From Rhynchopus sp. YZ270_cl-10 (Eukaryota): a stretch of 64,000 bases of DNA. A model generated the notes under the pieces. That model made no database searches and was not told where the DNA came from. It saw only the letters and a program-made list of their open reading frames with translations. The stretch covers positions 930,001 through 994,000 of the forward strand of contig OZ037839.1 in the NCBI GenBank assembly GCA_964035575.1, in the 5' to 3' direction. Below are positions 1 to 64,000 of this stretch, piece by piece. Both the position numbers and the translations under genes were made by a program. How positions within the stretch are numbered: position 1 is the stretch's first letter; each line of letters starts with the position of its first letter.

Positions 1-895
1 CGCAATTAAAAGATATCGACTCGGAAACCCATCCCCGCTGGGTTTTGAAAACTTTTGATGTCGTTGGTTCACCTCAGATGTGTGAGGGCCTCGACCAAAA
101 CCAGTTTTTCCAGTTTTCGGGTATAAGCCTGGGCGGTAGTATTTTACAAAAAAATCCTCAAAATTCAAAAAAAACTGTTCGAATGGATTCAGATCGTGCA
201 AAACAGTCAAAATATCACTTTTGACAAAGAAAAAAAAGTGATCCTCACTGTTACGCAGCCACCCTCCTGACCCCCCTGGAACCTGGTTTTTGTGTGGGGG
301 GTTCCCTGTACAAAGTCTTAAGGGAAGTCTGAAGGGGTACTGGTTGGTGGCCATTTTTTGCCTACAAAAAATCAGGAAAAAAAATTTTTTTTTTCGGTTC
401 TCGGGAGTCTGTGCGTGCTGTGATGGCGTCACTTTGCGCTCAGAAATGAGTATTTTTGACCTAAAATGCATGTGTCAGTTTAGACTGGCTGTACGCCGTT
501 TTCCACGGTGTACAGCCACAACTACCCATGTACAGAAGAATTTTTAACTTCTACTCATTTCCAGAAATCGTGCGACCCCGCAATTAAAAGATATCGACTC
601 GGAAATCCATCCCCGCAGGGTTTTAATTTTTTTTTTAAATTTCGGTGCGTCGCATTCATGCAATTCATTTCCGACTTTTTGGGATTCACCAATCTGGAGT
701 TCAAAAAAATATTTTTATTATTTTTATTTTTATTTCTTTGCATTCCGCTGCTCAAAATCTTTCAATTGCGGGGTCGGACAATTTTTTTTGACCATCAGTT
801 TTTTGTTCAACGAACCTTGGGAGAAAAGTCCCGGTGGTTCAGTTATTGACTGATATATTTTTGTAATTTCTTTTTTTTTTTTACTATTTGTATAC

Positions 896-1621
896 CGATG
901 ACGTTACATCTAAGTCCACTTTACGTGCAGCAGCCAGCGCCTTCGCGGCTTCTTCCCATCGTTCGCAGAAGCATAGTGTCACTGCATCGCGTGCAATGAA
1001 GAAGGACGAGGCGTAGGTCACTTTGCATCGCCCCCAGTGTTTGAGGGCGTTCACGGACTGTTGACAGGCAGCCTTGACTTTGTTCCGTCTGAAGAAGTAG
1101 TTCGAGAGGTTTGTCGCGACTGCAGCACGGAAGAAGGCGCTGTGGTGCGGCAGCTCCACCAGCTTGGCCGCCTCCTCTGCCTGCTTGAAGAGCTGGAACG
1201 CCTTCGCAAGGATCCCTTCACGGTTTGCCTTCGACGCCACTGTACGCGACTCTTTCAAGAAGAAGGTGGCAAAGTTGAGTGTCGTGAGTACGTGATGCTT
1301 CACTGCGGCAGTATACTGAAAGTCGTCGTCGCTGAAAACACAGCGTCGGAGGTGAAGACATTGTGCCAGTGTGTCGAGACATTCTTGCCAATATCCTCCA
1401 GAGCGTTGCTCGCGGGCTCGTTTATTCCGTGCCTTGATTAGATCGAGGGGCTGCCGGAACGTCTCGTTCTTCGTGGTCAGCACGTCATAGTACTCGTTGA
1501 AAACATCGTCGGAGCTGAACAGAAGCGGTAACGTGTCACGTTCGTATTCACTGTTTAACACACCTTCCAACCATATAGGCCGCACACCCTCGGGAAGCGA
1601 GAGAACCTGCCCTCCAGCCAT
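896..1621 (-). CDS. Hypothetical helical/TPR-like protein, first exon (gene continues beyond the window start)
   Basis: Open frame from MAGGQVLSLPEG (ATG 1621), preceded by a pyrimidine-rich TTTTAG acceptor. Ends at a GTATAC donor at 895. Helical TPR-like pattern (AAVATNLSNYFFRRNKVKAACQ). Confidence 0.7.
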
Positions 1622-3530
1622 GCCAAAACAACAACGTATGAACCACCTAAAACCGGAAAATGTGGATGTGGATTGGGAGGCGTGGGTGGGGTGGGGGGGC
1701 GGGAGGCGTCTGTAGTGGATATAAAGAGAAAATGGGTGCTGGAACATATAAAGTAGAACTATTGTTTCTTAGACTTGGGGTCAGAACGACGTGGTGGGGG
1801 CCTGTGGGGTGGGAAGCAGCAGTATCCATGATTTTCGGTCACTTTGAAAAATCATGAAAAAGCAGGGCCTTCAACGTGTCGAAGTTAAGCCTTAACTTCG
1901 ACAACTTTTTTTTTTTGGTTTTTTTTTTTGTCGAAGTTCGACAAATCTAAAAAAAATATGGGATTTTGGCAAAATCCTTTTATTTCTGACCGAGTTGCAG
2001 GGTAGTCCACGGGAGAAACTCGGTTCAGGGTTTTAACTTTAACATTTTCCTGTGATCCACTGTGACCATTTGGACAGAGCTCGTAGAAACCAACGAGGAG
2101 TGAGCCAGACAAAAGTAGCGTACCGTGCGCCTGCGGCGCAAGCAGGCATCCCACCCTTCCCATGACATAGTTTGGCTGTAAATAAAGCGCCATGGTATGC
2201 GCAATATTTGAAATGTTGCGTACCGTGGCTTCGCCAGGGACTTTCGTTGTTATAAATGTACTGAGCTTACTGATAAGACAGGTGTGATACCCACTACGGC
2301 TTGTGGATCACCAGTGGCTACAAAGCTACCAATGCTGCTTGTGTTGAAACACACGTGTGTGGGACAGGCGGATTTTTTTGGCTGACCGAGTTTTCAAAAA
2401 TGACCAAAACCTGTATAAACCCCTGAGAGCTTCTCCCTGTGATTTGCTACACCCGCGCGCGCGAAGCGCGCGCGGGCTCGGGGAGGTCAGTTTTTTTTTT
2501 TTTTTTTTACTTCGACAAAACCAGGGCAGGAGCTTGGAATATGGGTTTGGGGCAAAATCGGGTCAAATTCTGTTAAATCGGGTCAGGTCCCGAGCGAAGG
2601 CGGAAAAGCTCTTGTGAAGACAAACACATGCAGAATGAGAAGGCGCGTTTCACAAAATGGTACACGTTGATGATACACAAGTGTTGCACCACCCCCGCGG
2701 AATGCATGTTGCCCTTGACACTGGCGATGAGGTCATCAAGGTAGGGTTGCGCAATGGAGGTGTGCAATGTGTGTATAGGCCCTCGCCAGTTCAGGTACTC
2801 TCTCTGGGCAGGTGTACCCTTCGAGCAAACGTCGGAGGGCGTTCCGTATCCCCGGCAACACTTGTCACTGTCTGAGCCCCTCTTTTGGTGTGTCACCCAG
2901 CGAGTTGATCCAATATCTGGATCGTCAGCTCGCGCCAGTAACCAACGGCTAGGTCGAGTTCGGCATCCCTCTTGGGTTCGGGTTTGATCGGGGTGGAGCG
3001 CGCGTTTGAGGGCATTCTGGCTTCATTGAGCTTCGTGCTCGTCGCGGTGGGGTCACATAGTAGTTCCTCATCCTTCTCAGACCCCCTCATGCGACAAGTA
3101 GAGTACCCTATTTTTTGGATTTTCCCCTCAAAAATCTATAGTTTTTTTTTTTTTTTTGCCCTGACCCGTTTTTTTCCATGGGGCCGAAGGAAATCGGGTC
3201 AATCTGACCCGATTTAACCCCCAAGCTCCTCCCCTGGACAAAACTGTGGACAGACTTTGTCGATGGTTGAAGGCCCTGTGAAAAAGCGCGTAAAAAAAAA
3301 ACGCCATTGTACAAGGTCATTATTGCATTTTTTCATTTGAGGCCCAAAAAAAAAGGCACAAATCCAGTGCGGGGCGTGACAATTTGTGAAGAAATTTTTT
3401 TCTGAGTTACACCTGTGCCGCTTCTGAGCTCAGAGGGCATTATAAATATTTGCTAATTTTTCGCACAGTTGACACACTGAGCACGGTACCCCTACTGCCC
3501 CTGCTTGTCCCCGTCCTTTTGTGCATTGCA

Positions 3531-4882
3531 TCAAAACCCTTCTCTCTCTTGTCCTGCTTTCAATGCAATACATTGTCTTGCACTTCCAGACACGTCTGTT
3601 CGTACTGCCTCAAAAGCTTCTATCCGCACATCTTCGAACTGTTCCGTAAACCTTGCGTAAATCTCACGCACACGTACATAGAAGGCCTCCTTGTAGGTGC
3701 TCATTCTAGGGTCTCCATTCGGGAGAGACAACATCTCGTCAATGTCGATGTTGCCTGGCAAGACGACTGTTGTGAGTGCGTTGCAGTTGAGCAGGAAGTC
3801 GTGCCGGATCTCTGTGTCCCTGCCAAAACCGACATGTCCAGCGTGGCCAAGGATGTGCAATCTTGCAGGAAAAGTGTATCAATCAGCCTAACATTGCTCA
3901 TTCCTGAGAAGTCTGCTGTTGTCAACGCGGAGCACTCTTCCATCCAGCCTTCCTCAATGTGTGTGATGCTGCGCAACACTGATAAATCAACTGTTTGCAA
4001 TGATGAACACTGATAAAGAAAACTGCTCCCGATGACCGCGACACTGCCAAAAGCTGAGAGGTCGATACTTCCCAGCGAGGTGCAGCTCGCAAGAAATTCG
4101 CGACCCACCTTCACAACTTTGTGCAGTGCTGTCAAGTCAATCGTTTCCAACGAGGTGCAGCCCGTACAAAACTGATTCCCAATTTCTGTCACATTCGTCA
4201 TCCCTGAAAAGCTGATGGTGGTCAACGACTCGCAGTAGGAGAGAAAGTTGTAGCCGATCTTCGTGACACTGCAAAAAGATGACAAATCAATGGTTGCCAA
4301 CGAGGTGCAGTTCTGGAGGAAGTGGTCCTCAATGTGTGTGATTCTGCGCCATCCTGAGATGTCAATCCTTTCCAACGACACGCAGGAGTAAAGAAAGCCT
4401 GCACCAACCTCCGTCACACTCGTCATCTCGGATAAGTCAAGCTTTGTGACGCCACTTCCTTCTAGGAAGCTATGCCCTATCACCGTCACACCAGACACAG
4501 CAGAGAGATCAAGTCTCGTAAACGATGCTTCGCTCAAGAACTGGTTTGGAATAACAGTCGCAACCTCCGCCTGAAGAAGCAGAGAAGCCACCTCAGGATC
4601 CTTCACAGTCGCCAACCTCGCTTCGGAAATGTCTGTCTCACCCAAGGCACGAAGTGTCTCAACAGATTGGTACTTGGTAGTTTTCGTCAACACGACTGTG
4701 TCTCCAGCACTCAGTTCTGTGATGTCCTCTCCTTCCTCCTTCCCTCCGAAGCCCATGCGGAAGCTGTCTTCGCACAACCCTGTTGCAGACGCCACCTTCT
4801 GCCGCATCGTCTCCGTTGTGTCTTTCTCACCCACCTCAATCACGAATTTGTTTTCATCATATCCCTGCACACACAGTTCCAT
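3531..4882 (-). pseudogene. UBL + BspA-type LRR protein, copy A (1-bp frameshift near 3830)
   Basis: Starts MELCVQGYDE with a UBL-like domain, then ~25-aa LRRs (VTxIGxxFLxxCxSLxxIDLS). Reads AAAACCGACATG on + where paralogues read AAAACCTGACATG; the C-terminus continues in ORF 3531..3860. Could be a sequencing error. Confidence 0.8.
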
Positions 4883-5779
4883 TGTTTCGAGTGAAGTGTT
4901 GCTCTGTTGTGGGGTGGTGTTGAGAAGGAGGAGGAGGGGAGGTACATTTTGTACTTTCTTCTGTATCTCCGTTATTGTGTTGTCGTGCAGCGAGCACATC
5001 CTCACGACAGAGCTAAGCATTGCTCCCGACACAAAACCCACAGGTTCGAGCTCTCCTGGTTGGTCACATCCACATCACAACCGTTGTCGGCACAGCATCG
5101 GCACCAATCAAAATTGTGGAGTAAAATAAAAAATAGCAAATTTCTGGCAATTTGAAAAACTGTAGGGGTTGACTTTTTTGTTTTGTTTGTCTTTTGCTGA
5201 ATGAATGTGAAATCAAGAAAATGTGGTACATACCCCCAAAAAAAAAACTACCCGTGCCCCGTTTTTTCCACCATTTTGTACATCTGCGAAACTTTTGTTT
5301 CGCATTTTTAAAATGATCTCAAAAACTGGACACACCTAGGTACCTGAGTGTGCCCATATTCTAGGTGGATGTATGTCCAGCACGCGACAGTGTACCTCAC
5401 AATGGAGAAAGTCCCAATGCGGGGGGTGCGGTACAGTAGAAAAATACAACATTTTTTTTTTAGACAGTTAGATTCAGGGCTATTTCTAAAAACCTGTCCC
5501 TGTCCCTGATTTTTGGAAAATGAAAGTTGCCAAAAAATTTGCACGGGGCTTATATACAGGGCTGCCAAAAAATTTGCACGTACTTCAGTACTTACCAAGA
5601 GAGGGGGATGGGCTTTCTGCTTGAAGAAAGTTGCCGATTTTTTTTGTGTTGAAAAGTTTTCTTCCAGATTGTGCAAATAACGGGGGTTTTGGTGGATTCT
5701 GAAAAATCCTAGAGGGCGCACCAGGCCGCGTGCCGGAGGCGCTATGAGGGGGTTTCTTAGAAAACTTGTTCTCTACACT

Positions 5780-6300
5780 AGCATCACTGGCACCGTACTC
5801 ATTTTAACAAAAACCAAGAACTTGCCCAATTCTGCAAATTGACCCCACCACAGAACGGACGGATTCTGGAAATGCAAATACCGGTGTTTTCGCGCATTTT
5901 CATGTTTCAGCATCTGGGGGAGAAAATCTGGGTTGTGGGATTTACCTTGGCTCCTTTGCCTTACACTCATTTTGACCAAAACCAAGAACTTGGCCATTTC
6001 GGCAAATTGACCCCACCACAGCGCGGACAGATTCCGGAAATGCCAATCGCGGTATGTTTTGGGGCTGAAAAATTTTCAGGGTAAAATTTTTTTGAGCAGC
6101 ATTTTTTGGCCGAAAATGGGCTCCACGTATTAGTGACCGGGCTCATATTTTCAAAAAATTTAAGTGGTCAAAAAATTGTCCAATTTTCGAGATTGCCCCC
6201 ACCACTGCGCGGGTGAATCCCAAAAATGCAAATAAGGACGTTTTTGGCACAAAATAAATCTGCCAAAAAATTTGTGTCCCGGATTGGATTTTGGGCCCCC
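5780..6300. repeat. Dispersed repeat family with GACCCCACCAC...GGATTCCG units
   Basis: Three tandem ~150-190 bp units here. Related sequence at ~8030-8170 and, inverted, at ~28170-28290. Confidence 0.6.
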
Positions 6301-6564
6301 CGGACCCCATATTTAGAAATAGCCCTGGTTAGATTTGAGTTAGGCTATTGGGGTTTGGCCAATTCTGGTTAGAGTCGTTGTGTTCGCGTGTGTAAAAGCC
6401 ACAGCGGACGGCGTTATCCTCATTGCCAACGCACTCCCACAACGAGAGACATGTGCATCGATCTTTGCGTATCTTCCCGTGTGGAGTAACCCAGGCAAGA
6501 TGGAGAAAAGGGAAGCAAAATTAGATGGCACCTTTCGTTTGTGGAAGTGGGTTCAAGGCGGTTG

Positions 6565-7647
6565 TCAGATCTCAACAATCTCAACACCCTCACCCCTGCC
6601 GTGCATCACCACTCCGCCACAGCTGCTAATGGCAACGCCGTAAGAACTCTTGATCTGCTTTTCAAATTCACGGTGCATCAGTAGTTCCCCTGTTGTGATG
6701 GACCACACGCACAATACTTTAGAAGTGTAGGCAGCAACAACGTCGTTGGACACAGCAACATCAACCCAGTCGTTATCTGAGACGTCTTCAAATACACATT
6801 CACCTGTTTCGATGTTCCAGACACGCACACAGTTGGTGCAAAACGCCGCAATAAAACGCTGGTTTGGTGTCAGTGCCACATACACAACACGTAAAGGGCA
6901 CGTCAGAACAAGCACCTCCACCCCTGTCGTGTAGTCCCAGACGGTAAGTAGGTCGCTGTCCTCCCCACACATTGCCACCCTGTCGCCTGTCACTACCATG
7001 ACGCAGTCGCTCTCCACAATGTGGCTCCATTCACGCACAACAACACCTGTTGCAATGTCCCACACCTGCAAACCCTTGTTCTTGCAGCACGACAACAGCT
7101 TTGTTCCACAGGGTGACCATGCCGTGGTCTTCCTCTTCTCACCTTCATCTCCAAAGGAGTGCTTCAATGCACCTGTCTTCACGTCATGAACTTCAGCACA
7201 CTCCGTGTCCTTGTTGACGGATGACACCCACTCACTGCAAGGTGAAAATGCTGGGAAACAAGTCAACTTTGCAGGAAAGCTGCACAGACTCTCATGTGTT
7301 ACCGTGTCGAAGATGGACAGATTCCCCACATCCCACATCACTGCAAGGTACCTATCACACGGGGAGAGTGTAAGCAAGAAGGTGTCATTCGAACCTTGTA
7401 TCACCCCAGGAGTGATATCGGCACCAGTGCAGTACAGCTCAACGGCACATCCCTCATCCATCTCCGTGTCGCAGATGCGCAAGTCGTCGTTGCCGATGTC
7501 GCCACCGCCTCTCATCCGCACACCAACACGCCGAGCACGTGGCACGCCAAGCTCCGCAAGAAGCTTCCCCTTCACCTGCGCAAGGGTGTCGCTCCCGTCC
7601 ACTTCTATCACACAGCTTGCAGACTCAAAGTGTCCTGTGATGTCCAT
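6565..7647 (-). CDS. UBL + WD40 beta-propeller protein, copy 1
   Basis: MDITGHF start; UBL pattern VIEVDGSDTLAQVKGKL; WD repeats (AWSPCGTKLLS, LQVWD, VRVWN); intronless. Confidence 0.85.
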   Translation of the reverse strand: MDITGHFESASCVIEVDGSDTLAQVKGKLLAELGVPRARRVGVRMRGGGDIGNDDLRICDTEMDEGCAVELYCTGADITPGVIQGSNDTFLLTLSPCDRYLAVMWDVGNLSIFDTVTHESLCSFPAKLTCFPAFSPCSEWVSSVNKDTECAEVHDVKTGALKHSFGDEGEKRKTTAWSPCGTKLLSCCKNKGLQVWDIATGVVVREWSHIVESDCVMVVTGDRVAMCGEDSDLLTVWDYTTGVEVLVLTCPLRVVYVALTPNQRFIAAFCTNCVRVWNIETGECVFEDVSDNDWVDVAVSNDVVAAYTSKVLCVWSITTGELLMHREFEKQIKSSYGVAISSCGGVVMHGRGEGVEIVEI

Positions 7648-9375
7648 CTTCAGGGGGGGTAACTCTGTTCTGTGGAGACGGTGTGGGGAGGGCAGGTAGA
7701 AAACAAGAACTAATGACTCAAAAGGAAAAAGCGTAAGGGCAAACAAACTTTTTTTATGCGTTCGCGTCCTGCCTGCCTAGGTTTTTTTGAGATTTTTGGG
7801 GAAAAAAGTTTTTTCAATTTTTTTGTGTTGGGGCTGTGTCAGGGTGTTTCCTAATTTGCTTCCGCTTCCGGTCTTTGGAAAAAAGTGCCAGGGAAAAAGT
7901 TTGCGGAAAAATTAGGGACGTGTTTAAAGTGCTTATTTTTTGGAATTTTCCCGAAAAAGGTATGTTGGGTACCGTGCGCCTGCGGCGTTGCCTGTTCCTA
8001 CCAGTTTCTACAGGCAAACACTTGGCCCCCTTTACCTTACCTGACGGGTTTTGACCACAAGCAAGAACTTGTCCATTTTGGCAAATTGACCCCACCACTG
8101 GACGGACGGATTCCGAAAATGCAAATGCCGGCGTTAAAAGCTTCACCAGCACCACTGTACTGTGGCCTGGGTACTCATCCGGGGGAAAAAGTGCTCACCT
8201 GCTATTTTATACTTTAGGTGGTTCCATTTTGGGAAATATGAGAAAATAGTCAAAACCAGTGTCAATAGGAAAAAAAAAGAGAAAAAACCGACTCCGGAGG
8301 GTCAACTCCCGGGTTCAGCAAGCACATTTTAAAAAAAACTTTTTTTTGAAACAAACTTTTTTTTGCCTGCCTGCCTAGGTTTTTCTGGGTACCCTCAGGA
8401 CGCGAACGCAAACGAAAAGTTTGTCTGCCCTAAGGACAACTGCACAGAAGAAAACTGCCATGGGTATCCCGGGCACAACACAAACGTCGGAGCTGGTACG
8501 ACGGACCGTGTTCCTCTTAAATACAAAGACGTGTACGACGCCCACGACCGGGTGCCCTCCACGTCGTGAGCTGCACCTAAAATTGCATCCGGGGGTCGTT
8601 TTGTGACTTCTTCCAGAAACACTGCGAAGGTCTTAAAAAGTTCTAGGATGGCCAACCCGGGAAACGAAGGTGGTCACGCACTGTGGAGGTACACACCCGA
8701 TCCCTCATGAAGTCAACCTGGGTATTTGAAAATAATAAAAACCTACATTCTCGAACTTTTCTACCGACGTGCTTTTTATTGGACGCATCACCAACGTAGG
8801 TCCCCTCTGTAAGTGTTGATTGTATGGAGCAATGAAAGGGAAGCAATACTTACTCCTCTTCGCCCCAAGAATCTGTTTTACACCCTGAGCACAGCACCAC
8901 TTGACCACCACAGGTTAAACGAGTGGAACACATTGAACAAAAACTGTTTTACACCCTGAACTCCACCTGACCAGAACCTTCAAGAGGTAAGGCCATTCAA
9001 CGGGTGATCCGCGCTCACGGGTGATTCACTGAAACAAAGCGGTGAGTCAGGTCCACTAGGCCACTAAGGACCCTCAACTAATGGAACAAAAATGAAAAAA
9101 AAACAATGTTTTTTCTGAAATGTGATGTTGTTGGGGTGGGGAGAATAAAACAGTTCCAAGAAAAGCTCCTGCGTCGGTTTTCTTTTGGTTTAAAAAATAT
9201 CATGACTGACCCCGCCCCCAAACCATCCTAACAAGTTCGTACAGTAATCAGCTAAGCAAATCAGAAACGTAAACAGCACTGGCTCCCGAGAGTCAACATA
9301 CTTAGTAGTACATGCAGCACAGTCGTCATTATTCTGTCCATTCAGGAGAACAGCGAATGACCGCGATCGTGCAAT

Positions 9376-10464
9376 TCAAGACAGGTGTGAGATGTCAACG
9401 ATTTCAACATCCTCGCTCGCGTACATCACCACACCGCCACAGCTGCTGATGGCAAGACCGTAATTGAACTCACCAACTGCTCCCACATCACGCTGCAAGA
9501 GCTTCAAACATGTTGTGATGGACCACAAGCACAATACTTTAGAAGTGTAGGCAGCAACAACGTCGTTGGACACAGCAACATCACTCCAGTCGTTATCTGA
9601 GACGTCTTCAAATACACATTCACCTGTTTCGATGTTCCAGACGTGCACACCGTTGGTGCAACAGGCTGCAATGAAACGCTGGTTTGGTGTCAGTGCCACG
9701 TAATCGACATCAGAATGGCATGTAAAAACTAACACCTCCACCCCTGTCGTGTAGTCCCAGATGGCGATACGTCTGCTTTCCTCCCCAAACATTGCCACCC
9801 TGTCGTCTGTCACAATCATCTGCGACACGCCGTCCATGCTGTCCCATTCACGCACAACAACACCTGTTGCAATGTCCCACACCTGCAAACCCTTGTTCTT
9901 GCAGCACGACAACAGCTTTGTTCCACAGGGTGACCATGCCGTGGTCTTCCTCTTCTCACCTTCATCTCCAAAGGAGTGCTTCAATGCACCTGTCTTCACG
10001 TCATGAACTTCAGCACAATGCGTGTTCTTGTTGATACACGAGATCCACTCACTGCAAGGTGAGAAGGATGGGATGGAATCAGGCCGGCTAGGGAAGCTGC
10101 ACAGACGTTCATGTGTTTCCGTGTCGAAGATGGACACACCATTCCCGAAAGTCATCACTGCAAGGTACCTATCACACGGGGAGAGTGCAAGCGAGAAAGC
10201 GTCTTCCGAACCTTGTATCACCCCAGGAGTGATATCGGCACCAGTGCAGTACAGCTCAACGGCACATCCCTCATCCATCTCCGTGTCGCAGATGCGCAAG
10301 TCGTCGTTGCCGATGTCGCCACCGCCTCTCATCCGCACACCAACACGCCGAGCACGTGGCACGCCAAGCTCCGCAAGAAGCTTCCCCTTCACCTGTACAA
10401 GGGTGTCGCTCCCGTCCACTTCTATCACACAGCTTGCAGACTCAAAGTGTCCTGTGATGTCCAT
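9376..10464 (-). CDS. UBL + WD40 beta-propeller protein, copy 2
   Basis: Direct paralogue of 6565-7647 with an almost identical UBL domain and 5' leader. Confidence 0.85.
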   Translation of the reverse strand: MDITGHFESASCVIEVDGSDTLVQVKGKLLAELGVPRARRVGVRMRGGGDIGNDDLRICDTEMDEGCAVELYCTGADITPGVIQGSEDAFSLALSPCDRYLAVMTFGNGVSIFDTETHERLCSFPSRPDSIPSFSPCSEWISCINKNTHCAEVHDVKTGALKHSFGDEGEKRKTTAWSPCGTKLLSCCKNKGLQVWDIATGVVVREWDSMDGVSQMIVTDDRVAMFGEESRRIAIWDYTTGVEVLVFTCHSDVDYVALTPNQRFIAACCTNGVHVWNIETGECVFEDVSDNDWSDVAVSNDVVAAYTSKVLCLWSITTCLKLLQRDVGAVGEFNYGLAISSCGGVVMYASEDVEIVDISHLS

Positions 10465-11470
10465 CTTCAGGGGGGGTAACTCTGTTCTGTGGAGACGGTG
10501 TGGGGAGGGCAGGTAGAATAGGGGCGGGGGTGGTGTATGCTGAGGAAACAAGACATCTATCTCTACGAACCTTCCCTGAGGCCACTTCTCACCACCCCCT
10601 GGCAAGGTACAGGAAAGACACGCAAAACTGATGGTAAAATGGCACCTGCTCGATCACAAGCCAGGACTCTCGCAGTTGTCGGCGTGGGGGAGGAAAGGGG
10701 GGAACTTCTATCAGCCCAGAAAGCAGTATCGAACTTCCACTGCCACCTGTTGCGCAATGCCTTCCAGACGACCCCCGTCTCAGCCACGCAGGTTGCCTCT
10801 GCATTCAGCAACATGCGTGTATTCAATGAATCAGCGTAGCTTCGATGGGTGGAATGCCTCTTGACTGTAGCTTAGACTGCGGTGAGACTCTACCCCCAAC
10901 TACAACTAACCCAGTTAGACGGTTAAGCTTTGGCTAAAATTTGGTTTTGCGACCCTTATCATGCGTCTAACAACAGTCTAATCACTTAGTAATAACTTTA
11001 TCTAGGCTGCACTGTACATTTGTCACACTGCAAGGAATTGTGCGAGGATTTGGGAATGCTTTTAAAAAAAAATACAAGAACTACGAATCGTTTCCTAGGG
11101 GAAGGGGGGAGAAGGAGCTATAGATGTCATTGGGGGAGGGAGGGGGAGATATGAAAATAAGGCGTTTCCGGGGGTGGGGAAAGACATCGGTTAAAAAAGG
11201 TTGGTTTGCAAATCTTCGAAGCCCCTCTTGTGTGTCTTTGGTGCACAGGGCGCATTTAGTGCAGAGGGGTTTGGGGGGAAAAAGAAGCTGCCGAAAAAGA
11301 AAAAGGTTAATGTACAGGAGAGACAAAAATGGGAATACGATCTCTCACTCGCATGACACACTGCTGGAAGTAAATGATTCAGCTTAAGGAAGCCACACAC
11401 TGCGCCCACAAAGGGTGTTTTTAATAGTAGTTTGCTTTGCTGGATCTGCGGAATTGCTTTCATGAGACTC

Positions 11471-11506
<36 letters not shown>

Positions 11507-11679
11507 TTGCATCGACGATTCACGTATCCATTGGGTCATCTACACCAAAAGGGCCAAATACATTTCAAAAAGTGTGGCAATAGACATCAACACAATAAAA
11601 TTCCTTTGACAAGATAACACATGGCCAAACAAAACAAATAAAAAAGATATTACACCCCAAAAAGAGTCCCCCAAGCAAC

Positions 11680-13272
11680 CTATTGTTTCCCCAGCGGAAC
11701 GACTGAAGTGAATGAGTAGTCAGCGTTCCTGTGTAAATAATGTTTTTTTTTAAATTAATACAGAGAAACAAAGAGGGGGAGAGATCCGGAAAGGTTTGTA
11801 AGATGAACCTAAGCCTTTCTATGCTGAGGGACCGCGTTGTACCAAAAAACAAAATGGTTTAGGACATCAAAACTGATGCAAAAAAAATAGAAAACTGTGA
11901 CGATCATATGAGCAAAAAAGGATTAACCTTTAGACCCGAAGCCAGATTTTCGACCCACTTTTGAGTTTTGGTTTTGGGTTACTGATAAGGCTAACACACT
12001 CCCCACCTGCCTTTTGTGCATCAGGGGGAGAAGCGCCACGCCTCCCTGCACTGGCAGGGAGTCGCGCGCGCGAAGCGCGCGCAGCGACCGCTTTTACGGG
12101 GGGAAAGCTCGGGACCCCAAATGACCCCCGGCAAGAGCCCTGACGACATATCGGGAAAATTTTTTTCCCCCCCCCACAAAAAAGTCAAAAAACAGCCCAA
12201 AAACTATAAAAAAACAGGGAATTTTTTGGATTTCGGAATTTGGCCAAAAAGGGACGGATTTAGAGATATCCTTGGTCGTAATTCCATATTGTCACAATGA
12301 TTGATCCCGTTAACGAGATCTCCCCTAAATAGGCGAAAGTTTTCCTTTTTACAATACGGTCTTCGGACCAAAATTGAAAACACATAAATCCTATTTTTTA
12401 CCATCCACACACCCTCCCCCCCCCCCCGGGCCCCCCCCCCTATAGGGGGTCCGACTCCCATGTAAATTTTTGTCCATTTAATTATTTTTTCAGCATTGGG
12501 CCATTTCCCGGGCACCCCCGGGTGAATCCTGCCCCCAAAATAGGGTTTCTGGGCCCTGTGGGGCTAAATTCACCCTCTAGGTACCCCAAAATATGAAAAA
12601 AATTGAAAAATATGGTGAAAAATCGGGTTTTTGGCCTTTTGGGCACTATGGCCAGTTTTGACTAAATTTCCAAAAAAAAAATCAAAAAAAGCCCCAAGAA
12701 TAGACGGAAAAAGGAGTCTCTGGCCACAATTTCGGCCCAAAAATGTGTTTTGAGTCCATTGCAAACGGTTTTTCGCCTTTTTGCCACTTTTTTTGACGAT
12801 TTTTTGGTGTTTTTAGGTGCAAAAACAACCCCAGAACAACCCCAGAACAACCTCAGAACACTTTTTCACCACATTCTGGATCAATATCTAGCCGAACTTT
12901 TTGCTGAAAACCTCCGAAAAACCACCCCTGTAAGTCAGATTATACCGAATGTTGCTCCAATTCCCACAATAACACCCAAATCTACGGCAGAAAATCGGGG
13001 AAAAAAACACACTTTTTTCAAAAGGTCGTCAGGCAGGGTTCCATCCCAGAACAACCCCAGAACACTTTTTCACCACATTCTGGGTCAATATCTAGCCGAA
13101 CTTTTTGCTGAAAACCGCCGAAAAACCACCCCTGTGAGTCAGATTATACCGAATGGTGCTCCAATTCCCACAATAACACCCAAATCTACGTCAGAAAATC
13201 GGGGGAAAAAAACACACTTTTTTCAAAAGGTCGTCAGGCAGGGTTCCATAATGAGCTTTTTGAAAAAAGTGT

Positions 13273-13310
<38 letters not shown>

Positions 13311-16300
13311 CTCTATTTTACGGCAGGTGTGACCGGTTGAGGTGATACTTCCGGACTGAGGAAGGGCATTCTTTTACTTTTTTTTCTGTGTGTTTGTTTT
13401 CTTGTTGTAGTCTTTTTTGGTGAAGGGGCTTGGCCGACGACACTGAGAACCTCTTTGGTTCATAGCTGTTAACGACGTCTGGTCCTACCTAGCTGTACAC
13501 TCTAATTCTAAAAATAAAATAAAATAAAACCAATAGGCAAAGGGGGAGGGGGGAGGCTAAAAGCCAAACAAAAGTAAAGAATGAAAAAGAAAAACTCAAG
13601 TGCTCTGGGACGGCCGCGAGTTCCTGCTCCGCTTTAGGCCCCGCAGACGGTTGTAGAGGGTGTAAGCCTCTTCCACCTCGTCGGAGCTCATCGACGGCTT
13701 CTTCGCTTCTTTCCACAGGTAGAGGCAGGTGAGGGCGTCATCCACCGACTGCCAATCCCCTCCCGCTGCCAGCGACTGGTGCTGAAGCGTGTTCGGGTAG
13801 AACGTGTCCTTCCACGCCTCGGCGGTCGCTGGACACCCCATGTTGTTGAATCCTGGGCAGGGCGCCATACCGGCATAGAACGGCACGTTGGTCGGGAGGG
13901 CTGTAGGTGCGGGTTGAGAGCCACTCTCCGATTGCGTGTACGTGCTGGGGGCCGAAGTGGCGTCAGACATGGGGACTGCGAGTTCTGATTCGTCGATGAG
14001 GTCCATAGAGAACTCGCTGCCCTGCGATGCGGCGGGCGGCTGCTCTCTCGGGTGGACGGAAGAGGGAACTGCCTCAGAGGAAGAAGATACGGGGAGGGCT
14101 GAGTGGGTGTTTGAGAAGCCACTCTCCGTACCGGTCTGAGGTTGTGTTGCCCCGTCCGAACCAGGGTGTGACTGCGCAGAGGCGCCGGGACGGGCAACTG
14201 CTTGTGCGACAGGGGGCACCGAGGACGCGACCGGAGTAGGGAGGGCTGAATGTGTGGTGGAGTAGCCGCTCTCTTGTCCCTGGACGTCTGATGATGCCTG
14301 TCTCATGTTGCGTTGCGTCTGTGCCCTCCGCGCCTTTGCAGTCTCCACTTGGCTGGTTTTTTTTCCCTGATTTTCTGACGTAGATTTGGGTGTTATTGTG
14401 GGAATTGGAGCACCATTCGGTATAATCTGACTCACAGGGGTGGTTTTTCGGCGGTTTTCAGCAAAAAGTTCGGCTAGATATTGACCCAGAATGTGGTGAA
14501 AAAGTGTTCTGGGGTTGTTCTGGGATGGAACCCTGCCTGACGACCTTTTGAAAAAAGTGTGTTTTTTTCCCCCGATTTTCTGCCGTAGATTTGGGTGTTA
14601 TTGTGGGAATTGGAGCAACATTCGGTATAATCTGACTTACAGGGGTGGTTTTTCGGAGGTTTTCAGCAAAAAGTTCGGCTAGATATTGATCCAGAATGTG
14701 GTGAAAAAGTGTTCTGAGGTTGTTCTGGGGTTGTTCTGGGGTTGTTTTTGCACCTAAAAACACCAAAAAATCGTCAAAAAAAGTGGCAAAAAGGCAAAAA
14801 ACCGTTTGCAATGGACTCAAAACACATTTTTGGGCCGAAATTGTGGCCAGAGACTCCTTTTTCCGTCTATTTTTGGGGCTTTTTTTGATTTTTTTTTTGG
14901 AAATTTAGTCAAAACTGGCCATAGTGCCCAAAAGGCCAAAAACCCGATTTTTCACCATATTTTTCAATTTTTTTCATATTTTGGGGTACCTAGAGGGTGA
15001 ATTTAGCCCCACAGGGCCCAGAAACCCTATTTTGGGGGCAGGATTCACCCGGGGGTGCCCGGGAAATGGACCAATGCTGAAAAAATAATTAAATGGACAA
15101 AATTCCTTAAGGAGTCGGACCCCCTACCCCCCCCCTAGGCATAGTGTGCAGACGAACAAAATGTTCGTCGATGTTCGTCGTGGGGGGAAAAAAAAATTTT
15201 GTTCGTCGATGTTCGTCGTTGTTCGTCGTGGGTTGCCCTTGTGGCAGGGACCTGTTCGTCGATGTTCGTCGACGAACATCGACGAACAAAACCGACGAAC
15301 ATTTTGTTCGTCGACGAACCAAAAATGTTCGTCTGCACACTATGCCTAGGGAGCACGGCGAGGCCCTTTTTTCTGTAACACTCAACAAAAAATCATGAAA
15401 ACGTGTAAAAAAAATATCCGAAAACACAAAACCACCCCAGAAAACACATTTGTGGGACTATTTCTTACTTTTTGATGCCTTTTGGCACTTTCCCCCCCGA
15501 TTTTTTGACACTTTTTGACACGTTTTCACCCAATTTCCCCCTTCTCTGAGGGTATTTGATAGCAGGGCGATTTATAAAAAAATTCAAAAATTTAAACTAG
15601 TCCAAAACAAGAGGAAAAGTGGTTTTTTCCAGTCAGATGTGTGCGCAGAGTGATTTCCGGGGGGTTTTGGGGCCAAAAGTCCAGTTTTTTCAATGTCTTC
15701 GCTGAAAATATTGAATTTTTTTTATACACAAAAACCACATTTTAGCCGGGGAGGAGAAAGCGTTACCAAAGCGTTACACACCTTCTATTTGGACCTCCGG
15801 GCACCAAAATCGACCAGAAAATGGTTGTAAATACGATTTTTCAACCCCCATAAGGTATCTAAGATCAACCCCGGGGGTATTGGTCTCTTCTATGGACGTT
15901 TTGTGGACGATTTTTGGGTTTTGGGGTGACGAAAAGGCCTAAAAAACGAGGTAAAAACTGCCCCCTTTTCTGTCTCATCCACTCAAATACACGCTCGGGC
16001 CCCAATCTGGACGCCCAAAAGCTTCGAAACCCACATATTTCCACTGCCGGACCTCACCGGAGGGGACGTGGGGTGGTTTTCGGCACCTTAGAAGAAAAAC
16101 TGTGCTCCCGGATCCATTTTTTTGAAAGCGTTACATTCCTAGAGGAAATCTTACTAAAATCTTACTATTTTCGAAGCCGTTTTTTTGAAAAAAAAGTGAT
16201 TTTTTTTAGAAAATAAACGCTCAGTTTTGGTTGTTTGGTGTTTCATTGGGCAGAATCGACGAATTTTAGGCCACTTTGGGACCAGGTAGACCCACCTTGG

Positions 16301-18011
16301 CGGGTTTTATGACTTTTTTTCAAAAAATTCTTGAAAAAACACGAGCGTTACAGAGGGTCCTTAAGGATTTCCTTAAGGGCTGTGCCCCCTATCCCCCCCC
16401 CCTTTTTACATACCACCCGGGCACCACCCCTGTTGAGAGGTAGCTGATCTCACCATCCTTATCGAAGAGGATGTGGGGGCGTTCCCTTCTGTTGATACGG
16501 GTCAGCACACTTGCACCCGTGAAGTTGAGCATGTCGCCGTACGCATCGCCTCCTGTGTAGGTCCATGTGAGACCGTCTTTGGAGAAGGCGTGCCCACCGC
16601 ATGGGAAGCAGCCGTACATGTTGTGGAAGAGTGCATGGTAGACGCTGCGCGGGTCTTTGTAGAGGAAGGGGTCCTCCGTGGGGCCGCCCAGGTTGTAGAG
16701 ATCGCTGGAGAGCTGTGTGGTGTAGGTGTAGGTGCCTGCGTCGGAGTAGTTGCTTGCGGACATCCAGTGGATGCGGGAGTACCCCGTATTCGTTGTGTTG
16801 TGGTAGAACGTCCGCCACAGGCCCACCATCGCACTGCCACCCACAAACCAGGGTGACAGATTCGAATCGCTTGTGGTATTGTGCATCACCTCGATGGGCG
16901 CCGTCCACGGTCCCTCGAAGGAGGTCGCCGAAGACATGGTGGTGTGGTCTTTATCAGGATGTGCAGGGTAATAGTCGCAGGTGGTGACAGAAGATCCGTT
17001 CTTGCAAGTACAGATGGGCCATTGGTTGGGGACGCGTTGTGTCATAAACATAGTAAGCTTGCCATCCGGGGTGATCTTGACATCAGGTTCGTGGCTGAAG
17101 CTGTCAAAGACAACGTTTTGCCATTCGTAAGGCCCGAGAGGGTTGGGCGAGGTTGCGTGCATGATCTGCGAGTTGGATGCCCAGGTGTTCAGTCCGCAGT
17201 GGCCCAGCATCTGTGAGGGCCACATATGGTAGGTCCCGGTCGTGGGGTCCTGCTGGATGGGCCCGCCCCAGGAGCTGGTGTTCACGCCGTCCGGTGCGGG
17301 CTGGTAGCCGCTGTTACGGGGGGCTTCCAGCTCGAAGAGAACTGAGCAGGCCATACCTGTGCAGGGTGTGGTGTGTTGAAAGCTACGAAGATGACTCATT
17401 TTATCTTCTTTTCCTTCTTTCGATTTAACGGACCGATTGGTCGTTCTGGTGGGGTACGAAACCGCTAACATATGTGCAGATAAAATTTAGAAAAAAAAAA
17501 TTCAAAAAATCCGCCTTCTTTTTTTTCCAAAATCCAACGACCGCAAACTCGGGGATGACATAATGGGGAGCTACCCTTATCACATACCCTTCCACCCTTG
17601 ATAGCACTGACAGGTCCCTGCATCGGTGTCGCATTCGCCGTTGTACGCACAGTCGGAGGAGTCTTTGCAACCACTCCAGACCCTTGCGGATGTCACGCCA
17701 ATGGCGTTTGCCGGGAACCAATACCAGAAGTCCTTCGTCACGCAGTAGCAGGAGGTGTGGAGCGTGGCGTTCACGGCGGACGGGCTGAAGTACGTATAGG
17801 AGTGGCAGTCCTCTTTGGCCAGAGCCGCCGCCTCACACTGCGCTACCTCCGAAAACGACCCTAAATAGCTGTAATACTCTGAGTCTGCCCCAGGCACCAC
17901 ACTCGGCTGGAACCTCCCATTCACATTGCTATAGTCTGAGCTCTGGTCTCCAGCCCACCTCTTCCCGGCAACCTGCACCACACAGAGCAAAAGCAAGGCC
18001 AGTGTCATCAT
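11680..18011 (-). CDS. Secreted protein: signal peptide, Cys-rich/EGF-like domain and GH43-like five-bladed propeller hydrolase; 3 exons (18011-17588, 17356-16414, 11728-11680)
   Basis: MMTLALLLLCVVQVAG signal; CAYNGEC...CQCYQGWKG EGF motif; SSWGG, HEP, EDPFLY and RERPH motifs. Both introns are GTATGT...CAG and splice in frame, ending PGWNADYSFTSVVPLGKQ*. Confidence 0.8.
11985..12280. repeat. Dispersed repeat containing GCGCGCGAAGCGCGC
   Basis: Near-identical inverted copy at ~48200-48520; the core motif also occurs at ~2455 and, as a variant, at ~18310. Confidence 0.7.
12443..15126. mobile_element. Foldback-type element with ~800 bp inverted arms, interrupted by a retroposon
   Basis: 12443-13248 is the near-perfect reverse complement of 14356-15126; each arm has an internal ~190 bp tandem duplication. 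Confidence 0.85.
13275..14355 (-). mobile_element. 5'-truncated poly(A) retroposon R1 with ORF remnant 13596-14355
   Basis: Poly(T) on + at 13275-13310; conserved 3' motif shared with copies at ~19630, ~21640 and ~30020; flanked on both sides by GTTTTTTT (likely TSD). Confidence 0.75.
15136..15348. mobile_element. MITE with TAGGCATAGTGTGCAGACGAACA TIR and GTTCGTCG subrepeats
   Basis: Perfect terminal inverted repeat; internal array of GTTCGTCGA/TCGACGAAC. Confidence 0.8.
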
Positions 18012-19039
18012 GTCAGAGGGGGGGTGTGGGGAAGGGGTGAGGGGGGTGTGCTCAAGGTTGGGTACTCCCGAAAGGAATATGGGGAGGGTGTGTGTGTGGG
18101 TCTTCTGTCGTGGGGTAGAGAGACGGAAAGAGTGTGCCAAAAAGCAGGTTCAGAAGAAAGCAAATTCTATCAGATCAGAGACGTCTGAACAAAGAAAATT
18201 TTTGTGAATAGGAGCAGCAGAAGAACAGGGTGTACGATGAAGTTACGTGAAAAGGAAATGGAAATCTATGTGAGGATTTTTTGAACTTGTGCAGAACTTT
18301 ATCAGGGAGTCGCGCGCGCAAAGCGCGTGCGACGACCGCTTGTGTGGGGAGAAAGCTCGGAATGGGTTTTTAGCATCCACAACACAGATGGACCAGAAAA
18401 AAAACATGGACCAGAATAATCATGGACCTTTTGGGGATTTAAATTTTTATGGAGGTACCCTAAAATAGTGATTTTAAATAAAAACGCTAAAAAAGCTAGG
18501 AATTTGGGGGGCTTTTTTCGGGGGAAAAAAGGGTGAGGGGAGTTGGGTCCAGTCATAGGGGGTATAGCATATTTTTTGGAAAATTCTTCAAAAAATCAAG
18601 GATTTTTGCTGGGCACAATGAAAATTTTCAGAAAAATCCCAATTTTCGGCCAAATTTGGAGCAAATTATGGCCCACCCACCCCGATTTTGGGTCAAAAAC
18701 CGACTTCATTTTTGCACAGGAGTGCCTACGATTTCGTAAACCAGAGGTCCTCTGGATGCATGCATTGATAAACACAACACTGGAAATTGCAAGGAACGGG
18801 TCTGCATGTGCGTGTTCTCTAGCCACCACAGTCACAGGGTATGCACAAAATGACCGAAGTGCAATGGCGATAATGGAAAGATAGATGCCGGCATTGGTGA
18901 ATTGCTGGAGTTCTGCACAGGAAGCTAGCATGACGTAGAATTACTGTGTGAACAAAATGACCGTATTTTGGTTGAAAATTTGACTTGAAAATTTTTTTCA
19001 TAATTTGCCCAATCGAAGGTTTTCCTTGGATTTTTTGGG

Positions 19040-19568
19040 CCATTTTATGACGTACCACGCCCGATTTTGGGCGAAAAAAAAAATTTTTTTTTGGTCAAAA
19101 ATCGCCTTGTATTACCACTGTATTGGTGTAGGCTTGTACACAGAAGTGTGTTTTGTGTAACCACAGATGGTCAAAACACCCGATTTTTGCATTTTTTTGC
19201 ATTTTTTGGTGCCCAAAGACCCACCTCAGTGGTCGAAATTTTCCCGAAAAAAAAATTTTTTTTTGAGATTTTTCGATTTTTTGACAAGGCGCTGGCCCAT
19301 ACAAAGTGCACTGGTGGTGCAGAAAATGGCTGGGGAATAAACTCTAGATGCTCAAAACAGCCCAATTCTTGCTTTTTTTGCTTTTTTGGTCCCAGAAGGG
19401 TACCCAGGTGTAGTGAGCAGGCCTCAAAAGCACTTGTGAAAAAAAAAAAAAATTTTTTTTTTTTGAGATTTTTCGATTTTTCGCTAAGGCGCTGGCCCAT
19501 ACAAAATGGCTGGGGTGGTACAAAAAATGGCTGGGGAATTGACTCTAGATGCTCAAAACAGCCCAATT

Positions 19569-19599
<31 letters not shown>

Positions 19600-19990
19600 T
19601 GCATTTTTCTTTTTTTTTTTTCTTTTTCTGTAACCTCTCTCTCTTTTACGGCAGGTGACCGGTTGAGGTGATACTTCCGGACTGAGGAAGGGCATTCTTT
19701 TACTTTTTTATTTGCCTGGAGGGGGTACGGGGCGGCCTCTTGTAAGTTTGTTTTTGTTTGTAGTCTTTTGTTGGTTTAGGGGCGTGGCTGACGACACGAT
19801 GAACCTCCTTGGCTCAAAGCTGTTAACGACGTCTAGCCAGGCCTGGCTGTACACTCTAGTCTATAAAAGGGGGAGGGGGGGGGAAACGAAAAAGGAAAAG
19901 TAGAGGCTTTTTTGGACTTTTTGGTCCCAGAAGGGTACCCAGGTGTAGTGAACAGGCCTCAAAAACACTTGTGAAAAAAAAAAAAATTTT
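19040..19990. repeat. Abundant A/T-tract repeat family (AGATGCTCAAAAC units)
   Basis: Homologous blocks at ~22000-22590, ~29400-30950 (tandem units) and inverted at ~47690-48160. Confidence 0.7.
19574..19904 (-). mobile_element. Short retroposon R2 (3' UTR only)
   Basis: Poly(T) then CTGTAACC and the shared motif; GCTTTTTT at both flanks; interrupts a repeat unit seen uninterrupted at ~19370. Confidence 0.75.
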
Positions 19991-20100
19991 TTTTTTTTTT
20001 GAGATTTTTGAAAAATCGGCACGGTGGCCCATTCCTACCCTTAGGGTAGGGTCCGCGGGGGGTACCCCATGGGGTACCCCGACCCTGACTGGCACTGGGG

Positions 20101-20384
20101 GTACACAGGTACACAGGTACACAGGTACACAGGTACACAGGTACACAGGTACACAGGTACACAGGTACACAGGTACACAGGTACACAGGTACACAGGTAC
20201 ACAGGTACACAGGTACACAGGTACACAGGTACACAGGTACACAGGTACACAGGTACACAGGTACACAGGTACACAGGTACACAGGTACACAGGTACACAG
20301 GTACACAGGTACACAGGTACACAGGTACACAGGTACACAGGTACACAGGTACACAGGTACACAGGTACACAGGTACACAGGTAC
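20101..20384. repeat. Perfect 8-bp minisatellite (GTACACAG)n, ~35 units
   Basis: Read directly; flanked by the imperfect inverted repeat GACCCTGACTGGCACT / AGTGCCAGAGTCAAGGGTC. Confidence 0.97.
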
Positions 20385-21372
20385 AGCCAGAGTGCCAGAG
20401 TCAAGGGTCCGCGCGGGGTCCGCCCCCCGATGACATAACGAAGTATCGCTTGAAAATACCGTTCAATATATGTTGCTTGGTGTGCATGAAGAAGGACACA
20501 CAAGGTATATCAAACGATAAATCAATCAGATAAACGTTACATCATCGGAAAATTGTTGGCACCGCCCCCCTGTCTTCGTATTTATTACCCCGTCGACAGG
20601 CCAAACAGCGTTGGGCTCAGAAGAAGCAGTGCAAGACAGTCACTGGGGATCAACATGAGAACCAACTCCCAACAACACAGGCTACCGAAGTAGCAGGTGG
20701 GGTGTTGCGGGTGTTTGGGGTGAGAAAATCGATTTTGGTAAGTTGCAGCAGAACATTCTTAAGTTCGCACTAGTCGAGAGAGGCTTACCCGCTGCAGTGA
20801 AGCAGTGCACCTGGAGAAGCGTGACACGCACATACAAGTATGTACGTTACTTCAACAAAGGCTGAATTCTGGTAATTCTAAGGGATGTGAATTCAGCCAC
20901 CACGCAGGTAGTGTTTTAAGGTTCCTCGCTTTGTGCTGCACAGCGGACTCATGACACAAAGGAGTTGCCCCCGCTCTCTTTCGCGCAAATTTAAGAAAAT
21001 TCTGAAGTAACTACAACCTGGCGTGCGGGTACAGATGCATTGCTTTGTTCTTTCCTCAAAGTCATATCTGATCTCTCGGGTCTGTACTAAAGTCAGTGTT
21101 TAGATAAGCATCCACTTGACTCGTTCTAACAACCGTTGAAATCTAGAACAAAAAGAACAAAACAATACACTGCCCCTTCTCACACCAAGCCGCCATGCTT
21201 CAAGAGCATGCCCTGGGCAAAAATTACTGTGACAAAAATTGGTTTTCTGGGGGAACGCGATATTTTCTTGTGCCTACTGTAGTCCTCCGCAAGAGCAGAG
21301 GACAGACTTTCCGGATCCCGAAGTCGAATTTTTTGCACTAGCTATGCTCCCTGGGTTAATGGCTATAGCAGT

Positions 21373-21716
21373 GACTGACTAAGAGTTTCATAATAATTGG
21401 GGCGGTCTATGGGGTGGGTTAATGGAAAAATTGGTTTAAAAACCCAACTTTTGCGGTCCCCACCCGGTTTGCAATAATTGCACCAGCTCTTCCATCGGCA
21501 CTGTTTCGCTGTCACGATGAAGGGTCGTCGGTTCGGGTACCTGTTGAGAGAAATTGAGTGCAAAAGTAGAGACTACAACAAAAAAAATCAAACAAACAAA
21601 CAAGAAGCCGCTCCGTACCTCTTCCATGCAAAAAAGAAAGTAAAAGACTGCCCTTCCTCAGTCCGGAAGTAGCACCTCATCCGGTTCCCTGACGTAAAAG
21701 AGTTGTAGAGGTTACG
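21373..21716 (+). mobile_element. Diverged retroposon R4 (same 3' motif, + strand)
   Basis: AAAGTAAAAGACTGCCCTTCCTCAGTCCGGAAGTAGCACCTCATCCGG...GAGGTTAC at 21638-21716. The 5' boundary is taken from where homology with 24050-24302 breaks. Confidence 0.6.
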
Positions 21717-22824
21717 AGATGCCATGATAAAAAAGTAAAAGTGACAATTTTGACAATAAAAATATGCTTCGATTTACATCCGAGCGGGACAAAGGCGAAA
21801 AGGGGGAGCGGGGGTGTAAAAACCGGGGCTTAAAAACATACCTTGCAGCACTCGCTCGGCCTACTCTCCAGGTACGAGAACATCACTGCACGAACAATCC
21901 CACTGATACTGATACCTGCATTCTATTTGTTGCCACATGGTAAAAATGACCAAAACTTCGACCAATTTTTTTTTTTCTTCACAATTTGCTCATTGAGGCT
22001 TTGTATTTTTTGGGCCATTTATGACCTACCACGCCCGATTTTGGGCGAGAAGAAAAAAAAATTTGGGTCAAAAATCGACGCGTCTTTGGTAAAATCACGA
22101 CTTTGGGCGCGAAACTACGTTTTAGACCCCCACAGATGCTCAAAAGTGCCAAATTTTGCTTTTAATGGCCTCAAAGGATCACGGGAGCACCCCTCGTAAT
22201 TACGAGGGCTCCCCACGCCGTGACGTCGTCATTGCGCGCGTAATTTCCCACGTATGCGGGCGTGGTTGGTCATAAAATGGCCCAAAAACCCCAAACAAAA
22301 CCTCAGATTGACCAAATCGAGGAAAAATTGTCAAGTCGAAATTTCAGCCAAAATACGGTCATTTTGGTTATACCCCGCGGTGTATGCAGTAGCTAGAACA
22401 CGTACACAGCTAAGTTCCTAAGCGATTTCCTTCACATTTTTCATGAAAAATTGGTCAAAAATCGACTTGTCTTTGGTAAAAAAACCACGAAAAATCGGCT
22501 GCGCAAAACCACGTTTTAGACCCCCACAGATGCTCAAAAGTGCCAATTTTTGCTTTTAATGGCCTCAAATCGTCGAAATTAGGCCTATATACATAGTTCG
22601 TAGTCCGCCGGAGTCCGCCAAAAAAAATTTCACCAAGACCCGCCCGAGTTGAGACGGACCTGAGACGGACCTGAGACGGACTCAGGCAAACTCCGCCCGA
22701 GTCCGCCCGAGTCCGTCTCAGGTCCGTCTCAACTCGGGCGGACCTGAGACGGACCTGAGACGGACTCGGGCGGACTCAGGCGGACTCGGGCGGAGTTCGC
22801 CCGAGTTGGGGTACGAACACCCTC

Positions 22825-23159
22825 CATGGTTGTACAAAGTACTCGAAGAGTATCGAGTACTCGAAAACGAAAAAAATAGGCCACTCGACACTCGAGTACT
22901 CGCCCGACCCATTTTTTTTTCTCTTCAATTTACTCGTTCTGGCACTCGAGTACTCGAACGAGTGAAAAAAGTGGGGGGAAAAAAAAACAGTACTCGGCCG
23001 AGTACTCGATACTTTTTTCTACTCGTTCGAGTACTCGAGTGCCAGAACGAGTAAATTGAAGAGAAAAAAAAATGGGTCGGGCGAGTACTCGAGTGTCGAG
23101 TGGCCTATTTTTTTCGTTTTCGAGTACTCGATACTCTTCGAGTACTTTGTACAACCATG
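22825..23159. mobile_element. Palindromic MITE, TIR CATGGTTGTACAAAGTACTC, CGAGTACTCG subrepeats, 6-bp TSD ACCCTC
   Basis: ~135 bp perfect arms; TSD at 22819-22824 and 23160-23165; empty site visible in the inverted copy near 24660. Confidence 0.9.
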
Positions 23160-23298
23160 ACCCTCACTCCATTTTCCACCTTGGGATGCTGCCCCATCCC
23201 TCAAATAAAAGTTTCGCCCACCCCATCCCCAGTAAACCATTTGCGCAGGGAGTTGTTTGTATTTTAATTTTTGTATTATTATCATTGTTATAAATATA

Positions 23299-24476
23299 CA
23301 TAGCGCTCTATTTAGAGTATTAGGGTATACTTAGAGTCTGGGATTTTGGGCCAAGTCAGTTAGAGTCCAGTTAGAGTATAATTAGAGTCGCTTTTCTTCA
23401 ATTAGACTATAATTAGAGTGCAGTTAGAGCATAATTAGACTCTAACTACACTCTAATTATAGCCTAATTAGAGTAAAACAACAGGCTTCTTGTAGGTGCA
23501 AACGCCGTAAGGAACCGGTTCCCCTAAGGTTCCTCTGTAGGACCCAGGTGCCCAGGTACCCACATAGCTGAAAATAAGACTTGGGGAACCGAGTTCTCAG
23601 CCGGACTGGGACACAATATGTGAAGGCGCTGTGGGTCCGCCTGAAAGCGGGTCGGGGACCCGGTCGCGGGAGGGTGGGGGCCTAGTCCTAGTCCTACTGT
23701 ACCTAGTACCCAGTACCGGGACTCGGGACCCAACTCCCAGCAACAAGGGGCGCCTTTTGGCGGGCGTTATTGAAGGTGTTTCGGGTGCAAAGTTTTCTAC
23801 AAATGTTGATGCGCGGGTACAGAAGTGGTGTCTTGTTCTTTCATCTGTAAGAATGTAAATGTCAATCGAATTTAACTACCACTAAGGGGTCGAAGGGGTA
23901 ATCCCAGTATCAACGGCTGTGTTGACGGGAAATCTATAGCGAGCATACGTTCATTTCATCCGAAGAAATACTACTTATGAACCCAGGAGAGATCCAAGCC
24001 TGAACGCGCTGAACAACTACCCGCGATTGACTTAGATGTTATACCAAAGAGAATTCATAACAAAACAACACCCTGCCCCATACACTAAATAGCCATGCTT
24101 CAAGTGCATGCCCTGGGCCAAAATTCCTGTGCTAAAAAGGCAACAAGACCATCCACAAGGAGTGTGAATTGTGCACTGGTTTTCTGGGGGAACAAACAAT
24201 ATTTTCTTGTGTCTGGTTCTCTGCAAGCAGAGAACAGACTTTCTGGATTACAAAGTCGAATTTCTTGCACTAGCTATGCCCCCTGGGTTGATGGCTATAG
24301 CATTGGTTGATGTGTCCCTCTTTATTGACCCTCTTATAAGACTCTAATTAGACTCTAATTAGACTCTAATTAGAGTCCAGTTAGAGTATTAGAGTTCAGT
24401 TAGAGTTTTAAAGACTCTAATTATACTCTAACTGCCGACTCTAATGATCTAATTAGAGTCTAATTAGAGCGCTATG
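23299..24476. mobile_element. Nested TIR element (CATAGCGCTCTA) with ATTAGAGT subrepeats
   Basis: Inverted ends flanked by TA; TTAGAGT arrays at 23310-23475 and 24340-24470. Confidence 0.75.
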
Positions 24477-24869
24477 TATAAATGTAATAATATTATATAC
24501 CTGGATATTACCAGCTATTTCATTCAAAAATATAATACAAACAACTCCCTGCGCAAATGGTGTACTTTTCGCTTTCTTCATAGACATTGAGATGGGGTGG
24601 GTGAAAATTTTGCATTTGCTGAGGGATGGGGCAGTATCCCGAGGTGGAAAATGGAGTGAGGGTGGTCGTACCCCAGCTCGGGCCCGAGTCCGCCCGAGTC
24701 CGCCGGAGTCCGCCCGACTCGGGCGGACTCCGGCGGACCTGAGACGGACTTTCAAAGTCCGCCAAAAGTCCGTCTCGACTCGGGCGGACTCGGGCGGACT
24801 ACGAACTATGTACATAGGGCAAAAAAAAATTTTTGAGAGTCCCTTTCCCTGGGAGGCAATAGCCACCGG

Positions 24870-25140
24870 GTGTGCAGGGGGTACCCCGGGGGGTACCCCC
24901 CAGGGTCCGCGGGGGTACCCCATGGGGTACCCCCGCGGACCCTGGGGGGTACCCCTCGGGGTACCCCAAACCCCCCAAAGGGTACCCCGCGCGGACCCTA
25001 CCCAACCCTGTGGGGTACCCCCTGGGGTAGCCCACGCGAGGGGGTACCCCCCGCGGACCCTACCCTGTGTGGTACCCTACCCTGCGGGGTACCCCTTTTG
25101 GGGGTACCCCCGGGGGTACCCCCAAAAGGGTCCGCTGGGC
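24870..25140. repeat. GGGGTACCCC palindromic array
   Basis: More than ten GGTACC-centred units; related block at 20030-20100. Confidence 0.8.
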
Positions 25141-25500
25141 CACCGTGGGCAGATTTTGTGACCAATTTTGGCTGGGGAATTTCGACGACCAAAGGGTCCC
25201 CCCTGTGGAAAAAAACGCTAATTGGCGCGAATTTCATACCCTAATCGTGTCGCGCCAATTCGCGCCAATTAGCGTTTTTTTTCGCGAAAAAACGGCTAAG
25301 TACAAAACGCGAATTGGCGCGAATTGGGGCAACCAGGGGCGAATATTAGGGTACCTCCTATGGACCAATTTTTCTGGTCCATATTTTTTTCAAAAGACGG
25401 TAATTGGTATGGGAAAAGGGTGGGGTGATTCGCACTTCTTGCGCACTTCTGAACACTTTTTGCACCCCGCACGCCCCATTCAGCCACATCATTAAAAAAT

Positions 25501-27440
25501 GATTTTATCTACCTAGTGAAATAAAGTTCTCGTGCAAATTCGCGATTTTGGCTGTGCGGAAGAGTGAAATAATATGGCCTTTATTTCACTCAAGTTTGGC
25601 CTACAATTACCCGGGAGAGTGAAATAAAGTGGAAAAAGAGTGAAAAAATAACTAATTATTAGCGTGAAATAAAGTGCACTTTTTTTCACGCCCACGTAAT
25701 TTTGGCTCACGAGTGAGAGTTTATTGCCCGAGCCGCAGGCGAGGGCAATAATAGAGCACGAGTGAGACAAAATACGTGGAAGTGAAAAAACGCACTTTAT
25801 TTCAAACTAATACGTAGTTTTGTTTTACAAGTGAAAATGATATTTTTGCTGGGATCCTTCACAAACGAGACGTAAAATAGAGTGATTTTATGAACAAAAT
25901 GTGGGTACCTGTAAGTGAGAGTGTGAATGAGAGTAGGGGAACATGTGAACATCAATCAAAAGCAGGGAAGGGGTTACTTTTTTTGATATATGCCTCCTAT
26001 GACTGGTACTAATTACAAGATGTCACCACTCATCTCGCCTGTAGGGGGGGGGCAGGTGTATAGAGCATCACAGAAGGGGGGTTTTTTTTTTTGCACTCAT
26101 GATCATGGTTTGTTCTGTTGCACATTGATGTTAATCTTGACTTCTTGTGGCGTCTGAGTTGGGGGACTGTTGTTCTGTGTCAACAGCTGTGACATCGCAA
26201 CTTGACCGGCCTGTGTGACTTCGGTGTACCTTTGTGGCATTGCCTGACTGACCCACCCATAGTGGCGTTGCATCTGTACAATAGATGCTCCTGCCTCAGC
26301 GGCTTGAGTCGCAGAAGACCTGCGGAAGCTGTGCCCAGTGTACGAACCGTCCAGCGCAAGCACCCTCGCGACTTCTGCAGGTATGCCGTACATTTTGTTG
26401 ATGCCAAGAGGTTGCACACGAAAGGTCCCAGTAGTAGTTCTGTCAGCTGTCGTCTTAGTTCCAGTGATGAAGAAGCGACCCTCCTGTGAAACTGGTGAGC
26501 GCCGGTTCAGGTACTCCTCCACCACACAAAAGTAGATGCTGTCTCTTGGTACCACAAACCTCCCACGCTCCATGTCGGCCTTTTTCACCTTAGCACAGTG
26601 CTGGTACGTGAAGAGGTATCCCACTGGTGATTCCTGATAATTTGTCATCTCAAGCATCAGTGCTTCTGTGCATCTCATTCCCGACAGAAAACACACCGCG
26701 ACGTAAGCCTTGCGGACACACCAGTAGCAGTCGCTCAACTCGCTCATCTTGAGAAACATCTCCACTTCTCCCTTCGAAAACGTCTTGCTCTTCTTCGTCG
26801 ATTCGTCACTTCCCCAGGTCTTCAGCAACAGCCCGATGCGGTGGTACTCCTTTAGTGAAAAGTCGAACTCCGTCTTGAACATAAAGTTGAGCTTAGAGTA
26901 GCACGACCATAATGAGCTGGCTTTGTAGCTGCGTTCTTCGCGCAGGTGTGTCAAGTAAGAGACCACATGTTCTTCTCTTGGCTGCTTCCGCCCCGTGATT
27001 TTATTGTGTTGTAAAAACTTATTCCACTCCGTTTTGTATGCAGTGCTTGACTTCAACCCTGCCAGAAGCTCGGTCTCATACAGATCCTCCATAGCCTCCT
27101 TCTTCTTGGTCCTTGGCATGATTTGTAGGGTGGAGTGTGTGGTTTTGTGACTGACAGAAAACAGTGAAACTTTTTTTCACGCCAGTGAAACTTTTTTTCA
27201 CGCCTCCAGCGAAATTACTAAGAGCAAGCGTGAAAAAAAGCTCACTTTATTTCACGCCCCGTTTGTGAAGGATCCCAGCAAAAAGTCATTTTCACATGTG
27301 ATATAAAGTACTTTTTTTCACTCTTTTTCCACTTTATTTCACTCTCCCGGGTAATTGTAGGCCAAAAATGGAGTGAAATAAAGTCAAAAAGAGAGTGAAA
27401 AAAAAGTACTTTTTTCCATTCACGAGAGTGAAAAAAAAGT
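25501..27440 (-). mobile_element. Crypton-like tyrosine-recombinase DNA element (~1.9 kb)
   Basis: Single YR ORF flanked by inverted repeats (25595-25648 vs 27313-27366; ~25830-25885 vs 27242-27298) rich in GTGAAATAAA motifs; no RT nearby. End positions approximate. Confidence 0.8.
26103..27119 (-). CDS. Tyrosine recombinase (phage-integrase fold), 338 aa, intronless
   Basis: Catalytic residues recognisable: SGMRCTE (R), TGHSFRR (HxxR), HYGW (H/W) and PQRY (Y); helical N-terminal core-binding region. Confidence 0.93.
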   Translation of the reverse strand: MPRTKKKEAMEDLYETELLAGLKSSTAYKTEWNKFLQHNKITGRKQPREEHVVSYLTHLREERSYKASSLWSCYSKLNFMFKTEFDFSLKEYHRIGLLLKTWGSDESTKKSKTFSKGEVEMFLKMSELSDCYWCVRKAYVAVCFLSGMRCTEALMLEMTNYQESPVGYLFTYQHCAKVKKADMERGRFVVPRDSIYFCVVEEYLNRRSPVSQEGRFFITGTKTTADRTTTGTFRVQPLGINKMYGIPAEVARVLALDGSYTGHSFRRSSATQAAEAGASIVQMQRHYGWVSQAMPQRYTEVTQAGQVAMSQLLTQNNSPPTQTPQEVKININVQQNKP

Positions 27441-27622
27441 CCCAGGACGTACCTGCGGCACCACGACCAGCGCAACTGACGGTTGCGAAGACAAAACATG
27501 TGCGGAACGCCGTCTTCTACGAAGACGTGTGTTACACTTTCAAACAAACTTTTTACTTTTCAAACAAAAAAAACAAAAAAAAAAAAAACAAAAAAACCAA
27601 AAAAACAAAAAAAAAAAAAAAA

Positions 27623-28046
27623 ACAAGTAATTGCTATCGGAAAAAAAAACGGGGTGTGATGTGGAACTCCATCCTGTAGAAATAATCTACAATAAGCCCA
27701 GCATTCTGCTCTTCTGCAGGTATGCTAACGCTCTTCGTACACTGCCAGACCCACTGGGACGCCAGCATCTGAAACGTTCAAGAAGGGGGGGCTGTCCTCT
27801 TCGTCCAGCACCATCTGCTCGATAGCGTTGTTGGACGCCCGCTCGGCAGGCTCGGCGTGGTCCAGCTCGTTTTTGTCCACAGGCTCCCGACATTGTAGTC
27901 GCCGTTGGAGCAGTGCGGAAGGAACACAGAATGCACAGACTACAACACATCGATCACACCAGCAAATCGCCAGGATGCTACGGTGGTTTCGAAAATCGCG
28001 CGGAGTTTTCCACAGCACACCCGCTTTTTTCTTAGCAATTACTTGT
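27623..28046. mobile_element. Small TIR element
   Basis: ACAAGTAATTGCTA...CGGGGTGTGATGTGGAA pairs with TTCCACAGCACACCCG...TAGCAATTACTTGT. Confidence 0.6.
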
Positions 28047-30009
28047 CCGTGTTGTTATTGTTGTTTTCAACCACCTTCCTTCAACCCTTGTAGGATCAGT
28101 TGTTATATTTTTCGCGAAAACATGAAATTACACATTTCAAGAGAACAAATTAAAAAGAGTCCTTATTTGCATTTTTGGGCTCCGCCCGTGCAGTGGTGGG
28201 GTCAATCTCAAAAATTGGACAATTTTTTGACCACTTAAATTTTGAGAAATATGAGCCCGGTTCCTTATACGTGGGGCCCATTTTCGGCTAAAATTTTCCT
28301 CAAAATCTGGTTTTGTAAAATTGACCCTTTACTCCCCCCCCACATCGATTTCAATACTATACCTTACTTCACCTACGGTTGCCCTTACAGGGGGTGAAGG
28401 AAGGTAAGTTGAAAACCAAAAAAAAACATATGGAGGGTGTCTAAAAAGGTCAAAAACGGAAAAAATGGAAAAAAAGGTGAAAAAAATTGGGGTGTTTTTG
28501 ACCAAAAAAAGAGTGAGGGGAGTTGGGTCCAGTCATAGGGGAGTATAGCAATTTTTAAAAAATTCTACCAAAAATGCACAGCATTTTTCAAGCACATAGG
28601 CAGATTTTCGCTTTTTTATAAAAAATTGAGGAAACCGAAATATCCCACTGTAGCTGTCTTCCCTCAGAGGTCGGAGCCCAAAATAGGCCGTTCTTCCTGC
28701 GGAAAGTAGTGCGCACACTGTCCATATCTTCGAAGATGAACCGTTTCGGCTCGCAGAACACCTCAAATTACTTGCAGCTTGCGAGTCTCCGTGTTCTTGA
28801 AGGGTGGGGCGTAGAGGGAGAAGGCAGCGATCACATTGAGCGGAGGGCGTCGAAAAAGTCTATGTGAGCCGCGCGACTGTTCACGATGCCAGTGAAGAAG
28901 TCTTTCGGGAATCCTTGCCGGAAGGGCGTACGACCGTGGGTGAGACACCTGAGGAGTACTGGAGCACCCTCCGCTTGATGGCAGACGGCGTATGTCCTGG
29001 CGCAGACGCTTGGGGCTCACACACCCTCGGTGCTACAGGATCTTGAGGGTTTGACGCACTGTTGGCTGCGTGCTCGGTGGGTCACAAGAAGAGGTTGAAG
29101 CTTGTAGACACCAGCACGGCACGAGTCAAGTCACAAAGAGCTAGGAGAACTGACGTGCGGTGGGGAAGGTTCCCTCCGACCGTCCGGACTTGGCGGTCTG
29201 CACCCCCATCCTCGTCAAGAATTGGCTAGAGCACATGGCACCCAGAGCAGTGACCGGTCCGACGCTCGCACGTGAGCGTCGCTCCTCCGGAAGCTGGTAG
29301 TGGCCCAAGTCCACACGGACTAGAGGCCGCCGATGAGCAGGAAACTGCAGGAGGGCATGCCACAAGGGCTAACGAAACCATGGTACTGGGCCTATGTGGG
29401 GTTACAAACGTGTATATGGTGTAACCACAGATGCTCAAAACACCCGATTTTTACGTTTTTTTGCATTTTTCGGTGCCCCAAGACCCACCCCAGGGGTCTA
29501 AAAATTTTTCGAAAAAAAAATTTTTTTTTTCAGATTTTGCTAAGGTAAAATGTGACTGAAAATGATCCTCAAAATAGAGGATCCTCAAAATTCCCGTTTT
29601 TCCCTTTTTTCCCCTTTCCCCTTAGTCATTTTTCCCGTTGCCTTGTCGAAAAAAATTTTTTTGGGTCAAAAAAAAAAAGTGAAAATTTTTCACAAATTTT
29701 GATCCTACGACCACCCACAGGTGACGAAAACTCGGTTTTCGTGGAAAAAAAAAATTTTTTTTTGGGTCAAACAGCGCCTTGCTTATAGTATAGCCTTGTA
29801 CAGAGACGTGTATATGGTGTAACCACAGATGCTCAAAACACCCGATTTTTGCGTTTTTTTTCATTTTTCGGTGCCCCCAGACCCACCCCAGGGGGCCAAA
29901 AATTTTTCGAAAAAAAAAAATTTTTTTTCGGATTTTGCTAAGGTAAAATGTGACTGTGAAAAATGATCCTCAAAATAGGGGATCCTCAAAATTCCCGTTT
30001 TTCGTTGTA

Positions 30010-30589
30010 TGAATAGTTCTGTAACCTCTCTCTCTTTTACGGCAGGTAACCGGTTGAGGTGATACTTCCGGACTGAGGAAGGGCATTCTTTTACTTTTTT
30101 ATTTTGCCTGGACGGGGATGGGGGCGGCTTTGTCTAGATTGTTTTTATATTGTAGTCTTTTGTTGGGTTAAGGGGATTGGCAGACAACACTGGGGACCTC
30201 CTTGGACCACAGCTGTTGGCGTTGTCAAGCTCTACCCGGCTGTACACGGTCGGCCTGAAAACAGGTCCGAATCTAGGCTATGTGAACGAAATAAAAATAG
30301 CCAAAAAAGAAGAAGAAAGGGGAGAAGGGGGGGGAGAGGGGAGAAAAAGTAAAAAGAAGTCTCTAAAGTCTATGCGGCGGATCGAAGGCGCGTCTGCACA
30401 AGACTCCTCAGGCGATTGCACAGCGCCGACGCCTTCCTCAGCTCCTCCTGACTCAACATCGGCCTCACTGCAGTCCTCCACCGCCCACAGTACTCGAAAG
30501 CCTCCGCCGCCGTCATAGAGTCCCCGCCTTGGGAGCTGAAATGAGTGGTAGTGGGATAGAACAACCCCTCCCACTCATCCGCGGTCTCT
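30010..30589 (-). mobile_element. 5'-truncated retroposon R3 with ORF C-terminus 30370-30589
   Basis: Shared 3' motif at 30019-30100; translated end aligns with the R1 ORF; GTTTTTC at both flanks; interrupts a repeat unit seen intact at ~29590. Confidence 0.75.
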
Positions 30590-31599
30590 GTTTTTCCCTT
30601 TTTTCCCTTTTCCCCTTAGTCATTTTTCCCGTTGCCTTGTCGAAAAAAAAATTTTTGGCTCAAAAAAAAAAAGTGAAAATTTTTCACAAATTTCGATCCT
30701 ACGACCACCCACAGGTGACGAAAACTCGATTTTTTTGAAAAAAAAAAAATTTTTTTTTGGTCAAACACGGCCTTGCCTAGCCACTTTTGGGTATAGTATA
30801 GGCTTGTTCAGAGACGTGTATATGGTGTAACCACAGATGGTCAAAACAGCCGATTTTTGCGTTTTTTTGGCATTTTTCGGTGCCCCAAGACCCACCCCAG
30901 GGGGCCAAATTTTTTTCGAAAAAAAAATTTTTTTTTCACCTGAAAATTACCCATACAAGTAAAACGGACGTCACGTCAAGTCTTTGAAGGAACACACAGT
31001 GAAGTACGAGAAAAGGCGCCACTCAAGAACCATCCCACCTGATTTTTACCCCGCGGATAGGCGCGGATAGGAATGTACAGACCAAACCCCACCCATTTCC
31101 CCCTATATTCCCACAACCCACCTGATTTTTACCCCTGAAGAAAAGGAGGGTAGGGCAGGAGAGGACCGAGTGATATCGCACAGAAAACTGCGCTGGGTAC
31201 TGGGTACTCCTTGTAGGGTCTTGTTGCCTTTTGGCACATGTATTGTGTCCACGGTGTGTTGTGTTCACTGCTCTGAAGGTGCTGGCTCTCATCTACCTGA
31301 TGGGGTAAGTGACACAGCATCTGACCCGCCATCTGTAATCTTCTGGTTTCAACACTGCCTTTCAGTTCTGCATACTGAATTCGCAGCATCCTGAGCGTCT
31401 CACAACCTCAATTATTAGTCTTTGCCCGAGAAGGATGTGTTTGGACTCACTCAACCCCGTTCATCACTCTTGTGCCAAAGAAAACATCGGGCAAACAGTA
31501 CAAGTTCACGGGAGCAAAAGGGTGGACCCCTCCCTCTGCGCGTATCTCGCCAACGTAGCGAAGAAGATCCAGAGGTGTGCAGAACGTGATGCGGTCTAT

Positions 31600-32580
31600 T
31601 TTCCGACAAAAAAGACGGAGGATAGTTGTTCAATGGTGTGCTGATTCTGTCGGAAGATTTTGCACTGGAAGCTGAAGAACACCGCAAATGGTTCAACACA
31701 GATGAGGTTCGTCTCACAGTATTGATGTGTGTTCCACAACGGAAAGCCCATCAAATATGAGAAGAGTACTTTGCTCAAGAACCGGTTACAAGTGCTGAAA
31801 CACGAGAAATATGCTACTCTGAAGAACCGGGAGCACGTACAAGTGCTCAGAAATGCCACACGCTCCAACTACAATTCACAGTAGGGTGAAAACGTAAGCG
31901 GGCAGCGGGAGACCAAGAGAGCCAGGAGCGCAGCAGGGCACGCAGGTGATGGTTTGGATAAGTCCATTTCCTGTGAGAGTGGAATCCGGTCGAAGTCATA
32001 GTGGGGGCGGAACAAAGGTTGCAGCTGAGCTGTTCTCCAGGCGTGAGTGGCAGATTGTTGATACGTTTTATTTTTCCTTCCTTCAAAACTTCACAACGCT
32101 TTTTTGGTCTTTGGGAGACACACAAGGTGCCAGGTTCTATGATAAGTACGGAACCACCCTGCACCTGTTTTGTCATATTGTTTCCCGTGCAATACATGGA
32201 GAAACGTTTCGTACTCGAAACTAGGACACATTGCATTGTATAAAGACCTCCGAGGCACCCCAAAAACTTCTCCAGGCGTGACTGGCAGATTGTTGATACG
32301 GAGGCTGTTGTTCAGAGACAACCGGTGTATTGCTCCCCATCAGACGCTGGAGGTAGCATCAATACTGTCCTTCAGGGCAGTAGGGATAACTCCGCAGTTC
32401 GACACACAGTTAGGCCACGGCGACCTGTCAGCAGTTGTGACGGAGTGGAAACTAGGATCTGAGCGTATAGCATCGCAGGCAGGGCAGGACCACCATAAGT
32501 GCTCATTCGTGTCGTCAGCTTCCCGATCGCAGTGGGGCCGACTTTTTTTTGCACTTTTTATGTTGCTTTTACCCCCCAAG
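31600..32580 (-). pseudogene. Degenerate non-LTR retrotransposon C-terminal fragment
   Basis: RPHCDREADDTNEHLWWSCPACDAIR resembles the CCHC knuckle of LINE ORF2; duplicated INNLP(V/L)TPGE segment; broken frames. Confidence 0.45.
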
Positions 32581-32659
32581 AATGACTTGGGAGGGATGGG
32601 AAAGGGGGTTGGCCCTGTCTACGAACGAAAAAGAAGAAACAAGCAAAAAGCGTGGAAAT

Positions 32660-32770
32660 ATTTCACGGCCGTGATCAATGCAAAATTTCACGGCCGTTAA
32701 ATTTTTCAGATTTTCTTCACGGCCGTGACCTCCCCGACAAAAAAAAATTTTCCCCGTCGTGACGGCCGTT
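32660..32770. repeat. CACGGCCGT array (MITE end)
   Basis: Four ACGGCCGT palindromes within ~110 bp. Confidence 0.6.
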
Positions 32771-33364
32771 ATACTTGTATGATTACCTTGTCAAAAAAAA
32801 AAATTTTTTTTTTTTGAAAAAAAAAATGGCAAAGACAAAGGGAAAAACGGGAGAAAAGGGAAAAACGGGAAATTTGAACACCCTCCTATCATTGCTTTTC
32901 CTTTTAATTTATAAGGTGCCCAGGCCCCGGGGGGCTTGGGTGCACTTTATAAATTTTTTTATCAAATTTTCTTTTACTTTTTGACTCCGTGGTTAACCTC
33001 GTGTGAGGTTGCGCGGAGTTCGCAGTCAGGCCAGGGAGCCACGTAACAAGGCTCGACTGCCACATAGTGGGGGGAGATCTGTGCAGCCTGTATATTCCCC
33101 CCGATTTTCGTGGTAAATGGGGAGGCGCTTCCGTTTAACGGCAACCCACAAGAGTAGAACGACAACCAAACTTTTGAGAAACAGACGCCAATGAGACCTA
33201 GAGTCTCTCTTCTTACTTGTGCGCTACAGACAAACATGACAACGCTAACCACGACTGCCACGGCAGAGCGGGGTCCCGAACGGTTCACTGGGGGGGATCC
33301 ACATAGATAAAGAAAACAAAAAATACGAAAGCAAGGAAGAAAACCAGTAAAAAAAAAAAAAAAA

Positions 33365-33838
33365 AAAAAAAGTACTTTTTTTCACTCACCATTTCCCACC
33401 AAAAATTGACCACTAAATATGGTGCAACACTTTATTTCACCCAAGTTTGGCTTAAAATGATCGGGAGAGTGAAATAAACTAAATAACCAGTGAATACAAA
33501 TACTTCATTTTACCCACACTTTTCCACCTATCAAAACAATGCCCCGTTCGAAGAAGGACCAGATGCAGGAGATACGCTCCTAGCTCCGAGAGAAAATACT
33601 GCTGGTATTGCGTCACGCACGAAATGGACTGAGTTCCTTTCGTTTTCGGACATGAAGGGCAACATCCCTGCGTGAGGAACATTTTGTGTGATACCCTTTG
33701 CTTATTATCACTTTACCTCGCTCTGCCGGTAATTGTAGGCCAAACTTTCGTGAAATAAAGGCCATATTAATTTCACTCTTCCGCACAGCCAAATATCGCG
33801 AATTTGCACTCGTTTATTTCACCGGCAGATAAAATCTC
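33365..33838 (+). mobile_element. Non-autonomous relative of the YR element, opposite orientation
   Basis: 33725-33838 is the reverse complement of 25501-25613; 33365-33490 resembles the other end; no recombinase ORF. Confidence 0.75.
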
Positions 33839-33839
33839 G

Positions 33840-34025
33840 TATCTGGCACAATAAAGCGCACTTCATTTAACTCGTGAGTGGATCTGCAGATTTGCATTCT
33901 CATTTCAACTCGCTGCGCTCGTTAAAATGAATACTTTTCGTGACTCGCTTCGCTCGTCACGAAAAGTACGCAAATCTGCAGATCCACTCACTCGTGAAAT
34001 AAAGTGCACTTTATTTCACCAGATA
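33840..34025. mobile_element. Small palindromic element with YR-element-type motif
   Basis: TATCTGG...CCAGATA ends, GTGAGTGGATCTGCAGATTTGC inverted pair, and a GTGAAATAAAGTGCACTTTATTTCAC palindrome. Confidence 0.65.
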
Positions 34026-34053
34026 AATAGTTATTTCTTTTGTTCCCATTTAT

Positions 34054-34988
34054 CATACTTGGACCGCCCGAAATATATTTCGGGCGAATTCGGGCGGATT
34101 TTTCGGGCGCAGATCCCGAGCGCCCGAAATGTGCCCGAAATATATTTCGGGCGTTTTAAAGGGAATTTATACGTAATTCGGGCGAATTCGGGCGCATTTC
34201 GGGCGAATTTGGGCACATTTCGGGCGAATTCGGGCGAATTCGGGCGATTTCGGGCAGATTCGGGCGAATTCGGGCGCACAACCAGTATCTTATGTGTGCT
34301 GGGAAGCATGCCACCAGTGTAAAAATTTAACGCTTTATTTGAAAGATTGGCACAAAATTTGTTCAAAGAAAAAAAAATTGAGCAAAAATTCCTAGTAGAA
34401 CCCAACTTATATGAGTGCAGCTCTGTTAGCAGCCACGTATAAAACCGATTTCCCTAACAATTTACACTAAAATACTACTAAAAACGTAAAAAGGCGATTT
34501 TTCACGTTATTGGGCATCTCCAGAACAACTACAGGCCCGAAACACCCCGAGAATGGGTCAGAACCACCCTGTGACCCGAAAATTCACAAAAATTCACCCT
34601 GAAATACGAAAAAATAGTGAAAACCCGGTTGATAGTGTGTTTTGGGGAGGAATAAGCAAATGATAGTCAGAAAACCCGTAATTTGGTGGTGATTCTCACG
34701 GGCCTCCAAAGTGCACTCAGGTGTACAAAAGTTTTCGATTCTTGCTTATTTTGACAGATTTGACATCAAATATTTCCAAATATAAAAAGTTTTTTGCAAA
34801 AATGAGTAGAACCTACCTAGTCGGTTTTCACTACGGAAAAAGCGCCCGAATTCGCCCGAAATCTGCATTTCGGGCGATTTCGGGCGTTTTCGGGCGACTT
34901 CGGGCGCACAAAATCGCCCGAAATCCGCCCCTAATTCGCCCGAAATCGCCCGAAATGCCCGAAATATATTTCGGGCGGTCCAAGTATG
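34054..34988. mobile_element. TIR element (CATACTTGGACCGCCCGAAATATATTTCGGGC) with TTCGGGCGA subrepeats
   Basis: Perfect ~30 bp TIR; arrays at 34060-34280 and 34840-34980. Confidence 0.85.
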
Positions 34989-35151
34989 AAAATTTATGGC
35001 TCTGCAAATTTTTCTCTGCAGCGACAGATCGGAAGGCCGCGGCATGTGGCATGTGAGCGGTGGTGAAACAAATACTGGATAAAAAACAACTCTCAAAAAT
35101 CACCAAAAACCCCCCAAACCCCTCTGTTCATCCAGCTTGTCCTGCTCCTGT

Positions 35152-37114
35152 TTATGCTGCCCCCAACTCTCCAAATCCTCTTTTTGTTCCTCTTTTTTGT
35201 CCTCTTGTACTTGCATCAATCCCTTCCCTCTCTTGTCCTGCTTTCAATGCAATACATTGTCTTGCACTTCCAGACACGTCTGTTCGTACTGCCTCAAAAG
35301 CTTCTATCCGCACATCTTCGAACTGTTCCGTAAACCTTGCGTAAATCTCACGCACACGTACATAGAAGGCCTCCTTGTAGGTGCTCATTCTAGGGTCTCC
35401 ATTCGGGAGAGACAACATCTCGTCAATGTCGATGTTGCCTGGCAAGACGACTGTTGTGAGTGCGTTGCAGTTGCGCAGGAAGTCGTGCCGGATCTCTGTG
35501 TCCCTGCCAAAACCTGACATGTCCAGCGTGGTCAAGGATGTGCACTCTTGAAGGAAACGTTTATCAATCTGCGTAACATTGCTCATTCCTGAGAAGTCTG
35601 CTGTTGTCAACGCGGAGCAGTCTTCCATCCAGCAGTCCTCAATGTGTGTGATGCTGCCAAAAGCTGAAAGGTCAATACTTCCCAGCGAGGTGCAACCCCA
35701 GAGAAAGCAGTGACCCACCTTCACAACTCTGTGCAGTGCTGTCAAGTCAATGGTTGCCAACGAGGTGCAGTTATGGAGGAAGCCGTTCTCAATGTGCGTG
35801 ACTCTGCGCCATCCTGAGATGTCAATCCTTTCCAACGACTGGCAGCTGACAAGAAAGTATGTACCAACCTTCGTCACACTCGTCATCTCGGATAAGTCAA
35901 GATTTGTGACGCTACTACCTGCGAGGAAACCGTCCCCTATCACCGTCACAGCAGTGAACCCTGACACGTCAAGGCTTGTCAACGATTTGCAGTCATAGAG
36001 ACAGAAACTCCCAATGTGCGTAACGTTGCGCAATCCCGACAAGTCAACTCTTGTAACCACACACATGAAGAGGAAGTGGTCCTCAATTCGTGTCACACCA
36101 GACACAGCAGAGAGATCAAGTGTAGTAAACGATGCTTGCGACAAGAAGTAGTTTGGAATAACAGTCGCAACCTCCGCCTGAAGAAGCAGAGAAGCCACCT
36201 CAGGATCCCTCACAGTCGCCAACCTCGCTTCGCTAAACGTTTTTAAAAATAGGATGGAACACCCCGTTCCGAAGAGGAATGCAGCCACCCCGAAAAAGTG
36301 GGGGTGTGTCGCCAGTCTGCGGTGAGAAACTCCTCCCTGAGTCAAAACTGCCGCTGGTTAGCGCTGGCTAAGGTTCCCTTTTCACCCGGTCACAATCGAG
36401 TCTCGCTCCGTCGGCGTTGACTGCACTGCAAAGCCCCTTGGTCCACCGTCGTAAAAAGACACCACAAAAAGCGTAGGTAGGTGGGGGACCGGCAGGTTAC
36501 AGACAGAGGCAGTACGGAGCTAAGGTGTCGGCGGTCGCGGGTTGCCGTGGAGGCCTGCCCCCCGTGGAGGTCTTGGGATCTGGGAGTTTTGTGGAAGTAA
36601 TCGGCTCAGAGTACCCTGCATTCCATGCACGACTCGAGCTCCTTGTGGTAGGATATTGGGGTCCCGGGAAGCACCCTTCGCCCCGAGGTCCCACCACCCC
36701 AGACAGTTTGTAGGTCTAAAAGCACAACGTACTTGTCCAGGACCTGGCCGCTCTTGGGTTCTCTCAAAAAAAGATACTAATCCCGTACGCCCGTGCACCG
36801 CAAAAATGTGCTATGGGGGGCGGTCCGCCGTCGGGAGTCGCCAACCTCGCTTCGGAAATGTCTGTCTCACCCAAGGCACGAAGTGTCTCAACAGATTGGT
36901 ACTTGGTAGTTTTCGTCAACACGACTGTGTCTCCAGCACTCAGTTCTGTGATGTCCTCTCCTTCCTCCTTCCCTCCGAAGCCCATGCGGAAGCTGTCTTC
37001 GCACAACCCTGTTGCAGACGCCACCTTCTGCCGCATCGTCTCCGTTGTGTCGTTCTCACCCACCTCAATCACGTATTTGTTTTCATCATCATATCCCTGC
37101 ACACACAGTTCCAT
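35152..37114 (-). pseudogene. UBL-LRR copy B, disrupted by a 603 bp insertion
   Basis: N-terminal part in ORF 36764..37186 and the remainder in ORF 35152..36345; split at SEARLAT. Confidence 0.9.
36233..36835 (-). mobile_element. 603 bp non-coding insertion with 19 bp TSD (likely short retroposon)
   Basis: AGTCGCCAACCTCGCTTCG duplicated at 36214-36232 and 36836-36854; paralogues show the empty site. Strand inferred from the putative 5' structure. Confidence 0.9.
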
Positions 37115-38253
37115 TGTTTCGAGTGAAGTGTTGCTCTGTTGTGGGGTGGTGTTGAGAAGGAGGAGGAGGGAGGCAAGATACAACAAAAATGCTTTCTTGT
37201 TTGTTTTTCACTCATCCACACACTGACACATATGTGGAGTGGAAAAGACTTTGGGCTGACAGGTTGTTCATAAAAAGTGGTGGGGACACTCCGGTTTGTC
37301 ACAGTTGTGCACCAAACCTGCCAAACCCTCCTGCTTGTCAGCTCTGTGGGCGTTTGTTAGTGTTGGCTGACAGTCGGCCATGGTGGGGGTGACAACGTGA
37401 TTCCATCACGTGGAAGTATAGAAGCACTGGAGCAAAACACCTTTGTTCCCTTGCGAATGCAAAACCACACAAAACAGCTCCCCACACCACAGCTTCAATA
37501 TTCTTCTCATCACACAACTGGAAAGGATACATAACATTTTACCCAAGCGTTCACAGGTTGATCCAAAAATGACCTTGTCCCTTTTGTCAAAATCTCTTTG
37601 TTTTCTCTTGGTCTATTTTCCCTGCATTTCTTATTCTCTTCTTTGTACTTTCTTTTGTTTTGGTTGTTGTTAGATACGCTCAATTGTGTATCGTATTCAG
37701 TGAAAATCGCGGAACTCCTTTTTTCATGTGTATCCATGGAAAGACAGTCTCTGATGTGATACCGCGGGGGAATTGAAAAAATGTGACGCATTCACGGCCT
37801 GTGCTAACGCATACCCAAATAGCACAGACGAAAGCTCCATCCACCTCACTGCCTCTCAGACAGTGCAAAGGGTGCTCGTGACCCAAGGTAGACCAAACCC
37901 GATAACACAAAAAACACAAGAAGACTTTCTATACACCCCCGTTCTCTATTTTGCTGTCGTCCTGCTCTTTGTTCATCGTATCCATCCTTTCTCTCTATTT
38001 TTGAAACCCCCAAAAGACCCGAAAACCCCGAAAAACCCTCATATTGAAAAAGTAAGGTGCTGAGACACAAAAGGGGGGAAGGGGAAACAGTAAGCCTCGT
38101 GACAGCCGAAAAACGTGCAGCTTCGAGGTCGCAGTGCACAGTCGCAGCTGGCGGCGTCACTCTGTGTGTCTCCGCCACTTGCGGGAATCCTCCTGTGATG
38201 CGCACTGCGTTTCGGGCGGGTTTCAACCACTGACTTCCTCTGCTGGCCGTTCC

Positions 38254-39501
38254 TCACTGCACTCGACACAACGTCGCTGCAGCCTGTCCCAGACTCTGAC
38301 CTTCCAAATGCCCTTGCTTGTCATGCTCCTGTTTGTCCAGTTCCTGCTTCTCCTCGTCTTCTTGTGCTTGCATCAAACCTTCTCCTTCTTGTCCTGCTTT
38401 CAATGCAATACATTGTCTTGCATCTCCAGACACGTCTGTTCGTACTGCCTCAAAAGCTTCTATCCGCACATCTTCGAACTGTTCCGTAAACCTTGCGTAA
38501 ATCTCACGCACACGTACATAGAAGGCCTCCTTGTAGGTGCTCATTCTAGGGTCTCCATTCGGGAGAGACAACATCTCGTCAATGTCGATGTTGCCTGGCA
38601 AGACGACTGTTGTGAGTGCGTTGCAGTTGAGCAGGAAGTCATCCTGGATCTCTGTGTCCCTGCCAAAACCTGACATGTCCAGCGTCGTCAAGGATGTGCA
38701 ATCTTGCAGGAAACACCTACCGATCAGCGTAACATTGCTCATTCCTGAAAAGTCTGCTGTTGTCAACGCGGAGCAGTCTTGCATCCAGCCGTCCTCAATG
38801 TGCGTGATTCTGCGCCATCCTGAGATGTCAAGACTTTCCAACGACCCGCAGTAGGCAAGAAAGTATTTACCAACCTTCGTCACACTCGTCATCTCGGATA
38901 AGTCAAGATTTGTGACACCACTTTCTTGGAGGAACCTGTTCCCTATCACCGTCACACCAGTGAACCCTGACACGTCAAGGCTTGTCAACGATGTGCAGTA
39001 AGAGAGAAAGCTATGCCCAATGTGCGTAACGTTGCACAATCCCGACAAGTCAACGGTTTCCACCGACCTACACCAGTAGAGGAAGCCGTCCTCAATTCGT
39101 GTCACACCAGACACAGCAGAGAGATCAAGTCTCGTAAACGATGCTTCGCACAAGAAGTAGTGCGGAATAACAGTCGCAACCTCCGCCTGAAGAAGCAGAG
39201 AAGCCACCTCAGGATCCCTCACAGTCGCCAACCTCGCTTCGGAAATGTCTGTCTCACCCAAGGCACGAAGTGTTTCAACAGATTGGTACTTGGTAGTTTT
39301 CGTCAACACGACTGTGTCTCCAGCACTCAGTTCTGTGATGTCCTCTCCTTCCTCCTTCCCTCCGAAGCCCATGCGGAAGCTGTCTTCGCACAACTCTGTT
39401 GCAGACGCCACCTTCTGCCGCATCGTCTCTGTTGTGTCGTTCTCACCCACCTCAATCACGTATTTGTTTTCATCATCATATCCCTGCACACACAGTTCCA
39501 T
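38254..39501 (-). CDS. UBL-LRR copy C (short form)
   Basis: Intact frame from MELCVQ; five LRR modules fewer than copy D; alternative acidic C-terminal tail. Confidence 0.88.
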   Translation of the reverse strand: MELCVQGYDDENKYVIEVGENDTTETMRQKVASATELCEDSFRMGFGGKEEGEDITELSAGDTVVLTKTTKYQSVETLRALGETDISEARLATVRDPEVASLLLQAEVATVIPHYFLCEASFTRLDLSAVSGVTRIEDGFLYWCRSVETVDLSGLCNVTHIGHSFLSYCTSLTSLDVSGFTGVTVIGNRFLQESGVTNLDLSEMTSVTKVGKYFLAYCGSLESLDISGWRRITHIEDGWMQDCSALTTADFSGMSNVTLIGRCFLQDCTSLTTLDMSGFGRDTEIQDDFLLNCNALTTVVLPGNIDIDEMLSLPNGDPRMSTYKEAFYVRVREIYARFTEQFEDVRIEAFEAVRTDVSGDARQCIALKAGQEGEGLMQAQEDEEKQELDKQEHDKQGHLEGQSLGQAAATLCRVQ

Positions 39502-39984
39502 TGTTTCGAGTGAAGTGTTGCTCTGTTGTGGAGTAAGTGTTGAGAAGGAGGAGGGAGGCAAGATACAACAAAATAGCTTTCTTGTTTGTTTTTCACTTAT
39601 CCCCACCCTGCCACATATGTGGAGTGGAAAAGACTTTGGGCTGACAGGTTGTTCACAAAAAGTGGTGGGGACACTCCGGTTTGTCAGAGTTGTGCACCAA
39701 ACCTGCCAAACCCTCCTGCTTGTCAGCTCTGTGGGCGTTTGTTAGTGTTGGCTGACAGTCGGCCATGGTGGGGGTGACAACGTGATTCCATCACGTGGAA
39801 GTATAGAAGCACTGGAGCAAAACACCTTCGTTCCCTTGCGAATGCAAAACCACACAAAACAGCTCCCCACACCACAGCTTCAATATTCTTCTCATCACAC
39901 AACTGGAAAGGATACATAACATTTTACCCAAGCGTTCACAGGTTGATCCAAAAATGACCTTGTCCCTTTTGTCAAAATCTCTTT

Positions 39985-40234
39985 GTTTTTTTTTTTTTTT
40001 TTTTTTTTTTTCACTGTAACCTACCATGGTAGGCGTGACGCTGACTACACGGTAATTATTGGTAGCCGCGCCACTGGTACTGCCTCTTGCTTAGTTTTGT
40101 TGTTGTGCTACTTAGCGGGGTTCCACACTGCGACGGGGCAGGGGGGACAGCTTCCCTTTTCCTCTTGGAGACACAGTCCGCACACCTCTCCCCAAGGTGT
40201 GGCAGAGCCTACTGACTCTGGGCTGACGACATGG
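39985..40234 (-). mobile_element. ~250 bp poly(A)-tailed retroposon
   Basis: Absent from the duplicated segment at ~37595; TTTGTTTT TSD; minus strand ends GGTTACAGTG(A)n. Confidence 0.88.
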
Positions 40235-40925
40235 TTTGTTTTCTCTTGGTCTATTTTCCCTGCATTTCTTATTCTCTTCTTTGTACTTTCTTTTGTTTTG
40301 GTTGTTGTTAGATACGCTCAATTGTGCATCGTATTCAGTGAAAATCGCGGAACTCCTTTTTTCATGTATATCCATGGAAAGACAGTATCAGATGTGATAC
40401 CGTGGGGGAATTGAAAAAAGGTGTCGTTGACAAAAAATAAACAACTGACGAGCTGCGTGAAAAAACGAGTGTTTCTATGTGTGTGATATTTTGTGGGGGG
40501 GGGGGGGATAACATATTGCAAACAAAGCTTGTTGCATTCCTACTCTCGTTTCTGCTGCACTCTCACTACCTTCCCACTCCATTCGGTTTTCTCTTACTTT
40601 ATAAAATAATATATTTTGGCCTCTGTGAAATATCAAGGACAATCGACACGAATAACGTGGTGTGGGAAATGCGGGATAACTGAGTGCTGCATAAAAAACA
40701 AAGTTGACTTGAAATACAAAGCCCTCTCGTGAACAGTGTACTTTAAACAAAACTGGAAAAAAAAAAGAGAGCGGGGGGAGAAAGGAGGATAAATGTTTCA
40801 TCCCCACCCCCTTACACTGCATAGCTCTGTTAAACTTGTAGTCATTTGGATTTTGCTTTTCGTTCTTCACACAAATCACCAAACCCCCCGAACCCCTCTG
40901 CTCATCCAGCTTGTCCTGCTCCTGT

Positions 40926-42476
40926 TTATGCTGCCCCCAACTCTCCAAATCCTCTTTTTTGTCCTCTTGTGCTTGCATCAAACCCTTCTCCTTCTTGTCC
41001 TGCTTTCAATGCAATACATTGTCTTGCACTTCCAGACACGTCTGTTCGTACTGCCTCAAAAGCTTCTATCCGCACATCTTCGAACTGTTCCGTAAACCTT
41101 GCGTAAATCTCACGCACACGTACATAGAAGGCCTCCTTGTAGGTGCTCATTCTAGGGTCTCCATTCGGGAGAGACAACATCTCGTCAATGTCGATGTTGC
41201 CTGGCAAGACGACTGTTGTGAGTGCGTTGCAGTTGAGCAGGAAGTCGTGCCGGATCTCTGTGTCCCTGCCAAAACCTGACATGTCCAGCGTCGTCAAGGA
41301 TGTGCACTCTCGCAGGAAACCACGATCAATCAGCGTAACATTGCTCAGTCCTGATAAGTCTGCTGCTGTCAACGCGGAACACCCTTGCATCCAGTTCTCA
41401 ATGTGTGTGATGCTGCGCAACACTGATAAATCAACTGCTTTCAATGATGTGCACCCGAGAAGAAACCCTGACCCAATAGCTGCGACATTGCCAAAAGCTG
41501 AGAAGTTAATGCTTGCCAGCGAGGTGCAGGTCCTCAGAAAGCAGTTACCCACCTTCACAACCCTGTGCAGTGCTGTCAAGTCAATCGTTTCCAACGAGGT
41601 GCAGCCCCTACAAAATTCGATCCCAATTTCCGTCACATTCGTCATCCCTGAAAAGCTGATGGTGGTCAACGACGAGCAGTAGCGGAGAAGCTCGGAGCCG
41701 ATCTTCGTGACACTGCGAAAAGCTGACAAATCAATGGTTGCCAACGAGGTGCAGTTCTGGAGGAAGCCGTCCTCAATGTGCGTGATTCTGCGCCATCCTG
41801 AGATGTCAATCCTTTTCAACGACCTGCAGTAGGCAAGAAAATCTGCACCAACCTTCGTCACACTCGTCATCTCGGATAAGTCAAGATTTGTGACGCCAGT
41901 TCCATGGAGGAACGACTCCCCTATCACCGTCACACCAGTGAACCCTGACACGTCAAGGCTTGTCAACGATGCGCAGTAAGAGAGACAGTCATGCCCAATG
42001 TGCGTAACGTTGCACAATCCCGACAAGTCAACGGTTTCCACCGACCTACAACTGTAGAGGAAGTGGTGCTCAATTCGTGTCACACCAGACACAGCAGAGA
42101 GATCAAGTCTCGTAAACGATGCTTGCGACAAGAAGAAGCCTGGAATAACAGTCGCAACCTCCGCCTGAAGAAGCAGAGAAGCCACCTCAGGATCCTTCAC
42201 AGTCGCCAACCTCGCTTCGGAAATGTCTGTCTCACCCAAGGCACGAAGTTCCTCAACAGATTGGTACTTGGTAGTTTTCGTCAACACGACTGTGTCTCCA
42301 GCACTCAGTTCTGTGATGTCCTCTCCTTCCTCCTTCCCTCCGAAGCCCATGCGGAAGCTGTCTTCGCACAACCCTGTTGCAGACGCCACCTTCTCCCGCA
42401 TCGTCTCCGTTGTGTCGTTCTCACCCACCTCAATCACGTATTTGGTATCATCATATCCCTGCACACACAGTTCCAT
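40926..42476 (-). CDS. UBL-LRR copy D (longest form, ~12 full LRR modules)
   Basis: Intact frame; UBL, LRR array and conserved C-terminal domain. Confidence 0.9.
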   Translation of the reverse strand: MELCVQGYDDTKYVIEVGENDTTETMREKVASATGLCEDSFRMGFGGKEEGEDITELSAGDTVVLTKTTKYQSVEELRALGETDISEARLATVKDPEVASLLLQAEVATVIPGFFLSQASFTRLDLSAVSGVTRIEHHFLYSCRSVETVDLSGLCNVTHIGHDCLSYCASLTSLDVSGFTGVTVIGESFLHGTGVTNLDLSEMTSVTKVGADFLAYCRSLKRIDISGWRRITHIEDGFLQNCTSLATIDLSAFRSVTKIGSELLRYCSSLTTISFSGMTNVTEIGIEFCRGCTSLETIDLTALHRVVKVGNCFLRTCTSLASINFSAFGNVAAIGSGFLLGCTSLKAVDLSVLRSITHIENWMQGCSALTAADLSGLSNVTLIDRGFLRECTSLTTLDMSGFGRDTEIRHDFLLNCNALTTVVLPGNIDIDEMLSLPNGDPRMSTYKEAFYVRVREIYARFTEQFEDVRIEAFEAVRTDVSGSARQCIALKAGQEGEGFDASTRGQKRGFGELGAA

Positions 42477-42689
42477 TGTTTCGAGTGAAGTGTTGCTCTG
42501 TTGTGGGGTGAGTGTTGAGAAGGAGGAGGAGGGAGGCAAGATACAACAAAATGGGGGGATAACATGCTCGAGAGACTCTTTACTCTTTGTTTGCTCAAAA
42601 GACTGCAAAGTGGGAAGAGAAAAACTAAGATTGTTTGTTGTTCGCTTCCAGGGTGCGTCAGCGGTGTGCCCGAGAGGCTGTTGTCTCCA

Positions 42690-43040
42690 AAGCTAGTCGT
42701 GCAGTGCGAAAGGAACCAGCTATCAATACGTCTGGCACTGCGAAGTGATGGCAATAGAGGGACGTCAACCCTGTGCACGAAAGAACCTTCTCCCGCATAT
42801 CACCAACCCCGCCAAAACAGTGAAAATTCTATTCAATTATTTCCAACGCGATGCAGCTTGAGGAAGCCTTTCCCAACCTCTGACACCGTACCACGTAGAT
42901 ACGTCCGGTCGTGTCAACACGCTGCAGTGCGAAAGCAACCAATGTCCAACAGGCACCACCCCTTCCAACCCAGGCAAGTCAAGCACTGTCCACTCGACGC
43001 CATAAAGACAATTACCCGATGGAAGTGACACTGCTCGCCT
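42690..43040 (-). pseudogene. Degenerate LRR remnant
   Basis: TVLDLPGLEGVVPVGHWLLSHCSVL and SARRIDSWFLSHCT fragments in shifted frames. Confidence 0.5.
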
Positions 43041-43133
43041 CAGCAACTCACCATACAGAGCAGTAGTGGACCCGAACGCCTGCAACCACCCCCACCCCAA
43101 CGACCAACAGCAAGGCTTGTGTGCACCCCCTCT

Positions 43134-46100
43134 CTACAGCACACATGTTCGTGCGTCGTGGAAGCTTTCCAGTGTCTCTGGAAGGCCATTGCGCACGCGT
43201 ATCTGACGTACCATGTCCGCTGCCGGTGTCTCAAGAGCAAGCGGGTCACCCGGGTACAACGCCCAATGATCAAAGACACTGCTCTGCACCGCCTGTAGCA
43301 AGGGAGCAGGTTGTGGGAGGGGAGGGGGAAAGGAGGAAAAACAGAAGTGTAAAGTGCAAAAACCTTCCTGCGTGCAGGAGACAATGGTGGCTGTACACAA
43401 AGACAGATAGTGCTAATGAAAAGCTTCACCGCTCTAGTTGTTGTGTCTTTTCCCCCCACTGAATTAGTGAATGTAGTGACTGTAAACTTCTAAACTGCAA
43501 AAGGGGAGGTGCACCGTACGTGGTTGTCTGCTTCTTATTGCCGGGGGCTTGATATTTGAAACAAAAAGCAACATATCTTATTTGCGCTCCTGGAACGTGC
43601 CATACCTGTCCCCCAGTTTTGTTGCGAAGCTCCGCAGAAAGCCCGATGGACTCTGTTGCAGGAAGGTGTGCACGGACCTGCAGGGAGAAGGGTAGAAAGA
43701 AAGATATCTAGACTCGCTCTATAAAGTGCATCTTGCACAGGTGGCAGTGCTGTTCTAACTATTTATCAAAAAAAAAGGGGGAAATAGAAACTAAACACTC
43801 ATCACACAAAAACCCCAAGGTTTGTGGTGAAACGCACACACCTCGACCTGTTTTGGTGAGGAGTGGCTCTGCAGCGCGGTTCGTCCCCAGAACCGCAAAG
43901 TCTGTTCAAAATGCTTTGTTTCTATTTCCTCCTTCATTTCATGAGACAACTAAAGAAAACTTTGTCCACGAAACGAGAGATAGGCGAGGAACGGCTGGTA
44001 ACGTGTACTCCACTCCAAAAAGTAAAAATAAAACCCCCTCAACTTCAGCCCTTTGATTCATACATTGAACATAGTACCACGGGTGCTCTCTCCAAGGACC
44101 GTGCATCTTCGTTGTTGCAGAGTTGTGTAGACGGAGTCGATTGATGTGAGTGTGGTGGTCACATCCAGACGGAAGATCGGCACCATCAACCGCGGCGCTG
44201 CCGTGAGAATGCAGGCACGCGCTGCACCCCGCATGGTGGGAATGATCTGTCCTGCACCACGGTGGATAGCATCTGCGTGCAACGTCGCATGCTCGATGTC
44301 CACCCGCACCCCTCTCATCACCTCCCCACACAACACACCCTCCCCCGTCAGCCACGTCCACGCCGCCCCAACTGAGTCTTTCAGCTCCTGCATATATTGC
44401 ACACCCTTCGTAACATCGACCACAACATTCGGCCCTCCGGCCGGCCCAAAGCACCATACCGGTGTTTTGTATGTCCCCTCTTCAATCTGTGTGCAGACAG
44501 CGTCTGGTAGAGGAAAGCCTTTGCAGTACAATACGTTGTGTCTGTTGGGTGACATTGCGGTGCATTGACGGTTGCTTGCTTCGGTGATGGTTTCGCGAAG
44601 TCGGATGGAAATATCGGAGACTGTAAAGCACGGTGCTTTGTAGTCTGCACTGCGAAGACGCGCCAGGCAGTGAAGTACCGCATCTTCTGTAGAACCGGCA
44701 ACCATGTGAACACCCGCTTCCGATACTGCAATGTCGGCAGTATGTTCACAACTCGCCGCCTTCTTCAGTGCATAAACCAAACGTGGAAGATCCTGAACCT
44801 CACACACAACCTCAGCCTGCACCACACTGACACCCCCTACATCGCTCTTCAACGGACACACCACCCCATCCGACACCGTTGCCCCCACCTTCACATTCAG
44901 ATCCAATGCACAAAGGTTCCCACAAACCAACCTCCCCACCGGATGATGCCATTTTCCAAACACCGCCACCATGCTTCCTTGCTTGATATGGTCTCTTCCG
45001 GCGCGAAGCTTTTCCCCGCGGGAGACTGTTCCGGAAAATACTCTGCCAAATGCGAAGAGACGTCCGTCATATGGGACAACAGATGCGATGAAGAGGGTGA
45101 GAGGTGCGGTGGGACTGCAGTGGCTGACACCGAGGTATCCGGGGTCGTGGATGTCAATGGTGCTGTCGTCGTAGAGCAGGGGTGTGCGGTAGGTCTGAGC
45201 CTCAAGGGGGGAGGGGAGGGCAGTGACAACAGCGTGGAGGAGCTGTTTGGAAGGCAGCAGTTTCTTGAGAATGGCTTGAAGACGGCGTGACGGGGTCAGG
45301 TCACGTTGTGTCCTGTTCACAGTGATCTTCAGACTGCGCAGCATCCGTGCCAGCTTCTCCTCCTTCCCATTCAACACCGCCTCCGCCAACCCCCACAACG
45401 GCTCCAAACAGAACTGACAAAACCCCCTCTCCCCGCTCCCCGAATCCTCCCCCCACCTCTTCGTCTTAGCATCATAGAAATGATCCCCCCAAATCCGGTT
45501 CAGAAGTTTGCTTTCATTCATCTCCAATTTCTTAGAATACAATCCCACAAAATCTTTCAGCGTAAACGACCAAGACCCGAGACCCGACCCAAAAACGACG
45601 TTACCGAGGGACGGATGGAGTTCGGTATGGGCATCATCATTGTAGAGTGAGGTGACGTCATTGGTGGAGGCAATGGTCCTAAGACAGCGCTGGTAGGTGG
45701 CTTCAGGGGTGCCAGAGGCGAGGGGGACATCAAGTTTGTTGAGCATAAGCAAGGGGCGGATGCGGAGTGCGAGGGCACTGCGCAGGAGTGTCGCGGTCTG
45801 TGTGGGGAGGGCGTCGCCTGGGAGCCTGTCTGTGGAGACAGCTTCGCATGAGGGGGTGTGGTTTGAGGTGCTGTCCCCATCACCCACGCTCACGACAATA
45901 ACAGCGCCGTCGCATATGCGCAGCGTGGTGTGCACACCATGTGCCACGTCCTCCTCACACAACCCAATCACATTAACCAAGAACCCCTCCCCATCATCGT
46001 AATGCAGACCGACGCTGGGTGACGGCTGGTCGTAGCGCTGAGGGGGTGGGGGTGGGGTGGGTGATGAGGACAAGCGGTTTTAAACAATAAAATTGATTGG

Positions 46101-46672
46101 GTTCTCTCTGTTGGCTTTTGTTATGCTTTTTTGCCGGAAAAAGGCATTGCGTTGAGAGGGTGACAGCGTACTTTTTGGTGCATTGAGCAGTAGATCGGGG
46201 TCCGCAACTTTTTTTTTTTTATTATTTATTTTCTTTTTGAGCAGCATACGTCTCGCGAGTCACAGCGACGGTCAATTATACGACCACGTGGCTCCGTAAT
46301 TGAATATTCTGCGGCAAGGCATTTGGCAAGGGTGCTCCGTCCGTGGCCAACATCGCCCAGGAAACAACTGCCAAGCAAGGGAAGGGGAAGGGGGTGTATG
46401 TGGAATTGTAAAGGTAAAAGACAAGCAAAGCAGAACACCACACCACCCTAACCCAACTGGAGGGCAGTTCGTCTGCCATGTCATCGAACCCCTCCTCCCC
46501 GAGCACCCAAAATATCCAAAATCTGCCAAACCTATTTGGCTGCCAACTCGTTTTTGGACCACTGTTACGCCACTGCTGCAGTACACCCAGGAAACCCGAG
46601 GACATACATATGACGACTGCGATCGGGACATTCCAACAAAGACTGCACATCTGCGGCACTCATTTCTGGCAT
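43134..46672 (-). CDS. Divergent eEF2 paralogue, 5 exons, copy 1
   Basis: Mirror copy of 59459-62969 with the same splice sites. Confidence 0.85.
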
Positions 46673-47469
46673 ATTTCCCCCACACAAAGACCCTTTGACT
46701 CTGAAGAAAAGGATAAGGGTAAGGATGTGCGCATCACCGTGCTTGGTCACAGAAAATGCAAGAGGGATGTGCCTCACGTAGCATGGACCACTGACGTGGT
46801 AGAGTAGAGTGACTGTACAGTGATCCAAGGTGTGTGTTGTGTGGCTTTTTAATAAAGGAGCACGTCTGGCTATGGGTCGCTTGTGTACCATCCATCTGCA
46901 TTCGTGAGGTGAGTAGTTACAAACTCGTTACCGTGAAGGACTGTTGTTGTTATCTTCATTGCAACGAGAGCAGCACTGATAAGCGAGCAAGAGAAGGGGT
47001 GTGGCACTAAAGGCTTTTGTTTTACTCAGTAGCGGGGGAGGGGTTGAGAAGGAGGAGGAGGGAGGCAGGATACAATAATAGTTATATACTCCAGGGAGAA
47101 ATTGAAGCTTTTTTTCCCCGAGGGGGGTGCAACTCCCAAGGATGTGTATTTCCCGAGCCGAAGGCGAGGGAAATACGAATCCGAGGGAGTTGGCACCCCC
47201 CAAGGGGAAAAATCTTCAATTTCTCCCAGGAGTTTGTAATTTTATTGCCTCCAAATAGTGCCGAAAGCCAAAATTTTAGGGGGTTTTGACCCACCGCGTG
47301 TGCACATCTGTTGGTGGGTGCTTGGGGTGCCGTACAAAAAGAAATGAAGCCGAAAACTAGGAGAGGAGGGTCTTTTTGTATGTCTGAATACTTTTGTTAG
47401 TGTTTTTTGTTGAGACGGCTGAAGTAACTCCAGATGGTGTTGACTTCAATTTCCGTTCTTCACGGGTTG

Positions 47470-47637
47470 CCTACGATCGTAGTACGATCTCTTACGATCG
47501 TAGCTCTTTTTTGATCGCACTACGATCGTACTACGATCAAAGTACGATCGTACGATCGTACTACGATCGTAAACGATCGTACTACGATCGTAACGATCGT
47601 AACGATCGTAGTACGATCGTAGTACGATCGTACGATC
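47470..47637. repeat. TACGATCG(TA) array
   Basis: About fifteen CGATCG-type palindromic units. Confidence 0.85.
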
Positions 47638-48827
47638 CTCCTTCTAAGGTGCTCGCTCTCCATACCTAGACCCTCGAATTTTTTTTTTTGCCCCTATATT
47701 GGGCTAATTTCGACGATTTGAGGCCATTAAAAGCAAAATTTGGCACTTTTGAGCATCTAGGGGGGTCTAAAACGCGGTTCCGCGAACCCAAAATTTCGTG
47801 ATTTTTACCAAAGACAAGTCGATTTTTGAAAAAATCTCAAAAAAAAAAATCCCAATTTTTTTTTTCACAAGTGTTTTGAGGCCTGCTCATTACACCCTAG
47901 GTACCCTTCTGGGACCAAAAAGTCAAAAAAAGCAAGAATTGGGCTGTTTTGAGCATCTAGAGTTAATTCCCCAGTCATTTTCTGTACCACCAGTGCATTT
48001 TGTATGGGCCAGCGCCTTGTCAAAAAATCGAAAAATCTCAAAAAAAAAAATTTTTTTTTCGGGAAAATTTCGACCCCTGAGTTGGGTTTTTGGGCACCAA
48101 AAAGTGCAAAAAAACGCAAAAATCGGGTGTTTTGACGATCTGGGGGTAAACCATATGCACTACTGCACAATATCGACTTTTCCTTAGCAAATTCCTTGGA
48201 GCAAGGATATCTCTAAATCCGTCCCTTTTTGGCCAAATTCCGAAATCCCAATCCAAAAAATTCCCTGTTTTTTTGGTTTTGTTTTTGGGCTGTTTTTTGA
48301 CTTTTTTGTGGGGGGGAAAAAAATTTTTCCCGATATGTCGTCAGGGCTCTCGCCGGGGTCATTTGGGGTCCCGAGCTTTCCCCCCGTAAAAGCGGTCGCT
48401 GCGCGCGCTTCGCGCGCGCGACTCCCTGCCAGTGCAGGGAGGCGTGGCGCTTTCTCCCCTCTGATGCACAAAGGCAGGTGGGGAGGGGTGAACCACAATC
48501 CGTAGTGTGTCAGCCTTATCAGTAACCTCGGTACATTTATGAAAGAAACGGCAGTCATGGCACCCAAAGGTTCCTGGCGAAGCCACGGTACGCAACATTT
48601 GAGATCTCCTCCGTCTTCCAACCCTCATAATTGAATGCGATTGACACGTCTTCTCCTTCTTCTTGTGCACAACCTCAAATGTCTCTGATGCTGGATGCTT
48701 GCCTGCAACTGACGTGAACATCCGCACCCACAACTACAGCAACCGCCTGCAGAGCCAATTTTTTCCTCAAAAATCCGGGACTTTTTTTTTTTTCCTTTTC
48801 CCCTTTTTTCGCTTTATTTGATCGCGT

Positions 48828-49027
48828 NNNNNNNNNNNNNNNNNNNNNNNNNNNNNNNNNNNNNNNNNNNNNNNNNNNNNNNNNNNNNNNNNNNNNNNNN
48901 NNNNNNNNNNNNNNNNNNNNNNNNNNNNNNNNNNNNNNNNNNNNNNNNNNNNNNNNNNNNNNNNNNNNNNNNNNNNNNNNNNNNNNNNNNNNNNNNNNNN
49001 NNNNNNNNNNNNNNNNNNNNNNNNNNN
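48828..49027. other. Assembly gap (200 N)
   Basis: Run of N. Confidence 1.
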
Positions 49028-49258
49028 TCCTCGGAGACCATGGTAACCACATACCCCAATGGGGCCTCAAGATAGATATGGTGGTCAGAGCGATTCGACT
49101 GTTGTGCTGAGGTCTATCTGGGGCTATCTTCTGGGGGAACTTCTGGAATGACTTTCCGTGTGGGTGCGACGATGTGGCAGGTTTCGTTCCTCTGAGGTCC
49201 GGTAATCATCACACATTTTCAGTCTACACTTTTCCCCAAAAAGCCCCACACACAAATA

Positions 49259-50945
49259 ATGGAGGAAAAAATGCTTGTAAAGTATGTGGAGTGCGAATCG
49301 GATCTTGCCGACGCAGTGACAAAGCTTCGGTCCATATCTGTCATTGCAGTTGACTGTGAAGGGATAAACATGAGTCGGGTGGGCACGTTGGAGCTGATCC
49401 AGATAGCAGGGGCCGGGCATGTGTTCCTGCTCGACATCCGCGCCCTTACACCACCAGTGTGCCAACGCCACCTGCGCGAGGTCTTCGAAAGCACCGAGCA
49501 CACAAAACTTCTCTGGGACTGCAGGATGGACACTGACGTGATAGAGTGCTTCCTGGACATCAAATTAGGGGGTATGTCCATTTTTTTTTATTGCATACAC
49601 GAAGTGTGATTAACTAAACATATTTAAAACCAATGATAGATCTGTTTGCACTTTTTCCTTTTGAATCCTCCCCTCATCCATACGTCTTGCGTTTGTCCTT
49701 AGCAATTATCACGATAATCTTGCGAACGTCGTGTTGCATGTCCTCGACAGCGGCACGAAGGGTGTTCTGACAACGTTGTCCTGAAAATGCTTGCCACTGT
49801 CAATGATCTTCTGAATGGCTATTGCAGTCTCATGGTCGACTTCTTCCTCAGTTAGGTTAACTCGATCGTGCAATCTGCAATCTGTTCGGAACACCTCCTA
49901 CATCTCATCCATGTTGGATTCGACAGCCTGTGTGTAGGGACACGTGTTGTCCCTTCTTTCAAGTAACGTCCACCGAGGCAGTTGAGCACGTCATTTGGGT
50001 GACGATTTTCGGCAACCATGCTGTTAACTGCCGTCAATGTCCTGCGCTCAACACCCTCCTTTGGAAGTTTCCCGTCTCTAATCGGCAGCAACAACCGTTC
50101 GCGAGCAATGACTCCGTTTCTTAGAGGTCTATAGTGGTCGACTCGTGCTCGATAATTTATAGGCTCTCCCTCGAGTCCATCGGACTCTGATAGTGGATAA
50201 TGGCGGTTGGCGCAAATTTTAAAAGTAAAAACACTGACAAAACAGCAAAAAAAAAAATTCACAAAAACTTCCATTCAAACCACCCCCCTTCCACACAGGA
50301 ATTCTCGACCTACAACTTGCCGATGCTTTGCCAAGAGAGAACGGAAGGTTGTACATCAAAGAGTACATTGGACGCGTCAAGCACGTTCGTTCGCTTAAAC
50401 GGGTGATAGCAGAGGTCGAGGAGAAGGGTAAGGACGCACGCATGACGGAGCTGTTGGAACATAAGTCGGGGATCGACGCGGGCGAGGTGTCTTGGGGAAG
50501 CCGCCCGCTGGCCGAGGCGACGCTGCAGTACGCGGCAGCGGACGTCGAGGTGCTTCTGCGTCTGGCTGACCACCTGCTGCCGGACCCCGACACGGAGGGG
50601 TTCGCGCACCTGAGAACGGCATCGCATAAGTACTCAAGGGTGCTGGCAGGGATGCACACACAAACGGCACACTCCATGCAGTTTTCGCACAACCTCATAC
50701 CCCTGTCTGTCCTCCACAAAGGGGAGGAAGGCAGTGATGAGGAAACTGATGTGCACCCCTGTGCAGGCTGTCTTCTCGTTCTCCCCAAATCTGCCGCCTT
50801 CCAGACACATTGCCATCGTTGCGAAGGCCTCTGTCTCGCTTGTCAAGAAATCTACCATAGATCCAAAGGTGCAGTAACTTATGAAAGCAAAGTCACAGCG
50901 CGAAAATCACCAAAAAGGGATGCACGGTCTCCAAAAAAACGGTGA
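49259..50945 (+). CDS. DEDDy 3'-5' exonuclease (EXD1/Egalitarian-like) with C-terminal Cys cluster; 2 exons (49259-49571, 50299-50945)
   Basis: ExoI IAVDCEG, ExoII WDCRMD, ExoIII LQYAAADV; GTATGT...CAG intron splices in frame to LGGILDLQLAD. Confidence 0.85.
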
Positions 50946-51613
50946 AGAAAATTTTTAAAAAGGGAGCAAGGGAAAGAAAGCAGTGTTCCTCGGGGGGGTA
51001 TTTTTGAAATTCTGAGTAGTAGTTTTGAGTGGAACCTCTTGAGCGATTTCCCCCCCACCCCATCGAGGACTCCAACAACGTCGTTGTCCTTTTTTTTGTC
51101 GAACTGTGTGTGTCCCAGATTGCCCCGTCAATCCTAGCCCTGGGGTTAAGCTGCGCATGCAGGAGGGAGTGGGGTGGGGGAGGGCGTATGGCTCGCTCTG
51201 AGTACGGTGTGTGGAGTCAACGAAGTTAGAGTTGTGAAAGAATTTCTATACGCTGTGTATATTGCATAGATCTGACTACCCTGTGTATGTGTGTATACAT
51301 TGGACGTTCACCCCCTTTTTTTATATATCGACTACGATCGTCGATTGGACAAAAAAAAAGCAAAACGCAAAAAAAAAAAAAAAAGAAAATAGTTTTTGCC
51401 ACACTCTCAATGTATGAGGTGTGCCTGTGTATGCAATAACCCTAGCCCATTCAGGTGACAGTTGAGTGAAGAAGAAGCCCATTGTGGGCAGTGTAGATGC
51501 AAAAAAAACAAAAAGAAAAACAAAAAAAAAGAAAAAAAAAGAAAAACAAACAGGGCTGGAGGTCTCAGCTCTGACAAAACAAAAACAAAAAAAACAAAAA
51601 AAATGGCCTCTGT

Positions 51614-52000
51614 CATGGATGTACAAAGTACTTTTTTCCAGAAAGTAAAAAAAAGTAGAAAAATCCCAGTACTTGATACTTCAAGTACTTGACCCGTTTT
51701 TTTTTTTTTTTTTTACTTGATTACTTTTTTTTTTGCATCAAGTACTTGATTCGGCAAAAAAATGGAAAAGTACTTGAATAAATTCAAGTACTTTTCCATT
51801 TTTTTTACTTTTTTTGCCAATTCAAGTACTTGATGCAACAAAAAAAGTAATCAAGTACAAAAAAAGTGAAAGTACTTGAAGGAAAAAAAGTACTTGAAGC
51901 AAGAAAAAAATATTTTTTTCTTTTTTTTTTAAATCGATCAAGTACTTGAAGTACACCAAAAAAAGTAAAAAAAAGTAATCAAGTACTTTGTACATCCATG
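51614..52000. mobile_element. MITE, TIR CATGGATGTACAAAGTACTT, CAAGTACTTG subrepeats, 6-bp TSD CTCTGT
   Basis: TIR and TSD (51608-51613, 52001-52006) read directly. Confidence 0.88.
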
Positions 52001-53401
52001 CTCTGTGATCACAAAAAAAAAAATGTGAGTAGTGAATGGATACCAAGAAAAAAAATTTGCGTGGAGTTCACACAGGTGTCCACGTGACACATTGTCAGTT
52101 TTTCAAAAGAACAAAAAAGAAAAAAAGGAAAAAAGTAGTGGGCCTCATTCTTGGCAAACTAATACAATGTTTTCAAAAGAAGAAACAAAAAAAAAATACA
52201 GTACCGAACCTTTTAACTCTTTCCCGAGCCCCTCAAGGCACCTCTCTGCCTCCCCTAGCTGTGTGTCAACGTTTTGCTTTCACCCCTCCACAGCTGTGTA
52301 TTGAGCCTTGCTCGACACTTGGATACTTCAATCATTCCCTTGCATCATCGGCCACAGTGGGTTCGGTGCATCACAATGGGATGCGAACACAAGTGGTATT
52401 CCCTCCCTTTTTCCTTTGACAATCGTTCAAGAGTTGGGTGCAGCGAGCGGGAGTACCAGCAAGCTTCTGCCGTCCGGCTGATCAGCGGTTGTGTACCACC
52501 CCCGTTCACATGATGGTATAGGGAAGCCATTGGGTTGGTGGTGTTTCCTTTTTACACCTTCTGTGGCTCAGATTCCTGATGGATTCTTGTTTTGTTGCTG
52601 CTTACTCCCTGTCTGTGGGAGCATTGGGAGTATTGCTGAGGGTGGGGGCAGTGCTGTGGACAGCATGGGAGGGACACAGCGGGTCTGTGGTGGGTCAAAG
52701 CAGAGCTTTCAACTCGTGATGGCTTGGTGCTTTTTGTCCCGTTCTTTCTTTTGCGTGAGGCTCGTTGGTGTTGCAAGGTTGCTTCTTTTGTGTCTGCCTG
52801 CTGACACCCCGTCAGCAGCCTTGGGTAGAGTTCATCTACACAGGATGTGGCATTCACGCTGTGCACAGCATCTCTTCGCATTCGTTGTCGACAACTGCGA
52901 CTGGCACAGAGCGTCGTGCGGTGCGGTTGGAGGACGGCCGAGGGATGGGGAGGTGTGGTCAGGCGACAGGTGTTCGAGTGGATACGATATTTTGGTGGAA
53001 ACTGGGTGAACAATGGGCAAGCGTGAGGAGAGCGAGAGGATCAAGACACCGAGGGGCAACTGGGACGGCAGGGTCCTTACTGAGTTCTCTCTCTTTGGGG
53101 TGTGGTACTGGCTGTGGGAGAGCCACCTGTGGCACTCTCATTCGGTTTGGGACTTGGGGCTGGGGGGAAGCTTGTCTTGCCATAGATGCGCACAACAATG
53201 CACGAAAAGATGCACACCAAAGAACGGTACCTCAGCAACCCATTCCATCCCTTCCCATCCATCCCACCACCACAGGGTGCGAGTAAGATTTGCCGGCGAC
53301 TGCTTTTCCTCTTGACACCCATTTAATACACACACTTTCTTTTTGCGGTCTTTTGTGGATCCTATTATTTGTCTAACAATTGAAGCAAAGATTGTTGGGG
53401 C

Positions 53402-54652
53402 ATGGGTTGTGGCGCTTCCAGTGCAAACTGGGAGAAGAAGTTTGCACAGCAGGACGGCGCGCGGCGGCGGAAGCGCGCTCCAGAGGCACCGGATGCAGTC
53501 CCACCATGCCAGGTGAAGCCAATCCCGGTAGTCAAGCTGCCAGGAAGCTTACCGGACGCCCCCTCGCTGTCTGCACCCACCATTCCTGAGGTAGAGTTGA
53601 GCTGCACCTTGCCTGATGTAAACCTGCCTGGTGTTGACATACCTGACGTACCTGATGTACCTGACATCCCTCACATCCCTGACGTGCCCACCTGCATGCC
53701 TCGCATCTTTGATGCATTCACCATCATCCTCGGACTTCTCGACATCACAACCAACATTGCTGTTCTGATCCGCTTTGGTCTCTCCATTTCCATTGGGTCA
53801 TTCGCATTCATCTTATCTGCCTGCGTGCTGTCTCTATCCCCTCACGTTCTCTCGGTGTATGAAGCTGTGAATGATGAGGGCGAGGTTCAGGAGATGCAGT
53901 TCTCGTGGTATTTGGTTTTATTGAATCAGGTGCATCTGAGGACAGCGTATCAGGCTGTGTATAAGAGGGTGAAGGGTGTGGAGGTAGAGGCGGCGAGGGT
54001 GAAGAGCTTGCAGATTAAAATGATATTTGCGTATGCAGTGGCGCTGCCGCAGGCAGTGTTGCAGGCAGCGCAGATGGTGGCGAAAGCGGTGGATGCAGAT
54101 TTTCTGATGATTGCTTCCGTTGCGTTAGCCCTGCTCGCCGTAGGGGATGCATTAGGGGAGCTTACCCTGCGTGCCAACGATACAAACACAATGCACCTCC
54201 TGCACGTCCTCTTCTTCGCCCCAGTCATTGCAGCTACGGCGTTGGGTTATGCTTACCTGGTTGCTGTCTCACCACTCGCAGGGGGGATATGTTTTGGAGT
54301 AGACGTGGTGTTCAGTTTAGTGTTTGTGATGATTTTTGGTAGACTCTTTCCTGATTTTGTTGCAAGCACAAAGCCGTTGACGACCTTGGCCGATACAGCG
54401 TTGTATAGTATAGGGTTCGTGGATCTCAACTTCCCGACACCCATACCAGATGTGTTTTTCGCGTTGAAGACCTTGGTGCTGACGGTGCTGCCGTTGCACG
54501 TGCCGCTCATGCTTGGTGTGGACAGTGAGGAGGACACTGAGGTGTATTGGAGGGTTCTTCCCGTGGTGGCGGGGTGCTGGGGGGTAGCGTTCGTGACCTT
54601 CATCTTGACGCGGGTATTCAAAATGAAACACAAAAGGCAGCTAAACCGTTGA
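53402..54652 (+). CDS. Multi-pass membrane protein, XK-related-like, with N-terminal MGCGAS acylation motif
   Basis: 416 aa ORF; Pro-rich PDV repeats; multiple hydrophobic helices; LPQAVLQ resembles the XK-family PQLxLQ motif. Confidence 0.7.
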   Translation: MGCGASSANWEKKFAQQDGARRRKRAPEAPDAVPPCQVKPIPVVKLPGSLPDAPSLSAPTIPEVELSCTLPDVNLPGVDIPDVPDVPDIPHIPDVPTCMPRIFDAFTIILGLLDITTNIAVLIRFGLSISIGSFAFILSACVLSLSPHVLSVYEAVNDEGEVQEMQFSWYLVLLNQVHLRTAYQAVYKRVKGVEVEAARVKSLQIKMIFAYAVALPQAVLQAAQMVAKAVDADFLMIASVALALLAVGDALGELTLRANDTNTMHLLHVLFFAPVIAATALGYAYLVAVSPLAGGICFGVDVVFSLVFVMIFGRLFPDFVASTKPLTTLADTALYSIGFVDLNFPTPIPDVFFALKTLVLTVLPLHVPLMLGVDSEEDTEVYWRVLPVVAGCWGVAFVTFILTRVFKMKHKRQLNR

Positions 54653-54769
54653 CATAAGGTGTTGGGGTTGTGCCCCCAAATCCCAAACCACTACTCGCAT
54701 GCTCGAAACAGCATCAGCCCCCAAACCCCGTTGTGCAAAAAGCCGTGCAGCTGAATGATGTGCGGTACG

Positions 54770-57700
54770 ATTGCGATCGAAGATGGACCAAGACTAAGCA
54801 ATTAGGTTTCATCGTACAAACTTTTCTTTCCCCCTTATGTTTGAGGACATCTTTTTTTGCCCTCCGTGAAGGAGTGTTTTTTGAGTGTTTTCTTTGCATC
54901 GGACAGTGTTTCAAAGCTGTTCTCTTGTGAATACTGTTGCCCGCAGGTTGGCGAGCTACGATACCTGAAACACATTCGGTGTTCCGCTGTTGTTTATTCT
55001 TTGCAAGTTGTGAGCTGCATGACCGGAGTCGGTCCTAGCCCATGGGGCGGCCCCTTTGGTTGTGTTATGCTCCTGGTGTGAAGCGCCCGTCCTAGCCAGG
55101 GTGTGGTAAATCTCAGGAGTGCCTTTTAAACGTCCTGTCTGCCATTTCGGTTGATACAAATTATCGTGCTTCAAAAATGTTATTGGTTCAGAATAAATGT
55201 GGATCTTGTTCTGGACCAACGCTTTTCAAAGCACAGTACAAAGAGAGATCATTAACCGAATGCAACGTGCTACTTTGGGGGGTTCTTTGGGGAGTTAATG
55301 TTCAGCCTTTTTCAAGCTTTTGTGCGTCTATTTTCATTTTGGTGAACTTCTCCCCTCTTTATCCCACAGAGTTCTCCTTTGCCAACCCCGAGTCTCTCGA
55401 GCATGTTGTCCCCCCATTTTGTTGTATCTTGCCTCCCTCCTCGTCCTTCTCAACACCACCCCACAACAGAGCAACACGTCACTCGAAACAATGGAACTGT
55501 GTGTGCAGGGATATGATGAAAACAAATTCGTGATTGAGGTGGGTGAGAACGACACAACGGAGACGATGCGGCAGAAGGTGGCGTCTGCAACAGGGTTGTG
55601 CGAAGACAGCTTCCGCATGGGCTTCGGAGGGAAGGAGGAAGGAGAGGACATCACAGAACTGAGTGCTGGAGACACAGTCGTGTTGACGAAGTCGACGAAG
55701 TACGCATCTGTTAAGAAACTTCGTGCCTTGGGTGAGACAGACATTTCCGAAGCGAGGTTGGCGACTGTGAAGGATCCTGAGGTGGCTTCTCTGCTTCTTC
55801 AGGCGGAGGTTGCGACTGTTATTCCGAACTACTTCTTGGCGCAAGCATCATTTACGAGACTTGATCTCTCTGCTGTGTCTGGTGTGACACGAATTAAGGA
55901 CGGCTTCCTCTACAGTTGTAGGTCGGTGGAAACTGTTGACTTGTCGGGATTGTGCAACGTTACGCACATCGGGGACTACTGTCTCTCTTCCTGCACATCG
56001 TTGACAAGCCTTGACGTGTCAGGGTTCACTGGTGTGACGGTGATAGGGAAGTCGTTCCTAGGAGGAACTGGCGTCACAAATCTTGACTTATCCCATATGA
56101 CGAGTGTGGCGGAGGTTGGTGCAAATTTTCTTTCCCAATGCGAGTCGTTGGACAGTCTTGACATCTCAGGATGGCGCAGCATCACACACATTGAGGACGG
56201 CTGGATGCAAGAGTGCTCCGCGTTGACAACAGCACACTTCTCAGGAATGAGCAATGTTAGTCGGATTGGTAGATATTTCCTGCAGGATTGCACATCCTTG
56301 ACGATACTGGACATGTCAGGTTTTGACAGGGACACAGAGATCCAGGACGACTTCCTGCTCAACTGCAACGCACTCATAAGAGTCGTCTTGCCAGGCAACA
56401 TCGACATTGACGAGATGTTGTCTCTCCCGAATGGAGACCCTAGAATGAGCAACTACAAGGAGGCCTTCTATGTACGTGTGCGTGAGATTTACGCAAGGTT
56501 ACGGAATAGTTCGAAGATGTGCGGATAGAAGCTTTTGAGGCAGTACGAACAGACGTGTCTGGAAGTGCAAGACAATGCATCGCGATCGAAGGTGGACCAA
56601 GACTAAGCAATTAGGTTTCATCTTACAAAATTCTTTCCCCCTTATGTTTGAGGCCTCCCCTCAGAGAACTTTTTTTGCCCTCCGGGAAGGAGTGTTTTTT
56701 GAGTGTTTTCTTTGCATCGGGAAGTGTTTCAAAGCTGTTCTCTTGCGAATACTGTTGCCCGCAGGTTGGCGAGCTACGATACCTGAAACACATTCGGTGT
56801 TCCGCTGTTGTTTATTCTTTGCCAGTTGTGAGCTGCATGACCGGAGTCGGTCCTCGCCCATGGGGTGGCCCCTTTGTTGTGGTATGCTCCTGGTGTGAAG
56901 CGCCCGTCCTAGCCAGGGTGTGATAAATCTCAGGAGTGCCTTTTAAACGTCCTGTCTGCCATTTCGGTTGATACAAATTATCGTGCTTCAAAAATGTTAT
57001 TGGTTCAGAATAAATGTGCCCCTTTTTCTGGACCAACGCTTTTCAAAGCACAGTACAAAGAGAGATCATTAACCGAATGCAACGTGCTACTTTGGGGGGT
57101 TCTTTGGGGAGTTAATGTTCAGCCTTTTTCAAGCTTTTGTGCGTCTATTTTCATTTTGGTGAACTTCTCCCCTCTTTATCCCACAGAGTTCTCCTTTGCC
57201 AACCCCGAGTCTCTCGAGCATGTTGTCCCCCCGTTTTGTTGTATGTTGCCTCCCTCCTCGTCCTTCTCAACACCACCCCACAACAGAGCAACACGTCACT
57301 CGAAACAATGGAACTGTGTGTGCAAGGATATCATGACAACAAATTCGTGATTGAGGTGGGTGAGAACGACACAACGGAGACGATGCGGCAGAAGGTGGCG
57401 TCTGCAACAGGGTTGTGCGAAGACAGCTTCCGCATGGGCTTCGGAGGGAAGGAGGAAGGAGAGGACATCACAGAACTGAGTGCTGGAGACACAGTCGTGT
57501 TGACGAAAACTACCAAGTACCAATCTGTTGAGGAACTTCGTGCCTTGGGTGAGACAGACATTTCCGAAGCGAGGTTGGCGACTGTGAGGGATCCTGAGGT
57601 GGCTTCTCTGCTTCTTCAGGCGGAGGTTGCGACTGTTATTCCTGACCGGTTCTTGAGCGATGCATCGTTTACGAGACTTGATCTCTCTGCTGTGTCTGGT

Positions 57701-58690
57701 GTGACACGAATTAAGGACGGCTTCCTCTCCGGGTGTGCGTCGGTGGAAACTGTTGACTTGTCGGGATTGTGCAACGTTACGCACATCGGGTATGGCTGTC
57801 TCTCTTACTGCACATCGTTGACAAGCCTTGACGTGTCAGGGTTCACTGGTGTGACGGTGATAGGGGAGTCGTTCCTCCAAGGAAGTGGCGTCACAAAGCT
57901 TGACTTATCCCATATGACGAGTGTGACGAAGGTTGGTACATACTTTCTTTTCAACTGCGAGTCGTTGAAAAGGATTGACATCTCAGGATGGCGCAGAATC
58001 ACGCACATTGAGGACCACTTCCTCATGAGCTGCACCTCGTTGGCAAGCATTGATTTGTCAGCTTTTTGCAGTGTCACGAAGATCGGATCCAAGCTTTTCT
58101 TCAACTGCAAGTCGTTGACCACCATCAGCTTTTCAGGGATGACAAATGTGACGGAAATTGGGAACGATTTTTGTGCGTACTGCACCTCGTTGGAAACGAT
58201 TGACTTGACAGCACTACACAAAGTTGTGAAGGTGGGTAACGGCTTTCTCTGGGGCTGCACTTCGCTGGGAATCATCGACCTTTCAGCTTTGGGCAGCATC
58301 ACACACATTGAGGACTGCTGGATGCAAGAGTGTTCCGCGTTGACAACAGCAGACTTCTCAGGAATGAGCAATGTTCGGCGGATTGATGCTAATTTCCTGC
58401 AAGAGTGCACATCCTTGACCACGCTGGACATGTCAGGTTTTGGCAGGGACACAGAGATCCATCATGACATACTGTTCAACTGCAACGCACTCACAACAGT
58501 CGTCTTGCCAGGCAACATCGACATTGACGAGATGTTGTCTCTCCCGAATGGAGACCCTAGAATGAGCAACTACAAGGAGGCCTTCTATGTACGTGTGCGT
58601 GAGATTTACGCAAGGTTTACGGAACAGTTCGAAGATGTGCGGATAGAAGCTTTTGAGGCAGTACGAACAGACGTGTCTGGAAGTGCAAGA
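54770..58690 (+). repeat. Tandem duplication of the upstream region plus UBL-LRR gene
   Basis: ~54770-55490 is repeated at ~56580-57307, each copy followed by an LRR gene. Confidence 0.85.
55491..56580 (+). pseudogene. UBL-LRR copy E (short form; frameshift near 56500 and 3' truncation)
   Basis: CAAGGTTACGG versus CAAGGTTTACGG in paralogues; stop at 56528; homology ends at the duplication junction near 56580. Confidence 0.8.
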
Positions 58691-58798
58691 CAATGTATTG
58701 CATTGAAAGCAGGACAAGAGAGGGAAGGGATTGATGCAAGCACAAGAGGACAAAAAAGAGGAACAAAAAGAGGATTTGGAGAGTTGGGGGCAGCATAA
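57308..58798 (+). CDS. UBL-LRR copy F
   Basis: Intact frame; one LRR module fewer than copy D. Confidence 0.9.
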   Translation: MELCVQGYHDNKFVIEVGENDTTETMRQKVASATGLCEDSFRMGFGGKEEGEDITELSAGDTVVLTKTTKYQSVEELRALGETDISEARLATVRDPEVASLLLQAEVATVIPDRFLSDASFTRLDLSAVSGVTRIKDGFLSGCASVETVDLSGLCNVTHIGYGCLSYCTSLTSLDVSGFTGVTVIGESFLQGSGVTKLDLSHMTSVTKVGTYFLFNCESLKRIDISGWRRITHIEDHFLMSCTSLASIDLSAFCSVTKIGSKLFFNCKSLTTISFSGMTNVTEIGNDFCAYCTSLETIDLTALHKVVKVGNGFLWGCTSLGIIDLSALGSITHIEDCWMQECSALTTADFSGMSNVRRIDANFLQECTSLTTLDMSGFGRDTEIHHDILFNCNALTTVVLPGNIDIDEMLSLPNGDPRMSNYKEAFYVRVREIYARFTEQFEDVRIEAFEAVRTDVSGSARQCIALKAGQEREGIDASTRGQKRGTKRGFGELGAA

Positions 58799-59458
58799 AC
58801 AGGCGCAGGACAAGCTGGATGAACAGAGGGGTTTGGGGGTTTGTGTGAAGAACACTTCGGTGAACGTATTGAACTGCATTTTTGGGTACACTTTTGAGAG
58901 CTGGGGTAAAATGTTTGGCAGGTTTGGTGCACAACTCTGACAAACTGGAGTGTCCCCACCACTTTTTATGAACAACCTGTCAGCCCAAAGTCTTTTCCAC
59001 TCCACATATGTGTCAGGCTGGGGATGAGTGAAAAACAAACGAGAAAGCTATTTTATTGTATCCTGCCTCCCTCCTCCTCCTTCTCAACCCCTCCCCCGCT
59101 ACTGAGTAAAACAAAAGCCTTTAGTGCCACACCCCTTCTCTTGCTCGCTTATCAGTGCTGCTCTCGTTGCAATGAAGATAACAACAACAGTCCTTCACGG
59201 TAACGAGTTTGTAACAACTCACCTCACGAATGCAGATGGATGGTACACAAGCGACCCATAGCCAGACGTGCTCCTTTATTAAAAAGCCACACAACACACA
59301 CCTTGGATCACTGTACAGTCACTCTACTCTACCACGTCAGTGGTCCATGCTACGTGAGGCACATCCCTCTTGCATTTTCTGTGACCAAGCACGGTGATGC
59401 GAACATCCTTACCCTTATCCTTTTCTTCAGAGTCGAAGGGTCTTTGTGTGGGGGAAAT

Positions 59459-62400
59459 ATGCCAGAAATGAGTGCCGCAGATGTGCAGTCTTTGTTGGAA
59501 TGTCCCGATCGCAGTCGTCATATGTATGTCCTCGGGTTTCCTGGGTGTACTGCAGCAGTGGCGTAACAGTGGTCCAAAAATATGTTGGCGGCCAAATAGG
59601 TTTGGCGGATTTTGGAGATTTTTGGGTACTCGGGGAGGGGGGGTTCGATGGCATGGCAGCAGACGAACTGCCCTCCAGTTGGGTTAGGGTGGTGTGGTGT
59701 TCTGCTTTGCTTCTCTCTTACCTTAAGAATTCCACATACACCCCCTTCCCCTTCCCTTGCTTGGCAGTTGTTTCCTGGGCGATGTTGGCCACGGACGGAG
59801 CACCCTTGCCAAATGCCTTGCCGCAGAATATTCAATTACGGAGCCACGTGGTCGTATAATTGACCGTCGCTGTGACTCGCGAGACGTATGCTGCTCAAAA
59901 AGAAAATAAATAATAAAAAAAAAAAAGTTGCGGACCCCGATCTACTGCTCAATGCACCAAAAAGTACGCTGTCACCCTCTCAACGCAATGCCTTTTTCCG
60001 GCAAAAAAGCATAACAAAAGCCAACAGAGAGAACCCAATCAATTTTATTGTTGAAAACCGCTTGTCCTCATCACCCACCCCACCCCCACCCCCTCAGCGC
60101 TACGACCAGCCGTCACCCAGCGTCGGTCTGCATTACGATGATGGGGAGGGGTTCTTGGTTAATGTGATTGGGTTGTGTGAGGAGGACGTGGCACATGGTG
60201 TGCACACCACGCTGCGCATATGCGACGGCGCTGTTATTGTCGTGAGCGTGGGTGATGGGGACAGCACCTCAAACCACACCCCCTCATGCGAAGCTGTCTC
60301 CACAGACAGGCTCCCAGGCGACGCCCTCCCCACACAGACCGCGACACTCCTGCGCAGTGCCCTCGCACTCCGCATCCGCCCCTTGCTTATGCTCAACAAA
60401 CTTGATGTCCCCCTCGCCTCTGGCACCCCTGAAGCCACCTACCAGCGCTGTCTTAGGACCATTGCCTCCACCAATGACGTCACCTCACTCTACAATGATG
60501 ATGCCCATACCGAACTCCATCCGTCCCTCGGTAACGTCGTTTTTGGGTCGGGTCTCGGGTCTTGGTCGTTTACGCTGAAAGATTTTGTGGGATTGTATTC
60601 TAAGAAATTGGAGATGAATGAAAGCAAACTTCTGAACCGGATTTGGGGGGATCATTTCTATGATGCTAAGACGAAGAGGTGGGGGGAGGATTCGGGGAGC
60701 GGGGAGAGGGGGTTTTGTCAGTTCTGTTTGGAGCCGTTGTGGGGGTTGGCGGAGGCGGTGTTGAATGGGAAGGAGGAGAAGCTGGCACGGATGCTGCGCA
60801 GTCTGAAGATCACTGTGAACAGGACACAACGTGACCTGACCCCGTCACGCCGTCTTCAAGCCATTCTCAAGAAACTGCTGCCTTCCAAACAGCTCCTCCA
60901 CGCTGTTGTCACTGCCCTCCCCTCCCCCCTTGAGGCTCAGACCTACCGCACACCCCTGCTCTACGACGACAGCACCATTGACATCCACGACCCCGGATAC
61001 CTCGGTGTCAGCCACTGCAGTCCCACCGCACCTCTCACCCTCTTCATCGCATCTGTTGTCCCATATGACGGACGTCTCTTCGCATTTGGCAGAGTATTTT
61101 CCGGAACAGTCTCCCGCGGGGAAAAGCTTCGCGCCGGAAGAGACCATATCAAGCAAGGAAGCATGGTGGCGGTGTTTGGAAAATGGCATCATCCGGTGGG
61201 GAGGTTGGTTTGTGGGAACCTTTGTGCATTGGATCTGAATGTGAAGGTGGGGGCAACGGTGTCGGATGGGGTGGTGTGTCCGTTGAAGAGCGATGTAGGG
61301 GGTGTCAGTGTGGTGCAGGCTGAGGTTGTGTGTGAGGTTCAGGATCTTCCACGTTTGGTTTATGCACTGAAGAAGGCGGCGAGTTGTGAACATACTGCCG
61401 ACATTGCAGTATCGGAAGCGGGTGTTCACATGGTTGCCGGTTCTACAGAAGATGCGGTACTTCACTGCCTGGCGCGTCTTCGCAGTGCAGACTACAAAGC
61501 ACCGTGCTTTACAGTCTCCGATATTTCCATCCGACTTCGCGAAACCATCACCGAAGCAAGCAACCGTCAATGCACCGCAATGTCACCCAACAGACACAAC
61601 GTATTGTACTGCAAAGGCTTTCCTCTACCAGACGCTGTCTGCACACAGATTGAAGAGGGGACATACAAAACACCGGTATGGTGCTTTGGGCCGGCCGGAG
61701 GGCCGAATGTTGTGGTCGATGTTACGAAGGGTGTGCAATATATGCAGGAGCTGAAAGACTCAGTTGGGGCGGCGTGGACGTGGCTGACGGGGGAGGGTGT
61801 GTTGTGTGGGGAGGTGATGAGAGGGGTGCGGGTGGACATCGAGCATGCGACGTTGCACGCAGATGCTATCCACCGTGGTGCAGGACAGATCATTCCCACC
61901 ATGCGGGGTGCAGCGCGTGCCTGCATTCTCACGGCAGCGCCGCGGTTGATGGTGCCGATCTTCCGTCTGGATGTGACCACCACACTCACATCAATCGACT
62001 CCGTCTACACAACTCTGCAACAACGAAGATGCACGGTCCTTGGAGAGAGCACCCGCGGTACTATGTTCAATGTATGAATCAAAGGGCTGAGGTTGGGGGT
62101 TTTTTGTATTTTTACTTTTTGGAGTGGGGTACACGTTACCAGTCTGTCTTTTCGTGGATAAAGTTTTCTTCAGTCGTCTCATGAAATGAAGGAGGAAATA
62201 CAAACAAAGCATTTTGAACAGACTTTGCGGTTCTGGGGACGAACCGCGCTGCAGAGCCACTCCTCACCAAACAGGTGTGCGTTTCACCACAAACCTTGGG
62301 GTTTTTGTGTGATGAGTGTTAAGTTTCTATTTCCCCCTTTTTTTTGATAAATAGTTAGAACAGCACTGCCACCTGTGCAAGATGCACTTTATAGAGCGAG

Positions 62401-62969
62401 TCTAGATATCTTTCTTTCTACCCTTCTCCCTGCAGGTCCGTGCACACCTTCCTGCAACAGAGTCCATCGGGCTTTCTGCGGAGCTTCGCAACAAAACTGG
62501 GGGACAGGTATGGCACGATCCAGGAGCGCAAATAATATATGTTGCTTTTTGTTTCAAATATCAGGCCCCCGGCAATAAGAAGCAGACAACCACGTACGGT
62601 GCACCTCCCCTTTTGCAGTTTAGAAGTTTACAGTCACTACATTCACTATTTCAGTGGGGGGAAAAGAAGAGCGGTAAAGCTTTTCATCAGCACTATCTGG
62701 CTTTGTGTACAGCCACCATTGTCTCCTGCACGCAGGAGGGTTTTTGCACTTTACACTTCTGTTTTTCCTCCTTTCCCCCTCCCCTCCCACAACCTGCTCC
62801 CTTGCTACAGGCGGTGCAGAGCAGTGTCTTTGATCATTGGGCGTTGTACCCGGGTGACCCGCTTGCTCTTGAGACACCGGCAGCGGACATGGTACGTCAG
62901 ATACGCGTGCGCAATGGCCTTCCAGAGACACTGGAAAGCTTCCACGACGCACGAACATGTGTGCTGTAG
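59459..62969 (+). CDS. Divergent eEF2 paralogue, copy 2; exons 59459-59523, 59768-59885, 60098-62071, 62436-62507, 62811-62969
   Basis: All four GT-AG introns splice in frame. eEF2-like motifs: TLRICDGAVIVV, NKLD, GNVVFGSGL, RLWGD-like RIWGDHF, AFGRVFSGTV, SPNRHN, HADAIHRGAGQIIP, VFDHW. Confidence 0.88.
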
Positions 62970-63059
62970 AGAGGGGGTGCACACAAGCCTTGCTGTTGGT
63001 CGTTGGGGTGGGGGTGGTTGCAGGCGTTCGGGTCCACTACTGCTCTGTATGGTGAGTTG

Positions 63060-63420
63060 CTGAGGCGAGCAGTGTCACTTCCATCGGGTAATTGTCTTTA
63101 TGGCGTCGAGTGGACAGTGCTTGACTTGCCTGGGTTGGAAGGGGTGGTGCCTGTTGGACATTGGTTGCTTTCGCACTGCAGCGTGTTGACACGACCGGAC
63201 GTATCTACGTGGTACGGTGTCAGAGGTTGGGAAAGGCTTCCTCAAGCTGCATCGCGTTGGAAATAATTGAATAGAATTGTCACTGTTTTGGCGGTGTTGG
63301 TGATATGCGGGAGTGGTGTCCTTCGTGCACAGGGTTGACGTCCCTCTATTGCCATCACTTCGCAGTGCCAGACGTATTGATAGCTGGTTCCTTTCGCACT
63401 GCACGACTAGCTTTGGAGAC
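63060..63420 (+). pseudogene. Degenerate LRR remnant (mirror of 42690-43040)
   Basis: Same fragments as the left-arm copy. Confidence 0.5.
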
Positions 63421-63626
63421 AACAGCCTCTCGGGCACACCGCTGACGCACCCTGGAAGCGAACAACAAACAATCTTAGTTTTTCTCCTCCCACTTTGCAG
63501 TCTTTTTAGCAAACAAAAATTAAAGAGTCTCTCGAGCATGTTGTCCCCCCATTTTGTTGTATCTTGCCTCCCTCCTCCTCCTTCTCAACACTCACCCCAC
63601 AACAGAGCAACACTTCACTCGAAACA

Positions 63627-63670
63627 ATGGAACTGTGTGTGCAGGGATATGATGAAAACAAATTCGTGAT
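63627..63670 (+). pseudogene. UBL-LRR copy G, truncated after ~14 codons
   Basis: Leader and ATGGAACTGTGTGTGCAGGGATATGATGAAAACAAATTCGTGAT present, then unrelated sequence. Confidence 0.8.
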
Positions 63671-64000
63671 AAAGGGTTAAAGAGGAGCCAAGTGCTCCGT
63701 GAGATTAGAGATTTGTGGAAAAATGAAGAATTGTTAGAAAACTCTGCCAAGTGGGTTCGTAGTGGGCAATGGAGAGGACAGAGATAGAGGGTGTGTGGAG
63801 TGGAGTGCATCCTCGGGTGTCTGCACACACAAAAAGGAACTAATAGAGGAAAAATGCTCGAGAGACTCGTTCCTCTTTGCTTGTTGCTCAAAAGACTATA
63901 AACGGGGGGGAATATCTATTTATTCGACTTTTTATACAGTAGTTTTATTTTGCGATAATTTCACGCTAATTTTCGATGCGAGTGCGGTTAATTTGCCGAG

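What the first reader, a model, noticed from the sequence alone, without database searches (positions are those of the whole stretch)
3531..63670. Hypervariable UBL-LRR repertoire: invariant frame with variation focused on four positions per repeat
Seen: six long copies have almost identical UBL and C-terminal domains, even in DNA. Within each LRR, the two residues before and two after FL change from copy to copy. Module 4 reads VGAGFLYSC, VGTYFLVSC, VGKYFLAYC, VGADFLAYC, VGANFLSQC, VGTYFLFNC; the first repeat reads PNQFLSE, PNYFLSQ, PHYFLCE, PGFFLSQ, PNYFLAQ, PDRFLSD. Known: BspA/TpLRR repeats are binding scaffolds, and UBL domains often engage the proteasome or p97. Inference: a cytosolic receptor repertoire (no signal peptide or TM segment) under diversifying selection that couples target recognition to a UBL tag, possibly protist cell-autonomous immunity.
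Basis: partly seen in the sequence, partly recalled or inferred. Interest (0 to 1): 0.85.

Follow-up and report, generated by a model that had tools for sequence, protein, structure and literature searches.

The report
Hypervariable ubiquitin-tagged binder repertoire in diplonemid
A marine single-celled eukaryote (a diplonemid) carries over a hundred genes that join a constant ubiquitin-like domain to a leucine-rich-repeat rod in which four positions per repeat change under positive selection, beside a second large family with a similarly varied WD40 ring; these are likely an intracellular set of target-binding proteins, probably for recognising foreign proteins.

Summary
Six long copies and one stub lie at 3531-63670; C, D and F are intact, A and E are frameshifted late, B carries a 603-bp insertion. 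Positions 3, 4, 7 and 8 of the 25-residue BspA/TpLRR repeat differ in 63-75% of pairwise comparisons, the other positions in 0-33%; ten paralogs outside the window repeat the pattern. Codon models give dN/dS 13 (one synonymous rate) or 3.5-4.1 (local synonymous rate, p<=2e-4). Synonymous change also rises 6-9-fold around these sites and the copies are mosaic, so gene conversion, not only purifying selection, keeps the frame alike. The ubiquitin fold is confirmed, but the Ile44 position is Gly or Ser, which weakens the proteasome/p97 link. The variable sites are off the concave beta-sheet. The host is a Rhynchopus-like diplonemid. At least 120 relatives share the architecture; 41 have NLS-like and 16 CaaX-like tails. 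New: the window also holds two members of a likely UBL-WD40 family (120 listed at >=72% identity) that varies on the propeller's top face. No target, partner or immune role was shown.

The parts
3531..4882 (-). Copy A: UBL, three-helix linker, 11 LRRs, tail; one-base deletion near 3831 before the last repeat
36836..37114 (-). Copy B, 5' part: UBL and start of the helical linker
36233..36835 (-). 603-bp insertion in copy B, flanked by a 19-bp direct duplication (36836-36854 and 36214-36232); high-copy elsewhere, single in the window; the duplication holds AG|GT, so a 622-nt GT-AG intron is possible (untested)
35152..36213 (-). Copy B, 3' part: rest of linker, 10 LRRs, tail
38254..39501 (-). Copy C: intact, 415 aa, 8 LRRs
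40926..42476 (-). Copy D: intact, 516 aa, 13 LRRs (numbering reference)
55491..56528 (+). Copy E: 345-aa ORF, 8 LRRs; one-base deletion near 56499 alters only the end of the tail
57308..58798 (+). Copy F: intact, 496 aa, 12 LRRs; modelled (pLDDT 87)
63627..63670 (+). Stub G: first 15 codons of the UBL, at the end of a 4.6-kb inverted duplication (42433-47078 with 63670-59053, 98%)
6565..7647 (-). Likely UBL-WD40 gene W1 (360 aa), second hypervariable family
9376..10464 (-). Likely UBL-WD40 gene W2 (362 aa)

Best explanation
These genes are a large diplonemid family in which a constant ubiquitin-like domain and three-helix linker carry a BspA-type repeat rod whose four exposed positions per repeat diversify under positive selection, and they likely act inside the cell as variable binders that would catch foreign proteins and hand them to one common host partner through the constant end. 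Shown: architecture, fold, site-specific variation, dN/dS above 1, mosaic copies, repeat-number change, family size. Inferred: (1) positions 3, 4, 7, 8 flank the buried Phe-Leu and stack into one stripe along the rod, off the concave sheet; (2) tandem duplication and gene conversion keep the frame and ends alike while selection preserves or reshuffles the variable patches, which leaves the synonymous halo; (3) different tails send members to cytosol, nucleus or membranes; (4) the targets are proteins of intracellular bacteria, viruses or mobile elements; (5) the UBL docks on a host factor, most likely of the ubiquitin or protein-disposal system, through a surface other than the Ile44 patch. 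Step 5 is the weakest.
For: Variation: (entropy highest at positions 3, 4, 7, 25, 8 in 560 repeats of 109 other family members). Selection: M2a versus M1a 2dL 197, omega 13.2, 25 of 30 sites with posterior >0.95 are in the 52 target codons; omega 3.5-4.1 with class-specific synonymous rates, with or without multi-base changes, p 5e-5 and 2e-4; counting estimate 1.93, bootstrap 1.26-3.11, and 3.32 (1.78-8.55) for the three intact copies alone. Residue use at these sites is mostly N, D, S, G, Y, Q. Fold. N-terminal module stays 50-95% identical across 111 relatives with 73 nearly invariant columns. Tails: 41 of 120 NLS-like (shuffle mean 7.3, max 15), 16 of 120 CaaX-like (shuffle mean 0.33), none with both. 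Parallel design: in the WD40 family, top-face loops have heterozygosity 0.57, bottom-face loops 0.10, the N-terminal domain 0.07; 47 of 58 highly variable sites are in top-face loops. Three of 120 members carry N-terminal B-box-like fingers (below Pfam cut-off). Endosymbiotic bacteria are reported in diplonemids (listing and abstract starts).
Against: No ligand, partner or induction was shown. Ile44 equivalent is Gly/Ser and the Val70 equivalent is mostly Thr (the latter aligned by eye). Synonymous rate is 6-9 times higher in and beside the variable codons, so omega 13 is inflated; 63% of informative site pairs are four-gamete incompatible, which breaks the single-tree assumption, and the test for clustering of compatible sites was not significant (p 0.12-0.22). 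dN/dS in the ends is 0.9 among the window copies. Codon tests rest on six sequences. In the WD40 pair the variable class gives pN/pS only 1.23. Three of six copies are interrupted. The 3D position of the sites is read from secondary structure and the repeat consensus, not from coordinates. Tail motifs are shared by descent within subfamilies.
Confidence: 0.55

Rival explanations
1. The proteins face outward in a conflict with prey or hosts: they are released or membrane-anchored and bind proteins of organisms the diplonemid feeds on or parasitises, and the UBL subverts the victim's ubiquitin system.
For: BspA-like families of Trichomonas and Entamoeba are surface candidates, and one CaaX-bearing Entamoeba BspA was shown on the surface (PMC2843621, passages). 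Predatory and parasitic behaviour is common in diplonemids (bioRxiv 10.64898/2026.01.29.702485, passage). CaaX-like tails in 16 of 120.
Against: No signal-peptide-like or membrane segment in the 4 window copies tested; few hydrophobic tails among the 120 (one search flagged 4, three of them the linker helix). CaaX prenylation and NLS use are cytosolic processes (established knowledge).
Confidence: 0.15
2. They are adaptors for the cell's own proteins, or antidotes in a conflict inside the genome (selfish elements), rather than receptors for invaders.
For: 41 of 120 have NLS-like tails. The window holds a multi-copy tyrosine-recombinase element (37 contigs) and a high-copy insertion. No relative of the N-terminal module was found in viral, phage or metagenome collections.
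Against: Stable host substrates do not explain omega above 1 on every repeat of many paralogs in two scaffolds.
Confidence: 0.13
3. No adaptive repertoire: unconstrained surface positions drift, gene conversion homogenises the well-matched frame and skips diverged patches, and this mimics positive selection.
For: Synonymous halo (rates 1: 3: 6-7: 8-9 from ends to variable codons) and mosaic copies; three of six copies interrupted; omega 0.7-0.9 in the frame.
Against: Omega stays 3.5-4.1 against the local synonymous rate and 3.0 (2.1-4.7) against the whole patch. Other exposed positions, including concave 14/16/18 (pN 0.067), do not vary. No stop codon lies at any variable site in the six copies. 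The WD40 family varies on its usual binding face only.
Confidence: 0.12
4. A dedicated mutator (DGR-like template-directed mutagenesis or programmed patch conversion) generates the variation.
For: Sharp focus on four codons per repeat, many multi-base differences (multi-hit term improves lnL by 14), raised synonymous change.
Against: Variable columns are not restricted to adenine: A 23 of 36, C 18 of 34, G 26 of 31, T 12 of 16. No separate template-like copy in the window and no reverse transcriptase among the 17 ORFs scanned. The genome could not be searched.
Confidence: 0.05

Closest known systems
BspA-like (TpLRR) expansions of Trichomonas vaginalis (911 genes) and Entamoeba
   Same: Same repeat class (Pfam PF13306; consensus as in PMC2946307), hundreds of clustered paralogs, pseudogenes, CaaX tails in some Entamoeba members (PMC2843621, passages).
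   Different: Those are described as surface or secreted candidates of mucosal parasites; the main text of PMC2843621 has no mention of ubiquitin. Here every listed member has a UBL plus helical linker, the host lineage is a marine diplonemid, and site-specific positive selection is measured.
Rapidly evolving F-box substrate adaptors of Caenorhabditis
   Same: Constant N-terminal adaptor under constraint, positively selected C-terminal binding domain, birth-death evolution, proposed recognition of foreign proteins (PMC8665587, passages).
   Different: No F-box hit here; the constant part is a ubiquitin fold plus a helical linker of unknown family; no cullin link is shown.
FNIP/FGxxFN LRR repertoires of Cafeteria roenbergensis virus, Megavirus baoshan and Dictyostelium
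   Same: Large LRR repertoires with variation concentrated at two residues per repeat; some are fused to F-boxes (PMC9525666, passages).
   Different: [quoted passage not shown]
UBL proteasome shuttles and adaptors (Rad23, Dsk2, Ddi1, midnolin, Nub1)
   Same: Integral, non-conjugatable N-terminal ubiquitin fold (VIA Z 8-10 to these and to ubiquitin) joined to a binding domain.
   Different: Ile44 position is Gly/Ser; no UBA domain; those are few conserved genes (recalled), not a selected repertoire.
Ubiquitin + DUF285 (BspA-family repeat) clusters in the ESM Atlas
   Same: Ubiquitin-like domain joined to BspA-type repeats.
   Different: Feature score 0.80-0.83 is only a lead; different repeat family; taxa mostly unrecorded; no function known from this call.

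Membership tests
BspA/TpLRR class | Repeat of 23-25 residues with consensus LxxLxLxxxLxxIgxxAFxx(C/N)xx | tested here: met
   24-25-residue repeats with the same spacing, F-L in place of A-F (consensus from PMC2946307); PF13306 above cut-off in 6 of 6 ORFs; top Foldseek hits 4fs7, 4h09, 4gt6.
BspA-like surface proteins of protists | Signal peptide, transmembrane segment or surface display | tested here: not met
   Hydropathy shows no signal or membrane segment in copies A, C, D, F; localisation itself not testable.
Integral (type II) UBL domain | Beta-grasp ubiquitin fold without a C-terminal di-glycine | tested here: met
   TM 0.7-0.8 to ubiquitin over about 71 residues; Z 10.3, rmsd 1.9, 67 aligned; no Gly-Gly after the last strand. 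Pfam PF00240 matches are below cut-off (19-22 bits against 25.4).
Canonical proteasome-binding UBL (Rad23/Dsk2 type) | Hydrophobic Leu8-Ile44-Val70 patch (feature recalled) | tested here: not met
   Position 44: Gly 63%, Ser 31%, Glu 2%, Thr 1% of 112; Val70 equivalent Thr 88%; position 8 Phe/Tyr/Cys/Leu.
Canonical proteasome-binding UBL (Rad23/Dsk2 type) | Binding to Rpn1, Rpn10, Rpn13 or p97 | not testable with these tools
   No eukaryotic partner sequence was at hand for a complex prediction; no job sent.
F-box or other cullin adaptors | F-box, BC-box or BTB motif | tested here: inconclusive
   No such Pfam hit. The structure search of the N-terminal model was filled by the UBL, so the 44-residue helical linker was barely tested.
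Plant NLR / VLR-type variable LRR receptors | Variable residues on the concave beta-sheet (feature recalled; concave binding as the common mode in PMC9525666) | tested here: not met
   Main strand at repeat positions 14-16; difference 0.33, 0.07, 0.00 at exposed positions 14, 16, 18 against 0.63-0.75 at 3, 4, 7, 8.
Diversity-generating retroelement target | Adenine-restricted variation, template repeat and reverse transcriptase | tested here: not met
   Variation at all four bases; no template copy in the window; the rest of the genome was not available.
Innate immune receptor repertoire | Recognition of pathogen molecules and a protective output | not testable with these tools
   Needs binding and infection experiments.

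The most novel reading that the evidence does not exclude
A single-celled marine eukaryote has built a cell-autonomous immune repertoire of several hundred ubiquitin-tagged binders on two scaffolds: TpLRR rods that bind with a non-concave stripe and WD40 rings that bind with their top face. Members are addressed to cytosol, nucleus and membranes, are diversified by selection plus gene conversion, and route foreign proteins to destruction through a UBL that does not use the Ile44 patch, in place of an F-box or RING.
Probability: 0.3. Interest if true: 0.9.

Novelty: new variant of a known kind. Interest (0 to 1): 0.7.

Why it matters
How free-living protists recognise intracellular bacteria and viruses is largely open, and diplonemids are among the most abundant marine eukaryotes. 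A constant ubiquitin-like tag on two separately diversified binding scaffolds gives a direct way in: one UBL partner to find and a defined set of binding positions to test. The non-concave variable stripe would also be an unusual binding mode for LRR proteins and a natural template for engineered binders.

Tried and rejected
No whole genome is held for this window, so genome-wide DNA and dN/dS could not be had. The run search listed no holder on record as RNA; the four runs laid first covered intergenic DNA or were too thin and gave no test of splicing in copy B. In the run inferred to be RNA, the 3' part of copy E had little or no cover; this is no evidence of silence. The search of 50% representatives never ran (queue full, 8 tries), so the range of the UBL-linker module across diplonemids and other eukaryotes is untested. 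No relative of the N-terminal module in phages, viral contigs (8 candidates, 0 confirmed) or metagenome contigs (575 candidates, 0 confirmed); these collections hold little eukaryotic DNA. Atlas hits were all under 0.9. No known fold was assigned to the helical linker (domain barely tested). Earlier findings of the scan: three look-ups, nothing returned. The idea that the two arrays are haplotypes of one locus was dropped: D and F differ in repeat content and are 82% identical, and gene order across the gap at 48828-49027 is not a mirror. The test for clustering of compatible sites was not significant. A complex prediction with the neighbouring EF2-like protein was considered and not sent, since adjacency was the only reason. 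DGR-type mutagenesis rejected.
Full report
Observation. The window holds six long copies of one gene and a stub: A 4882-3531 (-), B 37114-35152 (-), C 39501-38254 (-), D 42476-40926 (-), E 55491-56528 (+), F 57308-58798 (+), G 63627-63670 (+). Each copy has a 68-residue UBL, a 43-residue three-helix linker, 8 to 13 repeats of 24-25 residues and a tail. Repeats are positionally homologous between copies; copies differ by in-frame loss of whole repeats, with junctions in matching stretches. C, D and F are intact. A has a one-base deletion before the last repeat; the DNA after it is still identical to B and D, so it is recent or an assembly error. E has a one-base deletion in the tail; its tail differs from the others at 8-11 bases and has a stop in the old frame, which suggests a real change that leaves the rod whole. 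B is interrupted by 603 bp with a 19-bp direct duplication. A pyrimidine tract and an AG lie about 20 nt before the ATG in the three copies inspected, as expected for spliced-leader trans-splicing (established for euglenozoans).

Variation. With position 1 at the Ile/Val before the quoted motifs, mean pairwise difference among the six copies is 0.69, 0.75, 0.72, 0.63 at positions 3, 4, 7, 8 and 0.00-0.33 at the other 21; UBL, linker and tail give 0.03-0.05. Ten closest paralogs outside the window (P0001-P0009, P0011; P0010 dropped because it is copy E) give 0.72, 0.78, 0.75, 0.60, with positions 2 and 25 next at 0.45 and 0.38. In 560 pattern-matched repeats of 109 more distant members, entropy is highest at 4, 7, 3, 25, 8.

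Selection. Pooled counting gives dN/dS 1.93 for the 52 target codons, 0.70 for the LRR frame, 0.86 for UBL plus linker, 0.52 for the tail; the bootstrap over repeats is 1.26-3.11, and 3.32 (1.78-8.55) for C, D, F alone. My own implementation of M2a versus M1a on one tree gives 2dL 197, omega 13.2 for 12% of sites; 25 of 30 sites with posterior above 0.95 are target codons; M8 versus M8a agrees. That figure is inflated. When each class has its own synonymous rate, the rates are 1 (ends), 3 (frame), 6-7 (codons beside the sites) and 8-9 (the sites), and omega falls to 3.5, or 4.1 with multi-base changes, still above 1 (p 5e-5 and 2e-4). Of the pairs among 20 informative sites outside the target codons, 63% are four-gamete incompatible, so the copies are mosaic, although the clustering test was not significant. 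The reading is concerted evolution of frame and ends with selected, older variable patches. Variation is not adenine-restricted, which argues against a DGR. All codon tests rest on six sequences.

Structure. The model of F has mean pLDDT 87, above 90 over most of the rod, and below 50 from residue 447. Best solved matches are bacterial BspA-type proteins. The main strand of each repeat is at positions 14-16 and a short second strand at 25-1. By the standard LRR scheme (PMC2946307, passages) the main strand forms the concave sheet and the rest is the variable segment. The concave-exposed positions 14, 16, 18 have pN 0.067. So the varied sites are off the concave face. That they form one stripe is inferred from their spacing around the buried Phe-Leu and from stacking; I had no coordinates. 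The N-terminal domain has the ubiquitin fold (TM 0.7-0.8; Z 10.3). Aligned to ubiquitin, Lys29 is kept in 99% and Lys48 in 65% of 112 sequences, but Ile44 is Gly 63%, Ser 31%. The linker is highly conserved and unassigned.

Host and family. A neighbouring gene (884-1747) has its best named homologues in Rhynchopus humris (84%), Diplonema papillatum (68%) and Flectonema neradi (64%): the host is a Rhynchopus-like diplonemid. The search with F returned 3466 hits, of which the best 120 were listed; 119 are ENA-only proteins on large contigs and one is copy E, consistent with one assembly (inferred). The linker motif is in 119 of 120 and a strict UBL motif in 97 of 120; profiles built from 112 sequences hit 120 of 120 (partly circular). 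Tails: 41 of 120 match an NLS-like pattern (shuffled mean 7.3), 16 of 120 a CaaX-like end (0.33), none both; three members have N-terminal B-box-like fingers below Pfam cut-off. In two runs that behave as DNA, single-copy contigs have depth about 90-100 and the contig on the shared tail 2450-2690, roughly 25-28 copies of this subfamily (rough). Run X5 is not on record as RNA, but one contig skips a 727-nt GT..AG intron in a neighbouring gene; its contigs lie on the UBL, LRR and tail stretches and not on 55076-55407. This indicates transcription of the family, not of a given copy.

A second family. Two WD40 genes at 6565-7647 and 9376-10464 share an N-terminal domain that differs at 2 bases, while their blades differ in patches. 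That domain is likely a UBL (profile match to the LRR family's UBL, probability 70%, E 4e-5; not modelled, no Pfam hit). The search gave 266 hits, the 120 listed at 72% identity or more. With loops assigned by eye, top-face loops have heterozygosity 0.57 and bottom-face loops 0.10; 47 of 58 highly variable sites are in top-face loops and 1 in a bottom loop. The top face is the usual substrate-binding face (established knowledge). For the one DNA pair in the window the variable class gives pN/pS 1.23 against 0.46 for the frame, which is suggestive only. Two scaffolds with one design support the binder reading.

Mechanism. Best reading (0.55): intracellular variable binders with a constant docking end, aimed at foreign proteins. 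Architecture, selection and family size are shown; the binding stripe, compartments, targets and partner are inferred. Rivals: outward-facing effectors (0.15), adaptors or antidotes for the cell's own genome (0.13), neutral conversion artefact (0.12), dedicated mutator (0.05).

Literature. Ten searches listed no paper that describes UBL-LRR or UBL-WD40 expansions in diplonemids; (Rhynchopus, genome, leucine-rich repeat, diplonemid) found 0 papers, and I saw only the listed rows of the others. The D. papillatum genome paper has no occurrence of ubiquitin, LRR or WD40 in its main text (PMC10161547, passages; supplements not read and they may list such families). The preprint on Rhynchopus genomes has no occurrence of leucine or ubiquitin (10.64898/2026.01.29.702485, passages; supplements not available). 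Also seen as passages: PMC2843621, PMC9525666, PMC8061765, PMC2946307, PMC8665587. Most subscription journals are not in the library. The kind is known (fast-evolving adaptor repertoires, BspA expansions); the UBL tag, the non-concave sites, the twin scaffold and the host appear new.

Verdict. Real, well supported as a positively selected repertoire, unproven as immunity. Novelty: new variant of a known kind. Interest 0.7.

Noticed in passing
window 6565-7647 and 9376-10464 (-): Likely UBL-WD40 genes of a second large family (266 hits, 120 listed at 72% identity or more) with variation on top-face loops.
   Followed up: yes
window 36233-36835: 603-bp high-copy insertion (contig depth about 70 times single copy in run X2) with a 19-bp target duplication that holds AG|GT; it could be spliced out exactly as a 622-nt intron, an intron-gain candidate.
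   Followed up: partly
window 59888-62077 (+) and about 44058-46247 (-): Two 99.9% identical divergent EF2-like genes (three in the cluster on this contig) inside a 4.6-kb inverted duplication that also carries the start of a UBL-LRR gene; the histidine motif that is modified to diphthamide in EF2 (recalled) looks kept, so a decoy role is a possible, untested idea.
   Followed up: partly
window 26103-27119 (-): 338-aa tyrosine recombinase with an identical protein on 37 contigs: likely an active Crypton-like element; inverted repeats nearby at 22825-23159 and 25643-25826.
   Followed up: no
window 49222-51494: 3'-5' exonuclease gene with a 727-nt GT..AG intron skipped in run X5 (49570/50298).
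   Followed up: partly
window 58913-59112: Inverted fragment of the upstream region of copies B and C right after copy F, a sign of local rearrangement.
   Followed up: no
P0037, P0093, P0112: Family members with two B-box-like fingers ahead of the UBL-LRR, a TRIM-like arrangement (matches below Pfam cut-off).
   Followed up: partly
window 16389-18011 (-): Probable secreted, intron-split gene with a signal-like start and an EGF-like piece; the larger ORF has no Pfam hit.
   Followed up: no
window 48828-49027: 200-base assembly gap between the two arrays; their relative orientation depends on scaffolding.
   Followed up: partly
window 12443-13249 and 14356-15126: Inverted 770-bp repeat (98%) with internal 205-bp tandem units flanking a low-complexity ORF; also a perfect 8-bp tandem array at 20100-20385.
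   Followed up: no

Follow-up and report, generated by a model that had tools for sequence, protein, structure and literature searches.

An eEF2 paralogue of Rhynchopus with an eroded GTPase switch and a conserved decoding-centre tip, and candidate relatives of the same kind

eEF2 offshoots and the Rhynchopus gene

The elongation factor eEF2 is thought to have left just two lasting eukaryotic offshoots, EFL1/Ria1 and Snu114, which are eEF2-derived paralogues with other jobs (accessible text of PMC4342817). The same text records highly divergent extra eEF2 copies in the discoban protist Naegleria gruberi; these are noted, in its accessible part, without motif or functional analysis, and a pattern in which the switch is lost and the tip kept is not described there. 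In bacteria, EFG II/EF-G2 is an extra copy beside an essential factor, with domains I-III eroded, the G2 consensus lost and domain IV conserved (accessible parts of PMC3150367 and PMC6989115); it is ancient, and keeps G1, G3, G4 and G5 (PMC3150367, same part). The archaeal aEF-2p is likewise a divergent EF-2 paralogue beside a canonical copy, but it is the mirror image of the gene described here, in that G1-G5 remain and it is the domain IV loops that have gone (PMC6143161, as far as its accessible text goes).

The catalytic H108 of yeast eEF2 belongs to switch II and is adjacent to the sarcin-ricin loop, and the H583/H694/Diph699 triad contacts the decoding centre (accessible text of PMC4896748). 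Domain III of EF-G influences GTP hydrolysis (accessible text of PMC3150367). Titles of PDB entries attest that eEF2 occurs on hibernating ribosomes.

We analysed a stretch of 64,000 nt of Rhynchopus sp. DNA (the window), in which a five-exon gene, copy A, encodes one 795-aa frame interrupted by four GT-AG introns (244, 212, 364 and 303 nt; Table 1). The predicted protein shares with canonical eEF2 (Diplonema ambulator P0002; yeast 1n0u) its domain set, its predicted fold, about 43% identity, three intron positions, G4, G5 and domain IV loops 1-3. It differs from canonical eEF2 by a Lys to Arg change in the P-loop; by the loss of switch I, DxPGH and GELHLE; by 22 aa inserted behind switch II and 25 aa deleted from domain IV; and by a branch 10- to 30-fold longer. 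A preliminary description of this DNA had located the G1 motif, NVIGLCEE, NKLD and the diphthamide loop with its His, all of which we find in the same places; the insertion and the deletion had escaped it. Unlike EFG II, the paralogue is eukaryotic and eEF2-derived, and it scores 19.6 bits against the profile NF058620, whose cut-off is 1000, so that descent from bacterial EF-G is not borne out.

Pfam recognised EFG_IV and, weakly, GTP_EFTU on the protein, and a sequence ranking against the PDB put eEF2 (E about 1e-113) far ahead of Snu114 (1e-56); Rfam gave 0 matches within 58900-64000. The AlphaFold model, which covers exon 3 only and was built with 87 other rows of the EF-2 family as a guide (89 rows in all), reached pLDDT 83 and pTM 0.73, with the 22-aa insertion disordered; it supersedes an earlier model with 12 rows that was too poor (pLDDT 56). 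Among known structures the model matches eEF2 best (Z 31.1, with an rmsd of 6.8 across 626 residues), and the eEF2 fold is predicted to be intact in the paralogue.

Table 1. Positions of the paralogue, its motifs and its surroundings within the window.
Feature	Position	Strand	Evidence or remark
Duplicated unit	59053..63670	+	98.0% identical to inverted 47078-42433
LRR-gene 5' remnants at the ends of the unit	59050-59112 and 63551-63613		
AG behind pyrimidine tract, likely spliced-leader trans-splice acceptor	59429..59430	+	sequence; spliced-leader role putative
Copy A exon 1, ATG start	59459..59523	+	joint 59523-59768 GT..AG seen in run X5
Copy A exon 2, eroded G1 and beginning of lost switch I	59768..59885	+	sequence
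GDVGHGRST (G1, Lys to Arg)	59778-59804	+	exon 2
Intron 2, 212 nt, phase 0, ancestral position	59886..60097	+	retained in X5 contig
Stop met on intron 2 retention	59907-59909		codon 69 of the frame
Exon 3, remaining G domain, G', II, III, IV and part of V	60098..62071	+	sequence, Pfam, fold
Lost G3, NVIGLCEE	60161-60184	+	exon 3
22-aa insert	about 60260-60325	+	exon 3
G4 NKLD	60395-60406	+	exon 3
Domain III patch, third copy/variant differs at 24 letters	61329..61426	+	matches protein P0001
Domain III GSTEDAVL	61439-61462	+	exon 3
Domain IV loop 2 SPNRHN, Lys to Arg, His kept	61583..61600	+	exon 3
Diphthamide loop HADAIHRGAGQIIPT	61856..61900	+	target His653 codon 61871-61873
Exon 4 (domain V)	62436..62507	+	joint 62071-62436 seen in X5
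Exon 5 with stop codon	62811..62969	+	X5 contig extends to 63410
200-N gap between copies A and B	48828-49027		
Copy B, whole	46672..43134	-	
Copy B exons	46672-46608, 46367-46250, 46037-44064, 43677-43606, 43292-43134	-	sequence

Descent, duplication and expression

The closest canonical eEF2s are those of diplonemids (Diplonema, Rhynchopus; 43-44% identity), and in our trees the paralogue nests inside euglenozoan eEF2 (SH-aLRT 100, 97 and 95) on a very long branch (1.6 per site, where the eEF2s of diplonemids have 0.05-0.16). Placed alone it is sister to all diplonemids; in company with other long branches it falls beside kinetoplastids. The preliminary description had raised the possibility of a grouping with EFL1 or Snu114, and trees together with AU tests rule out either identity: a clade with Snu114 was rejected at p=0.032 and one with EFL1 at p=0.038, the latter on one row, P0052, which we take to be EFL1-like from its features and to which the Pfam EFL1 profile gave no match. 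EFL1 and Snu114 pre-date the last eukaryotic ancestor, and the acidic N-terminal extension that is a Snu114 trait is absent from our protein, which begins at the eEF2 start. A canonical eEF2 (P0191) is probably present elsewhere in the same assembly, a point that had been put forward as a check; a clade of the paralogue with P0191 was weakly rejected (AU p=0.040).

Among eight genomic gene calls for canonical eEF2s of diplonemid type, breaks fall at the place of intron 2 in 5/8, of intron 3 in 7/8 and of intron 4 in 2 of the 3 that reach it. Because introns 2-4 of the paralogue sit at these breaks, we conclude that the gene arose by DNA duplication and that its model is sound. After the protein P0001 the next matches have about 41% identity, and no orthologue above about 45% identity was found among 1.84 billion representatives; a metagenome scan returned 43 pattern matches with no relative among them, and the ESM Atlas merely general eEF2/EFL1 clusters (<=0.93). 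Among diplonemid-type proteins in ENA, P0136 is another, mildly damaged eEF2 copy.

Copy B, carried by the 4.6-kb inverted duplicate, encodes the same protein as copy A, with 1 synonymous difference in 2388 nt; because a 200-N gap lies between them, the two could be haplotypes. P0001 represents a third version, with 23 differences (one of them merely the called start residue) and a 5-aa insertion, and is probably a third gene copy on the same scaffold as the window. We rejected the protein identity of A and B as evidence of selection, since synonymous sites have been homogenised too (1 synonymous difference observed against 19 expected from the introns). The duplicated unit ends on both sides in LRR-gene 5' remnants, and the paralogue sits inside it, which explains more simply the proximity to hypervariable LRR genes that had seemed notable: the link between LRR genes and paralogue is positional, and looks like array recombination.

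The frame is open, without a stop, and all of its 22-25 indels are in frame, for which (1/3)^22, about 3e-11, gives a rough bound on chance. An open frame maintained over at least 1.6 changes per site, with in-frame indels, is not what a neutral copy gives; judged from its sequence, the paralogue is real and has long been selected. Domain-wise dN/dS, proposed earlier as a check, was obtained for a single domain III patch, where 23/24 changes in that one patch give 0.71-0.74; among the variants outside it, 3/5 are synonymous.

Four of five sequencing runs were aligned (X1, X2, X4 and X5), no run being recorded as RNA; X5 was taken as RNA solely because it alone of the four shows GT..AG joints, three in number, which fall exactly at introns 1, 3 and 4. 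As to expression, the gene is thus transcribed in one spliced-looking run. New here is our observation that this run removes introns 1, 3 and 4 and keeps intron 2: an unbroken 868-nt contig spans intron 2, with no joint for it, and a second variant contig runs 11 nt past the intron 2 donor, to the repeat-cut point. X5 is one sample read as contigs, and contigs can demonstrate that a form is present but not that it is absent. Retention of intron 2 stops the frame after 68 codons. The earlier statement that the frame and all splice sites are intact in both copies holds for the DNA, intron 2 donor and acceptor included, but the X5 contig reads through this intron. At the 5' end, X5 contig 9 aligns from 59430, at the candidate acceptor AG, and carries 21 unmatched letters, as spliced-leader trans-splicing would likely give; spliced-leader addition is general in Euglenozoa (accessible text of PMC10161547). 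X5 contains both variants of domain III, and in the runs the variant exon indels come to a net +3 nt in exon 2 and a net +3 nt in exon 3.

These observations bear on whether a formerly selected paralogue is now relaxed and decaying, as a passenger of the LRR array that yields mostly unproductive, intron-2-retaining RNA. The read-through of intron 2 would suit such decay, as would the second variant contig that passes the donor, the domain III dN/dS of about 0.7, the failure to find an orthologue among the representatives searched, the position within a duplicated LRR unit and the existence of the damaged copy P0136. However, exon 3 is open in 3/3 known copies, the net indel in each variant exon preserves the frame, most of the few variants outside the patch are synonymous, and intron 2 has intact sites at an ancestral position; moreover, contigs can drop a minority spliced form. 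We consider present decay unlikely.

The lost switch and the kept tip

As a reference we used the 443 columns that are at least 95% invariant across 127 canonical full-length eEF2s, of which the paralogue keeps 226/443. By domain it keeps 59/136 in G, 24/42 in G', 31/61 in II, 21/59 in III, 59/86 in IV and 26/51 in V, and the better conservation of domain IV that had been claimed is upheld (59/86 against 167/357 in all else; Fisher p=3e-4). This count supersedes a smaller one, made on 10 partly incomplete rows, that gave p=0.05-0.07. Among invariant sites, the diphthamide loop keeps 13/14 and G3 2/10, and tip sites are kept at 16/17 (0.94) against 0.51 elsewhere; a post-hoc test on whichever 20-column window scored best did not reach significance (p=0.17).

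The erosion of the GTPase motifs first described is confirmed for switch I (G2), which keeps 2/8 invariant sites (0.25) and has its Thr replaced, and for G3, where DxPGH with its catalytic His keeps 0/5. G1 is only partly eroded (6/10 kept), its key change being that of the P-loop Lys, invariant in the 127 canonical eEF2s, to Arg. G4 NKxD (3/3, as first reported for NKLD) and G5 (4/4) are kept. In domain III, whose erosion equals that of the G domain, GELHLE is gone and its Gly has become Thr; erosion extends to those portions of domains II, III and V that face the ribosome. By the domain IV loop definitions given in the accessible text of PMC6143161, loop HxDxxHRG keeps 13/14, loop SPxKHN 4/5 (Lys to Arg) and the Glu-Arg bridge 4/4. 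All three residues of the H583/H694/Diph699 triad are kept (3/3), and so are the loop 3 Glu and its partner Arg.

With the GTP-sensing and GTP-splitting parts lost and the decoding-centre tip retained, these data are best fitted by a ribosome binder that lacks a GTP clock. We therefore propose, tentatively and as a reading that falls somewhat short of probable, that the paralogue works as a GTP-independent ribosome binder, occupying the factor-binding and A sites and holding or slowing ribosomes. In such a protein the Mg-GTP switch and hydrolysis would be absent, the ribosome would be bound through the His-His-His tip, and release timed by GTP would not take place; more speculatively, retention of intron 2 might limit the amount of protein until the cell comes under stress or turns dormant. 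The proposal draws further on the long selection of the frame, the predicted eEF2 fold, the recurrence described below and bacterial precedent, EFG II having a like pattern of eroded domains I-III beside a conserved domain IV. Weighing against it are the intron 2 read-through in X5, the dN/dS of about 0.7 in the domain III patch, the search above that turned up no orthologue, the erosion on the ribosome side of domains II, III and V, and the 25 aa deleted from domain IV.

The pattern of conservation could also point away from the ribosome, to a competitor for the partners of eEF2 domains IV and G' (diphthamide enzymes, the P-stalk or chaperones) that tunes canonical eEF2. Of the large parts of the protein, G' and domain IV have been conserved best, which would agree with such a role, but contact with the ribosome accounts for loop 2 and the triad, and we regard this competitor as quite improbable.

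Recurrence in eEF2 relatives and candidate roles

Relatives were collected as the best 150 of 357 representatives at E up to 1e-30; dropping P0001 and 41 partial rows left 108. New here, among these best 150 of 357, is that 51/108 relatives are without DxPGH, co-lose the switch network and keep the tip, a recurrence count that is biased by a query which lacked G3 and carried the diphthamide loop, and that may include pseudogenes or bad gene calls. Within this set (best 150 of 357), 14 of the 51 still have a His at the place of the lost motif; loss of G3 goes together with that of switch I, of the motifs in domain III and of the one in domain V, and the G3-less rows keep 0.33 of the other switch-network sites, against 0.68 in controls, and 0.66 of the tip sites, against 0.69. 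Again among the best 150 of 357, the loop His-Arg pair is kept in 33/51, as is the target His by itself, against 44/51 for the next Arg, so that the His is the less conserved of the two; 23 of the 33 His-Arg keepers are 780-880 aa long and only 23-42% alike, and the opposite pattern is rarer (10/108). The loop His is lost in 18/51 of the G3-less rows against 7/57 of the GTPase-intact divergent controls (p=0.006; best 150 of 357), and the diphthamide loop of our paralogue is tied best within the G3-less set from the same best 150 of 357.

When rows were placed one at a time, P0222 joined hemistasiid-type eEF2 (97), P0221 the P0368 group (100), and P0238 and P0345 both joined P0010 (100); most of the 26 rows placed singly took weak or basal positions. 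Under LG+G4 ten degenerate rows form a clade (98); under C20 seven rows split into at least 2-3 groups. This class of switch-less eEF2 relatives likely has several origins rather than being one ancient family, as far as sequence comparison can tell. A description of a GTPase-dead eEF2 class was not found in the literature searched (main texts, with few subscription papers), and the paralogue is not a member of any named family.

A kept tip and a lost switch might also be expected of a factor that translocates slowly and without GTP, as the eukaryotic equivalent of Bacteroides EF-G2, and keeps translation going under energy shortage. There is precedent in that EF-G2 is induced by carbon limitation (accessible text of PMC6989115) and that translocation by an EF-G paralogue proceeds without hydrolysis of GTP (a citation in the accessible text of PMC12775393); our protein has retained G4, G5 and, in full, the tip by which the decoding centre is unlocked. 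However, EFG II keeps G1 and G3, going by the accessible text of PMC3150367, and this protein neither; its domain III is heavily eroded, and the loop His is missing from 18 of the 51 look-alikes among the best 150 of 357. We find a translocase distinctly unlikely.

The diphthamide loop bears equally on the suggestion, made in the preliminary description, that the paralogue serves as a toxin decoy, which we widen to a decoy or sensor of ADP-ribosylating toxins directed at diphthamide, or of other effectors or drugs that target eEF2. Diphthamide is the target of such toxins (accessible text of PMC7354439), and the retention of His, Arg, Gly and the whole loop, the existence of several copies that vary in a patch of domain III and the place among variable LRR genes would all accord with a decoy. 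Yet the same loop is a ribosome contact, and so its retention does not discriminate; dN/dS, on 23 changes in the one domain III patch, does not appear to exceed 1; the LRR co-location is explained by the duplicated unit; and a catalytic toxin would presumably need an abundant decoy. The idea is weakened further because the His itself is lost in the G3-less relatives, and more often than in controls (best 150 of 357, as above), and we think it improbable. Thus, of the pseudo-GTPase paralogue as first conceived, long-term selection stands and the ribosome-binding branch fits best, and the toxin decoy is without positive evidence.

Returning to the GTP-independent ribosome binder, we raise a broader possibility, which we hold to be rather doubtful: that eukaryotic microbes have repeatedly built a GTP-free eEF2, an unrecognised convergent class that clamps or slowly moves ribosomes in starvation or dormancy, here made available by splicing of a normally retained intron. 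Were the Rhynchopus gene decaying instead, it would be an ordinary array passenger. If the proposal is true, a recurrent class that drops the GTP switch and keeps the tip would amount to a new layer in the control of protist translation, and would offer a natural reagent for asking which steps of translocation need GTP hydrolysis, a live question (accessible text of PMC12775393). The class listed here makes the idea testable in culturable species.

Uneven homogenisation of the two paralogue copies

Comparison of the five-exon eEF2-paralogue gene (copy A) with its inverted duplicate (copy B), across 59436-63278, found that the two hardly differ in their exons, in intron 2 or over about 310 nt of 3′ UTR, whereas introns 1, 3 and 4 diverge by 2.6-5.3%; intron 2 carries a single difference in 212 nt, against 36 in the 911 nt of introns 1, 3 and 4 together (p=0.009). 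The homogenised segments correspond to the RNA form in sequencing run X5, intron 2 included. The homogenisation may reflect conversion templated by cDNA, a DNA tract, or an effect of assembly.

When intron 2 is kept in copy A, an in-frame ATG within the intron opens a 729-aa frame (P0056; 59888-62077). In copy B and in the X5 contig this frame is broken by a stop at 60053, and the following in-frame ATG is at 60389, immediately before the G4 motif (NKLD). Intron 3 holds an interspersed repeat of very high copy number (about 62120-62340; summed depth in sequencing run X1 about 784,000, versus about 1,000), for which an Rfam search gave no match.

Other eEF2 homologues

P0136, encoded on a 1,539,504-nt ENA contig, is a mildly eroded copy of eEF2. 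It is placed in our tree as sister of the canonical eEF2 P0191, is altered in domain III and at the first His of the diphthamide loop, and has two derived residues in common with the window paralogue. Six further homologues (P0013-P0018; 1058-1089 aa) have a PF05203 domain, which is homing-endonuclease-associated, and group as a single clade; these are probably intein-bearing eEF2s.

Genes and repeats of the neighbourhood

Further features of the window
Feature	Position	Strand	Remark
Ubiquitin-like and BspA-type LRR gene array	3701-5074		
Same array	35152-42692	-	
Same array	55299-58798	+	
WD40 genes, tandem pair	6565-7776 and 9376-10653	-	88% identical
8-nt tandem array	20100-20385		perfect, 36 copies
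Tyrosine recombinase gene	26103-27119	-	
3′-5′ exonuclease fragment	50238-50945		

Genes of the LRR array vary both in repeat number and in residues, and the one lying 3′ of copy A is truncated after 17 codons (63627-63680). The N-terminus of the WD40 pair appears, by eye, to be ubiquitin-like. Because its exact protein is found on 37 ENA contigs, the tyrosine recombinase is a young mobile element.
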